Below are positions 1 to 53,904 of a stretch of DNA of 53,904 nucleotides, one piece after another (the first letter of the stretch is position 1; every line of letters begins with the position of its first letter). Origin of the DNA: Bacteroidota bacterium (lineage in GTDB: Bacteria; Bacteroidota; Bacteroidia; Bacteroidales; F082); assembly GCA_003650365.1 (NCBI GenBank), contig QMPA01000001.1, positions 1 to 53,904 on the forward strand. Direction: 5' to 3'. The notes below the pieces were generated by a model, which saw only the letters and a program-made list of their open reading frames with translations, was not told where the DNA came from and did not search any database. The position numbers were made by a program, and so were the translations under genes.

Positions 1-263
1 ATTGATTAATCTTACGATCAGTGTTAATAGCAAAACTATGGTATTTTTTGATAAGGCTTTAAAGTAGCCTATTATTTTAGGGTTCATTAAAATGTTATGA
101 ATTTACCAAATTCCTTACTTCTTTAGGGCAAAAAAAACTTATTATTGCATATAAAAGAATGTTGAAAGTGTTTTTGGTTTGTGACTGAAAGGGCGAAGCT
201 GTGTAACAAATTAGGGAAAACACACTGCTTATGTAATTATGATTTAGGAAAAGAATTTCTGCT

Positions 264-2435
264 ATGAAAACATTCAAAGAAGAACAAGAAAAATTCAGCC
301 AGAAAGTGGCGCTTTATTTTTTTATTTTGTGCTTGTTTGTGATACCTTTAATGCAGGTAAATAGTCTGATAGACACATCCTTGTATTCAAAATTTACAGT
401 CTTGTCAATCGGATTATTGTTGCTTCTGTTCATCTTTATTTTTGTTCGGAATTATCGGAATCAAATAGAATTGTCAATTGTTAAAGAGACAATTTTCCCG
501 ATATATCTTTTGTTCATATTCATTTCGGGTTTTTCAATATTTAATGCAATCAATGTTTCAGAAGCGTACTATGATTTAATGAAGAATATTTTGTTTTTTA
601 TATTCCTGGTCTTTTCATCGGTATTGCTGATTAATACAAATAAAATATTAAAGCCTATTAGTAAGATTATTGCTGTTTTTACAATCGTTATGACAGCAGT
701 TGGTTTAGTGCAGTTTTTTAGTACTGCTTTACAGCATGATTATTCTATCTACACCGCATATGAAATTACTGGTGTATTTGCACATAAGAATTTGTTTGCT
801 CAAATGTTGTTTTTGGTTTTACCGTTTAACATTTTCGGTATTTATTCTCTCAGTAAACCATGGAAGGCACTTTCCCTTACAAATTATGTGCTGGCCCTAT
901 TTTTAATTGTGGCCCTTATGGCGCGATCGGTTTGGGTTGCAGGGGTTTTTGCTCTGCTTGCAACTGTTTTTTTCTTGATAATGATTGATCGCAATATCGT
1001 TTTGGCCCAAATAAATAAAAACCTGCTTAAGCCAGTTCTTATAACTTTTTTGATCATAATAGTTTCGGTAACGGTTATAAATACAATTAATGGCTTTCAA
1101 ATCAAAGGAAAAACTACTACAGATGAGCAAGTATATGAGGAGATGTTTGGCGAAAAGAGTACAATAAAAACCCATGTAAGTGAAATCCCGCAAGTTGAAT
1201 CAGGTAATGCTTTTAACAGGCTTGTTATTTGGAACAAAACTTTAAGAATGTTTGGGGATTACCCCTTTTTGGGCGTTGGGGGAGGAAATTGGAAAATACA
1301 AATTCCGAACTTTGGTGTTGATAAAGAAATTATTATGCCTGAGAAAAAGAGGCTACAAAGGCCACACAATGATTTTTTATGGGTGCTTTCCGAAAACGGC
1401 TTATTTGGTTTAATTGCCTGGATCGGTATTTTTTTAATCAGTGTTTTTTATTTGCTTAGAATTATTAAAGTTACGAAAACCAACGAAGAAAGGCTTTTCT
1501 ATTCCCTTATGCTGTTCGCGCTTATTGGTTACTCCGTTTTCTCTTTCTTTAGTTTTCCCAGAGAAAGGATAGCACATAATACCTATATACATTTTATACT
1601 GGCAATAATTATTGCAAAGTATTATCAGCTTTTTGGAGTTATTTCTAAGCAAACTTTTTCGGTTAAAAAAATACAACTAATAAACCTGTCTCTAGTACTA
1701 TTATTATTGGCAGCATCGTTTATAGGGATAAAAAGAATAAAAGGTGAAATACATACGAAAAGGGCAATAAGTATGCTGGATATTAAAAAACCAGGGTTAG
1801 TAATTCGCGAAATAGACAAGGCTTATTCCTGGTTTTACAGCATCGATCCCTCTTCAACTCCGCTAATGTGGTATAAAGGATTGGCGATGTTTCATTTGGG
1901 TAAAACTGATATGGCAATTCATAGTTTCCGGCTTGCAGTAAAAAATAATTCCTTTCATAGTAATGTTTACAATAGCCTTGGAATTTGTTATGCCAAAAAG
2001 GGAGATTTTAAAGAGGCCAAAGCGTATTTCATTAAATCTACGCATCTAAAACCATTTTCAAATGAAGCAAATATAAGTTTGGCAAAAATTTATTTAATGG
2101 AAAATAATGAAGATAGGGCGCTTCAAGAGCTTTATAAAGCCGATTCTGATAATAAAAGCATTACAAAAACATATCGAAAATTTATTGTCAAGGACCTTAA
2201 AAGAAGAATAGACAGCCTCAAGAATACTTTTGCAGAAAAGGATATAAAGCTTGCCATCGCTTTTTTTACGCAATCAGAAGATGATGTTTTTAATAATTAT
2301 AGGGTATCTTATAAAAATAATTTACCATATGAAAAACAGATTTTGCACTTTGTATATTGGGGATTGGGAAATTATAAAGGTATGATAAAACCGGCCGACA
2401 GAAAAGCAATTATTAAAAGAGCTAACGAATTATAA
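264..2435 (+). CDS. O-antigen ligase/polymerase-like (Wzy_C-type) polytopic membrane protein with C-terminal TPR domain
   Basis: 723-aa ORF with ATG at 264 and many hydrophobic spans. Carries the Wzy_C-type loop RPHNDFLWVLSENGLFGL. The C-terminal ~230 aa are TPR-like (GLAMFHLGKTDMAIHSFRLAVK, YNSLGICYAKKGDFKEAKAYF). Paralog of 28596-30500. Confidence 0.75.
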   Translation: MKTFKEEQEKFSQKVALYFFILCLFVIPLMQVNSLIDTSLYSKFTVLSIGLLLLLFIFIFVRNYRNQIELSIVKETIFPIYLLFIFISGFSIFNAINVSEAYYDLMKNILFFIFLVFSSVLLINTNKILKPISKIIAVFTIVMTAVGLVQFFSTALQHDYSIYTAYEITGVFAHKNLFAQMLFLVLPFNIFGIYSLSKPWKALSLTNYVLALFLIVALMARSVWVAGVFALLATVFFLIMIDRNIVLAQINKNLLKPVLITFLIIIVSVTVINTINGFQIKGKTTTDEQVYEEMFGEKSTIKTHVSEIPQVESGNAFNRLVIWNKTLRMFGDYPFLGVGGGNWKIQIPNFGVDKEIIMPEKKRLQRPHNDFLWVLSENGLFGLIAWIGIFLISVFYLLRIIKVTKTNEERLFYSLMLFALIGYSVFSFFSFPRERIAHNTYIHFILAIIIAKYYQLFGVISKQTFSVKKIQLINLSLVLLLLAASFIGIKRIKGEIHTKRAISMLDIKKPGLVIREIDKAYSWFYSIDPSSTPLMWYKGLAMFHLGKTDMAIHSFRLAVKNNSFHSNVYNSLGICYAKKGDFKEAKAYFIKSTHLKPFSNEANISLAKIYLMENNEDRALQELYKADSDNKSITKTYRKFIVKDLKRRIDSLKNTFAEKDIKLAIAFFTQSEDDVFNNYRVSYKNNLPYEKQILHFVYWGLGNYKGMIKPADRKAIIKRANEL

Positions 2436-2438
2436 TTT

Positions 2439-3428
2439 ATGTCAACCAGCTTAATAAGTATAATTATGCCTGCCTATAATGCTGAGCGGCATATTCGTCA
2501 AGCTATACAGAGCATATTAGAGCAGTCTTATAAGCATTTTGAATTAATTATTATCAATGATGGTTCAAGCGATAATACGAAAGCAATAATTAAATCGTAT
2601 GGCGACAATAGGATCAGATTTTTTGAAAATGAAAAGAATTCAGGAATTGTCTTCAGCAGGAACAGAGGATTAAAACTGGCAAAGGGCGAGTACATTGGTA
2701 TGTTTGATGCAGATGATATTGCCCATCGGGAAAAATTCAGAATGCAGGTTTCTTTTCTTGAACAGAACAAGGATTTTGGAATGGTAGGCTCTTGGATAAA
2801 ATTTATTGATATGGACGGGAAACCATTGCCTGGAAAATGGAAGTTAATGGCTTCACCCGAAATGATTCCTTCCATTATGTTGTTTAAGAATTATTTTCTG
2901 CAATCGGCCGTGCTTTACAGACAAGCCTGTATTCGAAATTTTTCGTTTAAAGAAGGATTTGATATACTGGAGGACTACCTCATTTGGCTTGAAATCATCA
3001 GGGATTACAAAGTATGGAACCTGCAGAAATATCTGGTAGACTATAGAATTCACAGCGGTGGTATTACGAAAAAGCACAGCAAAGAAAAACTTGAAAAAGA
3101 AGAAAGAGTTTTCAGGATGCAATTGAAGGAGTTGGGAATTAGTGCAACGGAAACTGAATTAGAATCACATTTACTAATTAGGAATGACCAATCAATTTCA
3201 AGTATTCACACGCTCAAATCAATTGAGAAATGGCTATTGAAAATACTCGCTAGTAATGAAGTGCTTGGAGTTTATGACCAAAAAATACTCACAAGGACAG
3301 TCTTTAACCGTTGGCTGAAAGTTTGCTCAAAAGCAAAACACTTGCATTTCAAATTGTTATATCCTCTTTTCACCTCTAAAATATTTTCTATTTTTATAAA
3401 AAGTTTCAGGCCACGCTTTAATAATTAG
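2439..3428 (+). CDS. Family 2 glycosyltransferase (GT-A fold)
   Basis: N-terminus ISIIMPAYNAERHIRQAIQSILEQSY..FELIIINDGSSDNT, followed by the acidic motif MFDADD. Starts 4 nt after the upstream stop. Confidence 0.85.
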   Translation: MSTSLISIIMPAYNAERHIRQAIQSILEQSYKHFELIIINDGSSDNTKAIIKSYGDNRIRFFENEKNSGIVFSRNRGLKLAKGEYIGMFDADDIAHREKFRMQVSFLEQNKDFGMVGSWIKFIDMDGKPLPGKWKLMASPEMIPSIMLFKNYFLQSAVLYRQACIRNFSFKEGFDILEDYLIWLEIIRDYKVWNLQKYLVDYRIHSGGITKKHSKEKLEKEERVFRMQLKELGISATETELESHLLIRNDQSISSIHTLKSIEKWLLKILASNEVLGVYDQKILTRTVFNRWLKVCSKAKHLHFKLLYPLFTSKIFSIFIKSFRPRFNN

Positions 3429-3433
3429 TGTAA

Positions 3434-4321
3434 ATGTTGAAAATGACCGCAAGTGTTTCTATAGTTGCCGCCAATTATAACAATGGTAGATATCTTAAAG
3501 ATTTCATCAACAGCGTCAGCGATTCAAGTGTATTGCCCAAAGAGCTCATAATTATTGACGATGGATCAACTGACGATTCACTAAAAATTCTTGAAAGCTT
3601 TTCCAGGCTTGCATATTTGAAAATCATCAAATTCGAAAAAAACCTTGGATTTTGTGAAGCATTAAATGCAGGAATTGAAATTGCCAGTGGTGATTATATT
3701 ATGCGCGTCGATCCAGATGATATCGTATTAAAAGGCAGGATTAAATCGCAGGTTGAATACCTTGAAAATCACAAAGAAGTTGATGTTGTTGGCAGCAATG
3801 TTATTTATTTTCATGATGATACAGGCAAAGTGCTGATAAGATCAAATTTCCCAATCGATCATTCATCCATCAAAACGAAATATTTAAAAGGCGAACATGG
3901 CGTGCAGCACCCTTCCACAATGATAAGGTCTGCTGTTATGAAACAATACAAATACGTACAGGATAATTTTAAGGCCGAAGATTATGAAATTTTTGCGCGT
4001 ATGATAAAAGACGGGCTTCACTTTGCAAATATTTATGAACCACTTACAAGAATGCGGGTTCATGGCCAAAGTGTTTCGGTTAGTATCCAGTACAGTACCA
4101 TTAAGCTGACATACAAAATCAGGGATGAAATTTTCGGTACATCTACAACTGCACTACAATCATGTTTTTATTATTGGTATATTTTGAACTACAAAAAATT
4201 CCTGATCACAAAGAATGTACTAATGAAACCACTGTATTTAGTGCTGTCAGTACTGTTTTATCCCTCAAAGTTTTTTAAAAGATTATTTGAAGTCAACAAG
4301 CATGAAAGTTTCAAATCTTAA
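3434..4321 (+). CDS. Family 2 glycosyltransferase
   Basis: VSIVAANYNNGRYL..LIIIDDGSTDDS followed by RVDPDD. Typical GT2 N-terminal domain. Confidence 0.85.
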   Translation: MLKMTASVSIVAANYNNGRYLKDFINSVSDSSVLPKELIIIDDGSTDDSLKILESFSRLAYLKIIKFEKNLGFCEALNAGIEIASGDYIMRVDPDDIVLKGRIKSQVEYLENHKEVDVVGSNVIYFHDDTGKVLIRSNFPIDHSSIKTKYLKGEHGVQHPSTMIRSAVMKQYKYVQDNFKAEDYEIFARMIKDGLHFANIYEPLTRMRVHGQSVSVSIQYSTIKLTYKIRDEIFGTSTTALQSCFYYWYILNYKKFLITKNVLMKPLYLVLSVLFYPSKFFKRLFEVNKHESFKS

Positions 4322-5672
4322 TAATCCATTGATTGACTGGGTCACCAAATACGAGTCAAAACTTGTCGATATTTTCTTTTGGCTTTTTATCGCCTCTTTT
4401 CTCATCGACCGTATTATCAATTATTTTATTCATTTTCCATTCTTCGTGGGTTCTGCTTTATTGATGTTTCCATTCTTGTTTTTCATCACCCAGCATAAAA
4501 ACCCTGACAGGAAACGATTGATGATAGCGGTTTTTTCATTTGTGCTTATTACAATTATTAACAGCATTGTTTATTTGTTTGGGGTAAAAAATATATCCGA
4601 CCTATTGTTTATTATCCTTTTCATTACTATTTATTTTTATTATAGAAAAAACATAAACAATCTAAAAACCGCAAACACATATCTTTTTTTTGCATTATCA
4701 CTTTTCCTGTTTTCTTTTACATTTTTCAATATCGATTCTAATTCGATACATAAACACTCATATACTTCAACCCTGAGGTGGATTACTTCTTATGATGAAG
4801 AGCCGGAAAAACTAAAGAAAATAAGGCTAAAGAATGAAAAACTTGAGCTGGCAGAAAAAGGAATGGCAAAAAAAAGACTGGAAGAAAGTGGAGAGATTAC
4901 ATGGAAAAGTAATGAATTGGATATATTGGAAATATTAAGGATTTACCACAATGGTTTGTTCCGGATTCCTCATATAGCCTCCTATTTTTTTGGTTTTCTG
5001 TTTCTGTTTTTTGCCCATCAATATCGAATTAAGAAAAAAATACTTTTTGTGGTTTTAATGGTAATAAGTATTGGTTTGTGTATTTATTCCGGTTCAAGGG
5101 CTATTCTGCTTGCTTTTGTCTTGTCAACAATTATTTTTTTATTCAACAGAAAATACATCCTTTATCTCGCCATGATTTTTGTTGCAATACTGATCTTGAT
5201 CTTTTCAAAGGAATATTTCCTTCAAATAAGCAAGGACACATTTTTCTTCCAATACTTCACATTAATTGAAACAACTCTTGAAAACTTCAGCAGGCTTTCG
5301 CGCTATAGGTTATGGTATTCGTGGTGGACAGAGGTTAGTGAGTTTGGTTTTTGGGAATTTGTTATTGGGAATTCTTTTATGAGTGCCATGTACGCAAACG
5401 CAGTTAACCTTAATTTTAAAGAGTGGTTTCACAACGATTTTCTGAGTATTTTCTATACTTTCGGCATTTGGTGTACACTGCTTTATATCTGGTTTTTTAT
5501 CAAGATTTATCGTGATTACAAAATGTATATCAAACAAAATATTTTCATTTTCATTTTTTATGCTTCAATGATCATTACGGCCTTCGTTAATGGGTTTTAT
5601 TATTATTTTCCTGTTTTTTTGCTTTACCTGTTTTTGTTAATGATTAAAAACGAAAAACAATTGGCTCAATAA
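4302..5672 (+). CDS. Wzy/O-antigen polymerase-like polytopic membrane protein
   Basis: Very hydrophobic ORF with the ligase/polymerase-type loop EWFHNDFLSIFYTFGIW and one charged loop (EEPEKLKKIRLKNEKLELAEKG). The ORF-track start at 4287 is a TTG inside the upstream gene. The first in-frame ATG is at 4302. Confidence 0.65.
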   Translation: MKVSNLNNPLIDWVTKYESKLVDIFFWLFIASFLIDRIINYFIHFPFFVGSALLMFPFLFFITQHKNPDRKRLMIAVFSFVLITIINSIVYLFGVKNISDLLFIILFITIYFYYRKNINNLKTANTYLFFALSLFLFSFTFFNIDSNSIHKHSYTSTLRWITSYDEEPEKLKKIRLKNEKLELAEKGMAKKRLEESGEITWKSNELDILEILRIYHNGLFRIPHIASYFFGFLFLFFAHQYRIKKKILFVVLMVISIGLCIYSGSRAILLAFVLSTIIFLFNRKYILYLAMIFVAILILIFSKEYFLQISKDTFFFQYFTLIETTLENFSRLSRYRLWYSWWTEVSEFGFWEFVIGNSFMSAMYANAVNLNFKEWFHNDFLSIFYTFGIWCTLLYIWFFIKIYRDYKMYIKQNIFIFIFYASMIITAFVNGFYYYFPVFLLYLFLLMIKNEKQLAQ

Positions 5673-5673
5673 A

Positions 5674-6744
5674 ATGAAGATAGGGATTTTAGGTACGCGC
5701 GGTATTCCAAACCGCTACGGTGGTTTTGAGCAATGGGCAGAGCAATTGTCACAAGGCCTTGTTCAAAGAGGGTGTGAGGTAACGGTTTATAATTCACATT
5801 TTCATCCTTATCGGAAAAAGGATTTTTATGGGGTTGAAATTATACGCAAGTGGGATCCTAAAACTATTGGTTTGGCAAGCCAGTTTATTTATGATTTGCT
5901 CTGCATCTTAAGTGCCAGAAAGAAAAATTTTGATACCATTATTCAACTTGGATATACCACGAGTTCGGTCTGGGCATGGCTTTTACCAAAAAAAGCAAAA
6001 GTGCTGTACAATATGGATGGTATTGAATGGAAACGCGAGAAGTACAAAGGAATAGTAAAATCATTTCTAAAATATGCCGAGCAACTTGCTGTAAACAATA
6101 GTGATGTTATAATTGCAGATGCAAAACCAATAAAGCGATACTTTGAAAAAAAGTACGATACAAATGTTGAATATATTGCCTATCCTGCAAAAATATTTGA
6201 TAGCCCAGAAAGTGCTGTTCTTAAAAAGCATAAGCTAAGCCGAAACAATTATAGTTTGCTAATCGCACGTTTTCAGCCTGATAATAATCTCGAAATGATA
6301 ATAAAAGGGACCGTTGCGTCCAAATCAACTTTGCCATTACTAATTGTGGGAGATTACGATAACAAATATGGCCGCCATCTGTTGAAGAAGTATAAAGATA
6401 AAAGGATTGTTTTTTTAGGTAAGATTTTTGACAAAAAAGAGCTCGACAACCTGCGCTATTTTTCATCCATTTATTTTCATGGTCACAGTGCAGGGGGAAC
6501 AAATCCATCGCTATTAGAAGCAATGGCAACCTCCTGTATTATATGTGCGCACAACAATGAATTTAACAAGTCTGTTCTGGATAATGATGCCTGGTATTTT
6601 ACGCATGAGGATGATATTTCTGCCTTGTTGAATAGTGAAAATGACAGAGGCGACAAAGCCAATTGGATTGAGAATAATCTCGATAAATTACGCAATAATT
6701 ACAATCTGGATGTTATTATAAATGACTACCAAAAATTATTTTGA
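5674..6744 (+). CDS. GT4-type glycosyltransferase with DUF1972-type N-terminal domain
   Basis: N-terminus MKIGILGTRGIPNRYGGFEQWAEQLS. C-terminal GT-B motif FHGHSAGGTNPSLLEAMA. Starts 2 nt after the upstream stop. Confidence 0.8.
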   Translation: MKIGILGTRGIPNRYGGFEQWAEQLSQGLVQRGCEVTVYNSHFHPYRKKDFYGVEIIRKWDPKTIGLASQFIYDLLCILSARKKNFDTIIQLGYTTSSVWAWLLPKKAKVLYNMDGIEWKREKYKGIVKSFLKYAEQLAVNNSDVIIADAKPIKRYFEKKYDTNVEYIAYPAKIFDSPESAVLKKHKLSRNNYSLLIARFQPDNNLEMIIKGTVASKSTLPLLIVGDYDNKYGRHLLKKYKDKRIVFLGKIFDKKELDNLRYFSSIYFHGHSAGGTNPSLLEAMATSCIICAHNNEFNKSVLDNDAWYFTHEDDISALLNSENDRGDKANWIENNLDKLRNNYNLDVIINDYQKLF

Positions 6745-6808
6745 AATTGCGATTAGGTTTTCGATGAAAGAAATACTACAATAAAAATGAAACCAAAAAA
6801 TAAGCAGA

Positions 6809-8185
6809 ATGAAATACTCAAAGTATATATCACTTATTTCGGCTATTGGTGATTTATTAATTCTAAATATCAGTTTCAATTTTGCATTTTGTTATTTGAA
6901 AGGGTTTGAGAAGGCTTGCTGTAGTACAATTTCAATTGTCTTTTTTATTTTTATTAATCTCGCCTGGGTTGTTTCGGCAAATATCTTCAAAGCACACCGG
7001 TTCGACCGCCAAAGTTATAAGAAAGCAATTCTGTTTACTTACATTAAAACAGTTGTTTTCTTCTTCTTTCTTTTTTTACTTTTTTTCCAGATTTTTACTT
7101 TTGATTATTATCAGCGAGATGAGATTAAAACGCTGTTTTTTGTCTTTTTTACATCCCTGATAGCTTGGCAATTTTTTCTTTATTTTATTTCCCTTTTCTA
7201 CCGAAAATCTGGCTATAATTACCGCAATGTTGTTATTGTTGGATACAGTGATAAAGCAACAGAGCTAAAAGATTATTTTACTGATAATTTATGGGCAGGA
7301 TACCGTTTTAAGGGTTTTTTCACGCATAACAAATCAGATAAAAAAGATGTTTCAGGAACTTACAGTGACCTTGAAAATTTCATAACAAGCAATAGTGTTG
7401 ATGAGATATATATTATGATAAATGATATTCATAAAAGTGTTTATAAAACCATTTCCTCAATAATAAGCAAGCAGGCAGTTAAAATAAGGCTTGTCCCCGA
7501 TTTATCCGATTTTTCATATATGGGTCTTAAATTAGTTGATTACGACTTAGTTCCTGTTATGAAAGTTCAGGAAGGGCCATTGAGTTTCTGGTACAACAGT
7601 TTGGTGAAACGCCTGATAGATATTGTCATTTCAATACTCGTCATTGTATTGGTATTGTCGTGGCTTATCCCGCTGCTTGCTATTGTAGATTTGTTTGGCC
7701 ACAGAGAGGGCCTGTTTTTCATTCAGCAGCGATCAGGCTTAGATGACCAGCCATTTGGCCTTATTAAATTCAGGACAATGCGGAAAAACCGAGATGCTGA
7801 CATTAAAGGTGCTACCGAAGATGATGAAAGAATTACATGGCTTGGGAGTATTTTGCGAAAAACAAGTATCGACGAGCTGCCCCAGTTTTTTAATGTATTA
7901 GGTGGGAAAATGTCAGTAATCGGCCCCCGTCCGCACATGCTTTTGCATACCGAAGAATACAAAGTCCTTGTCAATAAATTTATGATCAGACACTCAGTAA
8001 AACCTGGTATTACCGGTTATGCACAGGTTAGGGGTTGTAGGGGCGAAATTAAAACGACAAAAGATATGAAAGAAAGGATTAAACTTGACATTTCCTATAT
8101 TGAAAATTGGTCGATGTGGTTCGATATTAAAATTGTTTTTCTCACTTTTATTAGTTTTTTCAAAGGTGATGAAAAAGCATATTGA
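6809..8185 (+). CDS. Polyprenyl-phosphate hexose-1-phosphate transferase (WcaJ/WbaP-like priming sugar transferase)
   Basis: N-terminal TM bundle plus a Bac_transf C-terminal domain: KRLIDIVISILVIVLVLSWLIPLLAIV, LIKFRTM, DELPQFFNVLGGKMSVIGPRP, KPGITGYAQV. Confidence 0.9.
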   Translation: MKYSKYISLISAIGDLLILNISFNFAFCYLKGFEKACCSTISIVFFIFINLAWVVSANIFKAHRFDRQSYKKAILFTYIKTVVFFFFLFLLFFQIFTFDYYQRDEIKTLFFVFFTSLIAWQFFLYFISLFYRKSGYNYRNVVIVGYSDKATELKDYFTDNLWAGYRFKGFFTHNKSDKKDVSGTYSDLENFITSNSVDEIYIMINDIHKSVYKTISSIISKQAVKIRLVPDLSDFSYMGLKLVDYDLVPVMKVQEGPLSFWYNSLVKRLIDIVISILVIVLVLSWLIPLLAIVDLFGHREGLFFIQQRSGLDDQPFGLIKFRTMRKNRDADIKGATEDDERITWLGSILRKTSIDELPQFFNVLGGKMSVIGPRPHMLLHTEEYKVLVNKFMIRHSVKPGITGYAQVRGCRGEIKTTKDMKERIKLDISYIENWSMWFDIKIVFLTFISFFKGDEKAY

Positions 8186-8196
8186 TAAAGATAAAA

Positions 8197-9735
8197 ATGC
8201 CAAATAGTAAAACAGCAAACGAATACAATACTCAATTAAGTAGTATTACTAAAAATGCCGCTTACGCAGCTTTTGGAATACTGTTTATGAATATAATGGC
8301 ATTTTTGAACAATGTTATTATAACAAGAACTTTAGGTGCCGACTCATATGGACTGTTTGTACTTGTAACTAATGTATTCGGATTTATTGCTCTTTTTCCG
8401 CAGCTTGGATTTGGCCCTGCCATTATTCGTTACGTTTCCAATTATATCGGTAAAGGGGAAAATGAGAAAGCAAAGGGCACGATTCTTTTTAGTTCAAAAC
8501 TACTCTTAATTACCAGTATCGTTTTTCTGGCAATTTCTCTCTTATTAAGTAATTGGATATCTGAATATTTATTTGATCGCCCCGAATTGACACCATTGCT
8601 AAACATTTTGTTGTTGTCGCTTCCTTTTTCAGTAATTGCTACGGTATTTTTCTCAGCTTTAAACGGACTGAAACTTATAAAATACCAGATAGCTGCTTCG
8701 AATATTATTAATCCACTTGTTTTCTTTTTCCTAATCAATATTATTTTTTTTATGGGATATGGTTTAACAGGATTAGTATGGGTAATGGTATTTATGGGAG
8801 TAGCTATGGCAGGACTGTCATATTATTTTCTGAATATAGGATATTTTAAACTGAACAGAAAACTGGACTCAATAGTAGAAAAACAAGAGTTATTACGTTT
8901 TGCAACCCCCATCTATCTGAATCAGTTTTTAAATACTGCGATAAGATTTGCCCCGATATTTATTATGGGATATTTTTTGTCAAATACAGATATTGGTATC
9001 TTTAATGTGGGTTTCAGGATTGCGATGCTGGTAAGTGTTTCATTGGGTGCATTCAGGCTGATTTTCTCTCCAACAATTTCCAGCCTGTATGCAAATAATA
9101 AAAAACCGTTGATTAGCCAGTTGTATAAAACGGTCACAAAATGGATATTTACGATTGCCCTGCTTACATTTTGTATTATCATTTTATTTACCGAACCTAT
9201 ATTGAACATTTTTGGTAAAGAATTTACAAGTGGGATCAGCGTCTTGCTACTTCTTGTTTTTGGCGAACTAATCAACGCTGGTGTTGGACTGGTAGGAAGC
9301 ATTATTTTAATGAGCGGAAGATCGAAAGTCGTACTATTTAACGCAAGCATTAATTTTATAACTATTGTTTCTTTGAGCTACTTTTTAATACCGGATTATG
9401 GAATAATTGGGGCGGCACTTTCATATTCAATAACGGTTGTTTTGTTAAGTATAATACGATTAATTGAGTTGTATTATTTTGAAAAAATGCATCCATTCAA
9501 ATTTAGTTACATTAAACCACTTGTTGCCGGTATAGTGGCATTTGTACTTACTTACTTTGTGGTAAATGGAATCGATATTAACCAATATATTGAAATGATA
9601 TCCGGCATGCTGATTTTTTTATTGCTTTTTGTTTTCATCTTGTGGGCTCTGAAATTTGACGATGATGATAAATATATTTTTAGCTTAATTTCTAATAAAT
9701 TTATGCGGCATGAAAATGATAATAAACCACATTAA
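8197..9735 (+). CDS. Wzx-like oligosaccharide flippase (MOP superfamily polysaccharide biosynthesis protein)
   Basis: ~510 aa with about 12-14 hydrophobic helices, directly after the priming transferase. The ORF-track start at 8182 is TTG. The first ATG is at 8197. Confidence 0.75.
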   Translation: MPNSKTANEYNTQLSSITKNAAYAAFGILFMNIMAFLNNVIITRTLGADSYGLFVLVTNVFGFIALFPQLGFGPAIIRYVSNYIGKGENEKAKGTILFSSKLLLITSIVFLAISLLLSNWISEYLFDRPELTPLLNILLLSLPFSVIATVFFSALNGLKLIKYQIAASNIINPLVFFFLINIIFFMGYGLTGLVWVMVFMGVAMAGLSYYFLNIGYFKLNRKLDSIVEKQELLRFATPIYLNQFLNTAIRFAPIFIMGYFLSNTDIGIFNVGFRIAMLVSVSLGAFRLIFSPTISSLYANNKKPLISQLYKTVTKWIFTIALLTFCIIILFTEPILNIFGKEFTSGISVLLLLVFGELINAGVGLVGSIILMSGRSKVVLFNASINFITIVSLSYFLIPDYGIIGAALSYSITVVLLSIIRLIELYYFEKMHPFKFSYIKPLVAGIVAFVLTYFVVNGIDINQYIEMISGMLIFLLLFVFILWALKFDDDDKYIFSLISNKFMRHENDNKPH

Positions 9736-9806
9736 TGCAGAAAAATATTAAATTTACCCGGCATGAAGAAATGAGCTCAGTCACACTAAAATAGATCAAA
9801 CAAATT

Positions 9807-10835
9807 ATGAAGATTGGCGTTTTTTATCCAGAGGTTTTTCCATTAAGCATGAAAATTTATGCAGATACCATCATGCATCAATTGAAAGGACTGGGGTTTA
9901 CTTTTGCACTTTTCAAGGATATAAAAAATATTCCTGAAAATGCTGATCTGTACTGGGATCCGCGTGTTGGAGGAGGAGCACTCCCGGAAATAAATAAAAA
10001 CATAGTTTCAAAACCAATAGTTGCTACCCTTCACGGAACAGCACTGTTTACTTTACCGATAAAAGAGAACCGTTTTCGTTTTATGGATACCTTTGACATG
10101 ATTCGGCATAGAAAACGGTTTAAGCAACAATGGGTAAAATACCAAAATCATTTTGAAAAAATCATCACTGTATCAAACTATGCAAAAGATGAAATTGTGA
10201 AAAACCTTTCTATTGATGCCGAAAGGATAATCCCAATACATCATGCTGTTGACGAGACTTTGTTTTATCCTGAAAATGAACAAATAGAGAAAGTTCTACC
10301 AAATGGGTATTTCCTACATGTTTCGGTTTTTCAACCAAAAAAAAATATTGATAGATTAATAAAGGCCTATTTGTCAATTACTGATCAGAATGAAACCCCA
10401 AATTTGATATTGTTAGTGCCGGGTTATAACAAAACGTGCACACATCCAAAAGTGAGTATCCTTACAAAACAGCAAAGCAGAGAAGAAGTTGCTACATTTT
10501 TACAAAATGCGTTTGGATTTATTTTTCCGTCTTTACACGAAAGTTTTGGGTTGCCAATTATCGAGGCAATGGCCTGTGGTGTGCCGGTAATTACCTCCAA
10601 TGTAACCGGATGCCCTGAAATAGCGGGCGGTGCAGCCATATTAGTAAACCCCAGAAGTACGAAAGAGATTGCTGATGCCTTGCTTGAATTGACCGAAAAT
10701 AGAAAACTGAGGGAAGAAATAATTAATAAGGGATTGGTAAGATGTAGTAATTTTAGCTGGAGGAAAAGCGCTTCTAAACATGCTGAAATATTTAATGCTG
10801 CTTTAAATACATTCAACAACAAATCCAATAATTAA
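9807..10835 (+). CDS. GT4/GT1-type glycosyltransferase
   Basis: GT-B C-terminal signature FIFPSLHESFGLPIIEAMACGVPVITSNVTGCPEIAG. Confidence 0.85.
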   Translation: MKIGVFYPEVFPLSMKIYADTIMHQLKGLGFTFALFKDIKNIPENADLYWDPRVGGGALPEINKNIVSKPIVATLHGTALFTLPIKENRFRFMDTFDMIRHRKRFKQQWVKYQNHFEKIITVSNYAKDEIVKNLSIDAERIIPIHHAVDETLFYPENEQIEKVLPNGYFLHVSVFQPKKNIDRLIKAYLSITDQNETPNLILLVPGYNKTCTHPKVSILTKQQSREEVATFLQNAFGFIFPSLHESFGLPIIEAMACGVPVITSNVTGCPEIAGGAAILVNPRSTKEIADALLELTENRKLREEIINKGLVRCSNFSWRKSASKHAEIFNAALNTFNNKSNN

Positions 10836-11683
10836 TGCAACCAATAATCGTTATCGGAATGCACCGCTCAGGTAGTTCATTACTTGTTAAAGTATTGCAG
10901 CAACTGGGTGTTTTTATGGGGAATGATTTTGAAGAAAACAACGAATCCAAGTTTTTTAATAAAATCAACAACTGGATGCTTATACAGGCTGGTGCAAGTT
11001 GGGATTGCCCTGAGAACTTTAATTATATTTCAGATGATTTCAAAGCTTTAATGATTGACATTATTCGAAACAGGCTAGAAAGTAATCACATGAAAAAATA
11101 CTTGGGAAATTCAAATCACTCGATAAACGATTTGGATTTTACCTGGGGCTGGAAAGACCCGAGAAATACTTTTACCATTGATATTTGGAAAGAAATTTTT
11201 CCAGAAGCAAAGCTAATCCACATTTACCGTAACCCGGTAGATGTAATCAACAGTCTTATTACAAGGGAAAGCACCAAAATTCCCATTCAGGGAAACCCTA
11301 CAAAAACAGGATTAAAAAAGAAATATTTTGCCTATAAACTCCCAAAGGAAAGACTTTTTTATCATTCATTTAAGTCGTTGAATTGGCAGGCTGCCTTTAA
11401 TTTGTGGAAAGAATATGAGGAAAAAGCAGAGCAGTTGGGAAAAGAATTCGAAATGCTAAATTTGTCTTATGAAAGCTTAATTGAAAAAGCGCTTGAATCG
11501 GTTACTATTATTTCTGATTTCTGTAAGGTGAAGTTGGAGCACAAAAACCAGGAAAGCTTAATCAAAAGCTTTGACCAATCCAGAAAATTTGCATTTGTAA
11601 AGGAAAAAAAATTGCTGGAATTTTATGAAAAAATAAAACACGATAAGGTGGTAGCTAAATTGGGTTATGGAAATATAATTTAG
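10835..11683 (+). CDS. Sulfotransferase (PAPS-dependent, Sulfotransfer_1/3-like)
   Basis: 5'-PSB loop IVIGMHRSGSSLL and 3'-PB-type motif IHIYRNPVDVINS. Start overlaps the upstream stop (TAATG). Confidence 0.8.
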   Translation: MQPIIVIGMHRSGSSLLVKVLQQLGVFMGNDFEENNESKFFNKINNWMLIQAGASWDCPENFNYISDDFKALMIDIIRNRLESNHMKKYLGNSNHSINDLDFTWGWKDPRNTFTIDIWKEIFPEAKLIHIYRNPVDVINSLITRESTKIPIQGNPTKTGLKKKYFAYKLPKERLFYHSFKSLNWQAAFNLWKEYEEKAEQLGKEFEMLNLSYESLIEKALESVTIISDFCKVKLEHKNQESLIKSFDQSRKFAFVKEKKLLEFYEKIKHDKVVAKLGYGNII

Positions 11684-11684
11684 C

Positions 11685-12593
11685 ATGAACCAAAACAAAG
11701 TTTACATAATCACTATCAATTTCGGAACACCTGGGCATACTATTGAATGCCTTGAAAGTATTTGTGTAAACAATCATAAACTTTTTCAAGTTGTAGTTGT
11801 AGATGTTTCAAATATTAATCAGTCGGTTAAAAAGATTACCCGGTGGATTGATGAAAAGAATGATAGCAGATTTGCATTCATTCAGGAAAAGGAGAACAGG
11901 GGTTTTGCTTATGCCAACAATATTGGAATCAGGTATTCTCTTGAGCAGCCTGATTGCGATTTCATCTGGGTTTTAAACAATGATACCGTTATTGCTCAAA
12001 ATACACTTGAAGAATTGTTGAATTGTTACGAACAGGATAAAAACAAGGATAAAGCCGGTTTTTATGGTTCAAAAATTCTGGATTATAAAGACAAGGAATT
12101 GATTCAGAATGTAGGGGGCACGTTTAACAAATGGATCGGCTATTCTGTTTTGCTTGGAATGGGGGAAAAGGATATTGGACAATTTGACAAGAAAGAGATA
12201 AAGCTAGATTATGTTATTGGTGCTTCTATGTTTTGTCATTCTTCTCTGCTTCAAAAAATTGGTTTATTGTCTGACGATTATTTCCTCTATTATGAAGATA
12301 TCGACTGGTGTGTAACCGCTCAAAAGGCAGGGTTTCAAAACCGGACTTGTACAAGAAGTAGGGTTTTTCACAAGCAGGGGATTTCAACAGGGGCCAAACT
12401 TTTGGAGAATGACGTGGGTCTGGAATATAAAAAATACCTGTATTCGAGTTATAAGAAATTGTACAAAAGACATTTCCGGATGCTAATGCCGGTTGCTTAT
12501 TTTATTTTGTTCAAGCAATTGGCAGGAAAAATAATTCATGGAAGTTTTGCTGAGGCAAAACTAATTTTAAAAGTTCTATTTACAAGCAGGTAA
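11685..12593 (+). CDS. Family 2 glycosyltransferase (rhamnosyltransferase-like subgroup)
   Basis: YIITINFGTPGHT.., NRGFAYANNIGI, WVLNNDT, YYEDIDWC. A decayed copy of its central part lies at 30882-31102. Confidence 0.8.
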   Translation: MNQNKVYIITINFGTPGHTIECLESICVNNHKLFQVVVVDVSNINQSVKKITRWIDEKNDSRFAFIQEKENRGFAYANNIGIRYSLEQPDCDFIWVLNNDTVIAQNTLEELLNCYEQDKNKDKAGFYGSKILDYKDKELIQNVGGTFNKWIGYSVLLGMGEKDIGQFDKKEIKLDYVIGASMFCHSSLLQKIGLLSDDYFLYYEDIDWCVTAQKAGFQNRTCTRSRVFHKQGISTGAKLLENDVGLEYKKYLYSSYKKLYKRHFRMLMPVAYFILFKQLAGKIIHGSFAEAKLILKVLFTSR

Positions 12594-12597
12594 AAAA

Positions 12598-13449
12598 ATG
12601 AAGGATTACCCGTTAATATCAGTTCTTGTCCCGGCTTATAACCATGAAAGCTATGTTGAATTTACTTTAAATAGTGTCCTTAAAGACGATTATCCTAACA
12701 AAGAACTTATTATTATTAATGACGGATCTACGGATGAAACCGTTACTGTTATTGAAAAATGGATACAAGGTCATCGGGACAAATTAAACATAACATTTAA
12801 AAGCAGAGACAATAAAGGTGTTACTAAAACCCTGAACGATCTTATCGATTTAAGTAATGGCGAATTCATTCTTTTCATCCATAGCGATGACTATTTACTG
12901 GCTGATGGAATCTCAAAACGATATGAATATCTTCAAAACCATCCAGAAAAATTGGCTGTTTTTTCCGATTGCGTTGTCGTTAATAAAGAGGGTGTAAAAA
13001 TTTACAATAGTGGGCTTTCTGACCTCTATTTTGCTGATAAGAGCAAATACAGCAATCCACAAAGATTAAAAAAAGAGATTATCACCAACTGGTCCGTACC
13101 TGGCGGAACCATCATGGTGAAAAAGGAAGCCTACAAACAATTTAAGTATAACGAAGATTTCATCATTGAAGACCTTGATTACTATCTCTACTTTGCTTCA
13201 AAAAAACTAATTGGATTTTTAGATGAAAAGGTAAGTGCCTACAGGGTTCATGGAGAAAATACCTGTATGAAAGATGAGAACTGGATCAGGGTGCAGAAAG
13301 ATATTATCAATTCGTATAAACGAAATTTAAAGTATTATGGTTTCCGCTACAAATTGTGGATGGTTTTAAAAATCATTTTGAATTATAAGCCCTTAGTGAA
13401 TCATTCTATTACTAGTTGGTTTCGGAATCTGGTTAAATCCAATTATTGA
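12598..13449 (+). CDS. Family 2 glycosyltransferase
   Basis: ISVLVPAYNHESYVEFTLNSVL..LIIINDGSTDET followed by HSDD. Confidence 0.85.
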   Translation: MKDYPLISVLVPAYNHESYVEFTLNSVLKDDYPNKELIIINDGSTDETVTVIEKWIQGHRDKLNITFKSRDNKGVTKTLNDLIDLSNGEFILFIHSDDYLLADGISKRYEYLQNHPEKLAVFSDCVVVNKEGVKIYNSGLSDLYFADKSKYSNPQRLKKEIITNWSVPGGTIMVKKEAYKQFKYNEDFIIEDLDYYLYFASKKLIGFLDEKVSAYRVHGENTCMKDENWIRVQKDIINSYKRNLKYYGFRYKLWMVLKIILNYKPLVNHSITSWFRNLVKSNY

Positions 13450-13553
13450 ACACTTCAAAATGGAAAAAATCTTTCTGTTGAAGAAATGAAAGTCCCGATG
13501 GAGATTGGTGGCGACTTCTTAAAGGAATTAGGATACATTTAGTAAACGCGATA

Positions 13554-15314
13554 ATGAAATTCTGTTTTGTATTTATTTGCCAAAAAGGCGAATTGGAACT
13601 AAAAGCTATGCTATTGGCAGCTTCCCTAAAGGAAAACTTGAGGGGGAATTATGAATTAGTAGCTGCTATTCCTGAACCAAAATCAATTTGGGGGGAAATC
13701 TCCCCTTTAACCAAAAAGCTGATAAGTCAATTTGGAATAAGAACCGTTGGCATTAAAAATGAGATAGATATTAATTATCCCATAGGAAATAAACTGGCTT
13801 GCTTTAATATTCAAACAGATGCTGATAAAATCGTTTTTCTTGATAGTGATATTCTTTGCCTGAAACCATTTTATCCGGAAGAACACTTTACAGCGCAGTT
13901 TTGTGCCACACCTATTAACAGGCACTGGTTTAATGAATGGAAACAGGTTTATGAATTGTTTGATATCCCTTATCCAACAGAGCGTTTTCGAACAAAATTG
14001 ACCAACGAAGAAATATTACCATGTTATAATGCCGGATTAATTGTGGTTGATAATGGTCTGGATTTTTCAAATGAGTGGATTGAGTGCTGCAAGATTATTG
14101 ATGGAGCAGAACATATTGTAGATAAAAGACCCTGGCTCGATCAAATTGCCCTACCGATAGCTGTTAATTTATTGAATCTTAAAACAAAGGTTTTAGACAA
14201 GCGTTTTAATTATCCTCATGCATGCCCTATTGTAGCGGAAACGCCATTTTTTCATCATTTCCCCGGTCTTACATACATTCTTAATGAAGAAATAGTTCAT
14301 AATTTCATCCTAGCTCTTACAAAGAAACATCCTTTGTTAAAAGAGAATTGCAAGTTATTGCCTGGATTGAAACCATTATTTATTAATAAAACCAGAAAGC
14401 AACTTATTAAGCCGATAAGGAAAGCAAAGAGAAAACTTTATAATGGTCTGGCACATATCAGGAAAAGTGCTCACTGGCGGTTTTACAAATTGCAAAGTAA
14501 TAATAAACATCAAAACGCAATCATCACCGGAATTCCAAGAAGTGGAACCAGTTATATGTGCAAATTGCTTGATTCGGTTGAAAATACGGTTGTAATAAAT
14601 GAGCCAGAAGATGTCAGGTGGATAATTTCAGATAGCCGGAAATTATGGCGGCTGGAAGCATTCTACAATAATATCCGAAACAGGATAAACAACAATCGGG
14701 CAATAAAAAATAAAACCCACAGGGGAAAAATTATTGAAGACACATCGAAAATGGATAACAGTTCCTATTCGATTCCAATCGTTAACAATCCTGAATTTAC
14801 ACTTATAACGAAAAACACACTGGCATATCTCGCTGTTTTGCCACAGATAATTAAGAAGTATCCCCAAATGCCCATAATCGCCTGTATCAGAAATCCGATA
14901 GATACAATCTCGTCATGGAAAAGAAGCTTTCCTCATTTACGTTATGCCAGCTTTAAAGATTTCCCATCAGATATCAATCGGAATTACGTAATGGAAGTAA
15001 GTCAATTACAGGAAATAAAGGATATAGAATCGGAAAAGGATTTTGAGATTAAAAGAGCCTTACTTTGGAATTATCTTGCGGGAATATTGGAACGCAACAA
15101 AGAAAATATCGTATTGATTAAATACGAAGATTTTGTTCAAAACCCCAATTTAGAAATTGCAAAAGTTACCAAAAAGTTTCCTGAGTTTGAATTTGAAAAT
15201 GATTTTCTAAAATCAAAAGTCCGTACTGATAGAAAAGTACTCCATGCTGATGAAATTGATAAAATCAAAGTAATTTGCACAAATATGGCAGCAAAATTTG
15301 GCTATGAAATTTAA
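13554..15314 (+). CDS. Two-domain protein: GT8-like nucleotide-sugar transferase domain fused to a sulfotransferase domain
   Basis: The N-terminal half has KIVFLDSDILCLKPF (DxD) and YNAGLIVV. The C-terminal half, from about aa 320, has the PAPS loop AIITGIPRSGTSYMCKLL and ACIRNPIDTISSW. Confidence 0.7.
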   Translation: MKFCFVFICQKGELELKAMLLAASLKENLRGNYELVAAIPEPKSIWGEISPLTKKLISQFGIRTVGIKNEIDINYPIGNKLACFNIQTDADKIVFLDSDILCLKPFYPEEHFTAQFCATPINRHWFNEWKQVYELFDIPYPTERFRTKLTNEEILPCYNAGLIVVDNGLDFSNEWIECCKIIDGAEHIVDKRPWLDQIALPIAVNLLNLKTKVLDKRFNYPHACPIVAETPFFHHFPGLTYILNEEIVHNFILALTKKHPLLKENCKLLPGLKPLFINKTRKQLIKPIRKAKRKLYNGLAHIRKSAHWRFYKLQSNNKHQNAIITGIPRSGTSYMCKLLDSVENTVVINEPEDVRWIISDSRKLWRLEAFYNNIRNRINNNRAIKNKTHRGKIIEDTSKMDNSSYSIPIVNNPEFTLITKNTLAYLAVLPQIIKKYPQMPIIACIRNPIDTISSWKRSFPHLRYASFKDFPSDINRNYVMEVSQLQEIKDIESEKDFEIKRALLWNYLAGILERNKENIVLIKYEDFVQNPNLEIAKVTKKFPEFEFENDFLKSKVRTDRKVLHADEIDKIKVICTNMAAKFGYEI

Positions 15315-15441
15315 TAGAAATAGATCATTACTAATAATTCAAATGCATATAATACTTCAAGTTTACTAGAAAAAACATAATTTTATCTTAAAGAAAGAAT
15401 CCGGTAAAAAACAACTTCGCAAATATTTTGCCGGCAAATTC

Positions 15442-17118
15442 ATGAAACTATTTATCGCCATATTTCTTACCGTAATAGCACTTGTATTTTTTGAAACAGC
15501 TAAGCCCAGCAACATTGATAGCCTGAAAAGCAGTCTTCACTCATCAGTTCCCACACAGGATTCCCTCCTAGTTTTAGTTATACTCACAGAACACTACCAA
15601 TCAATATCCATTGACTCAGCCTTTTATTACGGGAAAATTGCCATCAAACAAGCCGTAAAACTAAATGATACTGCTTCATTGGCCGATGTTTATAATTCTC
15701 TTGGCGCCGCCTGCTATTATGCTGCTTTTTACGAAAAAGCATTGGAGTACTATCAAAAATCAAAGGAACTATTATTATCATTAAATAACAAAACCAGCTT
15801 GGCAAAAATTTATAACAACCAGGGGATTATTTACGAAATCTCAGGGAAAAATGATATTGCCCTGGAGCATTATTATAAATCGTTGGGTATTTGGAACCAA
15901 ATAAATAAAAAATTATCGGATAAGCCCGAGACTAATAAAATTATTGCAATCCTATACAACAACATTGGAATTGCAAATTATAAGTTAGGCGAAACCGAAA
16001 AAGCCCTCGAGTATTATAATAAATCCTTGGCCATAAGCCGTAGTTTTAAGGAGAAAACCAGCATGTCGCTTTCCTTGCATAATATCGGCATTGTTCATTT
16101 GTATTCTGATAATTATGACACAGCACTGGAGTTTTTAAATCAATCTCTTGAAATATCATATAAAACCAATGACAAACAAGGGGTTGCAACTTCGCTCAAC
16201 GAGATTGGTGATGTATATTTGAAATTAGAGGATTATACAAAGGCAGAAAATTGTTTTAGCGAAAGCCTGCAAATAGCTCAAAATATCCAGGCAAACGAAT
16301 TAATTATGTATGCTTATCATGGTTTGTATATGTTAAATAGTGAAGCCGGGAATACTAAATTTGCCTTAAAATATTTAAGTTTATATCATCAATTAAATGA
16401 TAGTATTTATAGCCAGGAAAGCAAGAACAAAATTGCTGGGCTACAAAATAAATATGAATTTGAAAAGAAAGAACAAGAAATTAAACTGTTAGAGGCTGAA
16501 CAGGAAATTAATGATATCCGCTTGAGAAATAGCCGTTCCTGGTTGTATATTTTAATTGGGGGGATTACGATCGCCGTAATTTTGTTGATTGTAATTTATA
16601 ATGAGATGGTGCAAAAAACAAGGGCGAACAAAGAGTTGGTAAAGAGGAACCTGGAAATTGTGAAATCGGAAAATTATAGTAGAACTGGAGATATACAAGA
16701 ACAGGCCATGGAAGTAAAACCTCCCCGAAAAATACCTTTCGATAAATATGCAGAATCTACACTATCCAAAAGTCAGAAAAATGAACTGAAAAGCCTGATA
16801 GAGTTCAATATGGAAAATGAAAAACACTTTTTGAAAAGTGATTTTACTATTGAAACTCTTTCAAAGGATATTAATACGGCCAGGTGCTATGTTTCACAGG
16901 TCATCAATGAGAAATTTAATATGCACTTCAATTCTTTTATCAACGAATACCGTATTAAGGAGGCACGTCGTCTGTTGGCCGATCCCAATAAAAGACATCT
17001 TACAATTGAAACCATAGCCCGGGAAGTTGGTTTTGGCTCAAAGTCCACATTTAATGCGGCTTTTAAAAAATACACCGGGATAACCCCATCTTTTTTTTAT
17101 CGGTCTCTTCAAAACTGA
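15442..17118 (+). CDS. Hybrid regulator: signal/TM + TPR repeats + TM helix + AraC-type HTH domain
   Basis: About 7 TPR-like repeats (YNSLGAACYYAAFYEKALEYYQKS, YNNIGIANYKLGETEKALEYYNKS, and others). One TM helix, WLYILIGGITIAVILLIVIY. C-terminal HTH_18-type region IKEARRLLADP..TIETIAREVGFGSKSTFNAAFKKYTGITPSFF. Confidence 0.85.
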   Translation: MKLFIAIFLTVIALVFFETAKPSNIDSLKSSLHSSVPTQDSLLVLVILTEHYQSISIDSAFYYGKIAIKQAVKLNDTASLADVYNSLGAACYYAAFYEKALEYYQKSKELLLSLNNKTSLAKIYNNQGIIYEISGKNDIALEHYYKSLGIWNQINKKLSDKPETNKIIAILYNNIGIANYKLGETEKALEYYNKSLAISRSFKEKTSMSLSLHNIGIVHLYSDNYDTALEFLNQSLEISYKTNDKQGVATSLNEIGDVYLKLEDYTKAENCFSESLQIAQNIQANELIMYAYHGLYMLNSEAGNTKFALKYLSLYHQLNDSIYSQESKNKIAGLQNKYEFEKKEQEIKLLEAEQEINDIRLRNSRSWLYILIGGITIAVILLIVIYNEMVQKTRANKELVKRNLEIVKSENYSRTGDIQEQAMEVKPPRKIPFDKYAESTLSKSQKNELKSLIEFNMENEKHFLKSDFTIETLSKDINTARCYVSQVINEKFNMHFNSFINEYRIKEARRLLADPNKRHLTIETIAREVGFGSKSTFNAAFKKYTGITPSFFYRSLQN

Positions 17119-17120
17119 TA

Positions 17121-17150
17121 TTGTACGGATATACCTATTCCTACGTCTTC
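17121..17150 (+). promoter_or_regulatory. Conserved intergenic motif, copy 1 (TTGTACGGATATACCTAT core)
   Basis: An 18-nt core identical to 18851-18868, and 25 of 30 positions shared overall. Begins 3 nt after the AraC-type regulator stop and lies ~200 nt upstream of the sulfotransferase gene at 17327. Confidence 0.45.
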
Positions 17151-17326
17151 CCCTTTATTTTTCTTTCTGTCTTTCCCTATTATGGTTATTCTTGCAAATC
17201 TTAAATAGTTGAAGCACTGTTGCGCTAATTGCTAAATAAATGTAGGGTCGTTCTCGACAAATCACATCATTAATGGATGTAATTCGCAGTTTGAAAATGA
17301 AGTTTTTATAATAAAAAAAGTAAAAC

Positions 17327-17926
17327 ATGAGCTTGCTTACTAATCTACATAATCAATTTTCATGGTTAAAACGGCAACAGAAGTTTGTGTTTATTCATAT
17401 CAATAAAACTGGAGGTGTGAGCATTGGGAAAGCCCTTGGTATTGGGAAGAAAATGCATTTCACAGCACTGGAAGAGAAAAGCCGCTTAGGTAATTACAGT
17501 TGGAGTAAAATGTTCAAATTTTCAATTGTAAGAAACCCGTGGGACAAAGTTGTATCACATTATTTTTTTAGGATAAAAACCAATCAAACCGGACTGGGCA
17601 ATAACCCAATTAATTTTAAAGAATGGGTAAAGCTTACTTATGGCGAACAAAACCCTGAATACTTTGATTGCCCAAAATATTTTATGCCCCAGTTAAATTG
17701 GCTTACCGATGAGAAAGGAGAGATTATGGTCGATTTTGTTGGAAGGTTCGAAAATCTTGATAATGACTTTCAGCATATTTGTAAAAGAATAGGTAGAAAT
17801 GTTGATTTGCCTTTTTTGAACAAATCTGAGCGCAGGGAATATCAATATTATTATGATGATACCACAAAGGAAATTGTAAGAAAATGGTTTGAAAAAGATA
17901 TTATCCATTTTAATTATTCATTTTAG
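17327..17926 (+). CDS. Sulfotransferase family 2 (carbohydrate sulfotransferase-like)
   Basis: FVFIHINKTGGVSIGKAL (5'-PSB) and FSIVRNPWDKVVSHYFF (3'-PB). These are the two hallmark motifs of the Sulfotransfer_2 family. Confidence 0.85.
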   Translation: MSLLTNLHNQFSWLKRQQKFVFIHINKTGGVSIGKALGIGKKMHFTALEEKSRLGNYSWSKMFKFSIVRNPWDKVVSHYFFRIKTNQTGLGNNPINFKEWVKLTYGEQNPEYFDCPKYFMPQLNWLTDEKGEIMVDFVGRFENLDNDFQHICKRIGRNVDLPFLNKSERREYQYYYDDTTKEIVRKWFEKDIIHFNYSF

Positions 17927-17930
17927 AAAC

Positions 17931-18731
17931 ATGATAAGGTATTTTGATTCTGATCCCATTTTAGTAGGGGGAGTTGGTGGGAGCGGAACCCGCATAGTTG
18001 CCGAAATCCTGAGACAATCCGGAATATTTATGGGTGATATTTTAAATGAATCAAGTGACAATATGCAGATTGCTAAAGAATTCCCTAATATGCGTGATGT
18101 TATTCAAAACAGAGGCCCCGCTTTTCAAAAACTTATAAGAAATTTGAAAAATCGAATCCGTTGGAATTCCAATGACGAACAGCAAATAATAGAACAAACT
18201 TTAATTCGTTTCGAAAATCAAATGTTCAGCAATTATCAGAAAAGGAAAGAAAAATGCATGGGTTGGGGATGGAAAATACCGGGTAATTTTTTCATTCTCG
18301 AATACTTGGCAGACCATTATAAAAACCTGAAATACATACATACAATCAGAAATGGATTTGATATGGCTTTCAGTAAAAACCAGAATCAACTAAAAAACTG
18401 GGGGACATATTATGGGGTTGATAAAAATGAATATCCAACTCAAAAAGCTGCTCTGAATTATTGGTATGCAGCCAACAAAAAGGCAATTGCCCAAGGCAGG
18501 CAACTGCTTAACAGTAATTTCCTCTTGATTAAGTTCGAGGAGCTTTGTCATAATCCCGGCAAAACAATTACCAGGATAATAAATTTTATTGATCATGAAA
18601 AATGCGATATTAACAAGCTAAAACAATTGGTGAAAATTCCGGATACGATTGACAGGTATAAAAATAAAGACCTGACAATTTTTAATGAAAATGATTTTAA
18701 TAAGGTAACGGAGTTTGGGTACAAAGTTTAA
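17931..18731 (+). CDS. Sulfotransferase
   Basis: ILVGGVGGSGTRIVAEIL P-loop-like PAPS motif and YIHTIRNGFDMAFS. The ORF-track start at 17889 is a TTG inside the upstream gene. The ATG at 17931 lies 5 nt after the upstream stop. Confidence 0.7.
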   Translation: MIRYFDSDPILVGGVGGSGTRIVAEILRQSGIFMGDILNESSDNMQIAKEFPNMRDVIQNRGPAFQKLIRNLKNRIRWNSNDEQQIIEQTLIRFENQMFSNYQKRKEKCMGWGWKIPGNFFILEYLADHYKNLKYIHTIRNGFDMAFSKNQNQLKNWGTYYGVDKNEYPTQKAALNYWYAANKKAIAQGRQLLNSNFLLIKFEELCHNPGKTITRIINFIDHEKCDINKLKQLVKIPDTIDRYKNKDLTIFNENDFNKVTEFGYKV

Positions 18732-18850
18732 AATATTTTAAAAGTGGACAGCGTAATATTGTTTGTCCTCCAATCGTTTATTGATAAATGGCATAGGTTA
18801 TTATACTTCGATCAGCGATGAAAGAAACAAATTGACAACAGTTGTAATTT

Positions 18851-18880
18851 TTGTACGGATATACCTATCCGCACGCATTC
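18851..18880 (+). promoter_or_regulatory. Conserved intergenic motif, copy 2
   Basis: TTGTACGGATATACCTATCCGCACGCATTC, ~70 nt upstream of the ATG at 18948. See copy 1. Confidence 0.45.
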
Positions 18881-18947
18881 CTGCACCAAATAATTCTTTT
18901 CAAAACTCTTTATGGTACTTTCGTGATTTATAACTTAAAATAAAACC

Positions 18948-20321
18948 ATGAAAAACACATTCCTTACTTTTATTATCCTGCTTATCTTGAGTACAAGTAT
19001 GAACGCACAATGGTACGAACTGGTAACACCAACAATAAACTTTGATATTAAATCTTCAAGTTTTATCGACCTGGAAATTAACCTTGACGGGGAACCCTAT
19101 TTGCTGTACGATTGTGAAGTACCCAACGGCAACGATATTGACTATAAATTGTTTGTTCAGAAATATGATGAGATTAATGATGGGTGGAGTTTAGTTGGTA
19201 GCAATAACGTAAATGAACTGAATGCTTTTCAAAACAATATGGCAATTGACTCAGAGGGCACTGTTTACGTTGCATTTCTTAAAGTAGGAGCGGGAATTTC
19301 CACTTGTACTGTTAAAGAATTTGATGGGACAGAATGGGTGACTATCGGAGAATGGGATGTTGGCGTATTAACGGAAGTTACTATGTATTGCAACAACCAG
19401 GACGATCTTTATGTATCCCATTCCGATAGTGATTATCCCGGTCAGGTTGTTAAAAGATACCTTGGTACGGTCAATAACTGGGAAATATTGGGGGATGCTC
19501 CTTTCCTCACTGAGAGCCAATGCCTCGGACCTGCAATTACAACTGATAACGATGGAAATATACTGGTTTCTTACGGTACACCTGGTGGGCTTAGTGTAAA
19601 AAAATTTAATGGTTCTACCTGGGAATATGTTGGATCCGGTACAATAGGCGATGAACCTCTTTATCCCACTTCAATAACAACAGGCAGCGATGATGTAATT
19701 TATACAACCACAACCGATTTCTGGTCATCGGCAAGCACCGTACATCGTTATCAAAACAATGCATGGCAAAACCAACTTATATGTTATGGCGGCGGTTACA
19801 TGCCTTTTGCAAAGTACAACAATGAGGTTTATATGGGACATTATGTTGCTGATAATGGTTTAAGGCCGAGAGTAAAAAAAGTGGACAATTCCGGTAACTG
19901 GATCAACCTTCCTGAACAGCCCGGCGAATATTTTACATCCCCTTCCATTCCCACTACATATTTTGATATTGAAACAGACAATCATGGAAATCTTTACATG
20001 GCTTTGTTGAAAGGGGATAACTTTAACCACCATGTTTCGGTAATTAAGTTGGATATTGTAACGGGGATTAAAGCACCACAAAAAGAGGTTTTTACAATTT
20101 ATCCAAATCCAACAACCGGAATTATAAAACTGACAGGTCCAGATAGTTATTGGGATGAAAACCTATTCGGAATAGAAATCACCGACATCACAGGTATAAC
20201 AATTTGCACATGGAGGCATGTTCCCTCACAAATAGATTTATCAGGTTTAAAAAAAGGGATTTACTTTGTGAGGGTAAACACTTCAGAAAACAGCTATATC
20301 GAAAAATTAATTATTCGATAG
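18948..20321 (+). CDS. Secreted protein with T9SS type-A C-terminal sorting domain
   Basis: Signal peptide MKNTFLTFIILLILSTSMNAQ. C-terminal FTIYPNPTTGIIKL...GIYFVRVNTSENSYIEKLIIR is a typical Por/T9SS CTD. Paralog of 27182-28564. Confidence 0.8.
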   Translation: MKNTFLTFIILLILSTSMNAQWYELVTPTINFDIKSSSFIDLEINLDGEPYLLYDCEVPNGNDIDYKLFVQKYDEINDGWSLVGSNNVNELNAFQNNMAIDSEGTVYVAFLKVGAGISTCTVKEFDGTEWVTIGEWDVGVLTEVTMYCNNQDDLYVSHSDSDYPGQVVKRYLGTVNNWEILGDAPFLTESQCLGPAITTDNDGNILVSYGTPGGLSVKKFNGSTWEYVGSGTIGDEPLYPTSITTGSDDVIYTTTTDFWSSASTVHRYQNNAWQNQLICYGGGYMPFAKYNNEVYMGHYVADNGLRPRVKKVDNSGNWINLPEQPGEYFTSPSIPTTYFDIETDNHGNLYMALLKGDNFNHHVSVIKLDIVTGIKAPQKEVFTIYPNPTTGIIKLTGPDSYWDENLFGIEITDITGITICTWRHVPSQIDLSGLKKGIYFVRVNTSENSYIEKLIIR

Positions 20322-20331
20322 GTAATTTTCA

Positions 20332-20364
20332 AGTCAGGGCTTGACTTCAAGCCAAACCCTGACT
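20332..20364 (+). other. Intergenic hairpin (8-bp stem AGTCAGGG/CCCTGACT, 17-nt loop)
   Basis: Perfect inverted repeat between the stop at 20321 and the ATG at 20377. No T-run follows it, so it is not a classical terminator. Confidence 0.35.
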
Positions 20365-20376
20365 ACTAAAGAATTT

Positions 20377-21243
20377 ATGATGGTCAGAACAATAGCAGTA
20401 TCAACAGTAATCGGGTGCAAAAACTTATGCAGTTATTGCCCACAGGATAAGGTTGTGAAAGCGTATAGTAAAAGAAGTAAGGTCAGGACAATGAGCTTTG
20501 AAACTTTTGCAAAATGTATTGATAAATTACCAAAAGATACCACAATTAATTTTGCTGGCTTTTCTGAACCTTGTCTGAATCCGGAATACACAAAAATGAT
20601 TTTGTATGCAAATAAGAAAGGTCATAAAATCAGATTGTTGACAACAACTATCGGTATGAAATTAGCTGATGTTAATTTAATTGAGAATGTTCCTTTTTTA
20701 CGATTTCTTATTCATCTGCCCGATAATCAAAATAAGACAAAAATATTAGTAGATGATGATTTTATTAAAATCATAGAAAGACTGATTGACAGTAAAATAG
20801 AAGTAAATTGGAAATTCCATCAATCACCTAACGGAAAAGAAGACGTGCATCCAAAACTAAAACCATTATTGATAGAGGCGGGCATTTATAATTCATTGGT
20901 AAGGGCAGGTTTAAAAACCCGCGCAGGGAATGTTGAAATTGAAGGAAAAGCGTTTGTAGAAAAAATCAAAGGAAAAATTAGAGGTTGTCATTTATTATAT
21001 ACAAACCAGTTGTTACCCAATGGAGATGTTTTTATCTGCTGCATGGACTGGGAATTGAAATATTTTTTGGGTAATTTATTACACTCAGATTATGACTCCC
21101 TCTTTCAAAGCAATACATTCAAAGAAATTCTGAAAGGTTTTAAAGATGACAAATCCGAAATTTTATGCAGGTATTGTGAGCTTTGTGAAATACAGGAATC
21201 TTGGTGGGAGAAGATAAAGAATGTTAGGTCTTGGAGCGCCTAA
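20377..21243 (+). CDS. Small radical SAM protein with SPASM/twitch-like Cys-rich C-terminus
   Basis: CxxxCxxC in VIGCKNLCSYCPQ. C-terminal cysteines in GDVFICCMDWE and CRYCELC. The ORF-track start at 20341 is TTG. The first ATG is at 20377. Paralog of the split gene at 24517-25436. Confidence 0.8.
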   Translation: MMVRTIAVSTVIGCKNLCSYCPQDKVVKAYSKRSKVRTMSFETFAKCIDKLPKDTTINFAGFSEPCLNPEYTKMILYANKKGHKIRLLTTTIGMKLADVNLIENVPFLRFLIHLPDNQNKTKILVDDDFIKIIERLIDSKIEVNWKFHQSPNGKEDVHPKLKPLLIEAGIYNSLVRAGLKTRAGNVEIEGKAFVEKIKGKIRGCHLLYTNQLLPNGDVFICCMDWELKYFLGNLLHSDYDSLFQSNTFKEILKGFKDDKSEILCRYCELCEIQESWWEKIKNVRSWSA

Positions 21244-22409
21244 TTCAACGCCCTGTTTATTAGGTAGAATTTTTTAATCATTCGTTCAGCAACCTCTTGG
21301 ATTACAATGTCAGGTTGTTCCTTTATTATAATATTCGTATCCATTTTTGGGTCCCATATTAAGACATTTGAGCCAAAAGTTTCTGGTATTAGCGTTTGTA
21401 GTGCAGTAAAATATGAATCCCGAAATACTAAAACCTTCAATTCCCCTTTCCTGTTTCTAAAGCGGTATTCATAATTATTTGGGCTTGACGTGTTGTAGCC
21501 TGCTGGTACTTTGAGTTGCTTCTTCATTATTTTTGCATTTGACACAACAGGATATGCTGAAATTTTCGGAAAGGGTGATCTTCGGTTCAGAAATTTGGCC
21601 AAATCACCAGAGCCATTAAAAACACTGTCAAAAAATACTTCACGGTGGCTCAGTCCTGAAATGAAAGGGAAATCTTGCCCGATACTATCCATCAGTTGAA
21701 GATATGCTATCCATGCGCCATGTCCGTTCCAGTGAGTATCTTCTTTGTAGTATAGCTGTTTGGATTTGCCAGAGATGAGAGCTTCTCGGGAATCGACAAA
21801 AGGAATTTGAGTTAAGGCCAATGCTTCAGAAAGCATGTCATAAGTTGTAGGCTGATCTGGTTTGTCAAAGGGAAGATATTCGGAATAAATATCATGTTTG
21901 CCAGGAACAAGCATAAAATAATACTTGATGCCGCGCTGATTGCACCAGTTGTAATGACTTGTGATTGTACGTGTTATATTTTTTATTTGTTTCTTATTAA
22001 AGCGTTTTATGCCAAGACTTATTGAGAGGGCATTCTCAAAATCGTCACCTAAAAACAGCCATCCAATACGGCCTTTAATTACTTTATTTGGAAATGGATT
22101 TGTATTTAGGATATCTTCCTTAATGAATTGATACATTTTTAACAATTCCTTTTTTAACCCTATTTTGCGAATGTACCATTCATACAATACTTTAATGTTA
22201 TAGGTGGCATCCAGATAAACACCTTTGATTTTTCCTTTAACACCTTGCCCGTTGTAGATGTGTTTAAAGTTTAATACTGGGGGTTTGATAGGTTTTTTGT
22301 AACCAATTAATGTAGGCGCAAACGACCTGACAACCATATAACTAGTGGGAAGAAGGAATAACAAAGAAATGACGAATGTGAAAATTATATTTGCAATATA
22401 TTTCGGCAT
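21240..22409 (-). CDS. AlgX/AlgJ-like (SGNH-type) polysaccharide O-acetyltransferase, membrane anchored
   Basis: N-terminal TM anchor. YYKEDTHWNGHGAWIAY contains the DTHW-type motif of the AlgJ/AlgX family. Lies 3 nt downstream of the MBOAT gene. Its stop overlaps the convergent stop of 20377-21243. Confidence 0.7.
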   Translation of the reverse strand: MPKYIANIIFTFVISLLFLLPTSYMVVRSFAPTLIGYKKPIKPPVLNFKHIYNGQGVKGKIKGVYLDATYNIKVLYEWYIRKIGLKKELLKMYQFIKEDILNTNPFPNKVIKGRIGWLFLGDDFENALSISLGIKRFNKKQIKNITRTITSHYNWCNQRGIKYYFMLVPGKHDIYSEYLPFDKPDQPTTYDMLSEALALTQIPFVDSREALISGKSKQLYYKEDTHWNGHGAWIAYLQLMDSIGQDFPFISGLSHREVFFDSVFNGSGDLAKFLNRRSPFPKISAYPVVSNAKIMKKQLKVPAGYNTSSPNNYEYRFRNRKGELKVLVFRDSYFTALQTLIPETFGSNVLIWDPKMDTNIIIKEQPDIVIQEVAERMIKKFYLINRALN

Positions 22410-22411
22410 GA

Positions 22412-23851
22412 TTAAAATCTAAAGTAAATAAAAGGGTTATAGGCATCTGCCGAAAGATAGGAGACTGAAGCAATAAATAAGGCTGAATAGAAAATAATTT
22501 TCAAAATATTAATAGAAACAAAACTAAAAATGTTTCGCTCTTTTATTCTTGTCAGCCGGTTTTCGAGTAACGGATATACAGGCATACAGAGTATAATGGC
22601 TAATATGAAGAGCATCATAGTTTCGGTGTCAAAATGAAAATAGCTAATAAAGGAAACCATGGCTTGATCACCAGGTGAAAAGGAAAACATATAGTAATAG
22701 TATTTACCGGCATGGGCCAGGTCAGGAGATCGGAAAAGGACAAAAGAGAGTACCCAGGCCAGCATGGTATAAAAATGCTGAAGTGGAAGCCATGACGATT
22801 TTAGGATTTTGGAAAACCCAAGACGCTCAATAATAATTAAAGCTCCATTAAACAAACCCCAAATCACGAAATTCCAGCTTGCTCCATGCCAAAGTCCGGT
22901 AACAGCAAATACCACTACAAGGTTAAAATAGACCCTCGGTGTCGATCTTCTGTTGCCACCCAATGGAATATATAAATAATCCCTAAACCAGGTAGAAAGT
23001 GAGATATGCCACCGTCTCCACATTTCCCTGATTGATCTGGAAATATACGGGTAATTGAAATTTTCGAGAAACCTGAAGCCCAACATCCGCCCCAGGCCGA
23101 TCGCCATATCTGAATATCCCGAAAAATCAAAATACAATTGTAATACATAAGCAATAATACCGATCCACAAAATGCCTGGCGATAAATCAGCAGGAGATAC
23201 CATAAACACAGTATCAGCAAGTTCGGCAAAGGAATTGGCAATAAGCATCTTTTTTGCCAGCCCGATAATAAAACGTTGTAGCCCCAGGGTAAAATTTTCC
23301 AGGCTTATATTTTTCTTCTTCAACTGGCTGGCTATGTCGGCATAGCGTACTATGGGGCCTGCAACCAGTTGAGGGAACATCGTTACAAAGGCAGCGTAAT
23401 CAATAATGTTCCTGCTGGCTTTTACCCTACCCTTATAAACATCAATTGTGTACGACATAGTTTGAAAGGTGTAAAAACTGATGCCGATCGGAAGGATGAT
23501 TGTTGGAATATTAGCAAAGGACGGATGGTTAATCCCAAAAAAATTAAGGATAGCCTGGAAGTTTTCGAATGCAAAATTGAAGTATTTAAAAAAGCCTAGA
23601 AACGAAAGGTTCGTGAACACAGAAAGGAATAGGCCTAGTTTTCTATAGCCTTTTTCGATAAGATGACTATAGTAATAATCGGCCAGAGTGGTAACGATAA
23701 GTACAATTACGATCTCTTTTTCGCCCCATGTATAGAAAAAAAGGCTTGCCAACAGAAGAAAAAAGTTTTTTGCCCGCGAAGGCAATAGAAAATACAGGCC
23801 AAATACTAGTGGAAGAAAAAGAAAAAGAAAAATGACACTGCTAAATAGCAT
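22412..23851 (-). CDS. MBOAT family O-acyltransferase (AlgI/DltB-like)
   Basis: 479 aa and polytopic. FSGYSDMAIGLGRMLGF, NFNYPY, REMWRRWHISLSTWFRDYLYIPLGG (conserved His region). Confidence 0.9.
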   Translation of the reverse strand: MLFSSVIFLFLFLPLVFGLYFLLPSRAKNFFLLLASLFFYTWGEKEIVIVLIVTTLADYYYSHLIEKGYRKLGLFLSVFTNLSFLGFFKYFNFAFENFQAILNFFGINHPSFANIPTIILPIGISFYTFQTMSYTIDVYKGRVKASRNIIDYAAFVTMFPQLVAGPIVRYADIASQLKKKNISLENFTLGLQRFIIGLAKKMLIANSFAELADTVFMVSPADLSPGILWIGIIAYVLQLYFDFSGYSDMAIGLGRMLGFRFLENFNYPYISRSIREMWRRWHISLSTWFRDYLYIPLGGNRRSTPRVYFNLVVVFAVTGLWHGASWNFVIWGLFNGALIIIERLGFSKILKSSWLPLQHFYTMLAWVLSFVLFRSPDLAHAGKYYYYMFSFSPGDQAMVSFISYFHFDTETMMLFILAIILCMPVYPLLENRLTRIKERNIFSFVSINILKIIFYSALFIASVSYLSADAYNPFIYFRF

Positions 23852-23898
23852 GAATTTAATATTTAGATACTGAGCTTTGTAAAATCATAAAACTTTTT

Positions 23899-24513
23899 TC
23901 AGGAAATAGAGAACGTATTAAACATTTCAATGAAAGAGCTTAGTTTTTTCTTAAGTCTATTTTTAATCACCTCAATTTTTGACCGTTGTTTGTTTTCATG
24001 TGGTAGCGGAATATCGGGGCATTCAAAACCCAGAAACGAACTTAACTTCTCCCAGCCATCACCGTTCTCCCAACACATTGTCAATAATTTTTCAGGTTTG
24101 TTTTTGAAATAATCAGTCACATCTTTTATGTGTTTCTGATAATAATCTAGATGATGCTGTTTACGATCGTGCGGCATTGGGTATCCGTAAATGTATTTTC
24201 TGTAATCCGTTGGACCGGTATAATCCGCATGCCTGCAAAGGCTTTCAAACCAGGCTTCTGGAGTTTTTCTTATTGTTAAAATAAACTTACTGTCCGGGAA
24301 AAATTTATCAACTTCTTTGTAAATTAGTGGCCAGGGCCAATCTTCAAAACTGTCGAATTCTTCAATTCGATCAAAAATAGGATCAAATTCCTGTTTCTTG
24401 TAATTTTCGAAAGAAATACGGTCTAAACTGATGTGATTAAATCCAAAATATTTTAAACACGCTCCCAGTGTGGTTGTTCCTGTTCTATTTAATCCTATTC
24501 CGAATACTTTCAT
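23899..24513 (-). CDS. Sulfotransferase (Sulfotransfer_4-like)
   Basis: MKVFGIGLNRTGTTTLGACL and ILTIRKTPEAWFESL. Paralog of 25436-25966. Confidence 0.75.
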   Translation of the reverse strand: MKVFGIGLNRTGTTTLGACLKYFGFNHISLDRISFENYKKQEFDPIFDRIEEFDSFEDWPWPLIYKEVDKFFPDSKFILTIRKTPEAWFESLCRHADYTGPTDYRKYIYGYPMPHDRKQHHLDYYQKHIKDVTDYFKNKPEKLLTMCWENGDGWEKLSSFLGFECPDIPLPHENKQRSKIEVIKNRLKKKLSSFIEMFNTFSIS

Positions 24514-24516
24514 TCA

Positions 24517-25436
24517 TCAAAAGATTTTCTCTGCTATAGTAGCAATTGAATTCTTATTTCGGACATTAATCAAGCCTTTTTCCCAGGCAAATTCATTGGA
24601 TTTCATAAGAATGGATTTTACCTTTCTGGCAACCTGCTTTCCAAATGATAATGTTTCATCTTGAAATCCTGAAAAAATATAGCACTTTTTACAAAGATCA
24701 AACTCACGTCTTCCTCCGGGTTTTGTAACCTTATCAATTATTCCTCTATGCTTATCTGAACCCCAGATTTCAGCAATTGATTTATTAAACACATTGCCCA
24801 GCCCAAACGTACATTCATCATCTTGGCAACATAACGAAACTTCTCCATCATATCTGATTAGCAAAGCATTTAATTGCATAGTACATGCCTGATCCATTAT
24901 TCTGGGATCTTTATACTTTTTATCATACACTTTTGAGCCCTGTCGAATATTTGTGTATTCAAGAGGCAGTGAAAATGCAATTTTTGTTTTTTTGAACTGG
25001 CTTTCCAGAAAGCAATTTCTTTTTGTTTGCCTTTGTAAGTTGAATAATCATATAGTCCAATTGTAAATTCATCAACCAGGCCATCTAATTGTTTGCATAA
25101 GTCCGGATTAGTTTTTAAAATATCTCCATTGGTATGATCTACAACCAATAGACCTTTTGAACTAGCATACTTCACGAAGTCAAGATAGCGTGCGTCAACC
25201 AGGGGTTCCGAAAGTCGGTGAAAACGAATTTTACCCCGAAAACCCGCACTAGTCACTTCATCAATTATTGCCTTTACTTTTTCAGATGACATTTGTTTTC
25301 TAACCAGTTTCCCATCTTTATCTTTCCGGATACCTGATCGGTTATAATACCGCGGGCAAAATTCACAATCACGGTTGCAAATCGAGTTAATTTCGATCTC
25401 TATTATTTTAAACAACTCAAAGCTTTTCGTTTTCAT
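24517..25436 (-). pseudogene. Radical SAM/SPASM-like gene split by a 1-nt frameshift in an A7 (plus-strand T7) run
   Basis: The upstream ORF (25436-24897) has INSICNRDCEFCPR. The downstream ORF (24930-24517) has the Cys-rich tail SLCCQDDE..CKKC. Both frames are open across 24897-25020. One extra A in the run at 24987-24993 would fuse them (..FWKASSKK|TKIAFSLPLEYTNIRQGSKVYDKKY..) into a protein of ~310 aa, like the paralog at 20377. Confidence 0.7.
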
Positions 25437-25966
25437 TAATAAATTCCTTTATTAATATGTGGGAAATTCTTTTTTGGTATTTGTTTTCCCAGAAACGGGC
25501 AAATCTTTTCCCATCCTTCTCCGGTGGTCAGATCGATTAGCAGTAAATCGTTTGGCCTGTTTTTGAAATACTCTTTTACATCAGCATTATGCTTCTTGTA
25601 TACCCTGAGATAAAGTTCTTCATTCCCAGAAGGATACCCAATACCATAAATCCATTTTCGCATATCTGTACTTTCATTTCCAAAAAAATTCACAACACTT
25701 TTTATCCACTTTTCATCATCCCTAATTGTAAGTATAAACTTACTGCCTGGAAATTTCTTATCTAGTGTTTTGTACAATAATGGCCAGGGGTTATCTTGAA
25801 ATGCGTCATGCTCTTTTACAACTCTAGAAATAGCTTTATACTTTTTTCGTTTTATCGGTTCCAGTAAATCTTTTCGATAACCCGTGACTTTATACCCCAA
25901 CATTTCAAAGGAACTTTTTAAAGTTTTCGTGCCGGTTTTATGAAATCCTATTCCAAATATTTTCAT
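25436..25966 (-). CDS. Sulfotransferase (Sulfotransfer_4-like)
   Basis: MKIFGIGFHKTGTKTL and ILTIRDDEKWIKSV. The ATG at 25966 is preferred over the ORF-track start at 26023. The stop overlaps the radical SAM start (TAATG). Confidence 0.75.
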   Translation of the reverse strand: MKIFGIGFHKTGTKTLKSSFEMLGYKVTGYRKDLLEPIKRKKYKAISRVVKEHDAFQDNPWPLLYKTLDKKFPGSKFILTIRDDEKWIKSVVNFFGNESTDMRKWIYGIGYPSGNEELYLRVYKKHNADVKEYFKNRPNDLLLIDLTTGEGWEKICPFLGKQIPKKNFPHINKGIY

Positions 25967-26124
25967 GTATTTTAGAAGATATTTATTAACACATATTCCG
26001 TACAAATGTACCAAATAGGACAAATGTAATAATCATTAAAAACTAGTTCAGGTTTTAGTTCTATTTTTGGTTAATTAATAGAAGTCCCCTTAAATACGTT
26101 TTGTACATTTTAGTATTTCAATTC

Positions 26125-26952
26125 ATGATGTTAAGAATAACACAAAAGTTTTTGGTATTCGCTTTAATTACTTATCTGTTTGCTGCTTGCAATTCTGAAA
26201 ATAGACAAACACTTTCAGGCGAAAACGAGCAATTGAGCGGTCAGTTTTTCTTAGTAGGAAAAGGCACATATTTAAAAAAAACCACCTGCGACATAATAGA
26301 AAAATCAGGAATCCGGAAAGGTGGTCATGTCATTATCTTATCGATGGCGGAAAACAAACTCGATTCTTCAGCATTTTTTTTGCAAAAGCAATTTGGCGAA
26401 CAAGAGATTATGGCAGTGCATATTTTTGATTTTGCTGATCGTATTCAGAAAAAACCTTCACCAATTTCCCTTACGAATTCAGAAATTCTTGCTATTGAAA
26501 ATGCCAGTATTATTTGTATTCCTGATGGCAATAGAAATAGTTTTATGAAGCTGGCCAACAATACCCGCTTAAAAAAAGTGCTCCAAAATGCGAAAGCAAA
26601 GGGTGTTTTAATTGTCGGAATTGGAAGTGGAGCATCAGTTTTAGGAGACCATTACTATGCATATGTAAATGATACAGTCTTGAAAAGGTATAAAATAATA
26701 ATGAAACCGGGCCTGGACTTATTGAAAAACACAGTGATTGATAATATTGTATTTATAAGAAATTATAAGGAAGCGATCCAAAAAAACTCCAAAAATAAAA
26801 ATTTTGTTTTTGTTGGTCTTGCTGATACATCCTGCCTGTGGATAAAAGAGAGTAATGCCCGTGTTTTGAGAAAATCTAAAATAGTTTTCATTTTTCCCAA
26901 TAAGCCAATGAAAAAACTTGTTAAAGGCGATGAGCTTATAGGAGTATTTTAG
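26125..26952 (+). CDS. Lipoprotein, cyanophycinase/peptidase S51-like (class I glutamine-amidotransferase-like fold)
   Basis: Lipobox LITYLFAAC. GGHVIILSMAEN, ILAIENASIICIPDGNRNSFMKL and GVLIVGIGSGASVLG resemble the S51 layout. Paralog of 42156-42986. The ORF-track start at 26101 is TTG. Confidence 0.5.
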   Translation: MMLRITQKFLVFALITYLFAACNSENRQTLSGENEQLSGQFFLVGKGTYLKKTTCDIIEKSGIRKGGHVIILSMAENKLDSSAFFLQKQFGEQEIMAVHIFDFADRIQKKPSPISLTNSEILAIENASIICIPDGNRNSFMKLANNTRLKKVLQNAKAKGVLIVGIGSGASVLGDHYYAYVNDTVLKRYKIIMKPGLDLLKNTVIDNIVFIRNYKEAIQKNSKNKNFVFVGLADTSCLWIKESNARVLRKSKIVFIFPNKPMKKLVKGDELIGVF

Positions 26953-27018
26953 AGACAGATTGGAATTTATCCTTGACCATCCGGTCAGGCTTCAGCTCTT
27001 CAAAGGTCTCTGTTTTTT
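26951..27018 (+). terminator. Possible compound hairpin terminator
   Basis: AGAGAC (26951-56) pairs with GTCTCT (27006-11), followed by GTTTTTT. An inner hairpin CCTTGACC/GGTCAGG sits between them. Overlaps the gene stop at 26952. Confidence 0.4.
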
Positions 27019-27181
27019 AATTTCTTTGGCTTAAACTTTATTACCGGTTTCTACCTCTATTCTGAATGAGTTCAGAGCTTTGATTTTGTACCGAATTATA
27101 TTCGAAAAAACTATCCTAGTTTTTCTTCTTTCATGATTCTTATGATTACTTTTACCAGCTATCTTTCTAAAATAGAAAACA

Positions 27182-28564
27182 ATGAAAAAGATACATTTAA
27201 TATTTATTGTCTTGCTAACTATAGGCACAAGCTTAAATGCCCAATGGTATGAACTGGTAACACCGACAATTAATTACGAGATAAAAAGTAATAGCTTTAT
27301 TGATCTTGAAATTAACCTTGATGGAGATCCTTATTTACTGTACAACAGTGTAGTGCCTGACGAGGGTAATAAACTATTTGTTCAGAAATATGATATAGAA
27401 AATGAAGAATGGAGTTTACTCGGAGGTGATTATGTTAACGAATTAAATGCTTCAGATAATCATCTGGCCATCGATTCGAAAGGGGTTGTTTATGTTGCAT
27501 TTTTAAAACTGGGTGTTTATAAAAGAGGTTCCTGGTGTACGGTTATGAAGTTTGACGGAACAGACTGGGTTCAAATCGGTGATTGGAATGCAGGTATTAT
27601 TATGTCGGATGTTACAATGTACTGTGATAATCAGGACGATGTTTATGTTTCTTATTATGATGTAGATACCTATTCGAGGCCAATAGTGAAAAGATACCTT
27701 GGTACTGAAAGTGAATGGGAAACCGTAGGAAACTCTACTTTTGTTGAAGCTGGCCAGTGTCTGGGCCCTGCCCTAACAACCGATAACGATGGCAATGTAC
27801 TGGTTTCCTTTGGTGGTGATAATTTCGGTGGCGGGCTTCCGCTTAATGTAGTAAGGTTCAGTGGAGCTGAATGGGAATATGTAGGTGGCAATGGCATTTG
27901 GGACGAACCCAATTATCCTACTACTGTTATTGTGGGTAAAAATAATGTGATTCATACAACCACAACCGATTTCTGGTCGTTAACAAGTACGGTACTTAAT
28001 TATCAAAATGATGCATGGCAGAACCAGTTTGTTGGTATCGATTCATGGTATATGCCATTTGCAAAGTATAACGATGATGTTTATATGGGATATATTGATC
28101 GCAATATTAATGAAAGAGTAAAAGTGAAAAAAGTTGATCATTCAGGAAATTGGTCTGACATTACAGATCAACCTGGTCCATATTACACAACACCGGTTAT
28201 TCCGAGAACTTATTTTGATTTAGAAGTAGATAGCGAAGGAAACCTTTACATTGCAATGCTAAAAGGTGACCAATGGAATAATCATGTTTCTGTACTTAAA
28301 TTGGATGTTATCACCGGGATTGCTGAACCTCAAGATAAAACAATCACAATCTATCCAAACCCAACAAGTGGGATAATTCATATAAATAAATCGCCAGGTG
28401 AACAAATACAAAACGTTTTGATAGTGGATGTTTCCGGGAAACTTGTATTTCAGCAGAATAGTCCCCCGCAAACACTCGATTTGTCGGACCTGAAAAAGGG
28501 AATTTATTTTATTAGGATAAATACCTCAAAGAATAACTATATCGAAAAATTGCTTATTCGTTAG
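27182..28564 (+). CDS. Secreted protein with T9SS type-A C-terminal sorting domain (paralog)
   Basis: Signal peptide MKKIHLIFIVLLTIGTSLNAQ. C-terminal ITIYPNPTSGIIHI...GIYFIRINTSKNNYIEKLLIR. Collinear with 18948-20321 along its whole length. Confidence 0.8.
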   Translation: MKKIHLIFIVLLTIGTSLNAQWYELVTPTINYEIKSNSFIDLEINLDGDPYLLYNSVVPDEGNKLFVQKYDIENEEWSLLGGDYVNELNASDNHLAIDSKGVVYVAFLKLGVYKRGSWCTVMKFDGTDWVQIGDWNAGIIMSDVTMYCDNQDDVYVSYYDVDTYSRPIVKRYLGTESEWETVGNSTFVEAGQCLGPALTTDNDGNVLVSFGGDNFGGGLPLNVVRFSGAEWEYVGGNGIWDEPNYPTTVIVGKNNVIHTTTTDFWSLTSTVLNYQNDAWQNQFVGIDSWYMPFAKYNDDVYMGYIDRNINERVKVKKVDHSGNWSDITDQPGPYYTTPVIPRTYFDLEVDSEGNLYIAMLKGDQWNNHVSVLKLDVITGIAEPQDKTITIYPNPTSGIIHINKSPGEQIQNVLIVDVSGKLVFQQNSPPQTLDLSDLKKGIYFIRINTSKNNYIEKLLIR

Positions 28565-28595
28565 TCATAATTTTGGGGGATTTTGGCTGCTTGAA

Positions 28596-30500
28596 TTAGT
28601 TTGTTGCTGTGTCAATTCTTTTCTTTATTTCTTTCATAAAAGAATCATAATCGGTTTTTGTATTGTTATGCCTGCACTTTAACAGGCTAAGGTATGCTTT
28701 TGAATAATCTTTTTCCAAATAATAAACCTTGGAAAGATTATACAAGCCGGCTTCATAATATGGGAATATTTCAAGAGATTGTTTAAAATAGCCAATTGCC
28801 ATTTTGTTGTCACCCATTACTGATGAGGCTATGGCAAGGTTTTTAAGCACCGACACTTGATAAGGTGAGTATTTTAGAGCAAGTTCAAAGTCAGCCAGTG
28901 CCTGCTTGTGTTTATTTAGTTTCATATTGGCCAAACCCCTGTAATTGTGAATGGGCATTGAGTAATTATCAAGGCTTGTAAGTTTTGTAAATGCTTTATC
29001 AGTATTGATTATCATTTTATTAAAACTGTGGGTTTCCTGTGCCTGAAATATTTTTTTTATGTATATCTCTGAACGGAATAGAATACCGGAATAAATTGTT
29101 GCTAAAGCCAAGGCAATTACTGCCAGAACTTGATAAAGTAAAATGGGTTTTCTACTTTTCTGTTTTGGGTTTTCCGGGTATTTATAATAAACACTTATTA
29201 TTCCTGCCATCATTAACGAAAAATATATCTGGTGATTAATCCTTTCCAGCGGAAATGTAAAAAACGCAATGATAAAATAAGCACCAATTCCTGAAATCAT
29301 TAAGGCTGTAAAGATTAGTTTGTCTTTATCTATTTCCTGATAGATAATTTTAAAACTATAAATAGCAATTATTAGAAATAGAAGCAAATAAAACAGCAGT
29401 CCGAAAATTCCTTTTTCTGACAGCACCCAAAGGAAGTCATTATGGGGGCGCCTCCAGTTTAAAAAATTCGATCCATATTTTTGCTGATAATATGGCAATA
29501 CCGTAATTTTCCAGTTTCCGGCCCCAACGCCAAAAATGAGGTTATCCTTTGCCAAATCCCAGGTAGAACCCCACATTTGTAATCGCCCCTGATTGTTGTC
29601 TGATTGAAAGTCAAAAATTGACGAAATCTGATATTTTATCAATTTCGACATATCCGATTTTTTAATAACCAAGTAACTGCCAGATATTACAGTAAAAACG
29701 ATTATTGCAATTATAATTACCTTTTTTAAAAGGCCCGAATTATTGATTGATTTTTTCTTCAGTGCAATTGCTATCCACAATAGCGTAAAGATGACAATAA
29801 AGACCAGAGTAGCTATCCATACTGAGCGGGTTTGCAAAATTGTAATATTGAGTAGTATCATGGCAGTTGAATATAGGCTGAGTACCCACCACCATTTTTT
29901 AAAATTTAAGATGCCGAATAAAACAAATGGAAGCATTAGGAATAATGAAATGGCAAATTGGTTTTTGTGGGCCATTAGTCCTTTTACCCCATATAATGCC
30001 ATTAGCAAATCATTAGAAGAATTGCCCTGAAAAATGATGAAGTATTGAAACAATCCTATCGTGGTAGCAATTATGGAGCTAAATATCACACTTTTGACCA
30101 ATATTGAAATGAAGTTTTTAGTCTGAATAAAGATTCTTGTAGCAAAAATTAACAGGGTAAACGAAAGCAAGGTTTTGGTGATGTCGTATAAGCCTTCTGC
30201 AGGGTTTATGGCTTGGGTTAGTGAAAAAACCGACAATAGGAAATACAAAAAATACGCACGAAAAATTATTAGTCTGATAAAATCAAATTGAGGTTTATTT
30301 CTCTTGTTTTTACTTAGAAAGATGATTGAAAGAGTTAACATAGTAACCCCCCAAAAAAGCAAGCGGGGCGAGAGATTGGGATCTAATGTTCTTGATGAAA
30401 AAATCAAAGGAATAACAACGATAGTTGATACCAATAAGTAGCACAGATCAATTGGTTTTGATTGCTGTTTTAATTTTGTTCCTGGTGATTCTCTTTTCAT
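28596..30500 (-). CDS. O-antigen ligase/polymerase-like membrane protein with C-terminal TPR domain (paralog)
   Basis: RRPHNDFLWVLSEKGIFGLLFY loop, many TM helices, and a TPR-like C-terminus (YRGLANMKLNKHKQALADFELALKYSP..). Confidence 0.75.
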   Translation of the reverse strand: MKRESPGTKLKQQSKPIDLCYLLVSTIVVIPLIFSSRTLDPNLSPRLLFWGVTMLTLSIIFLSKNKRNKPQFDFIRLIIFRAYFLYFLLSVFSLTQAINPAEGLYDITKTLLSFTLLIFATRIFIQTKNFISILVKSVIFSSIIATTIGLFQYFIIFQGNSSNDLLMALYGVKGLMAHKNQFAISLFLMLPFVLFGILNFKKWWWVLSLYSTAMILLNITILQTRSVWIATLVFIVIFTLLWIAIALKKKSINNSGLLKKVIIIAIIVFTVISGSYLVIKKSDMSKLIKYQISSIFDFQSDNNQGRLQMWGSTWDLAKDNLIFGVGAGNWKITVLPYYQQKYGSNFLNWRRPHNDFLWVLSEKGIFGLLFYLLLFLIIAIYSFKIIYQEIDKDKLIFTALMISGIGAYFIIAFFTFPLERINHQIYFSLMMAGIISVYYKYPENPKQKSRKPILLYQVLAVIALALATIYSGILFRSEIYIKKIFQAQETHSFNKMIINTDKAFTKLTSLDNYSMPIHNYRGLANMKLNKHKQALADFELALKYSPYQVSVLKNLAIASSVMGDNKMAIGYFKQSLEIFPYYEAGLYNLSKVYYLEKDYSKAYLSLLKCRHNNTKTDYDSFMKEIKKRIDTATN

Positions 30501-30881
30501 GGATGTTTACTACTACATTTAAGGCTAGATATTTTTCTCAATTGCTATTTTATTGTGTGTGTTTATTTATGCGATATTGTTAAAGTAGGTTAAGCGTTGG
30601 TCTGCTTTAATATTTGGAAATATGGTCTGAAGTTATACCAAATAAATATCAGAATGGACCTTTTAATAAAAGTATTTCTTCGTTTAGTAAGTTATAAGAT
30701 TTTTTATATCTGCAAGGACGGCAGATTTTTTCAAAGAAAACAATCGGTAAAAGACGAAGTGGTTCATTTTGGTGTATATTCGGTTAAACACTCGCAAAAG
30801 TAAAATATGCTAATGTAAAACTAAATGAATAAATTGAATGAGACAGTCTAAATTCAATTTCCTTATCTCAACAAGTGGAGT

Positions 30882-31102
30882 GTTTTTGATCCTGAATTAC
30901 TAAAACTATAGAGTCATTTAGCTATGGGCGGAACATTTTATAAATGGATTGGCTATTCAATTTTGACTGGAAAGAGGTAAAAGGACAATTTGAAAGGAGA
31001 GAATACAAGCTTGGCTATGTGGTGGTTGTTAACATGTTTAGTCATTCTTCATTAGTTTATATGATAGGCTTAATGTCAGAACCATTTCCGGGTGGTGGCT
31101 AA
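30882..31102 (+). pseudogene. Decayed fragment of a GT2 gene paralogous to 11685-12593
   Basis: Reads VFDPELLKL*SHLAMGGTFYKWIGYSILTGKR*, then after a frameshift GQFERREYKLGYVVVVNMFSHSSLVYMIGLMSE. The intact gene has ILDYKDKELIQNVGGTFNKWIGYSVLLGMGEKDIGQFDKKEIKLDYVIGASMFCHSSLLQKIGLLSD. The fragment has an in-frame TAG at 30909, a TAA at 30978 and a frame change. Confidence 0.75.
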
Positions 31103-31206
31103 AGAGGTAATTACAATTAAATAGAATATTGAAAAAAATTAATAAAAGATGAATATTCAGAGAGTTTTTATCTTTGAACCGAAAACAAAAAAATGAAAAT
31201 GTTATT

Positions 31207-31665
31207 ATGGAATTATTTGAAACTTTAAAAGTAAATGTACCTAATGTAGTGCATGAAACCATTGATGGGGAAACTATTTTACTTGACTTGAAATCAGGGA
31301 ATTATTTTAGTCTGGATGGTGCAGGTGCCGTCATCTGGGAATTTATTGATAAGACTGGAAATTGGGGAGAAGTCATAAATATAATGACTACTGCTAACCA
31401 AAAACAAAAAAATAATATTTCCAATGCTATAGAAAACTTTGTGAAAAAACTTGTAGAAGAACAATTATTGGTCAAAACCGATGTTGGTGTTAAATCAGTG
31501 GAAACACCTGATTTAACAAAACAACTGGTAGATGCTGCCGGGGACTTTAAAATACCATTGGTTAATAAATACTCTGATATGCAGGATCTTCTATTGCTCG
31601 ATCCGATTCATGATGTGGATGAAAAAGGTTGGCCCGAAAGCAAAGACAATCAACCCGAAAGTTAA
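31207..31665 (+). CDS. PqqD-like (RRE-type peptide-binding) protein with ~60-aa acidic C-terminal extension
   Basis: ETIDGETILLDLKSGNYFSLDGAGAVIWEFIDKTGNWGEVINIM has the typical PqqD-family beta-strand/helix pattern. The tail DFKIPLVNKYSDMQDLLLLDPIHDVDEKGWPESKDNQPES ends in Ser. The ORF-track start at 31174 is TTG. The first ATG is at 31207. Confidence 0.7.
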   Translation: MELFETLKVNVPNVVHETIDGETILLDLKSGNYFSLDGAGAVIWEFIDKTGNWGEVINIMTTANQKQKNNISNAIENFVKKLVEEQLLVKTDVGVKSVETPDLTKQLVDAAGDFKIPLVNKYSDMQDLLLLDPIHDVDEKGWPESKDNQPES

Positions 31666-31721
31666 TGCCTGATTATAGTGATTAAACACTTTATTTTCCT
31701 CGATCTTTCACCCACCCTTTT

Positions 31722-32876
31722 ATGAGCAAGAATTCCAATAGCCCTTTTCCAAACAAATCGCAGGAATTGTTATTACAGGCTGCCTTGTTGAAGGGGGAGC
31801 CGATGAAGAAGGCCTGGAATGAGTGGAAGTTGGCTGTCGATTTTGAAAAGGATATAGCGTATGCATCTTTCAGAATGCTCCCACTATTGTACAATAATTT
31901 ACATACACAAGGTGTTAAAGATGCATTAATGCCTCGCCTCAAAGGGATGTATCGCAAGTCATGGTCGAATAATCATTTGCTTTTTCACAAGACGGCCAAA
32001 GTGTTAAAATTATTGCATAGCAATGAAATCCCAACAATAGTTATGAAAGGGATTGCTTTAACGATCGAGGTTTACAAAAATTATAGCGTAAGGCCCATGG
32101 CCGATATGGATATTCTTGTCCCGCTTGCACAATCCGGAAAAACGATTGATATACTTAAAAATGAAGGTTGGATTTTACAAAATGAACAGTACCTGGAATT
32201 CAACCTGAAATATGGCCGCAGTGCTACTTTTCACGATTCCGAAAAAACTGAATTGGACCTGCACTGGCATCCCATTTTTGAAGCTCATGATAATATTTCT
32301 AAAGATGATTTTTGGGATAGCTCTGTATCGCTTGAAGTAGCAGGGGAAAAAACACGTGCTTTTTGTTTGACAGACAACTTTTTCCACACCATTGTACATG
32401 GCTTAAGGTACAATCCCGAACCACCCATTCGCTGGGTTGCCGATGCATTTACAATATTGAATTCAGAAGACTGTATTATTGACTGGAACAGGCTATTGCG
32501 CCATACCAAAAAGTTTAGGGTTTCGCTTCAAATGAAAGATGCATTGAATTATCTTATCGAAAATTTTCAGGCACAGGTTTCCCGGAATTTTCTTGAGGAA
32601 CTTGATAAGATAAAATCAACTTTCTCTGATCGCTTGGTGTTCCATCATGCCAAAAAGTATGGTGACGACAATCCGAAAACGGTGTATGAAAAACTATATT
32701 CAGTTTATGCTGCCTACTTGCGGCAATCAAAACATACTGGCTTATGGGTACAGCACATTGGTTTTGTCAGGTATATGCATTTTCGTACAAAAGAAAAACC
32801 ATATTTCAGAATCTTGATTTATTATTCTTCATTGCTGTTTAAAAAAACGAAAAAAACTAAAATCAAGCCTGATTGA
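31722..32876 (+). CDS. Uncharacterised nucleotidyltransferase family protein (NTP_transf_5-like)
   Basis: IPTIVMKGIALTIEVYKNYSVRPMADMDILVP and ELDLHWHP match the characteristic core of this family. Confidence 0.7.
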   Translation: MSKNSNSPFPNKSQELLLQAALLKGEPMKKAWNEWKLAVDFEKDIAYASFRMLPLLYNNLHTQGVKDALMPRLKGMYRKSWSNNHLLFHKTAKVLKLLHSNEIPTIVMKGIALTIEVYKNYSVRPMADMDILVPLAQSGKTIDILKNEGWILQNEQYLEFNLKYGRSATFHDSEKTELDLHWHPIFEAHDNISKDDFWDSSVSLEVAGEKTRAFCLTDNFFHTIVHGLRYNPEPPIRWVADAFTILNSEDCIIDWNRLLRHTKKFRVSLQMKDALNYLIENFQAQVSRNFLEELDKIKSTFSDRLVFHHAKKYGDDNPKTVYEKLYSVYAAYLRQSKHTGLWVQHIGFVRYMHFRTKEKPYFRILIYYSSLLFKKTKKTKIKPD

Positions 32877-32884
32877 TAAAGAAA

Positions 32885-34579
32885 ATGAGATTGTTCAAAA
32901 AAAATAGGCAAATACTCCCCTACTTTTCTAAGGAAGCATGGCAATATTATATGCAGTTCTTCAAAGGACAGGGCAGGAAAATGATTGCGGTTTCAGCAGG
33001 ATCAACAGCTCAGGCTACCCTCATTATTCCTATTTTACTTTTGGTTAGGTATATCTTCGATGTGGCAATTCCTGCAAAAGATGTTGTGGTGCTTATCTAC
33101 ATAGGATTAGCCATTATTGGGATCAGATTGATTAATGCAGCTACCACGCTTTTCCTGAGAAAAATTAATATTAAAATTGTAACAACGGCTATCTTCAAAC
33201 TTCGTGAAGACCTGATGATTAAGGTTCTTTCGCTTTCCAGATCTTTCTATACGCACGAAGATCAGCGGGTATTGCATACCCGAATTGTCCAGGATACTGA
33301 GCGGATTATGCGGATGAGTAATGCGCTGATATCAAGTCTAATACCTGCCATTTTGATCAGTATCGGACTTGGTGTAATTCTATTGGTATTAAACTGGTTC
33401 CTGTTTCTTGCAATTTTATTGTTTTTCCCGGTTATCTTCTTTTCAAGCCGTTTTATGGGAAAAATTGTTAAAAAGCGTGTATTTGCCTACCAACGGGCTT
33501 TCGAAGGTTTTAGTAAAGGGGTTATGTTTGTTATGAAGTTTTTGGACTTAATAAAAGTTCAATCGGCAGAACCTTATGAAAGTCAAAAACAAATTGAAAC
33601 CCTAAGGGATTTACAGGAAAAAACAACCCGTAGAACATACTTCTTTGCAGTAAACGGGCAGGTGCAAACATTTTTGGTTGGCATTTCCGGTATCATAGTA
33701 ATAGTCATCGGGGGTATTTCTGTAATTAAGGAGATAATGACAATTGGCGACTTTTTTGCTTTCTACATTGCAGCAAACCGTCTTCAATCCACTATCAATA
33801 CCATTACCAGTTCGTTTGCAAATATTGTTACCGGAAACGAATCACTTATTACTTTGTATGATATTGCTTCCAACCGCGAAACAGAGCCTTATTCGGGGAA
33901 TAAAAAGATTGATTTTTCTGGAGATATAAAATTTGAATCGGTTTCATTTAAGTATACCGAAAAACCTGTTTTAAAGGACATTTCGCTACAATTAACACCC
34001 AACAGCAGACTAGCTATAATAGGGGCGAACGGTGCAGGAAAATCAACCATTATTAATTTAATACTGGGGTTTTATGCGCCACAATCCGGAAATATTACTG
34101 CCGATGGAATACCATTTTTAGATGTAGATTTTCAGCACTTTAGAAGATATATTGGTGTTGTATCGCAACATCCATTGCTAATACCTGGAACCATTCGCTA
34201 CAATATTGATTATGGAAGCGAGTGGGCAAATGAGCAGGATGTGCTTACTGCATCCAAACTTGCACTTGCCCATGATTTTATTGCTGAACTTCCCGATGGC
34301 TACGAAACACAGATTGGTGAAGATGGTGTATTGCTTTCGGGAGGTGAGCGGCAAAAAATTGCTATTGCGAGGGCGTTACTTCGACGGCCCAAACTGTTAA
34401 TTCTTGATGAGCCTACCAATCACTTTGATCTTCTAGCAGTGAAAAAAATTATGCAAAGTATTCAAGATATTGATTACTCTCCGGCAATTCTGATTATTAG
34501 TCACGATATGCAAGTAGTAAGTACTGCTAAACAAATTTTCATACTTGAAGATGGCTATCTGAACCCGTATAAAAACTAA
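32885..34579 (+). CDS. ABC exporter, fused permease + ATPase (MsbA/McjD-like architecture)
   Basis: Six-helix N-terminal half. Walker A GANGAGKST, signature LSGGERQKIAIARALL, Walker B LLILDEPTNHFD. No N-terminal C39 peptidase domain. The ATG at 32885 is preferred over the TTG at 32873. Confidence 0.9.
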   Translation: MRLFKKNRQILPYFSKEAWQYYMQFFKGQGRKMIAVSAGSTAQATLIIPILLLVRYIFDVAIPAKDVVVLIYIGLAIIGIRLINAATTLFLRKINIKIVTTAIFKLREDLMIKVLSLSRSFYTHEDQRVLHTRIVQDTERIMRMSNALISSLIPAILISIGLGVILLVLNWFLFLAILLFFPVIFFSSRFMGKIVKKRVFAYQRAFEGFSKGVMFVMKFLDLIKVQSAEPYESQKQIETLRDLQEKTTRRTYFFAVNGQVQTFLVGISGIIVIVIGGISVIKEIMTIGDFFAFYIAANRLQSTINTITSSFANIVTGNESLITLYDIASNRETEPYSGNKKIDFSGDIKFESVSFKYTEKPVLKDISLQLTPNSRLAIIGANGAGKSTIINLILGFYAPQSGNITADGIPFLDVDFQHFRRYIGVVSQHPLLIPGTIRYNIDYGSEWANEQDVLTASKLALAHDFIAELPDGYETQIGEDGVLLSGGERQKIAIARALLRRPKLLILDEPTNHFDLLAVKKIMQSIQDIDYSPAILIISHDMQVVSTAKQIFILEDGYLNPYKN

Positions 34580-34602
34580 GATGGAAAAATAGAAAAAGAA
34601 AA

Positions 34603-35331
34603 ATGCAAGAAAAGAAAAACAAAACTTTAGAAACAACTCACCCATTGGTCAGCATCATTATTCCCACATACAATCATGGAAAATATTTACATGATGCACT
34701 AAGCAGTGTTTTTGCTGATTCATATTCACCCAAAGAAGTAATTGTTGTAAACGATGGTTCAACTGATAATACTGCCGAAATTGCAGCGTCATTTCCTCAT
34801 CTGCAATATATTTATCAAAAAAACCAAGGTGTTGCAGTGGCACGAAATACTGGAGTTCGAGCTGCAAAAGGTAAATACATAGCCTTTCTCGATAGTGATG
34901 ATATTTGGATGGCCGGACGCATAAAACGCACAATTGACTATTTTTTAAAACATCCTGATGTTGAATATGTGCTTGCTCAACAAAAAATGTTTCTGGAAAA
35001 GGATTACCCAAAACCTGCACATATTGAACAAGCATGGTTAGAAAAGCCGATAGATACATCGGGCTCTGGTGTATTAACTGTGCGACGTTCTTGCTTTGAA
35101 AAGATTGGGCTTTTTAACCCTGATTATCAGATAGGCGAGGACACGGAGTGGTTTCTTAGGGCAAACGAGGCAAATATACTGGTGGGCAGAATGGATTTTG
35201 TTGCTATCAAACGAAGGATTCATGGTGCAAACCTTACAGTTGCCCAAGTTAAAGAAGCCAGGTTTAGTTTGTTTAAAATGATGAAGGAATCGATTGAGAG
35301 AAAAAAGGGGGCAGCATCGAAAAATAGTTGA
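34603..35331 (+). CDS. Family 2 glycosyltransferase
   Basis: VSIIIPTYNHGKYLHDALSSVF..VIVVNDGSTDNT, FLDSDD, and later GEDTEWFLRA. Confidence 0.85.
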   Translation: MQEKKNKTLETTHPLVSIIIPTYNHGKYLHDALSSVFADSYSPKEVIVVNDGSTDNTAEIAASFPHLQYIYQKNQGVAVARNTGVRAAKGKYIAFLDSDDIWMAGRIKRTIDYFLKHPDVEYVLAQQKMFLEKDYPKPAHIEQAWLEKPIDTSGSGVLTVRRSCFEKIGLFNPDYQIGEDTEWFLRANEANILVGRMDFVAIKRRIHGANLTVAQVKEARFSLFKMMKESIERKKGAASKNS

Positions 35332-35335
35332 AATA

Positions 35336-37891
35336 ATGGATAAACCTGTCAAAACAGAAATTGAACAAATTGCCTTTTATCAGCAATGTTTAAGCAGATT
35401 TGATCAAGCTGCTAAAAACACAGGGATAGTCCACAGGTATTATTCAATTGCCGGAACGCATGTTTGTTTGTGTTTTGCCGGTGAGGCAATGATTCCGTAC
35501 ATGACACCTGCGCTCGAACATTTACGCATACCTGAAATGTCAAATCCTGACATGACGATTCATGTTTGGGATACTTTTTCCACAAAAATAGAAATGCCAC
35601 CACCACCATGCGAATGGGCCGATTTTACCGATAGAGGTGATATTTGGGGTTTTAACAGCAAGCGGATAAAAACTGCTTTTCACTGGAGCGAGTATTCTGT
35701 AAATGTGATGGATATGCTTTCCAACTCGGGAGTGTATTGGGTTAAAAACCCCAAAGCACTGCCATATTGGGTTTATTCCTCTCCTTTTCGGTCGATGATA
35801 CAATGGTGGATGGAGAAAAACAATTGCCAGCTTCTCCATGCGGCAGCAGTTGGCACCGAAAATGGAGCCGTTTTAATTACAGGAAAAGGAGGTGTTGGAA
35901 AATCAACCACTGCCATCAGTAGTATCAATGCCGGTTTGTTTTATCTATCAGATGATTATGTGATTGTAAAAAAAGGAAGCGATCCCAAAGTTTATAGCCT
36001 TTATTCTACGGCAAAGCTGAATATGGAGGATATGCCGAAGTTTCCAACATTGCAAAAGTTTGCCGGACAGGTTGTTGAAGAAGACCAGGAAAAAGCTGTA
36101 TTGTTTCTTTATCCGGAACTTAAAAATCAGCTAAAAAGGGAAATGCCACTTAAAGCTATTCTTACGCCTAAAATTATTGAACAGAAAAACAGCGAAATTT
36201 TACAAACTTCTTTTTGGCCTGTTCAGCGGGCGATGTCGTTTACCACCATGTCGCAACTTCCAGGCGTTGGAAGCCATACCCACCAATACATCAGTGCGCT
36301 CACCAAACAATTACCCTGTTATACCATTGGTTTGGGAAGGGATTTGAATGAGATACCGAAGGTTATTGCTAACTTATTGGCGCATCCCGAAAATTTTACT
36401 TTTCAGAATATTGAAACAAATCAACATGTTGAATACCCACTTATTAGCATTGTTATGCCTGTTTTTAATGGTGAACGCTTTATCAATGAAGCCATTGAAA
36501 ATATACTAAATCAAAACTATCCTGCCATTGAAATTATTATTATTGATGATGGTTCGACCGATAACTCAAAAACAGTAATTGATGAACTGCCGGTTGATGT
36601 ACGTTATTTCCACCAGCCCAATGCCGGACCTGGTGCAGCCCGAAATCGTGGTATCAGGGATGTGTCAGGAGATTATATAGCATTTTTAGATGTTGATGAT
36701 TTGTGGCCCGAAAAAAATCTGGAAATGCTGATGAACCACTTGCAACAAAATCCTAAGCTGGATATTGTAAGGGGATATGCACAGTTGCTAAATGTTGATG
36801 ATGATGGAAAGGCAATATATATTGGAAATCCGCAGGAGTCATTTCCTGATTATATTGGTGCCGGATTGTACCGGAAATCGGTTTTTAGTACTGTTGGATT
36901 GTATGATCCTGAATTGAGGTTTGGCGAAGATGGTGATTGGTTTAACCGGGCACAGGAAATAAATACAAACATAAAAAGGCTAGATGAAGTTACGCTGTAC
37001 GTGCGCCGTCATGATAAGAACATGACAGAGGGCAAAAGCCTGGTAGAACTCAATATGCTCAAAGTGTTTAAAAAGAAATTGGAAAGGACGCGCAATCAGA
37101 AGCCTCTTGAGTCTGCTACCCCTTCTAAAAATACGAACATATCCAATCCATTGATTAGTGTAATTATCCCGGTTTATAATGGTGCAGCATTTTTGGCCGA
37201 TGCTATAAGCAGCGTTTTGAACCAGCACCATAACCCGCTCGAGATTATTGTGGTTGACGATGGTTCAACCGACAAAACTGCTGAGGTAGTACAAATGATG
37301 GCCGACAACATCAAATATATTTTTCAGGAAAACAAAGGTGTTGCGGCTGCCCGAAATAAAGGACTGGAAATGGCCAGAGGAACATACATTGCTTTTTTGG
37401 ATGCTGATGATGTTTGGGGTGAAAGCAAACTCGCACGACAGATTGAACTATTGAATGAAAATACAACAATTGGTGGTGTAATTGGTTCAACCTATCAAAT
37501 ACCGCTTTCGATGGAATTGGAACAGGCATTTTCTGAATCAGTAGAAAAAGGCATGTTTATGATGTGTCTTGGTGGCTCGCTTTTCAGGAAAAGTGTTTTT
37601 AAAAAAGTGGGTAATTTTGATGAAGAAATGTTTTCTGCGGAGGATATTGACTGGTTTTTTAGAGCAAGGGAATCAAAGCTTCATATTCTTATCCATAAGG
37701 ATGTTGTCCTGTATTTTAGGCTGCACGGAAAAAATATTTCCAACGACAAAAAAAAGGTAAATTTCTATCTTTTAAAAGCCTATAAAAAATCAATAAGTCG
37801 ACGGAAAAAATCAGGAAAAAATCAGACAATAAAATTTCCAAAGCTTGATAATGTTGATGAGGTGATGAAGTTTTGGCAATCGAACGATTGA
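35336..37891 (+). CDS. Three-domain fusion: HPr-kinase-like P-loop domain + GT2 + GT2
   Basis: The N-terminal ~375 aa contain LHAAAVGTENGAVLITGKGGVGKSTTAISSINAGLFYLSDDYVIV, the same layout as the HprK/P C-terminal catalytic domain (P-loop at 35882-35908). GT2 domain 1 is ISIVMPVFNGERFI..IIIIDDGSTDNS..FLDVDD. GT2 domain 2 is ISVIIPVYNGAAFL..IIVVDDGSTDKT..FLDADD. The ATG at 35336 lies 5 nt after the upstream stop. Confidence 0.75.
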   Translation: MDKPVKTEIEQIAFYQQCLSRFDQAAKNTGIVHRYYSIAGTHVCLCFAGEAMIPYMTPALEHLRIPEMSNPDMTIHVWDTFSTKIEMPPPPCEWADFTDRGDIWGFNSKRIKTAFHWSEYSVNVMDMLSNSGVYWVKNPKALPYWVYSSPFRSMIQWWMEKNNCQLLHAAAVGTENGAVLITGKGGVGKSTTAISSINAGLFYLSDDYVIVKKGSDPKVYSLYSTAKLNMEDMPKFPTLQKFAGQVVEEDQEKAVLFLYPELKNQLKREMPLKAILTPKIIEQKNSEILQTSFWPVQRAMSFTTMSQLPGVGSHTHQYISALTKQLPCYTIGLGRDLNEIPKVIANLLAHPENFTFQNIETNQHVEYPLISIVMPVFNGERFINEAIENILNQNYPAIEIIIIDDGSTDNSKTVIDELPVDVRYFHQPNAGPGAARNRGIRDVSGDYIAFLDVDDLWPEKNLEMLMNHLQQNPKLDIVRGYAQLLNVDDDGKAIYIGNPQESFPDYIGAGLYRKSVFSTVGLYDPELRFGEDGDWFNRAQEINTNIKRLDEVTLYVRRHDKNMTEGKSLVELNMLKVFKKKLERTRNQKPLESATPSKNTNISNPLISVIIPVYNGAAFLADAISSVLNQHHNPLEIIVVDDGSTDKTAEVVQMMADNIKYIFQENKGVAAARNKGLEMARGTYIAFLDADDVWGESKLARQIELLNENTTIGGVIGSTYQIPLSMELEQAFSESVEKGMFMMCLGGSLFRKSVFKKVGNFDEEMFSAEDIDWFFRARESKLHILIHKDVVLYFRLHGKNISNDKKKVNFYLLKAYKKSISRRKKSGKNQTIKFPKLDNVDEVMKFWQSND

Positions 37892-38061
37892 TGTAAGTTT
37901 TGCGAAAACAATCACTATAGAACTGGAAACACCATAATTGGCTTAGTAATGAAGGTACTTAATGGAATACAATTTTTTGTAGTGGACATACAAAATATGC
38001 AGAAAAGAAACGTTTGATGTTTTCCTGTAATTAATTATCATCAAAACATAACTTATTTATC

Positions 38062-38754
38062 ATGTCGAAAAAACAAGAGATTAGTGTCGTTATTCCTGTG
38101 TATAATACAGAAAAGTATTTGGATCAGGCCATTGAAAGTGTGTTGAAGCAAAATGAAAAACCCTTGGAAATTATTGTCGTAGATGATGCCTCAAGCGACA
38201 ACAGCATAAATGTTGCAGAGCAATTTGGTAATAAAATTACACTACTGAAGCAGCCTAATAATAATGGTTGTGGGGCATCACGAAATCGTGGGATTGAGCA
38301 TGCAAATGGAAAATATCTGGCTTTTATTGATGCCGATGATTTATGGACGAGTGGTAAACTAAAGAATCAACTTGCTTATCTTGAAAATAATCCGGACATC
38401 GATATGGTATTTGGAATGGTGGAACAATTTATCAGTCCTGAATTATCAGATATTGATAAAAATAAACTGCGTGATGAATTAAAAAAAATGCCAGGTTATG
38501 TGGCAGGGGCCATGCTCATCTGCAAAGAAACTTTTCTGAAAGTGGGCTTGTTAAATGAAAAACTTGAACTTGGTGAATATATCGATTGGTTCAGCCGGGC
38601 AAAAGATATGGGATTGAAATTTCACCTGTCTGACGCTGTGGTACTAAAGCGACGTATTCATACAAGCAATATGGGTATTTATAAGCGCCAACATCTCAAA
38701 GACTATACGGCTATCCTCAGGGAAGCACTGGCACGAAAACGTATGAAAAAATAG
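38062..38754 (+). CDS. Family 2 glycosyltransferase
   Basis: ISVVIPVYNTEKYLDQAIESVL..IIVVDDASSDNS..FIDADD. Confidence 0.85.
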   Translation: MSKKQEISVVIPVYNTEKYLDQAIESVLKQNEKPLEIIVVDDASSDNSINVAEQFGNKITLLKQPNNNGCGASRNRGIEHANGKYLAFIDADDLWTSGKLKNQLAYLENNPDIDMVFGMVEQFISPELSDIDKNKLRDELKKMPGYVAGAMLICKETFLKVGLLNEKLELGEYIDWFSRAKDMGLKFHLSDAVVLKRRIHTSNMGIYKRQHLKDYTAILREALARKRMKK

Positions 38755-38758
38755 AAAC

Positions 38759-39493
38759 ATGTCGCTGTCTATGAATAAAACTAAGTTTATCCTTTTTGTG
38801 CAAGGACGATCGGGAAGTAACCTTTTGCGCGATCTTTTAAATGCCCATCCCGATATTCAATGCGATAGTGAGTTGTTTAAGGCAGACCCAAATCATATTA
38901 CAGCCCAGAAGATCAACAAGATCATTTTAAAAATCCCAGCTTCATTTGTCGAATCGCGTTGTCGGCTTTCCAAGCAGAATGTTTATGGTTTTGTACTCAT
39001 GGATTACCACTTAAAAAATCCCGGAGTATTAATAAAGCAACTTTATCAATCAGGATGGAAGATTATTTATGTATCGAGAAATGATCTGATGGCTCAGTGT
39101 TTTTCAAATCTTTTAGCACAAAAAACCAATCACTGGCACAACCGATCGAATAAGTTAGAAGCAACTTATAAAGTGAAAATTACAAAAGAAGAACTGTTAG
39201 ACGAGTTGAACTGGTGGGTGGCAAGAAAGAAAAATGAAGAAAACATCCTTAAAGGAATAAAAGCTTACCATGTAATTTATGAAGACAATTTGCAGGACAA
39301 GGCAGATTGGCCCAATACTACACATAAACTCTTTGAATATCTTGGTGTAGATCCGGTTCCTGTTAGCTCCACTTTTCAAAAAACATATTCGCGTCACTAT
39401 TCCGACATTATCAATAACTATGATGAGTTAATGGATTCATTAAAAAATACAACATATCAACATTTAATTCCTGATCAATTCAAAGCATTATAA
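38759..39493 (+). CDS. Stf0-like sulfotransferase (paralog 1 of 3)
   Basis: FILFVQGRSGSNLLRDLL (PAPS P-loop) and IIYVSRNDLMAQCFSNLLAQKTNHWH, which follows the Stf0-type R-x-D..Q..S..A..T pattern. Confidence 0.7.
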   Translation: MSLSMNKTKFILFVQGRSGSNLLRDLLNAHPDIQCDSELFKADPNHITAQKINKIILKIPASFVESRCRLSKQNVYGFVLMDYHLKNPGVLIKQLYQSGWKIIYVSRNDLMAQCFSNLLAQKTNHWHNRSNKLEATYKVKITKEELLDELNWWVARKKNEENILKGIKAYHVIYEDNLQDKADWPNTTHKLFEYLGVDPVPVSSTFQKTYSRHYSDIINNYDELMDSLKNTTYQHLIPDQFKAL

Positions 39494-39505
39494 ATTGACC
39501 AAGAA

Positions 39506-40222
39506 ATGAAACAAAAAACAAATTTCATTGTGTTTGGACAAGGTCGTTCGGGAAGTAACCTGCTGGTAGATCTGTTGAATTCGCATCCAGCTATTCATTG
39601 TGATATGGAATTATTGAATAAAAATCAGTTGGCAAGAAAAAACAAAATATTCCGATCGTTTGTTTATAATTTCCCATACCATTACATCAAACGAAAGATG
39701 AAAAGGAGTAGTAGTAAACTTTATGGGTTTAAACTCATGTACCACCAATTAGAGAATCATGAAAAAATAAGGCCTAAACTGTTCAACGAAAACTGGAAAA
39801 TTATTCATATTCAACGAAAAGATATTTTTGCACAAACACTTTCTACTCTTATTGCTAAAAAGACAGGAAAGTATATTCGCAAGCACCAAGATGTGGTTGA
39901 TAATATAGTTTTACGCATTGAACCCCAAAATGTTGCTGAAGATATAAGCCTCAGGTTAAGAGCTATAAAATACGAATTAGAAGTACTGATCGGACTAAAC
40001 TACTTTGACGTGGTGTATGAAAATGACCTGGCCGACAGTAACAGTTGGAATGAAAGTATGGAAGGTGTTTTTAAGTATCTTGGTGTGCCACCTATAGAAG
40101 TTTCAGCAACGACTTTAAAAACAGATAACAGAACAAATGAAGAAAGAATATCGAATTATTCTGAAATTTTAGAATACTTGAGTAATTCCAAGTTTAGTTA
40201 CTTACTTGAGCAAAAAGCCTAA
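39506..40222 (+). CDS. Stf0-like sulfotransferase (paralog 2 of 3)
   Basis: FIVFGQGRSGSNLLVDLL and IIHIQRKDIFAQTLSTLIAKKTGKY. Confidence 0.7.
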   Translation: MKQKTNFIVFGQGRSGSNLLVDLLNSHPAIHCDMELLNKNQLARKNKIFRSFVYNFPYHYIKRKMKRSSSKLYGFKLMYHQLENHEKIRPKLFNENWKIIHIQRKDIFAQTLSTLIAKKTGKYIRKHQDVVDNIVLRIEPQNVAEDISLRLRAIKYELEVLIGLNYFDVVYENDLADSNSWNESMEGVFKYLGVPPIEVSATTLKTDNRTNEERISNYSEILEYLSNSKFSYLLEQKA

Positions 40223-40250
40223 TTCTGAAAACATATTTCATCCATTAACT

Positions 40251-40961
40251 ATGCTACAAAATAAAAAAACCGGGTTTATTATATACGGACAAGGTAGGTC
40301 GGGAAGTACTCTCCTGAAACAATTGTTCAATTCACATCCTGAAATTAATTGTGAAGGGGAATTGCTAAACATAAAGGAAAATTATGTGACCAACCCATTC
40401 CTGGTAAAACTTGTAAATAAATTCCCTTTCAGGTTCTTCAATTTTCGCAGACAGATTTCAAAACTACCTGTTTACGGCTTTACCCTCTTACAATACCAAA
40501 TATCTAATCATCGGAAAATGCTGTTAAAAATGCAGGCTTCCAGATGGAAAATCATTCACCTTATTCGTGAAGATTCATTTGAGCAAAGCTTATCACATTT
40601 TGTTGCAAAGCAAACCAATTTTTGGCACAGGCGAATGGAGAAGGAAAATACAACTCCTTCTATTTTTATCGATCCTATTGCATTTTCTTCCTGGTATGTC
40701 AGGTTAGAAAAAAACAAAAAACGTTCAGAGCATTTTCTGAAGCATATTGAACATAAAACAGTTTTATATGAGCAAGATTTGTCGAATGAAAAGCAATGGC
40801 CCGAAACCATGAAAAGCTTATTTGCGTTTCTTGGTGTCAGGAATTCCCCAGTCAATGCATCACTTAAAAAAACCTATAAGAAGCCCTATTCGCAAATTGT
40901 GGAAAATTATGATGAATTATTAGAAAGTATCAGACAAAACGACATCACTTCAAATTTCTGA
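40251..40961 (+). CDS. Stf0-like sulfotransferase (paralog 3 of 3)
   Basis: FIIYGQGRSGSTLLKQLF and IIHLIREDSFEQSLSHFVAKQTNFWH. The ATG at 40251 is preferred over the TTG at 40206, which overlaps the upstream gene. Confidence 0.7.
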   Translation: MLQNKKTGFIIYGQGRSGSTLLKQLFNSHPEINCEGELLNIKENYVTNPFLVKLVNKFPFRFFNFRRQISKLPVYGFTLLQYQISNHRKMLLKMQASRWKIIHLIREDSFEQSLSHFVAKQTNFWHRRMEKENTTPSIFIDPIAFSSWYVRLEKNKKRSEHFLKHIEHKTVLYEQDLSNEKQWPETMKSLFAFLGVRNSPVNASLKKTYKKPYSQIVENYDELLESIRQNDITSNF

Positions 40962-42027
40962 ATCCTTTTGTAAAAGATCTCAATCTTTTCATTTTATTAT
41001 TAAACCTTTCTTTAAAACACATCCCCGGTTTGCTGGCAGGATTATACTTGAATGAATTTTTTAGAAATCTTAAAAACAAGGGGATAGTTCTTTGGAATGA
41101 TTGGATATATTTTGTGGCAAGTGCAAAATCAATAGCAATTTCAGGGAATGAATTTTTAGCATTTACAGCTATCCTTAAATCAGGAGCTTCAAACAGTCGT
41201 TTGTATCTTACATTCCCGAAGTGATTAAGTACTAATGCTTGTGGATAGTTTGTTGAAATAACATGAAAACTATCATCAAAGTTAAGTACACCATCCCAAT
41301 TTAAGGATGATTGTTGAACTCTCTTCCTAACTTCTTCCTGTTTGGTTTTTACCTCGTCGTATATTTCTGCATCTAATTTCCTCAATGAGGAATCATCCAT
41401 AAACAAGTAGTCGATTAAATGATGGCCAAAACCATTTATTGAATAGTCGAGTTCAGGATATTTACAGCAAAGAGTAAGACCAGTACCAACAGTTAAAGTT
41501 TTTTTTCTTGTCCATGGTTTTTGGTAACCTAAAGGTGCATTTTCAGTATAAAAAAAGTCCCACTGAACCACATTTTTGCAAGCAAAAACCATCATTGGGA
41601 AATTCTCATTTTTTTTATGCAGTGCATTAATATTCTCATGTATATATTTTGTAAATCCGCGAAATAAACCATCATCACAACCTAAAATGGTTGTGGTAAT
41701 ATAATTGGTCTGAGGAGAAATATAGGTCTTCAGCCAGTTCAAGTTGTTTTCATCAATTTCTGGAGAATAATCATGCAGTCGGGTGTTCCGAATTTCTTTT
41801 ATGAGATTGTGCATCCTATTTCTGAATTTATCAGGTAGTTTTGGATCGACAATAATGACCCAGCTAAAATCTTTGCGAATCTGGGCTTTTAAACTAGCTA
41901 AAGTTACAATCTCAAATAATTTAAGCCGATGTTCTAAAATATGAACATTTAAAGGGTCAGGCCATTTATTCTTATTGAAACCCGGCCTTCGATAACTGAA
42001 TGGAGAGATGATAAAGTGTTGGATCAT
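40945..42027 (-). CDS. Putative rhamnosyl-transferase-family (glycosyltransferase-like) protein
   Basis: The N-terminal pattern ISPFSYRR..LEHRLKLFEIVTLASLKAQIRKDFSWVIIVDPKLP resembles the RFSY..R..LFE..LPSL..Q..F.W pattern of that family. Convergent with, and overlapping by 17 nt, the last sulfotransferase gene. Confidence 0.55.
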   Translation of the reverse strand: MIQHFIISPFSYRRPGFNKNKWPDPLNVHILEHRLKLFEIVTLASLKAQIRKDFSWVIIVDPKLPDKFRNRMHNLIKEIRNTRLHDYSPEIDENNLNWLKTYISPQTNYITTTILGCDDGLFRGFTKYIHENINALHKKNENFPMMVFACKNVVQWDFFYTENAPLGYQKPWTRKKTLTVGTGLTLCCKYPELDYSINGFGHHLIDYLFMDDSSLRKLDAEIYDEVKTKQEEVRKRVQQSSLNWDGVLNFDDSFHVISTNYPQALVLNHFGNVRYKRLFEAPDLRIAVNAKNSFPEIAIDFALATKYIQSFQRTIPLFLRFLKNSFKYNPASKPGMCFKERFNNKMKRLRSFTKGFRNLK

Positions 42028-42155
42028 TTTTTTTCTTCGATGTGAAAGTTGTTAAACTTTGGTGTCAAAATTAACAAAAGTGAAAATTTACCTTTAGTTT
42101 TGTCCAATCAGTATTTATTCTGTAAATAGAATTCATCAATAAAATCACTTTTAAT

Positions 42156-42986
42156 TTGAAGACATTAATCAAGTTAGTAGTTATATCTGTCCTTATCATC
42201 ATTATTTCTGCCTGCAATTTTGAAAAAAGGAAACAAGCGTCCGGCGACACTGAAAGTAGTAAGCCGGGCAGTCAGGTGTTTTTAATTGGAAATGAGTTCA
42301 ATATAAAAAAAGCCGTTAATAAAATGATTGAAAAATCAGGAATTAGAAACGGTGGCTATGTTGTGATTATTCCTACATCATTTCAAGTAAATGATAGAAA
42401 GGCCAAATTATTAAGCAAGGAATTTAACAAGCAAGGGATTGTGGCAGTTCATGTATTAGGTTTCCCTTTTAAACCCAAAGAGGAATCATCCCGGATGTCA
42501 ATAAAAAATACGGATGTTCTTGCCATTGAAAATGCAAGTATCCTTTGCCTTCTTGATGGAAAAATAAATAAATTTATGAAGTTGGCCAAAGAAACCCGCC
42601 TGAAAAAAGCATTGCTAAAAGCAAAAGAAAAGGGTACACTGATTGCCGGGATTGGCAATGGAGCATCTATTTTGGGGGATAATTATTTTTTTTGGTTTAA
42701 GGATAAAAAAACAAACAAGAAAAAAATTGCATTGACACCGGGGTTGGGATTGTTGGAGAATACTGTTGTAGACGATCTTACTTTCTTAAAGAATAACAGG
42801 AAGAGAATAAGAAAAGAAACCAGTAGGGAAAACTTCCTGTTTATTGGAATGGCTAAAAAGGCTTCTGTTTATATTGAAGGTATAGATGCTGTTGTTTTAA
42901 GCGAGACAGAAATTAGCTTGGTGCATCCCGATTCAACTGCAATAAAGCTTGGTATTGGAGATAAGTTTTTCCTGCTGCCAAAATAA
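42156..42986 (+). CDS. Lipoprotein, cyanophycinase/peptidase S51-like (paralog)
   Basis: Lipobox IIIISAC. GGYVVIIPTSF, VLAIENASILCLLDGKINKFMKL, GTLIAGIGNGASILG. TTG start as given in the ORF track, with no nearby in-frame ATG. Confidence 0.5.
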   Translation: MKTLIKLVVISVLIIIISACNFEKRKQASGDTESSKPGSQVFLIGNEFNIKKAVNKMIEKSGIRNGGYVVIIPTSFQVNDRKAKLLSKEFNKQGIVAVHVLGFPFKPKEESSRMSIKNTDVLAIENASILCLLDGKINKFMKLAKETRLKKALLKAKEKGTLIAGIGNGASILGDNYFFWFKDKKTNKKKIALTPGLGLLENTVVDDLTFLKNNRKRIRKETSRENFLFIGMAKKASVYIEGIDAVVLSETEISLVHPDSTAIKLGIGDKFFLLPK

Positions 42987-43003
42987 TTAGTTTTGGAAAA
43001 GAC

Positions 43004-44260
43004 TTACTTAAACTTCCGCCCTCCTTTTCTGCCTCCACCACCGCGCTGATTTTTACCCGATTTTCCTTTAGGCCCTCTTTTAGAAAAAGTCCGTGGCCTG
43101 AATTTTACATTGGGGTTCCATTCCGGTCCATCGCCCAATTCGACAGGCAATGGCATTTTCATTACTTCATCCTCAATTAACTTCTCAATCTGCCGGAATT
43201 TATACATGTCTTCTTCATTAATCAAAGTAAGTGCAAGCCCGGTTGTTTCGGCACGGGCAGTACGCCCAACACGGTGTACGTAATCTTCGGCATCGCCCGG
43301 CACGTCGAAATTGATGATCAGGTTAATATCTTTGATATCAATTCCCCGGCTCAATACATCGGTGGCTACCAAGATTCGTGTTTTCCTTGAACGAAAATTC
43401 CGCAATACTTCTTCTCTTTCATCTTGACTTAAGTCACTGGAAATACGTGCAACCTCATGTCCTTTCTTTTTCAGGGTTCTCGCAATTTCCGTTACTTTTA
43501 GCTTGGTTGAACTAAATATCAGGATGCTTTTTAAATAATCTTTACCGGTAATCAGGCTGTTTATGAGAGGAATTTTTTGTGTATCGTAAGTTAAATATGC
43601 TCCCTGTAAAACACCTTCGGCAGGTTTTGAAATGCCAAAATTGATTTCGAAAGGATTGGAAAGAATTTTTTTGGCCAACTTGCGAATGTCATCGGGCATG
43701 GTGGCACTAAACATCAATGTTTGTCTTTTCTTTGGCAGGTAGGTAATAATTTTTTGGATGTCGTCCATAAAGCCCATATCGAGCATGCGGTCGGCTTCAT
43801 CAAGAATCAGGTGTTGTAATTTGTCAAACTTTGCATAGCCATTGGCAAGGTGCGAAATCAGTTTTCCGGGTGTTGCCACGATAATATCGGCTCCTTTCGA
43901 CAGCGCATTCTTTTCCTGTACCCAATCTTTCCCATCGCCTCCACCATAAACAGCCAGTGATTCTACCGGCGTAAAATAGGCGAAACCTTGTATTTGTTGG
44001 TCAATTTGTAATGCCAGTTCACGCGTGGGAACAATGATGAGTGTACTGGTTTCCATTTCATGATCCTTTGTTAGTTCGTCAAGAATGGGGAGGATAAAGG
44101 CTGCTGTTTTTCCAGTGCCGGTTTGGGCACAGGCAATCAGGTCGCTACCTTCTTGTATTTTTGGGATGGCACCCTCTTGTACCGGGGTTGCTTCTTCAAA
44201 GCCCATGGCATCAATGGCCTCGAGCAGATGTTCGTTGAGATTAAATGCTGTAAATTTCAT
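43004..44260 (-). CDS. DEAD-box ATP-dependent RNA helicase (RhlE-like)
   Basis: AQTGTGKTAAF (motif I), LILDEADRMLDMGF (DEAD), SAT, HRVGRTARA. G/R/K-rich C-terminal tail. Confidence 0.92.
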   Translation of the reverse strand: MKFTAFNLNEHLLEAIDAMGFEEATPVQEGAIPKIQEGSDLIACAQTGTGKTAAFILPILDELTKDHEMETSTLIIVPTRELALQIDQQIQGFAYFTPVESLAVYGGGDGKDWVQEKNALSKGADIIVATPGKLISHLANGYAKFDKLQHLILDEADRMLDMGFMDDIQKIITYLPKKRQTLMFSATMPDDIRKLAKKILSNPFEINFGISKPAEGVLQGAYLTYDTQKIPLINSLITGKDYLKSILIFSSTKLKVTEIARTLKKKGHEVARISSDLSQDEREEVLRNFRSRKTRILVATDVLSRGIDIKDINLIINFDVPGDAEDYVHRVGRTARAETTGLALTLINEEDMYKFRQIEKLIEDEVMKMPLPVELGDGPEWNPNVKFRPRTFSKRGPKGKSGKNQRGGGGRKGGRKFK

Positions 44261-44427
44261 TAAGGAATATTGTGCTGTGTTGTGGGAATCATTTTTGCTG
44301 AGTGCTTAAATTTTCCTGAAAACAAAAAGTTTTTTCAATTTTTGCAAAAGTAGCTAAAAATGGAATGCTCATTGATAATGAAAACGATCATCCTTTTTAT
44401 CAAGCACAAAGGGCACAATTAGTTTCG

Positions 44428-45078
44428 TTATTCTTTGCCAATAGCAACAAAAGGATTGTGCAATTTTTCAAAACCAATATTGGTTTCAGGGCCATGACCG
44501 GGCCAGGCAGTTGTTCTGTCGGGAAGTGTAAACAGCTTTTCCCAAATACTTTGTTGAAGCAGATCGTAATTGCCGGTTGGTAAATCGGTGCGGCCAATAC
44601 TTTGGTTGAAAAGTACATCGCCGGTAATTACAAAATCATCCTTTTCAGAATAAAAACAAAGGCTTCCATCGGCATGTCCCGGGGTGTAAAGTACTTGTAT
44701 TGTTGAATTTCCAAATTTGATAACCTCTTCTTCACCAATAAAATTATCAATGGTTTTTACTGTACCTATTTTTAAGCCAAACGAATCGGCATAAGCTGCG
44801 GCATTGGTTAAAAACCCGACGCAATCTTTATGCGTATTTAATTGAAGATTGTATTTTTCGGCAACAAAATGATTTCCCACAATATGATCTATGTGGGCAT
44901 GTGTATTGAGCAACAGTACCGGTTTTAGCCCGTTGGCATCAATGTAATCTGTAAGTTCATCTTCTTCAAGTTTTCCTTGCATACCGGGGTCAATGATGAT
45001 ACATTCTTTGGTTTCGTCACTTAAAACATAGGTGTTTACCTGGAAAGGATTGAATGCAAATTGTTTGACAGTAATCAT
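44428..45078 (-). CDS. MBL-fold metallo-hydrolase (glyoxalase II-like)
   Basis: NTHAHIDHI (HxHxDH) and YTPGHADGS. The ATG at 45078 (MITVKQF..) is preferred over the upstream ORF-track start at 45108. Confidence 0.85.
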   Translation of the reverse strand: MITVKQFAFNPFQVNTYVLSDETKECIIIDPGMQGKLEEDELTDYIDANGLKPVLLLNTHAHIDHIVGNHFVAEKYNLQLNTHKDCVGFLTNAAAYADSFGLKIGTVKTIDNFIGEEEVIKFGNSTIQVLYTPGHADGSLCFYSEKDDFVITGDVLFNQSIGRTDLPTGNYDLLQQSIWEKLFTLPDRTTAWPGHGPETNIGFEKLHNPFVAIGKE

Positions 45079-45281
45079 TTTGTACAGGATTAAATTTATG
45101 ATTTGCAAAAATACTTTTAATTCAACGAAAGATACCTTTAAAACAATGTAGGTATAAATAGAATTAGTGATAATATGCTTGTTTGCCCTAACATTACCTT
45201 AACAGCTTTTCCACACGAAAACGGTTCGAATTTTGTTATAATTTAGCAATTCATTTTTTACAATTGTAGGTGGGTAATTTA

Positions 45282-48200
45282 ATGCAGACATTATTGAACA
45301 ACTTGTTCAGGCCAGTTATCCTGTCGCTTGGTGCAGCATTATTTTTTGCTGTTGGAACACAAGCCCAGTTCTACAATGGCTCGAATATGACTTTCGGGAA
45401 GAACCGCGTTCAGTATAAAGATTTTCTGTGGACTTATTATAAATTCGATGATTTTGATACCTATTTTTACCTGAACGGAAAAGAGCTCGCACAATACACA
45501 GCTGAATATGCCCTAAAACAAATCCCACTTATCGAGAACAAAATGGAAAGTCGTCTCGATAAAAGAATCCAATTTATTGTTTTCAATAACCTGACAGATC
45601 TGAAGCAAAGCAATATCGGATTATTGACCAACGAGAGTTACAATACAGGTGGTATTACCCATATTATTGGCTCTAAAGTTTTTCTGTATTTCGATGGCAA
45701 TCATGTTCATTTTCAAGATGAGATAAGGGCAGGGATTGCCGAAGTAATGTTTAACCAGATGATGTTTGGTGGCAGTCTTGGAAAACAAGTAAAAACAAGT
45801 ACTTTTTTCTCGCTGCCCGACTGGTATAGAGTAGGCATTATTTCGTGGTTGAGCAAAGACTGGGATGTGGAATTTGATAACCGTTCACGTGATGGAATAT
45901 TGTCAGGAAGGTTTAATAAAGTGAATAACCTGACAGGGGAAGATGCTGTTTATGCCGGTCATTCGTTGTGGCGTTTCATCGCGTTACAATACGGACGGGC
46001 GGCGGTAAGTAACATTATTCATATGACCAGTGTAAGCAATAGTATCGACAAAGGTATTTTATTTGTTCTTGGCATTCCTTTTAAAACTTTGGTTGAACAG
46101 TGGAGAACATTTTATCAAAAGGAATACGAGCAATTTGCAGCAGCTAAAGACCATCCCGAAAATCTGTTAAAAATTAGATATAAATCAGATGTTATTATCG
46201 GTCAGCCACATGTGAGCCCATTCGGAAAGTATGTGGCTTATACCACCAACGAAATGGGGAAATACAAGATTTATATACAAGATCTGGCTACCAATAAACG
46301 AAAGAAAATACTGAAAAAGGGGGTAATGATCGATACCAAAACCGATTACAGTTACCCCTTACTTGCTTGGCATCCAACCGGTAAACTATTAACTTATGTT
46401 ATTGAAGACAAAGGAATGCCGTGGTTTTATATGTACAATCTTGAAGAGAAAAAAACGACCAAGCAGATTATTTTCGCGGTACAAAAAATTACCGACCTTG
46501 CCTATTCTGATGATGGCCGTTTTATTGTCGTTTCAGCGGTTCGAAAGGGACAAAGTGATGTTTTTGTTTATAATATTTCTGCAAGTACTTTTCAAAGCAT
46601 TACCAACGATATTTATTCAGAACTTAACCCACGTTTCATTAACAACTCTACACAAATTGTGTTCAGCTCAAACCGTGAAAATGATACACTCGGAAAGGGG
46701 CCTGAAAATATTTTGGATATTCCCAAGTATTTCGACTTGTTTGTTTACGACTTTGCCCATCCGGGACCTATCTTAAAAAGGATAACACAAACTCCGCTTG
46801 CCAGCGAAATCAGGCCCGAATCTTATGGGTTTAATACCATTTCTTACCTAAGCGATGAAAATGGCGTTTACAATAATTATGTAGCCATACTTGATAGCAC
46901 AGTAAGTTCGGTTGATACGGCTATTCATTACCGCTACTTTGTCCATTCAAAAGCCACCAGCAATTATGCATTGAACATAAGCGATCAGCATACGAGCCTT
47001 ACGTCTGGAAAAAAAGCAATGTTGTATTTTGAAGATAACCTGTGGAAAATCTTTATTAAAAATGTTTCGGATTATGCATCGCTTGCAGCATTACAATTGC
47101 CCAACACAAATTATATGTTGAGCCTGAAGAAAGATTTAGAAAAGTCGATAAAGAAATCAGAAAAGAAGAAGGACGCTACCAAAATGCAACCTTCGCCGGG
47201 TGAAGAACAGGTAATTGAACCGCAACCAAAAACAAAGATGAAACACTTTGTAATGGTTTACATCGATGATAAAGGAAATGAATTTATTGGTAAGCCAAAA
47301 AAGAAAGTTGGTGCAGAAGACAATTTGGATGGTTTTGGTTCTTTTGTTACGACAATTGATGGAAGACTTGGCGATGAAAAATTCGTGGTTCCCAAGCGAA
47401 GGAATTATTATGTGGAATATTTCATCAACGACATGATATCGCAAATCGACTTTAATTACGTCAACTACAGTTACCAACCTTTTACCGGGGGTGGTCCCAT
47501 TTATTTAAATCCGGGATTTAATATTTTCTTTCAAATGGGTGTAAATGACTTAATGGAAGATCACCGCTTTGTGGGTGGTGTAAGGTTTAATTTTAGCCTG
47601 ACGAATAACGAGTACATTTTTAGTTACTCTAATTTGAAAAAACGCCTGGACAAAGAAATTGTTTTTCACCGGAATACCACTCCTCCGTACAGTAATGCAC
47701 TTTCTAAAATAACTACACATGAATTATTTTATATCCTAAAATGGCCACTTAATGAAGCACTAAGTTTAAGGGGTACAGCAAAATACCGGAACGATATGTT
47801 TGTGGTTGCAGCAATTGGACTGCCATCACTTGAGTTTTCCAATCAATATGCCAATTGGGTGGGTGTAAAAGGAGAGCTTGTTTTCGATAATACGCGCTCG
47901 TTGGGAATGAACCTTTATGTGGGCTCACGTTATAAAATATTTGCCGAATACGACCACATGATTGGGCTTGTACAAGACGGGGCCCTTGTTAAACTTGATC
48001 AAAAATATAATCTGGTAGTTGTAGGCATTGATTATAGGCGATATACCCGGATTCACCGGAATTTTATTTGGGCCAATCGCTTTGCGGCCAGTACTTCCTT
48101 TGGTGCCAGTCCGCTTATTTACTATATGGGAGGTGTTGACAATTGGGTCTGGCCAAAGTTTAATTACGAAACGCCAATCGATTACAGCCAGAATTATGCC

Positions 48201-48614
48201 TACCAAACCCTGGCAACAAATATGCGGGGTTTCAATCAGAATATCAGGAATGGCAACAGCTTTGCAGTAATTAACAGCGAGCTTCGTTTCCCCATTTTTC
48301 AGTATTTTTCAAAAACGCCATTAAGTTCCGGATTTTTAAGGAACTTCCAGTTTGTAGGATTTGGTGATATTGGAACTGCGTGGAATGGACCAAGTCCATA
48401 TTCAAAACAAAATTCATTATTTACAAGGTATGTCGATAGTGGCCCTTTCCATATTTCAGTCGAGGTACAAAAGGAACCAATTGTGGGAGGATTTGGTGTT
48501 GGTGCACGTATTCATTTGCTCGGTTATTTTATTCGGGGCGATGTGTCGTGGGGTGTTGACGATTACAAAGTGGGCAGTCCGGTCTATTATTTTTCGCTTA
48601 GTCTGGATTTTTGA
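45282..48614 (+). CDS. Large outer-membrane protein: TolB-like (PD40) beta-propeller repeats + Omp85/surface-antigen-like C-terminal beta-barrel
   Basis: Signal peptide ..LGAALFFAVGTQAQ. PD40-like repeats (WHPTGKLLTYVIEDKG, YSDDGRFIVVSAVRKGQSDVFVYN, NPRFINNSTQIVFSSNRE). C-terminal MRGFNQNIRNGNSFAVINSELRFPIF, GFGDIGTAWN, GVGARIHLLGYFIRGDVSWG, with a terminal Phe. Confidence 0.6.
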   Translation: MQTLLNNLFRPVILSLGAALFFAVGTQAQFYNGSNMTFGKNRVQYKDFLWTYYKFDDFDTYFYLNGKELAQYTAEYALKQIPLIENKMESRLDKRIQFIVFNNLTDLKQSNIGLLTNESYNTGGITHIIGSKVFLYFDGNHVHFQDEIRAGIAEVMFNQMMFGGSLGKQVKTSTFFSLPDWYRVGIISWLSKDWDVEFDNRSRDGILSGRFNKVNNLTGEDAVYAGHSLWRFIALQYGRAAVSNIIHMTSVSNSIDKGILFVLGIPFKTLVEQWRTFYQKEYEQFAAAKDHPENLLKIRYKSDVIIGQPHVSPFGKYVAYTTNEMGKYKIYIQDLATNKRKKILKKGVMIDTKTDYSYPLLAWHPTGKLLTYVIEDKGMPWFYMYNLEEKKTTKQIIFAVQKITDLAYSDDGRFIVVSAVRKGQSDVFVYNISASTFQSITNDIYSELNPRFINNSTQIVFSSNRENDTLGKGPENILDIPKYFDLFVYDFAHPGPILKRITQTPLASEIRPESYGFNTISYLSDENGVYNNYVAILDSTVSSVDTAIHYRYFVHSKATSNYALNISDQHTSLTSGKKAMLYFEDNLWKIFIKNVSDYASLAALQLPNTNYMLSLKKDLEKSIKKSEKKKDATKMQPSPGEEQVIEPQPKTKMKHFVMVYIDDKGNEFIGKPKKKVGAEDNLDGFGSFVTTIDGRLGDEKFVVPKRRNYYVEYFINDMISQIDFNYVNYSYQPFTGGGPIYLNPGFNIFFQMGVNDLMEDHRFVGGVRFNFSLTNNEYIFSYSNLKKRLDKEIVFHRNTTPPYSNALSKITTHELFYILKWPLNEALSLRGTAKYRNDMFVVAAIGLPSLEFSNQYANWVGVKGELVFDNTRSLGMNLYVGSRYKIFAEYDHMIGLVQDGALVKLDQKYNLVVVGIDYRRYTRIHRNFIWANRFAASTSFGASPLIYYMGGVDNWVWPKFNYETPIDYSQNYAYQTLATNMRGFNQNIRNGNSFAVINSELRFPIFQYFSKTPLSSGFLRNFQFVGFGDIGTAWNGPSPYSKQNSLFTRYVDSGPFHISVEVQKEPIVGGFGVGARIHLLGYFIRGDVSWGVDDYKVGSPVYYFSLSLDF

Positions 48615-48925
48615 TCTACCAATCGGTTTTTCAGTACTTTCAAAAAACCACCAGAACATTTTTTTGGGATCGTATTTAATTCGAAAAATTCTATACTGAA
48701 AACTGTGCCAAAAAATATTTTTGTACCCCTCGATTTTTCTAATTGCCTAATAAACTGCTTGTTTATTTTTTTTACACTTTTTGTTGTTAACTTGTTAATA
48801 AAATATTCACACGTGCAGCAGTATTGTGGTGTATATTGCACACCGAAAAAGCAGACATTCTCTTTTTTATAACAGCCTGAAATTTAGAAGAGTAACAAAC
48901 ATTATAATATTAAACTAACTGTTGC

Positions 48926-51658
48926 ATGGAAAACAATCTGTACTTTAATTTTGAAGAAAAAACTGACGAGAGATTCCTGGAACTGAAAGAGGAAAAAGAG
49001 GTAGAAAGAAGCTTTTATGACCACGTTTTAGAAGATAGGAAAAGATCGGAAATGAGAGAAGAACAAATTGAAGAAACAGAGCCAAGTAAATTACGAATTA
49101 GTGAGCAATCAGCTCAAGAAAAGCCTTTGGATTTGCCAAAACAATACAGCCACGAAGAAGTTTTAACTGCGGCTACTGAATATTTTGGTGGCGATACTCT
49201 TGCGGCCAATGTTTGGATGAATAAATATGCCCTGAAAGATAGCGATGGAAATTTGTATGAATTAACCCCGGCTGAAATGCATCACCGTATTGCGGGTGAA
49301 ATAGCACGTGTCGAAAAGCGATATCCAAATCCACTTAGCGAAGAAAAAATATTTGAAGTATTGGATAAATTCAAATACATTATTCCGGCAGGCAGTCCTA
49401 TGGCAGGAGTTGGAAATCCACACCAGATATCTTCGCTCTCCAATTGCTTTGTAATTGGTAACGATGGTGATTCAGATTCTTATGGAGGTATTTTAAAGAT
49501 TGACCAGGAACAGGTACAGCTCATGAAACGCCGTGGTGGGGTTGGCCACGATTTAACCCATATTAGGCCCGGTGGCAGTCCTGTAAAAAATACAGCGCTT
49601 ACTTCAACCGGTGTTGTTCCTTTTATGGAAAGGTATTCCAATTCGACCCGCGAAGTAGCACAAGATGGAAGAAGAGGGGCTTTGATGCTAAGCATTGGTA
49701 TTAAGCATCCTGATTCGGAACATTTTATTGATGCAAAAATGGAGAGCGGAAAAGTAACCGGTGCCAATATTTCCATCAAACTCGACGATGAATTTATGCA
49801 AGCTGTAAAGCAGGACAAAATCTATAAGCAGCAATACCCGATAAATTCCACGAAACCTAAATATGAAAAAGAAATTAATGCCCGCGAGCTTTGGGATAAG
49901 ATAATTCACAATGCATGGTCTTCAGCTGAACCAGGAATATTGTTTTGGGATACTGTAATCCGTGAATCTATTCCTGACAATTATGCCGATTATGGCTTTA
50001 AAACGGTTTCAACAAATCCCTGTGGCGAAATACCACTCTGTCCTTACGATAGTTGCCGTTTGCTGGCAATCAACCTCTACAGTTATGTTGAAAATCCTTT
50101 TACAGAAAAGGCCATTTTTAATGGTGATTTGTTCATAGAACACGTAAGTATCGCCCAGCGAATAATGGATGATATTGTTGACCTTGAGGTTGAAAAAGTG
50201 GAAGCTATTCTTGCTAAAATTGAATCTGATCCTGAAGATGCCGAGGTTAAATTTGTTGAAAGAAGGTTGTGGGAAAAAATCCGGGAAAAATCATTACAAG
50301 GACGCAGGACCGGAATTGGTATAACAGCCGAAGGTGATATGCTTGCGGCACTGGGATTGAGATACGGTTCTGATGCTGCCACTAAGTTTTCAACCGAGGT
50401 GCATAAATTATTGGCCATAGAAACTTACCGCTCATCGGTTAACCTTGCTGAGTCACGGGGAGCTTTTCCTATTTATGAAAGTAAAAGGGAAATAAATAAT
50501 CCATTTATTGAAAGAATAAAAGAAGAAGCCCCAGCCGTTTATGAAAAAATGGAAAAAGTAGGCCGGCGAAATATTTCTATGTTAACCATTGCCCCAACGG
50601 GTAGTGTGAGTATTTGTACTCAAACAACTTCCGGAATAGAGCCTGTATTCATGGTCTCCTACAAACGCCGCCGCAAGGTAAATCCAAACGACAAAAATGC
50701 AATTGTTAGCTTTGTGGATGAAGTTGGCGATGCCTGGGAAGAATATAATGTATTCCATCCTAAATTTGAAGTGTGGCTTGAAACCAACGGCTATAACGTT
50801 AAAGAGGTGAAAGAAAAGCCGGATGAGGAATTGAATAAAATCATTGAAAAATCACCTTATTACCTGGCTTCATCAGCTGACATTGACTGGCTGAGTAAAG
50901 TAAAAATGCAGGGCGATATTCAAAAGTGGGTCGATCATTCCATCAGTGTAACTGTAAATGTACCAGAAAACGCCACCGAAGAATTGGTAGGTGATATTTA
51001 CCAAACAGCCTGGGAAAGTGGTTGTAAAGGCATGACTATTTATCGCGAAGGTTCAAGGTCGGGCGTATTAATTGCCAACGACAAGAAAATCGACGACAAA
51101 GATCTGTTTAAAGAAACCAAAGCACCCTCAAGGCCAAGAGTAATTGAAGCCGATGTTATCCGTTTTCAAAACAATTACGAAAAGTGGATTGCAGTTATCG
51201 GAAAAATCAACAACAAACCGTACGAAATTTTTACTGGTCCGGCAGAAGATTTCTTTGTGCCAATCTGGGTTGAAAAAGGTTGGGTCATTAAAAGCAAAAT
51301 AAAAGACGAACCCACACGATATGATTTTCAGTTCGAGGACAAGCAAGGATATAAGCAAACTTATGCTGGCTTATCAAGGTCATTTGATCAAACATTTTGG
51401 AATTACGCAAAATTGATTTCAGGAGTGCTTCGCCATGGTATGCCATTGAATTATGTTGTCGATCTCATTTCAAACCTTAATTTGGATGATGCCGATATCA
51501 ATACCTGGAAGAACGGAGTCGTGCGGGCACTGAAACGTTTTGTGCCCGATGGAACAGTTGCCGTTGACACGCTTTGTTCTGAATGTGGTGAAGACACTGT
51601 AGTTTACGAAGATGGCTGCTTGATCTGTAAAGCTTGTGGTCACACCAAATGTGGTTAA
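48926..51658 (+). CDS. nrdJ: Class II (adenosylcobalamin-dependent) ribonucleotide reductase
   Basis: 910 aa. Active-site loop VSTNPCGEIPLCPYDSCRL. C-terminal Cys cluster CSECGEDTVVYEDGCLICKACGHTKCG. Glu-rich N-terminal extension. Confidence 0.88.
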   Translation: MENNLYFNFEEKTDERFLELKEEKEVERSFYDHVLEDRKRSEMREEQIEETEPSKLRISEQSAQEKPLDLPKQYSHEEVLTAATEYFGGDTLAANVWMNKYALKDSDGNLYELTPAEMHHRIAGEIARVEKRYPNPLSEEKIFEVLDKFKYIIPAGSPMAGVGNPHQISSLSNCFVIGNDGDSDSYGGILKIDQEQVQLMKRRGGVGHDLTHIRPGGSPVKNTALTSTGVVPFMERYSNSTREVAQDGRRGALMLSIGIKHPDSEHFIDAKMESGKVTGANISIKLDDEFMQAVKQDKIYKQQYPINSTKPKYEKEINARELWDKIIHNAWSSAEPGILFWDTVIRESIPDNYADYGFKTVSTNPCGEIPLCPYDSCRLLAINLYSYVENPFTEKAIFNGDLFIEHVSIAQRIMDDIVDLEVEKVEAILAKIESDPEDAEVKFVERRLWEKIREKSLQGRRTGIGITAEGDMLAALGLRYGSDAATKFSTEVHKLLAIETYRSSVNLAESRGAFPIYESKREINNPFIERIKEEAPAVYEKMEKVGRRNISMLTIAPTGSVSICTQTTSGIEPVFMVSYKRRRKVNPNDKNAIVSFVDEVGDAWEEYNVFHPKFEVWLETNGYNVKEVKEKPDEELNKIIEKSPYYLASSADIDWLSKVKMQGDIQKWVDHSISVTVNVPENATEELVGDIYQTAWESGCKGMTIYREGSRSGVLIANDKKIDDKDLFKETKAPSRPRVIEADVIRFQNNYEKWIAVIGKINNKPYEIFTGPAEDFFVPIWVEKGWVIKSKIKDEPTRYDFQFEDKQGYKQTYAGLSRSFDQTFWNYAKLISGVLRHGMPLNYVVDLISNLNLDDADINTWKNGVVRALKRFVPDGTVAVDTLCSECGEDTVVYEDGCLICKACGHTKCG

Positions 51659-51680
51659 TACTGTTACCTTATCATAGTTA

Positions 51681-51713
51681 AAAAAAGCTGCTCAATCGGG
51701 CAGCTTTTTTTTG
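51681..51713 (+). terminator. Rho-independent terminator of nrdJ
   Basis: AAAAAAAGCTGCtcaatcgGGCAGCTTTTTTTT: a GC-containing stem flanked by an A-run and a T-run, 23 nt after the stop. Confidence 0.75.
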
Positions 51714-51720
51714 TTTTTAA

Positions 51721-51848
51721 GACCTTCCAGTGTTCGTAGAACCTGGAAGCGTCTGATTTTGGCTGGTCTGACAGAATCTGAAAGTGTATAAAAAAAGTCT
51801 GCAGATTTAGGAAAAACGCTTCCAGGTCTTTCAGACGCTGGAAGGTTT
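51721..51848. repeat. ~126-bp nested inverted-repeat element between convergent genes
   Basis: ACCTGGAAGCGT (51741-52) is the perfect reverse complement of ACGCTTCCAGGT (51816-27). ACCTTCCAG (51722-30) pairs with CTGGAAGGT (51838-46), and GTCTGA with TCAGAC. The CTTCCAG and CTGGAAG cores also pair locally. Confidence 0.7.
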
Positions 51849-51862
51849 ATACTATACAATTT

Positions 51863-52264
51863 CTAAAAATGCAACTTATGGTAATCGAATTCCTGGTTGT
51901 TTCTAAAGCTGCTTATTTTAGCTGCAAGCAGAAGAAAAATTCCCAGATCATTTTTTTTTAACCAATCAATAGCCTCTTGTTTCCCATTTACTGCATCGGC
52001 AAAAACAATGAGGAAATCGAATTTGTGTTTTTGCAGCCAGGCGTAAGCTTTCGCATCTTTGTCGATAGCGCCGTCCAACGCAGCAAATTGTGGAAATTTA
52101 TTTTTCATTAGCCAGGCAACGGCTTCTTTGCTGCCCCTTATTCCACTACTTAATGCTGCCAGTTCAGGATAACCATTTTCGAGCAGCCAATGGTAAAACT
52201 CATCACCCTCCTGACTAAAGGTTTCCCCAAATGCCATGAGTATTTTTACCGGATATTTAAGCAT
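51863..52264 (-). CDS. Hypothetical protein built from four ~25-aa repeats
   Basis: Repeats EFYHWLLENGYPELAALSSGIRGSK / EAVAWLMKNKFPQFAALDGAIDKDA / KAYAWLQKHKFDFLIVFADAVNGKQ / EAIDWLKKNDLGIFLLLAAKISSFR. No family recognised. Confidence 0.5.
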   Translation of the reverse strand: MLKYPVKILMAFGETFSQEGDEFYHWLLENGYPELAALSSGIRGSKEAVAWLMKNKFPQFAALDGAIDKDAKAYAWLQKHKFDFLIVFADAVNGKQEAIDWLKKNDLGIFLLLAAKISSFRNNQEFDYHKLHF

Positions 52265-52279
52265 TGGTTAAATTTTAAA

Positions 52280-52393
52280 ACTCTAAACTTTAGGCACTCT
52301 AAACTCTAAGTACTCTAAACTTTAAGCACTCCAAACTCTAAGTACTCTAAACTTTAGGCACTCCAAACTTCAAGTACTTTAGGCACTCTTCTC
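52280..52393. repeat. Degenerate 16-bp tandem repeat, six full copies plus partial ones (ACTCYAAACTYYARGY)
   Basis: Units at 52280, 52296, 52312, 52328, 52344 and 52360, plus a truncated copy. Alternating ..GGC/..AGT endings give a 32-bp super-period. The repeat fills the whole gap between the fba stop and the start of 51863-52264. Confidence 0.85.
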
Positions 52394-53469
52394 TAATACC
52401 TGTCCAAACAGTTCAAGTCTGTAAAAGCTTCCACCAGTCTTTCGACTACAGTTTCTTCACCGGCCCTGAGCCATTTGCGCGGGTCGTAATATTTTTTATT
52501 GGGAGCATCATCGCCATCGGGATTGCCAATTTGTCCTTGTAAATAATCGTGGTTTTTAGCTTCATAAGCACGAACGCCGTCCCAGTAAGCCCACTGTGTA
52601 TCGGTGTCGATATTCATTTTGACTACACCGTATCCAATGGCTTCTTTGATTTTTGCCGGTTCAGAACCCGATCCACCATGAAAAACAAAACTCACCGGAT
52701 TGGCTGCTGTTCCATATTTTTCTTCGATATATTTCTGCGAATTTTTCAGGATAACAGGCTCCAATTTCACATTGCCTGGTTTGTAAACACCATGTACATT
52801 TCCAAAAGCGGCAGCCACTGTAAAACGTTTGCTAACAGATGAAAGTACTTCAAAAGCCCTGCCTACTTCTTCTGGCTGAGTATACAGTTTCGAGCTGTCG
52901 ATATTGGTATTGTCCACACCGTCTTCCTCGCCACCGGTAATACCGAGTTCAATTTCAAGGGTCATGCCCATTTTATCCATGCGTTGCAAATACTTTTTGC
53001 TAATCTCCAGGTTCTCTTCTAAAGGTTCTTCCGACAAGTCGAGCATATGCGAACTGAACAAAGGTTTTCCTTTTTCAGCAAAGAACTTTTCACCGGCATC
53101 TAATAGACCATCAATCCAGGGCAGTAGTTTTTTGGCAGCATGGTCGGTATGTAGAATAACCGGAATGCCATACATTTCAGCCAATTGGTGAACATGCATT
53201 GCACCCGAAACAGAACCTGCAATTGCAGCTTGAAGTCCATCAGCTTTTATTCCTTTTCCGGCGTAAAAAGCACCACCCCCGTTCGAGAATTGAACAATTA
53301 CGGGTGAGTTCACTTTTGCCGCTGCTTCCATCACGGCATTTATCGAGTTCGTTCCAACTACATTTACTGCCGGTAGTGCAAATTGCCCTGCTTTGGCAGC
53401 TTCAAAAATAAATTGTAAGTCGTCTCCGGTAGCTACTCCGGGCTGTATTTTATCAGAAATTCTTGTCAT
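52393..53469 (-). CDS. fbaA: Class II fructose-1,6-bisphosphate aldolase
   Basis: 358 aa. VILHTDHAAK, FVFHGGSGS, MNIDTDTQWA, and the N-terminal VATGDDLQFIFEAAKAGQFALPAVNV. Confidence 0.92.
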   Translation of the reverse strand: MTRISDKIQPGVATGDDLQFIFEAAKAGQFALPAVNVVGTNSINAVMEAAAKVNSPVIVQFSNGGGAFYAGKGIKADGLQAAIAGSVSGAMHVHQLAEMYGIPVILHTDHAAKKLLPWIDGLLDAGEKFFAEKGKPLFSSHMLDLSEEPLEENLEISKKYLQRMDKMGMTLEIELGITGGEEDGVDNTNIDSSKLYTQPEEVGRAFEVLSSVSKRFTVAAAFGNVHGVYKPGNVKLEPVILKNSQKYIEEKYGTAANPVSFVFHGGSGSEPAKIKEAIGYGVVKMNIDTDTQWAYWDGVRAYEAKNHDYLQGQIGNPDGDDAPNKKYYDPRKWLRAGEETVVERLVEAFTDLNCLDRY

Positions 53470-53813
53470 TTTTACAATCTTTAAATGGTTAAAATAAATG
53501 CCAAAATTAAGTTATTTTCATCAATATTTCACTGCTTGATTTCTGTTGGATAGATTTGTTCTTAGGGAAAACTCATCGTAAAATCAAATTAAAAGGCGCA
53601 ATATAATTTTACAATTTGTAAATTACAATTTGTGTATTGGTGTGTCAGAAAGAGAAGAAATGAAGTCAATTTCGTATGAAGAAAGAAAGTCCTTCAACTG
53701 CAGGGCAAACGCATCTAAATAAATAATAAATATAATTAATTGAATATCAGATATATAACTTGTTTTTACGGACATTAAATCGTATATTTGCCTGATAATC
53801 AATCAGGTATAAT

Positions 53814-53904
53814 ATGTTTAATGAAACAAGTTTTTTAATGTATTTTTCAGAGATGAAAGATCCAAGAGTAGAGAGAACCAAAAGACATCTTTTGAGTGAT
53901 CTAA
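53814..53904 (+). mobile_element. 5' end of an ISAs1-family (H-repeat type) transposase gene, truncated by the window edge
   Basis: MFNETSFLMYFSEMKDPRVERTKRHLLSDL matches the N-terminal DPR..x..H.LSDIL motif of ISAs1 transposases. A short palindrome CCTGATaatcaATCAGG lies just upstream (53791-53807). Confidence 0.6.

Follow-up and report, generated by a model that had tools for sequence, protein, structure and literature searches.

The closest characterised precedent for the first of the three gene modules described here is the synechan xss cluster, in which 8 glycosyltransferases (GTs) and 2 sulfotransferases (STs) accompany a Wzx/Wzy system (PMC8205485), and the closest characterised analogues of the third are cassettes that tailor lasso peptides (PMC8498205, PMC7533575). 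The window, that is, the whole 53.9-kb stretch analysed here, comes from a metagenomic contig of an uncultured Bacteroidales and carries a ~43-kb island between positions 264 and 42986. An initial annotation had described a single locus for a sulfated, acetylated polysaccharide at 264-26023, an interval that omits three of that annotation's own nine STs. The island consists of module A (264-15314), a Wzx/Wzy locus similar to that for synechan, where one of the two STs forms a fusion protein with a GT8-fold glycosyltransferase; module B (17327-30500), with four STs, two radical-SAM/SPASM genes, an O-acetylation pair, two Peptidase_S51 genes, two type IX secretion (T9SS) cargo genes and a ligase-like protein; and module C (31174-42986), a conserved cassette of many phyla accompanied here by three Stf0-like STs. 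These modules have separate histories and have been joined, and the island is not a single polysaccharide locus: in the nearest syntenic relative (L007; related loci bear L numbers), which has one ST, the PGT/Wzy block is joined straight to module C. Because there are three modules, the earlier interpretation is only partly supported. Our preferred reading, to which we assign a probability of roughly 0.65, is a composite glycan-biosynthesis island whose predicted product is at least one sulfated, O-acylated cell-surface glycan.

It is highly improbable that the island arose as a chimera during assembly or that it is silent and decaying. The contig is metagenomic and one radical-SAM/SPASM gene (24517-25436, - strand) is frameshifted near 24930-25011, its L168 ortholog being an intact 290-aa protein that spans both frames with 48-55% identity. 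However, the junction between modules A and B recurs in an independent NCBI assembly (L002), and L007 repeats the outer gene order, with the PGT/Wzy block followed by the module-C cassette and then by the same housekeeping flank as in the window. GC content is even along the island (0.33-0.40), and every ST (nine in all) and every GT is intact and retains its motifs. The right edge is formed by the second copy of the Peptidase_S51 lipoprotein (42156-42986, +). In L007, the end of the ST gene is overlapped by an S51 gene; the housekeeping genes beyond 42986 are syntenic with that locus.

STs were called with Pfam at its curated cut-offs, and all nine domains listed in the initial annotation scored above them. 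Module A encodes ST 1 (10835-11683, +; Sulfotransfer_3/1, Sulfotransfer_3 60.8 bits; motifs HRSGSS and YRNPVDVINS) and ST 2, the C-terminal half (aa 322-549) of the fusion protein at 13554-15314 (+; Sulfotransfer_3 47.3 bits). Those of module B are ST 3 (17327-17926, +; Sulfotransfer_2 49 bits; NKTGGVS and VRNPWDKVVS), ST 4 (17889-18731, +; Sulfotransfer_3 69.7 bits), for which a start at 17931 is favoured as the gene called on L001 begins at the equivalent position, ST 5 (23899-24513, -; Sulfotransfer_4 97.2 bits; NRTGTT and IRKTPEAWFES) and ST 6 (25436-26023, -, likely start 25966; Sulfotransfer_4 119.5 bits), which is 42% identical to ST 5. Module C contributes ST 7 (38759-39493, +), ST 8 (39506-40222, +) and ST 9 (40206/40251-40961, +), with Sulfotransfer_3 scores of 36.7, 28.3 and 37.8 bits (cut-off 27); these are paralogs with 34-39% mutual identity, and their weak similarity to Stf0 points to a carbohydrate ST family. 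The PAPS-binding 5'-PSB loop and R-x7-S 3'-PB motif are kept in all nine, the loop of ST 4 being atypical (GGSGTR), and as none has a transmembrane segment or signal peptide, all are predicted to be cytoplasmic. BLAST sorts them into five or six groups without similarity between groups, so that the earlier count of at least four families is correct.

The clustering of STs in the window exceeds chance: nine lie within 53.9 kb, compared to 32 ST ORFs in 1.32 Mb of related loci, with a maximum of 3 per locus. Further relatives pack four or five STs into 6-11 kb together with genes of the radical-SAM family found in the window. Comparable ST/GT architectures recur in related contigs, as in L167 (ST-GT2-GT2-ST-ST-GT8ST), L168 (Wzy_C, GT2, then GT8ST-rSAM-ST) and L174 (ST-GT8ST-Wzx-GT4-rSAM-ST-ST-WsaF-GT2-ST-rSAM). 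Placement in the Bacteroidota holds, since the window encodes T9SS sorting domains and its nearest loci belong to Bacteroidales MAGs.

Module A is a co-oriented, tightly spaced array on the + strand in which STs are embedded among PGT, Wzx, Wzy-like and GT genes. It opens with a Wzy_C (O-antigen ligase-like) membrane protein with C-terminal TPR (264-2435; Wzy_C 66.1 bits; 13 hydrophobic segments), followed by two GT2 genes (2439-3428 and 3434-4321; Glycos_transf_2 118.9 and 102.8 bits), the second with a 74% identical ortholog in L007, and by a candidate Wzy-like repeat-unit polymerase (4287-5672; 10 hydrophobic segments; weak TIGR04370 match; L007 ortholog 63% identical). Next come a GT4 of the DUF1972 type (5674-6744; Pfam), a WcaJ-like priming polyprenyl-phosphate hexose-1-phosphate transferase (6809-8185; Bac_transf 202 bits; TIGR03023 397.7 bits, cut-off 410.75; TIGR03025 366.6 bits, cut-off 295.55), a Wzx-type flippase (8182-9735; Polysacc_synt 89 bits; 13 hydrophobic segments), a second GT4 (9807-10835; Glycos_transf_1 98.2 bits), ST 1, two more GT2 genes (11685-12593 and 12598-13449; Pfam) and the bifunctional protein at 13554-15314. 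The N-terminal half of the latter is a GT8-fold GT-A domain (DxD at LDSDI): its AF2 model (pLDDT 89.1) retrieved glycogenin, UGGT and XXYLT1 in Foldseek at E~1e-8 (TMt about 0.6), and the best 120 of its 519 homologs are mostly full-length, some with PF01501. The priming transferase, the Wzx, the MBOAT/AlgX pair and the 12 GT domains (8 GT2, 2 GT4, 1 GT8-fold and 1 Rhamno_transf in the whole island) listed initially were all recovered with Pfam, as were the three Wzy/ligase-like proteins, of which that at 4287-5672 is weaker (Wzy_C 28 bits, cut-off 31.7).

Every enzymatic step of the pathway that we propose is deduced from homology. In module A, undecaprenyl phosphate would be primed by the WcaJ-like transferase and the repeat unit built by the GT2, GT4 and GT8-fold enzymes at the cytoplasmic face of the membrane, where the soluble ST 1 and the ST half of the fusion would add PAPS-derived sulfate; the fusion protein may add a sugar and then sulfate that sugar or a neighbouring residue. 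The unit would then be flipped by Wzx, polymerised by the Wzy-like protein and ligated to the final acceptor by the Wzy_C-TPR protein. In the window, no ORF of at least 100 aa matches a PAPS-synthesis, nucleotide-sugar, Wza/Wzc or sulfatase family, in agreement with the initial annotation; as the first three are absent, the completeness of the pathway cannot be demonstrated from the window.

Between modules A and B lies a gene for a membrane-anchored TPR protein with an AraC-type HTH (15442-17118, +; Pfam, transmembrane segments). It is followed by a 31-nt element (TTGTACGGATATACCTAT...; 17121-17151, +) that is repeated at 18851-18881 and is a candidate shared regulatory site. Besides its STs, module B encodes the secreted beta-propeller-like T9prop-1 (18948-20321, +), a member of a narrow family with a T9SS C-terminal sorting domain (Por_Secre_tail), a small radical-SAM/SPASM enzyme (20341-21243, +; Pfam, CxxxCxxC present), the O-acylation pair of an AlgX-like SGNH protein (21240-22409, -; ALGX 71.1 bits) and an MBOAT (22412-23851, -; MBOAT 114.2 bits), the first Peptidase_S51 (cyanophycinase-like) lipoprotein (26101-26952, +; lipobox), T9prop-2 (27182-28564, +), a T9SS cargo protein 58% identical to T9prop-1, and a second Wzy_C-TPR ligase-like membrane protein (28596-30500, -; Wzy_C 76.8 bits), 32% identical to the first. 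Module B would provide lineage-specific tailoring, with four further cytoplasmic STs, small radical-SAM/SPASM enzymes, conserved alongside these STs at other loci, that probably carry out a radical reaction on a sugar, and the MBOAT/AlgX-like pair O-acylating in the periplasm.

It is doubtful that small molecules or lipids, rather than polysaccharide, are the substrates of some STs, notably of the Sulfotransfer_4 pair and of the Sulfotransfer_2 enzyme. The PDB relatives of ST 6 are 9kf1, SgdX2 and Schistosoma sulfotransferases, and the solved relatives of the pair, namely SgdX2 and the Schistosoma oxamniquine sulfotransferases, act on small molecules; these STs are also paired with radical-SAM enzymes, a combination typical of natural-product pathways. 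However, Sulfotransfer_4 homologs in metagenomes often adjoin Sulfotransfer_2, Sulfotransfer_3, GT8ST, GT2 or Wzx genes, the radical-SAM family of the window lies between GT8ST and ST in L168, and L174 has other rSAM/SPASM genes interspersed with Wzx, GT and ST genes. In the window, the Sulfotransfer_4 operon terminates in the MBOAT/AlgX pair, and PKS, NRPS and lipid-synthesis genes are absent. For modules A and B, sulfated glycan synthesis is favoured by the STs within the co-oriented Wzx/Wzy/PGT/GT array, by the GT8-ST fusion, by the MBOAT/AlgX pair and by the recurrence of ST, GT, Wzx and radical-SAM combinations in related contigs; for the module-C STs (38759-40961), which belong to a conserved cassette with lasso-type analogues, the initial interpretation is not supported as it stood.

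This cassette encodes a PqqD-like protein (31174-31665, +; PqqD 38.1 bits) whose C-terminal tail (31546-31635) is near-invariant in an alignment of 68 homologs (NKY[ST]DMQDLLLLDPIHDVDExGWP), an NTP_transf_5 nucleotidyltransferase-family protein (31722-32876, +; 133.1 bits), a fused TMD-NBD ABC exporter of MsbA/PglK/McjD architecture (32873-34579, +; profile matches), a GT2 (34603-35331, +; Pfam), a PEPCK/HPrK-fold P-loop kinase-like domain (aa 1-355) with two GT2 domains fused to it (35294-37891, +; Pfam, AF2 and Foldseek) and another GT2 (38062-38754, +; Pfam). The kinase-like protein has a Walker A fitting the family consensus GKGGVGKSTTAL, an AF2 model (pLDDT 88.1) resembling ATP-PEPCK (Foldseek E 6e-11, TMq 0.53-0.57) and 782 homologs, the best 120 of which, from several phyla, are 53-75% identical. 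A Rhamno_transf-family glycosyltransferase (40945-42027, -; 58.8 bits) is also found 3' of the cassette in L005, L010, L011 and L013, and orthologous ST runs occupy that side in L005, L006, L009, L011, L016 and others. The PqqD-like, NTP_transf_5, kinase-like and ABC genes, like the radical-SAM/SPASM, S51, T9SS-cargo and AraC genes, were beyond the initial list.

In its core, module C is similar to the enzymes that tailor lasso peptides, but it is devoid of a cyclase and of a precursor gene. As the analogues tailor lasso peptides, the acceptor could be a glycan, a lipid or a peptide; with an RRE-type PqqD domain in a lasso-like core, the last is conceivable. An alternative that we consider unlikely is that module C and its STs form a RiPP-like system. 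Here a peptide or protein held by the PqqD-like RRE would be phosphorylated on a Ser by the kinase-like domain, a phosphate-linked glycan like that of pseudomycoidin would be assembled by NTP_transf_5 and the GT2s and sulfated by the STs, and the peptide would leave the cell through the ABC protein. In Firmicutes, lasso clusters do combine PqqD with a nucleotidyltransferase, a GT2, an HPr-kinase homolog and an ABC transporter, and even with a sulfotransferase (PMC8498205, PMC7533575), Smithella-type cassettes have an extra radical-SAM/SPASM gene, the top NCBIfam match of the PqqD-like protein is lasso_PqqD_Bac, and the kinase-like domain weakly matches HprK_rel_A/B and also the ScmC family. 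However, the NCBIfam matches for a lasso-type reading are all far under cut-offs (45.6 against 80 bits for lasso_PqqD_Bac), the region upstream of PqqD in 69 loci lacks a conserved small ORF, a single one of the 84 related loci L003-L086 has an Asn-synthase-motif ORF nearby and no B2 peptidase was seen, and the 2 to 6 GT2 domains per cassette are more in keeping with an oligosaccharide than with a decoration of one or two hexoses. Moreover, the cassette is co-oriented with and directly adjoins the PGT/Wzy block in L007, and four other Bacteroidota loci (L045, L051, L066 and L075) have Wzy_C-TPR genes beside it. Cassette and PGT/Wzy block probably serve one pathway. As part of sulfated glycan synthesis, module C would be a second assembly line, conserved across phyla: the kinase-like::GT2, NTP_transf_5 and PqqD-like proteins probably produce or recognise a phosphorylated primer, which GT2 enzymes would lengthen, the three Stf0-like STs sulfating the product in this lineage and the ABC exporter carrying it over the inner membrane.

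The Wzy_C-TPR proteins bear on the end product. In Bacteroidota, an anionic LPS serves as the anchor of T9SS cargo, and some members of the Wzy_C family are protein O-oligosaccharyltransferases. It is possible, if somewhat unlikely, that these proteins put the glycans on lipid A-core or on secreted proteins, where T9SS cargo (the two T9prop proteins, for instance) might receive an anionic anchor or an O-glycan, instead of yielding a free capsule or EPS. The window has two Wzy_C-TPR genes versus no Wza/Wzc genes, two T9SS-sorted proteins lie inside the island, and T9SS cargo genes adjoin related ST or cassette loci. However, Wza/Wzc genes could sit elsewhere in the genome, and in L170 and L172 T9prop homologs lie directly downstream of the AraC-type regulator gene, beside other cargo genes and without ST or GT genes, so that the linkage of T9prop to the island may be incidental. 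Were such transfer to occur, sulfated-glycan synthesis would still fit and only the end product would differ. Sulfated glycan synthesis, on putative acceptors, is the best reading of the island, and with nine intact STs, this organism would probably make heavily sulfated surface glycans.

The nine sulfotransferase (ST) domains proposed for the window in the initial annotation were all recovered by a Pfam scan covering every ORF of at least 100 aa, each above its curated cut-off, the scores ranging from 28.3 bits against 27 (39506-40222) to 119.5 bits. Three are of the Sulfotransfer_3/1 type (10835-11683; 13554-15314, aa 322-549; and 17889-18731, with a likely start at 17931), one is a Sulfotransfer_2 (17327-17926), two are Sulfotransfer_4 (23899-24513 and 25436-26023) and three are Sulfotransfer_3 paralogs with weak Stf0 matches (38759-39493, 39506-40222 and 40206-40961; 36.7, 28.3 and 37.8 bits, cut-off 27). 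Both PAPS-binding motifs, the 5'-PSB loop and the 3'-PB R-x7-S motif, are conserved in nine out of nine, with an atypical loop, GGSGTR, in 17889-18731. By BLAST, these STs fall into five or six groups without mutual similarity. As none carries a hydrophobic segment or a signal peptide, they are predicted to be soluble cytoplasmic enzymes, as expected of PAPS users. PDB sequence searches with the Stf0-like STs, the Sulfotransfer_2 protein, the 10835-11683 ST, the GT8-like half of 13554-15314 and the NTP_transf_5 protein returned either nothing or PSB-loop matches to tyrosylprotein sulfotransferases only. Solved relatives of the Sulfotransfer_4 pair raise the alternative that some of the STs act on small molecules, which we consider quite unlikely; metagenomic homologs of this pair often adjoin Sulfotransfer_2, Sulfotransfer_3, GT8::ST fusion, GT2 or Wzx genes and, in two cases, radical-SAM genes.

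The STs lie within an island (264-42986) composed of three modules. Module A (264-15314), tightly spaced and entirely on the + strand, has the order Wzy_C-TPR, GT2, GT2, Wzy-like, GT4, WcaJ-like priming transferase, Wzx, GT4, ST, GT2, GT2 and a gene for a 586-aa protein. The priming transferase (Bac_transf, 202 bits), Wzx (Polysacc_synt, 89 bits) and seven GT domains are encoded in one array with short gaps, in which two STs (10835-11683 and 13554-15314) are embedded. The Wzy-like protein (4287-5672) has ten hydrophobic segments and scores 28 bits with Wzy_C (cut-off 31.7) and 20.8 with TIGR04370 (cut-off 40). The remaining inventory of the initial annotation was likewise found, with a priming transferase, a Wzx, 12 GT domains, an MBOAT/AlgX-like pair and three Wzy/ligase-like proteins, one of which is a weak match; its negative statement also held, as no gene for PAPS synthesis, nucleotide-sugar synthesis, Wza/Wzc or sulfatases was matched among ORFs of at least 100 aa in the window. 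Genes for the Wzc/Wza (PCP/OPX) export pair, without family match on any window ORF, may lie elsewhere, since only 263 bp of the contig precede the first gene.

The 586-aa protein (13554-15314) was modelled from a 44-sequence alignment with a pLDDT of 89.1. With Foldseek, its N-terminal ~300 aa matched glycogenin, the UGGT catalytic domain, XXYLT1 and GlyE (E~1e-8, TMt 0.55-0.64), and a DxD motif, LDSDI, is found at aa 96-100. The protein itself gave no Pfam GT8 match at E<=0.01; PF01501 is recorded on its homologs P0130, P0132 and P0133 and is carried by some homologs of 47-48% identity. The GT8-type GT-A fold, the DxD motif and the PF01501 homologs together indicate that 13554-15314 probably encodes a glycosyltransferase fused to an ST. 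Of all features of the island, this putative GT8::ST fusion ties sulfation most directly, at the sequence level, to a carbohydrate acceptor. Its family comprises 519 matches, including proteins of Beggiatoa alba B18LD, Thiomargarita, Methylolobus and others, and most of the best 120 of the 519 cover the full length. In the B. alba B18LD locus (L169, 10001-15973), the GT8::ST and a Sulfotransfer_2 gene are followed by genes for a HAD-UbiA prenyltransferase, a FAD_binding_4 protein and a short-chain dehydrogenase, a trio reminiscent of the enzymes of decaprenyl-phospho-arabinose-type donor synthesis.

The following block (15442-30500), which includes module B (17327-30500), begins with a gene for a membrane-anchored TPR-AraC regulator. 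This is followed on the + strand by the Sulfotransfer_2 and Sulfotransfer_3 genes, a gene for a T9SS-sorted beta-propeller-like protein (18948-20321) and a small radical-SAM/SPASM gene, then by a - strand operon (Sulfotransfer_4, radical-SAM/SPASM, Sulfotransfer_4, MBOAT, AlgX-like), and finally by genes for a Peptidase_S51 lipoprotein, another propeller-like protein (27182-28564), which shares 58% identity with the first, and another Wzy_C-TPR protein. The adjoining MBOAT (114.2 bits) and AlgX-like SGNH (ALGX, 71.1 bits) genes of the - strand recall AlgI/AlgJ/AlgX-type O-acetylation of alginate, although the island has no alginate synthesis genes. Between the two Sulfotransfer_4 genes, a frameshift near 24930-25011 divides the radical-SAM/SPASM gene (24517-25436, - strand) into two ORFs and could reflect gene decay, an assembly error or recoding; an intact 290-aa ortholog from a related locus (L168) aligns across both frames. 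Weak NCBIfam matches to twitch-domain and DesII models were obtained for the radical-SAM enzymes of module B. Sugar-like compounds are the substrates of small SPASM/twitch radical-SAM enzymes such as BtrN and DesII, and by analogy we suggest that the module B enzymes might modify a sugar by oxidation or epimerisation. The S51 lipoprotein (26101-26952) is cyanophycinase-like and 43% identical to a second one at the end of the island (42156-42986); in L007, the nearest syntenic relative of the window, the S51 gene (13947-14891) overlaps the end of the ST gene of its module C cassette. The Peptidase_S51 family is not known to act in glycan synthesis.

The family of the propeller-like proteins is small, with ~20 close homologs among 5.8 billion protein clusters. 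In two related loci (L170 and L172), its gene lies directly downstream of the same TPR-AraC regulator gene, among other T9SS cargo genes and without STs, whereas in the window the Sulfotransfer_2 and Sulfotransfer_3 genes stand between the two. On these grounds, the propeller-like proteins were rejected as dedicated substrates, and their link to the STs looks incidental or regulatory. A 31-nt element, TTGTACGGATATACCTAT(y)C..., is present just after the regulator gene, upstream of the ST operon (17121-17151), and again upstream of the first propeller gene (18851-18881), with a weaker copy at ~27087. The exact core common to the 17121 and 18851 copies is 18 nt, for which 0.04 matches are expected by chance, and in L170 (2955-3000) and L172 (9885-9930) related TTTGTAC...TACAT elements are found after the gene orthologous to the regulator. 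The element may represent an operator of the TPR-AraC regulator or a promoter that was duplicated. These arrangements suggest that shared regulation, not a substrate relationship, connects the propeller-like proteins and the STs. A sigma-70 promoter/terminator scan of 13000-32000, which does not cover Bacteroidota promoters, gave counts equal to the shuffled expectation, and Rfam and tRNA scans of the window returned no matches. That the glycans end on LPS or T9SS cargo, and not as free EPS, would be compatible with the synthesis model proposed here; we regard this destination as conceivable but rather doubtful.

The window, a stretch of a metagenomic contig, contains ~43 real ORFs, has a uniform GC content (0.33-0.40) and is non-coding at both ends. 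An ENA contig (L001) is identical across the stretch examined, and an independent NCBI assembly (L002) has the same order of GT8::ST, AraC, ST, ST and T9SS protein genes. Among the nearest genomic relatives, which are Bacteroidales MAGs, L007 (MAG D100SM.bin.7) shows synteny to the window in its outer parts, with orthologs of 57-91% protein identity; two L007 genes match window paralogs only (41-46%). Its order is GT2, Wzy-like, GT4, priming transferase, GT2, then PqqD, NTP_transf_5, ABC, GT2, kinase::GT2::GT2, GT2, one Stf0-like ST and S51, and then a DEAD helicase, an MBL protein and a 1114-aa protein. As L002 and L007 reproduce the gene order, the window does not appear to be chimeric at its key junctions, and we hold it highly improbable that the island is an assembly artefact or a decaying locus. 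The 1114-aa protein has TolB-like beta-propeller repeats; in the window it is encoded just outside the island (45270-48614) and is 83% identical to that of L007. Further along the window, at least six 16-nt units (ACTCTAAACTTTAGGC-like) are repeated in tandem at 52264-52381, between a 133-aa ORF and a fructose-bisphosphate aldolase gene.

In the comparison across genomes called for in the initial annotation, the scaffold is shared with L007 and ST-rich loci recur; eight of the nine STs, namely six within 8182-30500 and two extra Stf0-like copies, are missing from L007. The high ST load thus appears to be a lineage-specific accretion onto the common scaffold. Among the ST-rich loci, L167 has the order ST-GT2-GT2-ST-ST-GT8ST, with four ST domains within 6.3 kb; L168 has Wzy_C and GT2 followed by GT8ST-rSAM/SPASM-ST; and L174 has ST-GT8ST-Wzx-GT4-rSAM/SPASM-ST-ST-WsaF-GT2-ST-rSAM/SPASM and then a T9SS protein, with five ST domains and two radical-SAM genes within 11 kb. 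This recurrence, in these loci and in metagenomes, indicates that the association of STs, GTs and small radical-SAM/SPASM enzymes is a repeated design and no accident of one contig.

Module C (31174-42986) encodes a PqqD-like protein, NTP_transf_5, an ABC exporter, a GT2, a kinase-like::GT2::GT2 protein, another GT2, the three Stf0-like STs, a Rhamno_transf protein (- strand) and the second S51 lipoprotein. The kinase-like domain (aa 1-355 of 35294-37891) was modelled with a pLDDT of 88.1 and is matched over its whole length by ATP-PEPCK structures (E 6e-11, TMq 0.53-0.57); its profile matches HPrK structures over the P-loop, HPr kinase being also a member of the PEPCK superfamily. In alignments of the family, the Walker A core, GKGG.GKS, shows little or no variation. 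This domain has 782 word-indexed homologs, the best 120 of which are 53-75% identical, the named ones coming from several phyla, and 4013 representative clusters at E<=1e-3 (1262 at E<=1e-30); its distant relatives are mostly stand-alone proteins of ~350 aa. The three STs share with the mycobacterial trehalose 2-sulfotransferase Stf0 a short soluble architecture and weak Sulphotransf (PF09037) and NF047724 matches; however, only a single one passes the Pfam threshold (24.7 bits, cut-off 22), and no trehalose or sulfolipid context surrounds them.

Across 185,579 species genomes, a scan yielded 97 relatives, and 80 loci were kept. By local classification, the core consists of PqqD, NTP_transf_5, an optional ABC exporter, kinase::GT2 and one to five more GT2 genes, and was seen in Bacteroidota, Balneolales, Nitrospirota, Syntrophales, Gemmatimonadota, Lentisphaerota, Verrucomicrobiota and Acidobacteriota; cultured carriers are Methylovulum psychrotolerans, Sphingomonas formosensis and Rhodohalobacter sp. 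614A. Stf0-like STs are accessory (one to three copies) and, one exception aside, restricted to Bacteroidota/Balneolales-type loci. Four other loci from Bacteroidota have Wzy_C-TPR genes flanking the cassette. Smithella-type loci contain, in addition, a radical-SAM/SPASM gene and a gene for a membrane protein of 8-10 TM segments and ~460 aa without Pfam match, which may be a GT-C-like transferase; it occurs in ten loci (e.g., L004, 14322-15716; L031, 14780-16156) that are deltaproteobacterial (Smithella, Syntrophales), from Lentisphaerae and, in one case, from a Nitrospiraceae. In seven Balneolales-type (Balneolaceae) loci, a soluble protein of 456-466 aa, also without Pfam match, is encoded downstream of the cassette (e.g., L003, 15052-16452; L023, 7581-8951). 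The PqqD-like protein ends in a near-invariant acidic tail (window 31546-31635), NKY[ST]DMQDLLLLDPIHDVDExGWP, with homologs in loci L003 to L086 and in at least eight phyla, which could be a docking helix or an acceptor segment. A C-terminal Ser of this protein as a target of the lasso-kinase type was rejected, the last residues being unconserved and the S/T of the motif becoming I, A, E or D in some homologs.

This set of proteins mirrors the lasso-peptide tailoring enzymes of Firmicutes (paeninodin PadeK kinase; pseudomycoidin PsmK/PsmN), in which the precursor receives a phosphate on its C-terminal Ser from an HPr-kinase homolog, and a nucleotidyltransferase then adds hexoses to this phosphate (PMC8498205, PMC7533575). 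Both comprise a PqqD-type protein, an HPr-kinase-superfamily kinase, an uncharacterised nucleotidyltransferase and an ABC exporter, and GT2 and ST genes are also present in Firmicutes lasso clusters (PMC8498205, PMC7533575). Module C might therefore be a lasso-like tailoring set acting on a peptide, but several observations make this unlikely. In 69 loci, the region upstream of PqqD contains no conserved small ORF, and no precursor is evident in the window between 30500 and 31174; the small ORFs near PqqD considered as precursors are only fragments common to close relatives, one resembling a translated tRNA gene. Neither an Asn-synthase-like cyclase nor a transglutaminase-like B2 peptidase is encoded in the window, and an SGG[LIVM]DS-motif ORF was found in only one of 84 related loci, with no B2 peptidase seen among them. 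In contrast to the lasso set, the kinase-like domain is fused to GT2, each cassette carries 2-6 GT2 domains, the PqqD-like protein has its own invariant tail and, in L007, the cassette abuts the priming transferase/Wzy block. The pairing of an HPrK-like with a PqqD-like protein, with radical-SAM/SPASM genes alongside in some lineages, is also a feature of Haft's HPr-rel-A (TIGR04352/TIGR04353) and SynChlorMet (ScmC/ScmD) systems. However, membership in the HPr-rel-A, Scm and lasso families was rejected, as the matches fall far short of the family cut-offs (HprK_rel_A 28.8 bits against 200; ScmD 23.7 against 100) and TIGR04353, the HPr-rel-A PqqD partner, is not among the matches listed. Module C would work like a lasso-tailoring set, yet every defining lasso, HPr-rel-A and Scm feature gave a negative result, and the cassette is best seen as a separate, unnamed subfamily beside HPr-rel-A and Scm. 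No description of the PqqD/NTP_transf_5/kinase::GT2 cassette was found in the literature searched.

From homology and gene context, we infer that the island most probably works as follows. In module A, a repeat unit would be assembled on undecaprenyl phosphate and sulfated by the cytoplasmic STs ahead of flipping by Wzx, by analogy with the synechan model (PMC8205485); polymerisation would follow, and then ligation by a Wzy_C-TPR protein. Module B would contribute further sulfation and periplasmic O-acylation. In a second line, the kinase-like::GT2, NTP_transf_5 and PqqD-like proteins of module C would set up a phosphorylated primer, which the GT2s would extend, the three STs sulfate and the ABC exporter move out. 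Because the cassette directly follows the priming transferase/Wzy block in L007, a lipid-linked glycan joining the same surface polymer/ligase route is favoured. The module C pathway may be evolutionarily tied to lasso-peptide tailoring and build a phosphate-linked glycan, which in this Bacteroidales lineage may be sulfated up to three times and coupled to the Wzy/ligase route; the small radical-SAM/SPASM enzymes that travel with STs may perform a radical sugar modification specific to sulfated bacterial glycans. Taken jointly, that module C is an undescribed multi-phylum glycoconjugate pathway and the ST-linked radical-SAM/SPASM enzymes a new radical sugar modification has, in our estimate, a probability of about 0.2.

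The genetically defined sulfated-EPS locus xss (synechan, Synechocystis sp. PCC 6803) is, like the island, of the Wzx/Wzy type, with a priming transferase, many GTs and soluble PAPS-type STs of different subfamilies, and in both systems sulfation is inferred for the cytoplasmic lipid-linked unit (PMC8205485). However, xss has two STs for eight GTs (PMC8205485), whereas the island has nine for 12 GT domains. The island also carries the GT8::ST fusion, the radical-SAM/SPASM partners, the O-acylation pair and the appended PqqD/kinase::GT2/ABC cassette, lacks a PCP gene and XssQ/R/S-type regulators, with a TPR-AraC regulator instead, and belongs to a Bacteroidota host, xss being cyanobacterial. 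Four differences separate module A from xss: ST number and diversity, the GT8::ST fusion, the radical-SAM partners and the host phylum. Novelty may lie in module C and in the radical-SAM family associated with STs. The sulfated-glycan interpretation of the initial annotation is supported in part, for modules A and B, but the single locus it described resolves into three modules. In this uncultured organism, the island is a well-corroborated, unusually ST-rich candidate for sulfated glycan synthesis.

Bacteroidota are known mainly as degraders of sulfated polymers. Chemical analyses have detected sulfated glycoconjugates in granular sludge and microbial mats, but little is known of the bacteria and pathways that produce them (PMC10483923), and a survey of mat MAGs found the PF13469 sulfotransferase in no Bacteroidetes genome (PMC9723792). 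The island and its relatives name candidate sulfated-glycan producers among uncultured Bacteroidales, and provide distinct candidate glycan STs, including a putative GT-ST fusion, usable for in vitro tests or for engineering sulfated polymers. They also tie sulfation to the ST-associated radical-SAM/SPASM family and to the PqqD/NTP_transf_5/kinase::GT2 cassette, two widespread and uncharacterised gene sets that thereby become directly testable.

Follow-up and report, generated by a model that had tools for sequence, protein, structure and literature searches.

The genes at positions 31207-42027 of the window (the whole 53,904-nt stretch analysed, contig QMPA01000001.1 of a Bacteroidota bacterium) represent, with a probability of ca. 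85%, a copy of a conserved non-lasso cassette whose core consists of a PqqD/RRE protein, an HprK-like kinase that is usually fused to a GT2 glycosyltransferase, an NTP_transf_5 protein (NT5) and two to seven GT2s. The cassette is real, very widespread and uncharacterised. Its RRE protein carries a conserved leader-type motif in its own C-terminal tail, which is described here for the first time.

Gene organisation of the block

The ORF positions given in a first-pass annotation of this DNA were confirmed, and its domain calls were upheld overall in a Pfam profile search, with corrections to the HprK and Stf0 assignments. The genes are as follows.

28596..30500, minus strand: Wzy_C (O-antigen ligase/polymerase-like) + TPR membrane protein (Pfam)
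31207..31665, plus strand: PqqD/RRE protein, 152 aa with a C-terminal extension (Pfam PqqD, 38.1 bits)
31722..32876, plus strand: NTP_transf_5 nucleotidyltransferase-fold protein, PsmN/LppN-like (Pfam, 133 bits)
32873..34579, plus strand: ABC exporter, half-transporter with TMD and NBD, B-family/MsbA-like (Pfam ABC_membrane + ABC_tran)
34603..35331, plus strand: GT2 glycosyltransferase (Pfam Glycos_transf_2, 121.7 bits)
35336..37891, plus strand: fusion of an HprK/PEPCK-like kinase domain (35336-36406) with two GT2 domains (Pfam, NCBIfam, AF2, Foldseek)
38062..38754, plus strand: GT2 glycosyltransferase, the conserved final GT2 of the row (Pfam, 126 bits)
38759..39493, plus strand: sulfotransferase 1 (Sulfotransfer_3, 36.7 bits; Stf0 below cut-off)
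39506..40222, plus strand: sulfotransferase 2 (Sulfotransfer_3, 28.3 bits)
40206..40961, plus strand: sulfotransferase 3 (Sulfotransfer_3, 37.8 bits; Stf0, 24.7 bits, cut-off 22)
40945..42027, minus strand: Rhamno_transf-family glycosyltransferase, convergent with the block (Pfam, 58.8 bits)

The block thus holds four GT2 domains, two of which belong to the kinase fusion. As had been described, the genes are tightly packed (gaps of -4 to 56 nt, except for 170 nt upstream of 38062), and the convergent Rhamno_transf gene overlaps sulfotransferase 3, by 17 nt. The most likely starts are ATG 31207 for the PqqD gene and ATG 35336 (851 aa) for the fusion gene, whose ORF alternatively begins at 35294; for sulfotransferase 3, ATG 40251 is more likely than 40206. 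A separate Wzx/Wzy-type locus is located at 264-13449, and the block therefore lies within a polysaccharide region, as previously stated. The annotated window ORFs of at least 150 aa include neither an Asn-synthase-like cyclase nor a transglutaminase-like protease.

The RRE protein (1178 family matches) exceeded the Pfam PqqD gathering score of 23.4, and its best NCBIfam match was a Bacillota lasso B1 model (45.7 bits vs a cut-off of 80). The AF2 model (pLDDT 84) matched best, among PDB folds, the lasso protein TbiB1 with bound leader (5v1v, TM 0.84), and the RRE fold and beta3 residues are conserved in the manner of a working peptide-binding site. The NTP_transf_5 protein retains the G-x(n)-D128-M-D130 motif. 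NCBIfam and PDB matches of the ABC exporter were generic (MsbA, TAP, P-glycoprotein and bacteriocin exporters).

The designation of the kinase as HprK-like stands with qualification: the Hpr_kinase_C match fell below the Pfam threshold (26.5 vs 33.3 bits) and the NCBIfam matches to HprK_rel_B, HprK_rel_A and HPr kinase were weak, but the domain has an HprK-type P-loop ('LLHAAAVGTENGAVLITGKGGVGKST') and its AF2 model (pLDDT 92) resembles PEPCK (Foldseek E 1e-10) and HPr kinase (4e-6), the fold being nearest to PEP carboxykinase. Homologues of the kinase::GT2 unit (ca. 600 aa) share 53-75% identity across phyla, and in the related loci L004 and L001 the second GT2 of the fusion corresponds to a neighbouring gene of its own. 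The order ABC exporter, GT2, kinase fusion is also seen in L010, L077 and L087, and the GT2 at 38062-38754 shows 47-70% identity to the last GT2 of L001, L002 and L004.

The three sulfotransferases, earlier called Stf0-like, are indeed sulfotransferases in which the PAPS loop GQGRSGS is kept, but all three score better as Sulfotransfer_3 and only one reaches the Stf0 cut-off. Sulfotransferase 2 is a paralogue of the other two (34-39% identity). The row of three recurs in L004 and L009, and two are found in L010 before the sequence ends. Two Rhamno_transf homologues occupy the same position in L004/L005, and this gene is outside the cross-phylum core. Homologues of the Wzy_C + TPR gene adjoin the cassette in L019, L064, L085 and L087 and are missing from most loci; it is possibly a lineage-specific accessory gene.

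Recurrence of the cassette across phyla

The RRE-tail gene was present in at least 484 species genomes of ca. 16 phyla. Among 53 long loci, the kinase was found in 52, NTP_transf_5 in 49, at least two GT2s in all 53 and the ABC exporter in 32, and the RRE gene was directly upstream of the NT5 or kinase gene in 64 of 73 loci. The arrangement RRE-NT5-(ABC)-kinase::GT2-GT2n is shared by six Pfam-annotated contexts (Balneolota, Desulfobacterota, Bacteroidota-like, Planctomycetota and other metagenomes). The recurrence of this gene set in different phyla puts the arrangement far beyond chance.

The first-pass annotation had reported that the cyclase, protease and precursor are missing, and had considered that homologous loci might always carry them. 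They were missing from the window and from every related locus examined: the 53 long loci contained no cyclase, B2 protease, signal-peptidase-like protease or conserved small ORF, and Asn_synthase, Transglut_core3 and Peptidase_S26 were absent from the six Pfam-annotated contexts. These six contexts likewise lacked any family of initiating phosphoglycosyltransferases or Wzx flippases. Within 10 kb of the cassette in 85 loci, neither a conserved small ORF nor a recurring candidate substrate gene was detected, and a search for an LPP-type leader motif found nothing. The catalogued HprK-related-kinase/PqqD pairing that had been mentioned does exist in NCBIfam (HprK_rel_A, HprK_rel_B and ScmC/ScmD). 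Since the cassette scores far under the cut-offs of these models, it is a relative of these families and not a member.

A leader-type motif in the tail of the RRE protein

The tail of the RRE protein (ca. 150 aa across the family) contains two features.

31546..31563, plus strand: leader-type motif F114-K-I-P117-L-V119, of the form [F/Y]xxPx[V/L/I/M]
31567..31638, plus strand: best-conserved part of the protein, K121-Y-S-D-M-Q-D-L-L-L-L-D-P-I-H-D-V-D-E-K-G-W-P-E144

The family consensus is [F/Y]xxPx[V/L/I] followed by KY[S/T]DMQDLLLLDPIHDVDExGWPE, with a short, variable, acidic end after E144. Among 258 members of the family, F/Y/W occupies position 114 in 91% and P occupies position 117 in 90%; position 119 is V/L/M/I in 66 of 67 aligned sequences (alignment A2). 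No variation occurs among 88 sequences at D124, M125, L131, D132, P133, I134, H135, G141, W142 and P143, and a search with the tail only returned 1779 clusters at 50% identity, the match being C-terminal in every case. The motif has the same form as the leader motif [Y/W]xxPx[L/V/I/F/A] that discrete RREs of the lasso and LPP types bind (PMC13381572).

The AF2 model suggests that the RRE domain may bind its own tail in cis. In this model, residues 101-122 have pLDDT >90 with a strand at 119-122, and the segment beyond residue 122 is predicted to be disordered (pLDDT 49-67). The E85-K121 pair ranked 6th among ca. 10,000 pairs in covariation, while the pairs between the RRE and residues 114-123 showed no enrichment as a class. 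A second copy of the tail motif was not found. Of the peptide candidates named earlier, the protein's own C-terminal tail is the strongest lead, and the small ORFs at 31149-31196 and 37949-38017 received no support.

Possible function of the cassette

We tentatively propose, at a little under even odds, that a peptide segment bound by the RRE, most probably the RRE protein's own tail, is primed by the kinase and NTP_transf_5 protein with a phospho-linked glycan, which the GT2s extend. The RRE domain would bind the [F/Y]xxPx[V/L/I] strand of the tail, which would fix KY[S/T]DM...DPIH...GWP beside the enzymes. The kinase domain may then phosphorylate one of the residues presented in this way, with Ser/Thr123 as the leading candidate, just as PsmK and LppK phosphorylate Ser, and the NTP_transf_5 protein would, like PsmN in pseudomycoidin, attach the first sugar to that phosphate. 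The cassette has no initiating phosphoglycosyltransferase, and such a pair would take its place. The kinase-fused and free GT2s would lengthen the chain, lineage-specific enzymes (here the three sulfotransferases and the rhamnosyltransferase-family enzyme) would decorate it, and the ABC exporter, where present, would carry the product over the inner membrane.

That the tail itself is the acceptor is a more doubtful part of this proposal. RiPP cores are usually variable, whereas the cassette tail is nearly invariant, which suits a protein-protein docking element equally well. Position 123 is Ser/Thr in 89% of the 258 members and not in the other 11%, and a few members, e.g. P0184, P0195 and P0202, have no Ser/Thr at all between the FxxP motif and the C-terminus. 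The longest contig of P0202 is 19,748 nt, as is the contig of locus L014, which keeps the kinase gene; a simple Ser/Thr tail acceptor is thus not universal. Also counting against this reading, 40% of the loci are without an exporter, it would be unusual to spend one 17-kDa protein per product and to export it by a B-family ABC half-transporter, and GT2s of such size typically belong to lipid-linked glycan assembly.

In a somewhat unlikely alternative, the cassette builds a lipid-linked or other non-peptide glycan (a capsule or EPS side chain, sulfated here) and the RRE-tail protein is a scaffold or regulatory subunit. Its RRE groove would be filled by its own pseudo-leader, the invariant tail would dock onto the conserved kinase::GT2, and the kinase would either have a sugar or lipid as its substrate or control the glycosyltransferases. 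The polysaccharide region around the block, the Wzy_C + TPR neighbours in Bacteroidota and the exclusively glycan-type accessory genes (GT1/GT4, O-FucT-like, methyltransferases, epimerases and sulfotransferases) fit this idea, as do the tails devoid of Ser/Thr, the parallel between the near-invariant tail and the unusually high conservation of kinase::GT2, and the nearness of the kinase fold to PEP carboxykinase, a small-molecule kinase. It is opposed by the absence of an initiating phosphoglycosyltransferase or flippase family from the six annotated contexts, by an RRE fold and beta3 residues conserved as in a working peptide-binding site, and by the fact that the characterised sets of RRE, HprK-type kinase and NTP transferase all act on a ribosomal peptide (PMC6993621, PMC13381572).

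A separate [Y/W/F]xxP-type peptide or protein, encoded elsewhere and recruited by the RRE to be phosphorylated, glycosylated, sulfated and exported as in LPPs, is less probable still. Discrete RREs normally work in trans, and a cis tail might serve as a placeholder or enzyme-docking element; LppB is insoluble unless the leader is bound (PMC13381572), and a built-in placeholder might thus keep the RRE protein stable. Peptide-maturase-like rSAM/SPASM enzymes lie alongside some cassettes, and T9SS-tailed proteins are encoded near the cassette in this window and in L004, but the window's T9SS proteins have no homologues near other cassettes. RiPP precursors are nearly always clustered with their own RRE, and the searches of the 85 loci and for the LPP-type motif argue against such a substrate. 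The remaining reading, an ordinary lasso-peptide cluster whose cyclase, protease and precursor were lost by rearrangement, would account for the similarity of the RRE to lasso B1 proteins and for the presence of kinase, NTP transferase, sulfotransferase and ABC genes, a combination that paeninodin-like clusters typically have (PMC13381572). It is effectively refuted by the conservation, in at least 484 species of ca. 16 phyla, of the cyclase-less and protease-less arrangement with intact catalytic motifs, and by the lack of Asn_synthase and Transglut_core3 in all six Pfam-annotated contexts.

Comparison with known systems

The noted likeness to the tailoring half of the paeninodin and pseudomycoidin lasso clusters is real, as the RRE, HprK-type kinase, NTP transferase and ABC exporter are shared, but the cassette differs from these clusters in having no cyclase, leader peptidase or separate precursor. 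In pseudomycoidin, PsmK and PsmN add a phosphate and then a hexose onto Ser, and PsmN, of the same annotation class as the NTP_transf_5 protein, is required for hexose addition to phospho-Ser (PMC6993621). The pathway had been termed undescribed; this is true in part, since a Bacillota family, the LPPs ('linear polyphosphorylated peptide'), was published in 2026 and combines a non-lasso RRE with an HprK kinase, an NTP transferase and an exporter resembling MsbA (PMC13381572). The LPP family is the closest described system, and it differs from the cassette in that its precursor is separate and an SpI peptidase is present. LppK polyphosphorylates Ser3 of the RRE-presented peptide, and lpp clusters are situated within capsule loci (PMC13381572).

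Domain content of the block

The gene order of the block at 31207-42027 was reproduced by an ORF map and a Pfam scan, and the earlier description of the block was accurate and the finding real. The intergenic gaps were -4 to 56 nt according to the ORF map, with the sole exception of a 170-nt gap before 38062. The genes and their Pfam assignments are listed below.

Table. Genes of the block (window position, strand, Pfam content)
31207-31665, +, RRE protein (PqqD, 38.1 bits; gathering score 23.4)
31722-32876, +, nucleotidyltransferase (NTP_transf_5, 133 bits)
32873-34579, +, ABC exporter (ABC_membrane and ABC_tran)
34603-35331, +, GT2
35294/35336-37891, +, fusion of a weak Hpr_kinase_C match (26.5 bits; gathering score 33.3) with two GT2 domains
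38062-38754, +, GT2
38759-39493, +, sulfotransferase
39506-40222, +, sulfotransferase
40206-40961, +, sulfotransferase
40945-42027, -, Rhamno_transf-family gene

The PqqD-like assignment was borne out by the Pfam score above the gathering score and by structure comparison: an AF2 model of the RRE protein (pLDDT 84) had as its best PDB fold matches the leader-bound lasso B1 proteins TbiB1 (5v1v/5v1u, TM 0.84) and 6jx3. Among NCBIfam models, that of the Bacillota lasso B1 proteins fitted it best, with 45.7 bits where the cut-off is 80. By the Pfam score and the TbiB1 fold match, the block has a PqqD-fold RRE of the kind (B1, discrete or fused) that lasso clusters carry.

The start of the fusion gene is most likely the ATG at 35336, five bases past the upstream stop. 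Residues 1-357 of its product gave weak NCBIfam matches to HprK_rel_B (TIGR04355, 34.0 bits; cut-off 200), HprK_rel_A (TIGR04352, 30.3; cut-off 200), HPr kinase (25) and ScmC (TIGR04249, 14.1; cut-off 125). The domain sequence contains an HprK-type P-loop/Walker A region, HAAAVGTENGAVLITGKGGVGKST (also written LLHAAAVGTENGAVLITGKGGVGKST), and its AF2 model (pLDDT 92) matched PEP carboxykinases (Foldseek E 1e-10, TM 0.55-0.58 over the query) and HPr kinase 1knx (E 4e-6). Because of these fold matches and the P-loop, together with NCBIfam scores far below the cut-offs, the domain was assigned to the PEPCK/HprK superfamily of kinases, outside the named families.

The NTP_transf_5 protein retains the nucleotidyltransferase motif G...D128-M-D130 and had no match among PDB sequences. 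All three sulfotransferases keep the PAPS loop GQGRSGS; they had been described as Stf0-like, but against the Stf0 (PF09037) gathering threshold of 22 bits the one at 40206-40961 scored 24.7 and the other two 19.5 and 19.7. All three passed Sulfotransfer_3, which fits them better. The ABC exporter matched only generic B-family proteins, and the export of a peptide and that of a lipid-linked glycan are therefore not distinguishable. Rfam and promoter/terminator scans of the block gave nothing above background.

Recurrence of the cassette

A search with the kinase domain retrieved 679 proteins, the best 120 of which were mostly fusions of the kinase to a GT2 (kinase::GT2) of ~600 aa and 53-75% identity, and included proteins from Bacteroidota, Balneolaceae, Planctomycetota, Nitrospirota, Syntrophales and Dadabacteria. 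The triple fusion kinase::GT2::GT2 (851 aa, window 35336-37891) is a recurrent variant, also present in the related loci L008, L010, L013, L019, L064, L065 and L085, and its extra GT2 is the counterpart of a separate downstream gene in L004 and L001. All six contexts annotated with Pfam had the order RRE, NTP_transf_5, (ABC), kinase::GT2 and two to four GT2, followed by variable tailoring genes (GT1/GT4, GT8, GT10, O-FucT-like, methyltransferases, epimerases, rSAM/SPASM, sulfotransferases, carbamoyltransferase).

The first-pass annotation had proposed gene-neighbourhood clustering, and the core set was found to recur in at least 484 species and ~16 phyla. A genome scan with the RRE alignment, in a collection holding one genome per species, found relatives in at least 484 stretches; the 80 loci retained came from ~16 phyla, with two cultured Rhodohalobacter strains and no Bacillota among them. 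The nearest named homologues were from Bacteroidales and Lentimicrobiaceae MAGs. For co-occurrence, the core proteins of the window were compared with all loci by tblastn, and counts were made in the 53 non-redundant loci whose sequence extends 9 kb or more past the RRE gene on its downstream side.

Table. Co-occurrence with the RRE gene (tblastn)
Kinase domain, 52/53 loci
NTP_transf_5, 49/53 loci
At least two GT2, 53/53 loci
ABC exporter, 32/53 loci
Sulfotransferases, 9/53 loci

The gene next to the RRE gene encoded NTP_transf_5 (32) or the kinase (32) in 64 of 73 loci. We consider it highly probable (roughly 85%) that the block represents a conserved, non-lasso RRE-kinase-NTase-GT2 cassette resembling the clusters of linear polyphosphorylated peptides (LPP). 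No description of the cassette was found in the literature, searches on PF14907 and ScmC returned nothing relevant, and public sources name its proteins only as "PqqD family protein" or "glycosyltransferase".

Lasso and LPP genes missing from the cassette

The first-pass annotation had reported no cyclase, protease or separate precursor, and this holds both in the window ORFs and in the related loci. Pfam detected neither an Asn-synthetase-like macrolactam synthetase (C protein) nor a transglutaminase-like leader peptidase (B2) in the window, where the annotation covered ORFs of 150 aa or more, or in the six related contexts, and the 90-150-aa ORFs at 28-45 kb were only antisense ones inside larger ORFs. 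Asn_synthase, Transglut_core3 and signal-peptidase families were found in 0 of the 6 Pfam-annotated contexts. As to an SpI-like leader peptidase of the LppS type, no signal-peptidase family occurred in the annotated window ORFs or the six contexts, and no recurrent unlabelled family of LppS size was found across loci. An ordinary lasso cluster broken by rearrangement, for which homologous loci would always carry cyclase, protease and precursor, was excluded since the cyclase-less arrangement is conserved across loci, Asn_synthase and Transglut_core3 being absent from the six contexts.

The LPP precursor motif YxxPxVLxHQxIxFETxxS did not occur in any of the six reading frames of the window or of 88 loci (0 pattern matches). 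When intergenic ORFs of 12-100 aa were clustered (2131 ORFs, 82 loci), no conserved precursor emerged, and no conserved small ORF that could be a separate precursor gene was present in 85 loci. Two ORFs previously put forward as candidate peptides (15 aa, 31149-31196; 22 aa, 37949-38017) had no counterparts elsewhere. The sole cross-locus cluster of small ORFs was an antisense reading of a tRNA-like sequence in Balneolales. This sequence lies upstream of the RRE gene in L001 (~7965-8066), L015, L016 and L017, and its antisense "ORF" reads GFEPRTFALPARRSSQLSYSP.

Other candidates were rejected. A 52-aa ATG ORF (30944-31102, +) within the 707-nt gap that precedes the RRE gene resembles an internal part (12177-12281) of the GT2 gene 11685-12593 (51% identity over 35 aa, E 5e-8) and probably represents what is left of a duplicated glycosyltransferase gene. 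The 464/466-aa proteins of L001 and L002 with no Pfam match, considered as an additional core component, were unrelated to each other and to the T9SS-tailed proteins of the window, being a fucosyltransferase-like pair and a multi-pass membrane protein. Short matches in a search with only the tail of the RRE protein, which might have been stand-alone tail peptides, look like truncated gene calls.

The C-terminal tail of the RRE protein

The RRE fold of ~90 residues is followed by a helix (101-112) and a tail, F114-K-I-P-L-V119-N-K-Y-S-D-M-Q-D-L-L-L-L-D-P-I-H-D-V-D-E-K-G-W-P-E144, beyond which lie 4-18 variable, mostly acidic residues. Among 258 diverse members, position 114 was F/Y/W in 91%, 117 was P in 90%, 122 was Y/F in 98% and 123 was S/T in 89%; position 119 was V/L/M/I in 66 of 67 sequences (alignment A2), and D124, M125, L131, D132, P133, I134, H135, G141, W142 and P143 were invariant in an 88-sequence alignment. 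A search with the tail alone, against 1.84 billion representative proteins, yielded 1779 clusters at 50% identity, and the match was always C-terminal, in a protein of ~150 aa. A second RRE paralogue within one cassette (L087, 12496-12960) keeps FxxPxVNKYTD and GWPE and has lost DMQDLLLLDPIHDV.

Lasso and LPP leaders bind discrete RREs by the motif [Y/W]xxPx[L/V/I/F/A] (PMC13381572), and the [F/Y]xxPx[V/L/I] of the tail shares its form. The tail had been the third candidate peptide of the first-pass annotation, and the conserved leader-type motif and segment are new evidence that singles it out as the key element. In the AF2 model, residues 101-122 had pLDDT >90 with a strand at 119-122, and the invariant segment was left disordered. 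This pattern would fit a leader-like part held by the RRE and a remainder offered to partners, and we infer from the model that the RRE domain may bind the tail in cis. Covariation analysis placed one RRE-tail pair, E85-K121, at rank 6 of ~10,000, and pairs between RRE and tail were not enriched as a class.

Genes surrounding the block

The left 13 kb (264-13449) is a separate, apparently complete Wzx/Wzy-type polysaccharide locus comprising Wzy_C+TPR, two GT2, Wzy_C, GT4, Bac_transf (the initiating sugar transferase, 6809-8185), a Wzx-like flippase, GT1, a sulfotransferase and GT2. More sulfotransferase genes follow between 13.5 and 30.5 kb. The same stretch has an AlgX/MBOAT pair and radical SAM genes, and it encodes two T9SS-tailed proteins, a Peptidase_S51 and a Wzy_C+TPR protein. 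Sulfotransferases of four Pfam families are unusually dense at 10835-26023, and the 54 kb hold nine such genes, the three of the block included.

Table. Further genes of the window
10835, 13554 and 17889, Sulfotransfer_1/3
17327, Sulfotransfer_2
23899 and 25436, Sulfotransfer_4
20341-21243, radical SAM/SPASM gene
21240-23851, -, AlgX and MBOAT O-acylation pair
24897-25436, -, short (179-aa) radical SAM gene

The T9SS-tailed paralogues (18948-20321 and 27182-28564; 58% identical, ~460 aa) have a C-terminal T9SS sorting domain, no Pfam match in their N-terminal ~380 aa and no homologues near other cassettes. Going by where T9SS sorting domains are known to occur, the organism would be one of the Bacteroidota. 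Two Peptidase_S51 (cyanophycinase-like) paralogues (26101-26952 and 42156-42986; 43% identical) flank the cassette region. They were not found adjoining the cassette in other loci, and a role in processing is therefore unsupported. Cassettes of L002/L003 and L088 likewise have radical SAM/SPASM genes nearby, which are not orthologous to those of the window. The Wzy_C+TPR membrane proteins are likewise paralogous (264-2435 and 28596-30500, the latter on the - strand; 32% identical). Outside the block, Wzy_C+TPR alone recurs beside the cassette, in the Bacteroidota-type loci L019, L064, L085 and L087, which hints at a lineage-specific ligase or polymerase step.

Proposed pathway and candidate acceptor

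We propose that the kinase and NTP_transf_5 act like PsmK and PsmN of the pseudomycoidin cluster, attaching a phosphate-linked first sugar to a peptide segment presented by the RRE, and that this pair would replace the initiating phosphoglycosyltransferase, which is absent from the cassette. The chain would then be extended by the kinase-fused GT2 and the free GT2s, decorated in this lineage by the sulfotransferases and the rhamnosyltransferase-family enzyme, and exported by the ABC protein where present.

The most economical acceptor would be the RRE protein's own tail at Ser/Thr123, six residues past P117. We put this forward tentatively, at less than even odds, and hold it far less firmly than the existence of the cassette because of the gaps in Ser/Thr conservation and the alternative that the tail is a docking element. 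Ser/Thr is missing at position 123 in 11% of the 258 members, and a few family members, among them P0184, P0195 and P0202, have no Ser/Thr anywhere in the tail. The longest contig of P0202 equals in length that of L014, where the kinase is still encoded. The near-invariance would be no less expected if the tail docked onto kinase::GT2, which is conserved to the same degree, and it is possible, if doubtful, that the product is a non-peptide glycan for which the RRE protein serves as a scaffold; the members devoid of tail Ser/Thr agree with such a role. A precursor encoded at an unlinked site is improbable, and a separate precursor is disfavoured by the lack of the LPP leader motif in the window and 88 loci and by the lack of conservation among small ORFs. 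The fullest form of the tail-acceptor proposal, in which the RRE protein itself is a ribosomal "auto-precursor" that binds its leader in cis and receives on its tail a phospho-linked oligosaccharide primed by the kinase and NTP transferase, built by the GT2s and sulfated in the window, is rather unlikely as a whole.

The cassette is common, with 1779 protein clusters, at least 484 species and ~16 phyla, and directly couples a row of glycosyltransferases to RiPP-type recognition and to phospho-priming enzymes. It may show what the end products of the "kinase + NTP transferase" modules of LPP and paeninodin clusters are, and why these modules sit in capsule loci. An RRE with its own leader-type motif would be a new use of the RRE fold. 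If the tail is the acceptor, glycan synthesis would be peptide-primed, without a lipid-carrier initiating enzyme, and as a glycan primer the tail would make the cassette more than a variant of described systems; a true auto-precursor would mean a protein-primed glycan or glyco-RiPP pathway replacing lipid-carrier priming in ~16 bacterial phyla. Since two cultured Rhodohalobacter strains carry the cassette, the question is directly testable.

Comparison with known systems

By analogy, the cassette would work like LPP clusters and like the tailoring half of paeninodin/pseudomycoidin clusters. It belongs to neither the lasso nor the LPP clusters, as cyclase, B2 protease, precursor, SpI peptidase and LppA-type motif are all absent. 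The LPP family is a non-lasso family of Bacillota (Popov et al., Nat Commun 2026; PMC13381572) with a precursor LppA, an RRE LppB, a kinase LppK that polyphosphorylates core Ser3, an SpI-like peptidase LppS, an MsbA-like exporter and an NTP transferase LppN. Its clusters are embedded in capsule loci, carry one to three separate precursor genes (YxxPxVLxHQxIxFETxxS) along with the SpI-like leader peptidase, and are stated to be restricted to Bacillota, the final product being unknown (PMC13381572). The window shares the core of discrete RRE, HprK-like kinase, NTP transferase and MsbA-like exporter (the exporter in 32 of 53 related loci), and both systems lie in glycosyltransferase-rich polysaccharide loci. 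The leader motif form [Y/W]xxPx[V/L/I] occurs in both, but the cassette has only the shorter [F/Y]xxPx[V/L/I] part. Unlike LPP clusters, the cassette lacks a precursor gene and an SpI peptidase, carries its leader-type motif within the RRE protein and has its kinase joined to a GT2. It also counts GT2s among its conserved core members and occurs in ~16 other phyla.

In the pseudomycoidin pathway, the HprK-family kinase PsmK phosphorylates the C-terminal Ser, and the phosphorylated peptide then gains one or two hexoses, a step for which the "uncharacterised NTP transferase" PsmN is required (PMC6993621). The tailoring set of paeninodin/pseudomycoidin clusters (PsmK, PsmN, B1 RRE, ABC exporter) belongs to the same annotation class of protein families as the cassette, which in contrast lacks macrolactam synthetase, B2 protease and precursor and has dedicated GT2s and sulfotransferases conserved alongside.

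In HprK_rel_A/B and in ScmC/ScmD of the SynChlorMet (SCM) cassette, too, a PqqD-family protein has an HprK-like P-loop protein as its partner without belonging to a lasso cluster, and SCM also has rSAM/SPASM enzymes, as do some cassettes here. The present proteins score far below the cut-offs of these families (34/30 vs 200, 14 vs 125 and, for ScmD, TIGR04248, 24 vs 100 bits). Mycofactocin depends on an RRE (MftB) and a highly conserved peptide segment, and its product is extended into an oligosaccharide by the GT2 MftF. The window GT2s match MftF partially, far below the MftF cut-off, but the cassette core has no MftC-type radical SAM enzyme, no MftE peptidase and no separate MftA. Against this background, the distinctive features of the cassette are the leader-type motif and invariant tail within the RRE protein, the kinase::GT2 fusion, the core GT2s and the distribution over ~16 phyla outside Bacillota.

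Follow-up and report, generated by a model that had tools for sequence, protein, structure and literature searches.

An HprK/PEPCK-like phosphotransferase fused to two GT2 glycosyltransferase domains is the core enzyme of a widespread, unstudied bacterial gene cassette

The plus-strand gene at 35336..37891 of the window (the whole 53,904-nucleotide stretch of Bacteroidota DNA analysed here) encodes an 851-aa protein in which a two-lobed P-loop phosphotransferase module of the HprK/PEPCK type (aa 1-350) is followed by two complete GT2 glycosyltransferase domains with one DxD each. This protein is the core enzyme of a widespread, unstudied cassette whose genes run in the order PqqD/RRE protein with a conserved tail, PF14907 NTP transferase, MsbA-like exporter, GT2, the HprK-like::GT2::GT2 gene, a further GT2, and three sulfotransferase-like genes; no description of it was found in the literature on PF14907, on HprK-related kinases, or on combinations of PqqD with glycosyltransferases or sulfotransferases. 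From the domain identities, the motifs, the recurrence of the fusion and the make-up of the cassette we infer what kind of acceptor is used, in which order the steps run and by what chemistry; the resulting proposal, in which phosphorylation of an acceptor presented by the RRE primes the assembly of a sulfated oligosaccharide on it, has in our judgement about an even chance of being correct. The acceptor would probably be a peptide.

The ORF listing gives 35294..37891 from a TTG, and the ATG at 35336, which stands 4 nt past the stop of the upstream GT2 gene and yields 851 aa, is the likely start because homologues begin with the same MxKPxKTExEQ. An open frame of 851 codons in DNA of ~38% G+C, with hundreds of homologues, is far beyond chance. 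The original prediction had described one uninterrupted 851-aa frame with an HprK-like layout and two DxD-bearing GT2 domains, and the ORF and its translation agree, all of the strings that it quoted being located there (LHAAAVGTENGAVLITGKGGVGKSTTA...YLSDDYVIV at aa 167-212, FLDVDD at aa 450-455, and FLDADD at aa 687-692). The Pfam and NCBIfam domain matches, and a three-domain gene in a Bacteroidales MAG (L004) and in 15 metagenome loci, point to the same layout.

On its modelled fold and its motifs, the N-terminal module is assigned to the HprK/PEPCK superfamily of P-loop phosphotransferases. The P-loop lobe (aa 161-350, 35816..36385, +) resembles the catalytic core of HprK by Hpr_kinase_C, HprK_rel_B/A, PDB sequence and Foldseek matches, with H168 at 35837-35839, a Walker A motif GKGGVGKS at 35882-35905, and D206-D207 at 35951-35956. 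Here LH168...G183KGGVGKS190...D206D207 aligns column for column with 1ko7 and 1jb1 and keeps the HprK spacing, and H168, G188, K189, S190, D206, and D207 are invariant in 117 homologous sequences, the P-loop, which had been flagged for possible degeneracy, being intact. Hpr_kinase_C (PF07475) matches aa 167-219 at 26.5-27.4 bits, under the Pfam gathering score of 33.3, and TIGR00679 reaches 24.9 bits versus a threshold of 240; the module scores below every curated HprK threshold. The NCBIfam models HprK_rel_B (E 1.7e-8) and HprK_rel_A (E 2.3e-7, over model positions 94-278 of 280) also match, and HprK chains are the best PDB sequence matches, at E 3e-4 with a family profile, over an HprK match that spans only ~50 residues. 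The N-lobe (aa 1-160, 35336..35815, +) has no match in Pfam; it is modelled at pLDDT >90, carries a set of residues that are invariant in the 117 homologues (R100, G101, D102, W104, G105, S108, F115, H116, E119, S121, N123, D126, and W135), and, taken jointly with the P-loop lobe, fits the two-lobed fold of ATP-PEPCK (Foldseek, TMq 0.52-0.58). The module was modelled on its own for Foldseek because the full-length search was swamped by GT-A matches, and the resulting AF2 model (pLDDT 92.3) matched ATP-PEPCK at E 3e-10 (TMq up to 0.58) and HprK/P 1jb1 at E 1.5e-6 (TMt 0.59), in keeping with the earlier claim of an HprK-like N-terminal domain.

With HprK/P (1jb1, 1ko7, 1knx) the module shares the superfamily fold and a P-loop lobe of the form His-x15-GxxGxGKS-x(15-16)-DD at HprK spacing, but, besides its sub-threshold scores, it lacks an HprK-type N-terminal domain, and the sequence past the DD, YVIVKKGSDPKVYSLY, is without the E-I-R-G-type motif that we take to be the HprK signature at this place; no PTS genes or HPr context were seen among the window ORFs scanned. 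With ATP-PEPCK (2py7, 1aq2) the likeness extends to the two-lobed arrangement of the whole 350-aa module, but identity is ~10-13% and the metabolic context of PEPCK is missing. To one lasso-type HprK-like kinase the module is ~21% identical.

Glycos_transf_2 (PF00535) matches the 851-aa protein at 247.9 bits in two stretches, above threshold for both domains. The first GT2 (GT-A; aa 366-590, 36431..37105, +), modelled at pLDDT ~90 with GT-A structures as top Foldseek matches, carries DDGS at aa 404-407, the DxD D452-V-D454-D455 at 36689-36700, and GEDGDW at aa 530-535, and its D405, D452, D454, D455, E531, and D532 are invariant in the 117 homologues. The second GT2 (aa 603-851, 37142..37891, +; best Pfam stretch aa 608-755), the model of which is of lower confidence because there was no alignment depth, carries VDDGS at aa 640-644, the DxD D689-A-D691-D692 at 37400-37411, and AEDIDW (E769-D770), in which ED is replaced by EF in many relatives. 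Single-domain Foldseek matches to the GT-A fold include 6p61 (TMt 0.85), WrtF, TarP, and ppGalNAc-T, and the prediction of two complete domains, each with its own DxD, is upheld. Between them, a low-confidence linker at ~aa 588-602 (37097..37141, +; pLDDT <50 at aa 590-602) marks the fusion junction: a linker of like length is present in L004, and in L002, the closest two-domain relative, the gene stops at this point and a separate GT2 gene begins with a 4-nt overlap. The best matches of the second domain are stand-alone cassette genes (L001 GT2_249, 49%; L002 GT2_256, 45%), and on sequence comparison it is a neighbouring cassette GT2, repeatedly fused on or split off, with no special design. 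Cassettes with a complete downstream flank carry ~2 to 6 GT2 domains, a variation that suggests a defined oligosaccharide with one GT per linkage.

Comparison with homologues indicates that the fusion is genuine, as the original prediction had it, and the alternative of a spurious junction between an HprK::GT2 gene and the GT2 gene that follows it, created by a frameshift or in assembly, is effectively refuted. It is true that the overlap in L002 is such that a single indel could fuse the two genes, and that in L017 a gene which is 821 aa long in near-identical contigs is split into 600 + 221 aa; however, the fusion recurs with a linker of like length in L004, L010, and L012 at 62-70% identity, and on 13 further divergent contigs from independent samples with motifs intact. 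The L004 gene (JAKIVD010000031.1) is an 852-aa ORF with 70% identity over residues 1-851 and the same synteny, and three-domain ORFs of 821-861 aa occur on 15 metagenome contigs, the identity of all these homologues ranging from 47-70%. The catalytic His, Walker A, DD, and both DxD motifs are retained in 17/17 three-domain genes.

The architecture had been thought unfamiliar, but it is neither unique nor rare. The HprK-like::GT2 family comprises 689 matches, of which the best 120 are nearly all ~600 aa, and its members, hundreds of proteins from many phyla, are annotated merely as "glycosyltransferase". Complete genes in the fetched loci include 54 of the HprK::GT2 form and 17 of the HprK::GT2::GT2 form, the latter in about a quarter of the sampled loci. 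A permuted GT2::HprK order is seen in 11 representatives and HprK::GT2x3 in a single one, and fusion or fission has taken place in at least four separate clades. That the kinase is repeatedly joined to GT2, in both orders, is gene-fusion evidence for a single pathway that comprises both phosphorylation and multi-step glycosylation.

The HprK-like::GT2 gene almost always lies within the cassette, with the exporter and sulfotransferase-like genes often, though not always, present. The PqqD/RRE gene (31207..31665, +; 152 aa from ATG; PF05402 38 bits) precedes the kinase::GT2 gene in 37/39 loci, and the closest solved relatives of its lasso-B1-like RRE (aa 13-88) are the lasso B1 proteins TbiB1 (5v1u, E 6e-7) and PbaB1 (9x90, E 2e-3); to our knowledge, peptide binding is the only known role of this fold. 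The nucleotidyltransferase-fold protein (31722..32876, +) matches PF14907 (NTP_transf_5), the family to which PsmN and LppN presumably belong, at 133 bits versus a cutoff of 31.2 and is likewise present in 37/39 loci. The single-polypeptide ABC exporter (32873..34579, +; ABC_membrane and ABC_tran; 24/39 loci) scores 275 bits with MsbA, 259 with the HepA family, and 187 with PglK, all below their own cutoffs. Two small stand-alone GT2 genes flank the fusion: one of 242 aa (34603..35331, +; PF00535 121.7 bits), a paralogue of the fused domains with 33-39% identity to the other cassette GT2s, and one of 230 aa (38062..38754, +; PF00535 126.3 bits) with 70% identity to L002 GT2_229. Three tandem sulfotransferase-like genes (38759-39493, 39506-40222, and 40206-40961; 38759..40961, +) match Sulfotransfer_3 at 28-38 bits (cutoff 27) and, weakly, Stf0; the trio also trails the cassette in L002, and such genes lie downstream in 11/34 loci. 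On the other side, a divergent gene (28596..30500, -; Wzy_C 76.8 bits) encodes an O-antigen-ligase-like membrane protein with TPR repeats that is possibly linked to the cassette. The ~460-aa proteins of L001 and L009 resemble no window ORF, which speaks against their belonging to the conserved cassette or being related to the Por_Secre_tail proteins of the window.

Pairs of an HprK-like kinase and an NTP transferase have only recently been shown to define phosphorylated peptide natural products, namely paeninodin, pseudomycoidin, and LPP. Their kinases PadeK, PsmK, and LppK are HprK-like enzymes that (poly)phosphorylate a peptide Ser (PMC8498205, PMC6993621, PMC13381572). PsmK phosphorylates a Ser, and on that phosphate PsmN-dependent hexoses are built (+162/+324 Da; PMC6993621); LppK polyphosphorylates a Ser, and its gene neighbours those for an NTP transferase, the RRE, and the MsbA-like pump, a core that sits in GT-rich capsule loci (PMC13381572). 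The NTP transferase is inactive without a further partner, and the participation of the surrounding glycosyltransferases is an open question, as are the end products and biological roles of all three systems (PMC13381572). The PsmK/PsmN pair (PMC6993621) and the neighbourhood of LppK (PMC13381572) are thus direct precedents for the earlier proposal that phosphotransfer is coupled to glycosyl transfers, and the phospho-linked sugar that was then imagined matches the chemistry of paeninodin and pseudomycoidin tailoring (PadeK/ThcoK/PsmK, PsmN; PMC8498205, PMC6993621), a Ser phosphate followed by one or two hexoses.

The window has in common with these tailoring systems an HprK-like kinase, a B1-type RRE, and a nucleotidyltransferase-fold protein, the likeness of the last to PsmN and LppN being one of annotation ("uncharacterised nucleotidyltransferase/NTP transferase"; PMC6993621, PMC13381572), but it has no lasso cyclase, B2 protease, or precursor, and its glycosyl transfers are predicted to proceed via bona fide GT2 domains covalently attached to the kinase. 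Four GT2 domains and the sulfotransferase-like genes would imply a much larger glycan. With the LPP clusters (LppK/LppN/LppB/LppD/LppS; Popov et al. 2026, PMC13381572) the shared core comprises HprK-like kinase, NTP transferase, discrete lasso-type RRE, and MsbA-like exporter, and both lie in or beside glycosyltransferase-rich polysaccharide loci. The window differs in having no SpI-like leader peptidase and no recognisable YxxP-leader precursor, in a kinase of a distant clade that is fused to GT2 (one or two domains in the family), in the unique invariant tail of its RRE protein, and in the attached sulfotransferase-like genes; moreover, whereas LPP clusters are described as Bacillota-restricted (PMC13381572), the window-type cassette is found in several other phyla.

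Phosphorylation-primed assembly on an RRE-presented acceptor would begin with the N-terminal module, which would use ATP to phosphorylate a hydroxyl, likeliest that of a Ser in a peptide bound to the lasso-B1-like RRE protein. The PF14907 enzyme would ready this phosphate for the first sugar, much as happens in pseudomycoidin; one sugar each, derived from a nucleotide sugar, would be added by the two fused GT2 domains and their two stand-alone paralogues; the sulfotransferase-like proteins would decorate the chain; and the ABC pump would export the product. The fusion of the kinase to one or two GT2s would place priming and elongation on one scaffold. The company of the kinase::GT2 gene argues for this pathway (RRE protein 37/39, PF14907 37/39, and ABC exporter 24/39 loci), as do the intact motifs, the recurrent fusions, the experimental precedents, the rarity of Bac_transf and lack of Wzx in the other fetched loci, and the lasso-type modules that adjoin the cassette in some loci. 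Observations that run the other way are that no precursor gene, leader peptidase, or cyclase was seen in the window, that the module falls below the curated HprK thresholds and has a fold closest to PEPCK, a small-molecule enzyme, and that the cassette is set inside a Wzx/Wzy-type locus with an exporter equally like the flippases of lipid-linked glycans.

Within the window, no plausible small ORF for a precursor peptide lies in 30500-31206 or in 37892-38061, the 170-nt gap after the kinase::GT2::GT2 gene, and the L002 cassette leaves no room for such a gene. When 776 small non-overlapping ORFs taken from 88 loci were clustered all against all, no conserved candidate precursor emerged; conservation was limited to the PqqD protein and, in one lineage, a membrane protein of the DUF2784 family and an inhibitor resembling chagasin. 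In some loci a lasso-type module (PF14907, B1, HprK-like, B2) lies directly beside the cassette, and nothing resembling a precursor was found among the ORFs upstream of the second module in L035, L042, L045, and L048. The intergenic regions gave no candidate combining a [Y/W]xxP leader with an acceptor Ser, and such a gene could lie elsewhere in the genome. No leader peptidase (B2 or SpI-like) or lasso cyclase was seen among the window ORFs scanned; a B2-like gene is present only in the separate neighbouring module of L045-type loci.

One answer would be that the PqqD protein serves as substrate as well as recognition element, with its tail forming a built-in leader-like motif (LLDPIH resembles [Y/W]xxPx[L/V]) and its hypervariable C-terminal peptide, or the tail itself, being phosphorylated and glycosylated; we judge this quite improbable. 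The tail motif, NKYSDMQDLLLLDPIHDVDEKGWPE at 31564-31638, is near-invariant and surpasses the RRE domain in conservation; after it comes a hypervariable segment with a median length of 9 aa. The tail is carried by a family of 1178 proteins, the best 120 of which are 142-182 aa long. The succession of tail and variable segment recalls the leader-then-core pattern of RiPP precursors, the protein is the sole small one conserved in the cassette, the P133-S145 spacing (12 residues) would equal the Pro-to-Thr spacing of the LPP leader motif YxxPxVLxHQxIxFET, and the plain lasso-type PqqD of L045 (88 aa) is without the tail. However, the tail has no invariant Ser or Thr: of 120 sequences, 89 have S at position 123, 24 have T, 4 have A, and 3 have I, position 145 is S in only 55/120, a Ser past GWP is found in only 90/153, and P0184, P0187, and P0194 have no Ser/Thr in motif or terminal segment. 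Thr is not accepted by LppK (PMC13381572), and ~25 near-invariant residues across phyla better fit a protein-docking motif. The suggestion that the PqqD-like tail might serve as acceptor therefore appears unlikely, no Ser/Thr being conserved there. A universal phospho-acceptor in the tail or at a C-terminal Ser is likewise disfavoured, the C-terminal residue being variable.

The absence of a precursor gene from the intergenic regions and the 88 loci also speaks for a quite different acceptor. In a lipid-linked or free glycan pathway, which we hold to be possible though rather unlikely, the oligosaccharide would be built on a primer other than a peptide, such as undecaprenyl (pyro)phosphate, the PEPCK/HprK-like module would phosphorylate a sugar or chain end for priming, modification, or chain termination, and PqqD would be only an adaptor; the MsbA/PglK-like pump would flip the product and the Wzy_C-TPR ligase-like protein transfer it outside. 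The best superposition of the whole module, on a small-molecule kinase, is consistent with this, as are the resemblance of the exporter to MsbA, PglK, and HepA and the setting of the cassette within a large EPS-type, Wzx/Wzy-type sulfated-glycan locus that includes Bac_transf, Wzx, and Wzy_C genes together with 10 or more sulfotransferase-like genes. Homologues of the Wzy_C-TPR gene, moreover, adjoin the cassette in seven further loci (L016, L017, L018, L059, L071, L072, and L077). Nevertheless, among the fetched loci, 27 of which are at least 12 kb long, the priming phosphoglycosyl transferase (Bac_transf) was found, besides the window, in just three, in unrelated contexts on Rhodohalobacter, Desulfobacterota-like, and Planctomycetota contigs, and Wzx in none, whereas the lasso-B1-like RRE is paired with the cassette in 37/39 loci, and the characterised HprK-like relatives all act on a protein or peptide Ser (PMC8498205, PMC13381572). 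A further point for the glycan pathway is that the polysaccharide synthases K4CP (chondroitin polymerase) and PmHS2 (heparosan synthase), top Foldseek matches of the tandem GT-A part in the full model, likewise have two GT-A domains per chain, and the sulfotransferase-like genes near the fusion gene recall glycosaminoglycan-like products; but these matches are weak (16-22% identity, TM 0.22-0.37, rmsd ~20 A), the domain arrangement probably differs, and they probably reflect no more than the two GT-A domains per chain, which in the window are paralogues of separate cassette genes.

More tentatively still, and with confidence well short of even, kinase::GT2 fusions may mark an undescribed, phylum-spanning class of glycoconjugate pathway in which a multi-sugar sulfated chain is primed not by undecaprenyl phosphate but by a (pyro)phosphorylated residue of a peptide bound to the RRE; for the LPP and paeninodin systems of Bacillota, this would reveal both the missing partners and the final chemistry. 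The product would be a proteoglycan-like bacterial phosphoglycan-peptide, exported by the MsbA-like pump and in some lineages passed on by the Wzy_C-TPR ligase, with the invariant PqqD tail as a docking handle for kinase, NTP transferase, and GT2s. Were the acceptor not a peptide, the cassette would still represent a new kinase-glycosyltransferase family in glycan assembly and a use of the RRE fold without a peptide. The gene set at 31207-40961 is compact and directly expressible and assayable. The cassette, which adds sulfation, carries the kinase/NTP transferase module far past the Bacillota into many environmental phyla, its hosts including Bacteroidota, Balneolaceae, Planctomycetota, Nitrospirota, Smithella/Deltaproteobacteria, and Kuenenia.

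The stretch 35294..37891 of the window (+ strand) is one open reading frame, in which an ATG at 35336, 4 nt past the stop codon of the preceding GT2 gene, opens a protein of 851 aa with the MxKPxKTExEQ start that it shares with its homologues. The frame and the motifs on which the original prediction was built were all recovered (LHAAAVG...GKGGVGKSTTA...YLSDDYVIV within aa 167-212, FLDVDD at aa 450-455 and FLDADD at aa 687-692), and its domain reading was right. Pfam returns two Glycos_transf_2 domains (247.9 bits) together with a sub-threshold Hpr_kinase_C-type match at aa 167-219 (26.5-27.4 bits versus a cutoff of 33.3).

The N-terminal module is HprK-like at the level of the superfamily. 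When the N-terminal 365 aa were compared with NCBIfam, the models hit were HprK_rel_B (E 1.7e-8), HprK_rel_A (E 2.3e-7, aligned over positions 94-278 of a 280-position model) and HprK proper (E 1.1e-5), each with a score far under its curated cutoff. Solved HprK/P chains are the top PDB sequence matches (E 0.011 with the single sequence, 3e-4 with the family profile), and the His/P-loop/Asp-Asp segment aligns with them column for column. An AlphaFold2 model of aa 1-365, based on an alignment of 97 sequences, has a mean pLDDT of 92.3; in Foldseek searches the whole two-lobed module is matched by ATP-dependent PEP carboxykinase (PEPCK; E 3e-10, TMq 0.52-0.58, ~400 columns) and the P-loop lobe by Lactobacillus casei HprK/P (1jb1, E 1.5e-6, TMt 0.59). 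The fold is common to HprK/P and PEPCK. A degenerate P-loop in homologues had been named as a finding that would speak against the assignment; instead, H168, G188, K189, S190, D206 and D207 do not vary across 117 homologues, and the same is true of the N-lobe residues R100, G101, D102, W104, G105, S108, F115, H116, E119, S121, N123, D126 and W135. A bona fide HprK/P was considered and rejected, as every curated threshold was failed, the N-lobe differs and a PTS context is absent. The full-length model (pLDDT 81, pTM 0.64) is matched only loosely by the tandem GT-A synthases K4CP and PmHS2.

The fusion of a kinase-like module to GT2 domains is a recurrent ‘Rosetta stone’ link, neither an artefact nor unique. 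An assembly error, the other caveat of the original prediction, has a negligible chance of explaining the gene, as the same three-domain gene occurs in a GTDB-representative Bacteroidales MAG (L004; 852 aa, 70% identity, synteny kept) and in 15 metagenome contigs (821-861 aa, 47-65% identity); it was also found in several clusters built at 50% identity, with identities as low as 29%. That the architecture was unrecognised and singular holds only in part: it is unstudied, but the N-terminal module has 689 relatives. The best 120 of these all have a GT2 domain, in an HprK-like plus one GT2 arrangement, and nearly all measure ~590-620 aa, the exceptions being a few short, incomplete records. Their sources include Bacteroidota, Balneolaceae, Rhodohalobacter, Planctomycetota, Nitrospirota and Smithella/Deltaproteobacteria, and those that bear a name are called "glycosyltransferase" or "hypothetical protein". 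Stand-alone HprK-like proteins exist too.

Complete genes in the fetched homologous loci comprise 54 HprK::GT2 and 17 HprK::GT2::GT2 forms, and every catalytic motif is kept in 17/17 of the latter. The second GT2 domain is a fused neighbour, since the closest two-domain relative (L002, 67% identity across aa 1-587) is followed, with a 4-nt overlap, by a separate GT2 gene of 256 aa, since aa 603-849 of the target protein find their best matches in stand-alone cassette GT2s (45-49%), and since the GT2 domains total four in both the window and L002. In a neighbour-joining tree of N-terminal modules the three-domain forms are spread over at least four clades and intermixed with two-domain forms. 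In one locus (L017, 4632-6431 and the next, 221-aa GT2) the three-domain gene is in two pieces of 600 + 221 aa, whereas the near-identical L015/L016 have an unsplit 821-aa gene; the split reflects either fission in nature or a contig frameshift. Permuted GT2::HprK proteins number 11 representatives. The GT2-first order was noted at ~580 aa in P0262, P0277, P0278, P0287, P0290, P0296, P0302 and P0304; P0320 (1059 aa) has an HprK-like module followed by three GT2 domains, and P0244 and P0247 (~830 aa) have a third part unlike an active GT2.

In the window, the target gene (35336-37891) is the centre of a cassette that runs from a PqqD/RRE protein (31207-31665), a PF14907 NTP_transf_5 protein (31722-32876), an MsbA-like ABC exporter (32873-34579) and a GT2 (34603-35331) to a downstream GT2 (38062-38754) and three sulfotransferase-like genes (38759-40961). 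Among loci with enough flanking DNA, the PqqD protein and PF14907 each lie upstream of the kinase::GT2 gene in 37/39 and the exporter in 24/39, while further GT2 genes lie downstream in 23/34 and sulfotransferase-like genes in 11/34. The neighbourhoods of the cassette are unrelated among Rhodohalobacter, Desulfobacterota-like, Planctomycetota and Balneolaceae contigs; one isolate that bears it is Rhodohalobacter sp. 614A (GCA_021462415.1). In the fetched loci, 27 of which reach at least 12 kb, a priming phosphoglycosyl transferase is usually absent (present in 3 besides the window) and no Wzx was seen by the cassette besides that of the window. Radical SAM/SPASM genes were noted 3' of the cassette in L007 and L045, a ~125-aa DUF2784 membrane protein immediately 5' of the PqqD gene in one lineage (L007, at 7717-8094, and eight more loci of deltaproteobacterial type), and a chagasin-family (I42) peptidase inhibitor downstream in five loci.

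Two kinds of peptide cluster offer the nearest parallels. In lasso peptide clusters the HprK-like kinases PadeK, ThcoK and PsmK put phosphate on a Ser, frequently more than once, and the addition of one or two hexoses to the Ser phosphate needs PsmN, whose annotation is that of an uncharacterised NTP transferase (PMC8498205, PMC6993621); in Firmicutes lasso clusters, GT2, HPr kinase and nucleotidyltransferase have been noted as separate, neighbouring genes (PMC7533575). Popov et al. 2026 defined linear polyphosphorylated peptides (LPPs) in Bacillota, whose core consists of an SpI-like peptidase, a discrete RRE, LppK, LppN and an MsbA-like pump, and whose clusters sit inside glycosyltransferase-rich capsule loci; LppK polyphosphorylates Ser3, the NTP transferase LppN was inactive in the host used, a partner being suspected, and the final product is not known (PMC13381572). 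The window cassette has the core in common with LPP clusters, but it is without a peptidase and a visible precursor, its kinase is fused to GT2s, its RRE carries a tail, and sulfotransferase-like genes are attached. Kinship with lasso systems is underlined by four loci (L035, L042, L045, L048) in which a lasso-type module directly adjoins the cassette. This module, at 2710-5899 in L045, holds a PF14907 NTP transferase (432 aa), a plain PqqD/B1 (88 aa), an HprK-like protein of 330 aa and, at 167 aa, a lasso-B2-like protein with a transglutaminase core, and neither a cyclase nor an obvious precursor was seen near modules of this type; its stand-alone kinase and the target P-loop lobe have only ~21% identity. 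A literature search found no description of the fused HprK-like::GT2 family or of the cassette, which we rate as a variant of the kinase, NTP transferase, RRE and exporter module for peptide modification.

The best-supported reading, to which we give about an even chance, is phosphorylation-primed glycan assembly. The P-loop module would phosphorylate a hydroxyl, with a Ser of an RRE-presented peptide as the likeliest acceptor, and a first sugar would be put on the phosphate with the help of PF14907; four GT2 domains, including the kinase-fused pair, would elongate the chain, which the sulfotransferase-like proteins may decorate before export through the ABC pump. By analogy, the phospho-linked glycan chemistry of the original prediction is plausible. 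The near-obligate RRE partner argues against the main rival, a non-peptide pathway to a lipid-linked or free glycan, with the PEPCK-like module acting as a sugar kinase; such a pathway is rather unlikely, while drawing support from the failure to find a precursor, the likeness of the fold to PEPCK, the EPS-type context in the window, and a Wzy_C-TPR ligase-like gene that adjoins the cassette in the window and seven other loci.

A PqqD protein that is itself modified ranks under both the peptide reading and the non-peptide pathway, and is improbable. Residues 13-88 of this protein are closest to the lasso B1 proteins TbiB1 (5v1u, E 6e-7) and PbaB1 (9x90, E 2e-3). Its family has 1178 members from several phyla, ~150 aa long (142-182 aa in the best 120), which share the C-terminal motif nKY[S/T]DMqDLLLLDPIHDVdExGWPE; in the window the near-invariant tail motif, NKY[S/T]DMQDLLLLDPIHDVDE.GWPE, lies at 31564-31638. 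The tail is more conserved than the RRE, with D124, M125, L131, D132, P133, I134, H135, G141, W142 and P143 invariant in 120 sequences. A hypervariable end segment rich in E/K/P/D (median length 9 aa) comes after it. The tail is unlikely, judged from sequence, to be a universal Ser acceptor, because neither motif nor end segment has an invariant Ser/Thr and some members have none there. The LLDPIH stretch bears a loose resemblance to [Y/W]xxPx[L/V], the leader motif to which lasso-type RREs bind, and the plain 88-aa PqqD of the neighbouring lasso-type module is without a tail; we infer a family-specific docking or cis-leader-like element.

The window as a whole is a large sulfated-glycan locus, in which Bac_transf, Wzx, Wzy_C, GT4/GT2 and AlgX/MBOAT genes occur, and looks like an unusually sulfation-heavy Bacteroidota surface-glycan island. 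Its sulfotransferase-like genes (Sulfotransfer_1/2/3/4 types) number at least ten within ~40 kb, at 10835-11683, 13554-15314, 17327-17926, 17889-18731 and 38759-40961, and on the minus strand at 23899-24513 and 25436-26023. Between two Sulfotransfer_4 genes, at 24517-25436 (-), radical SAM (24897-25436, 179 aa) and SPASM (24517-24930, 137 aa) parts occupy two overlapping ORFs, probably one frameshifted or split gene, whether a pseudogene or a sequencing error. Two proteins of ~460 aa with a T9SS C-terminal sorting domain (Por_Secre_tail; within 18948-21243 and 27182-28564) point to the Bacteroidota origin of the window, and an intact 300-aa radical SAM/SPASM gene (20341-21243) lies directly 3' of the first. 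Wzy_C (O-antigen-ligase-like) plus TPR membrane proteins are encoded at 264-2435 (+) and 28596-30500 (-), the latter next to the PqqD gene and divergent from it. Homologues beside the cassette in L016, L017, L018, L059, L071, L072 and L077, mostly three-domain-fusion loci, immediately precede the PqqD gene in ~5/7, and the protein may serve a periplasmic transfer step. Peptidase_S51 (dipeptidase E/cyanophycinase-like) paralogues stand on either side of the region, at 26101-26952 and 42156-42986.
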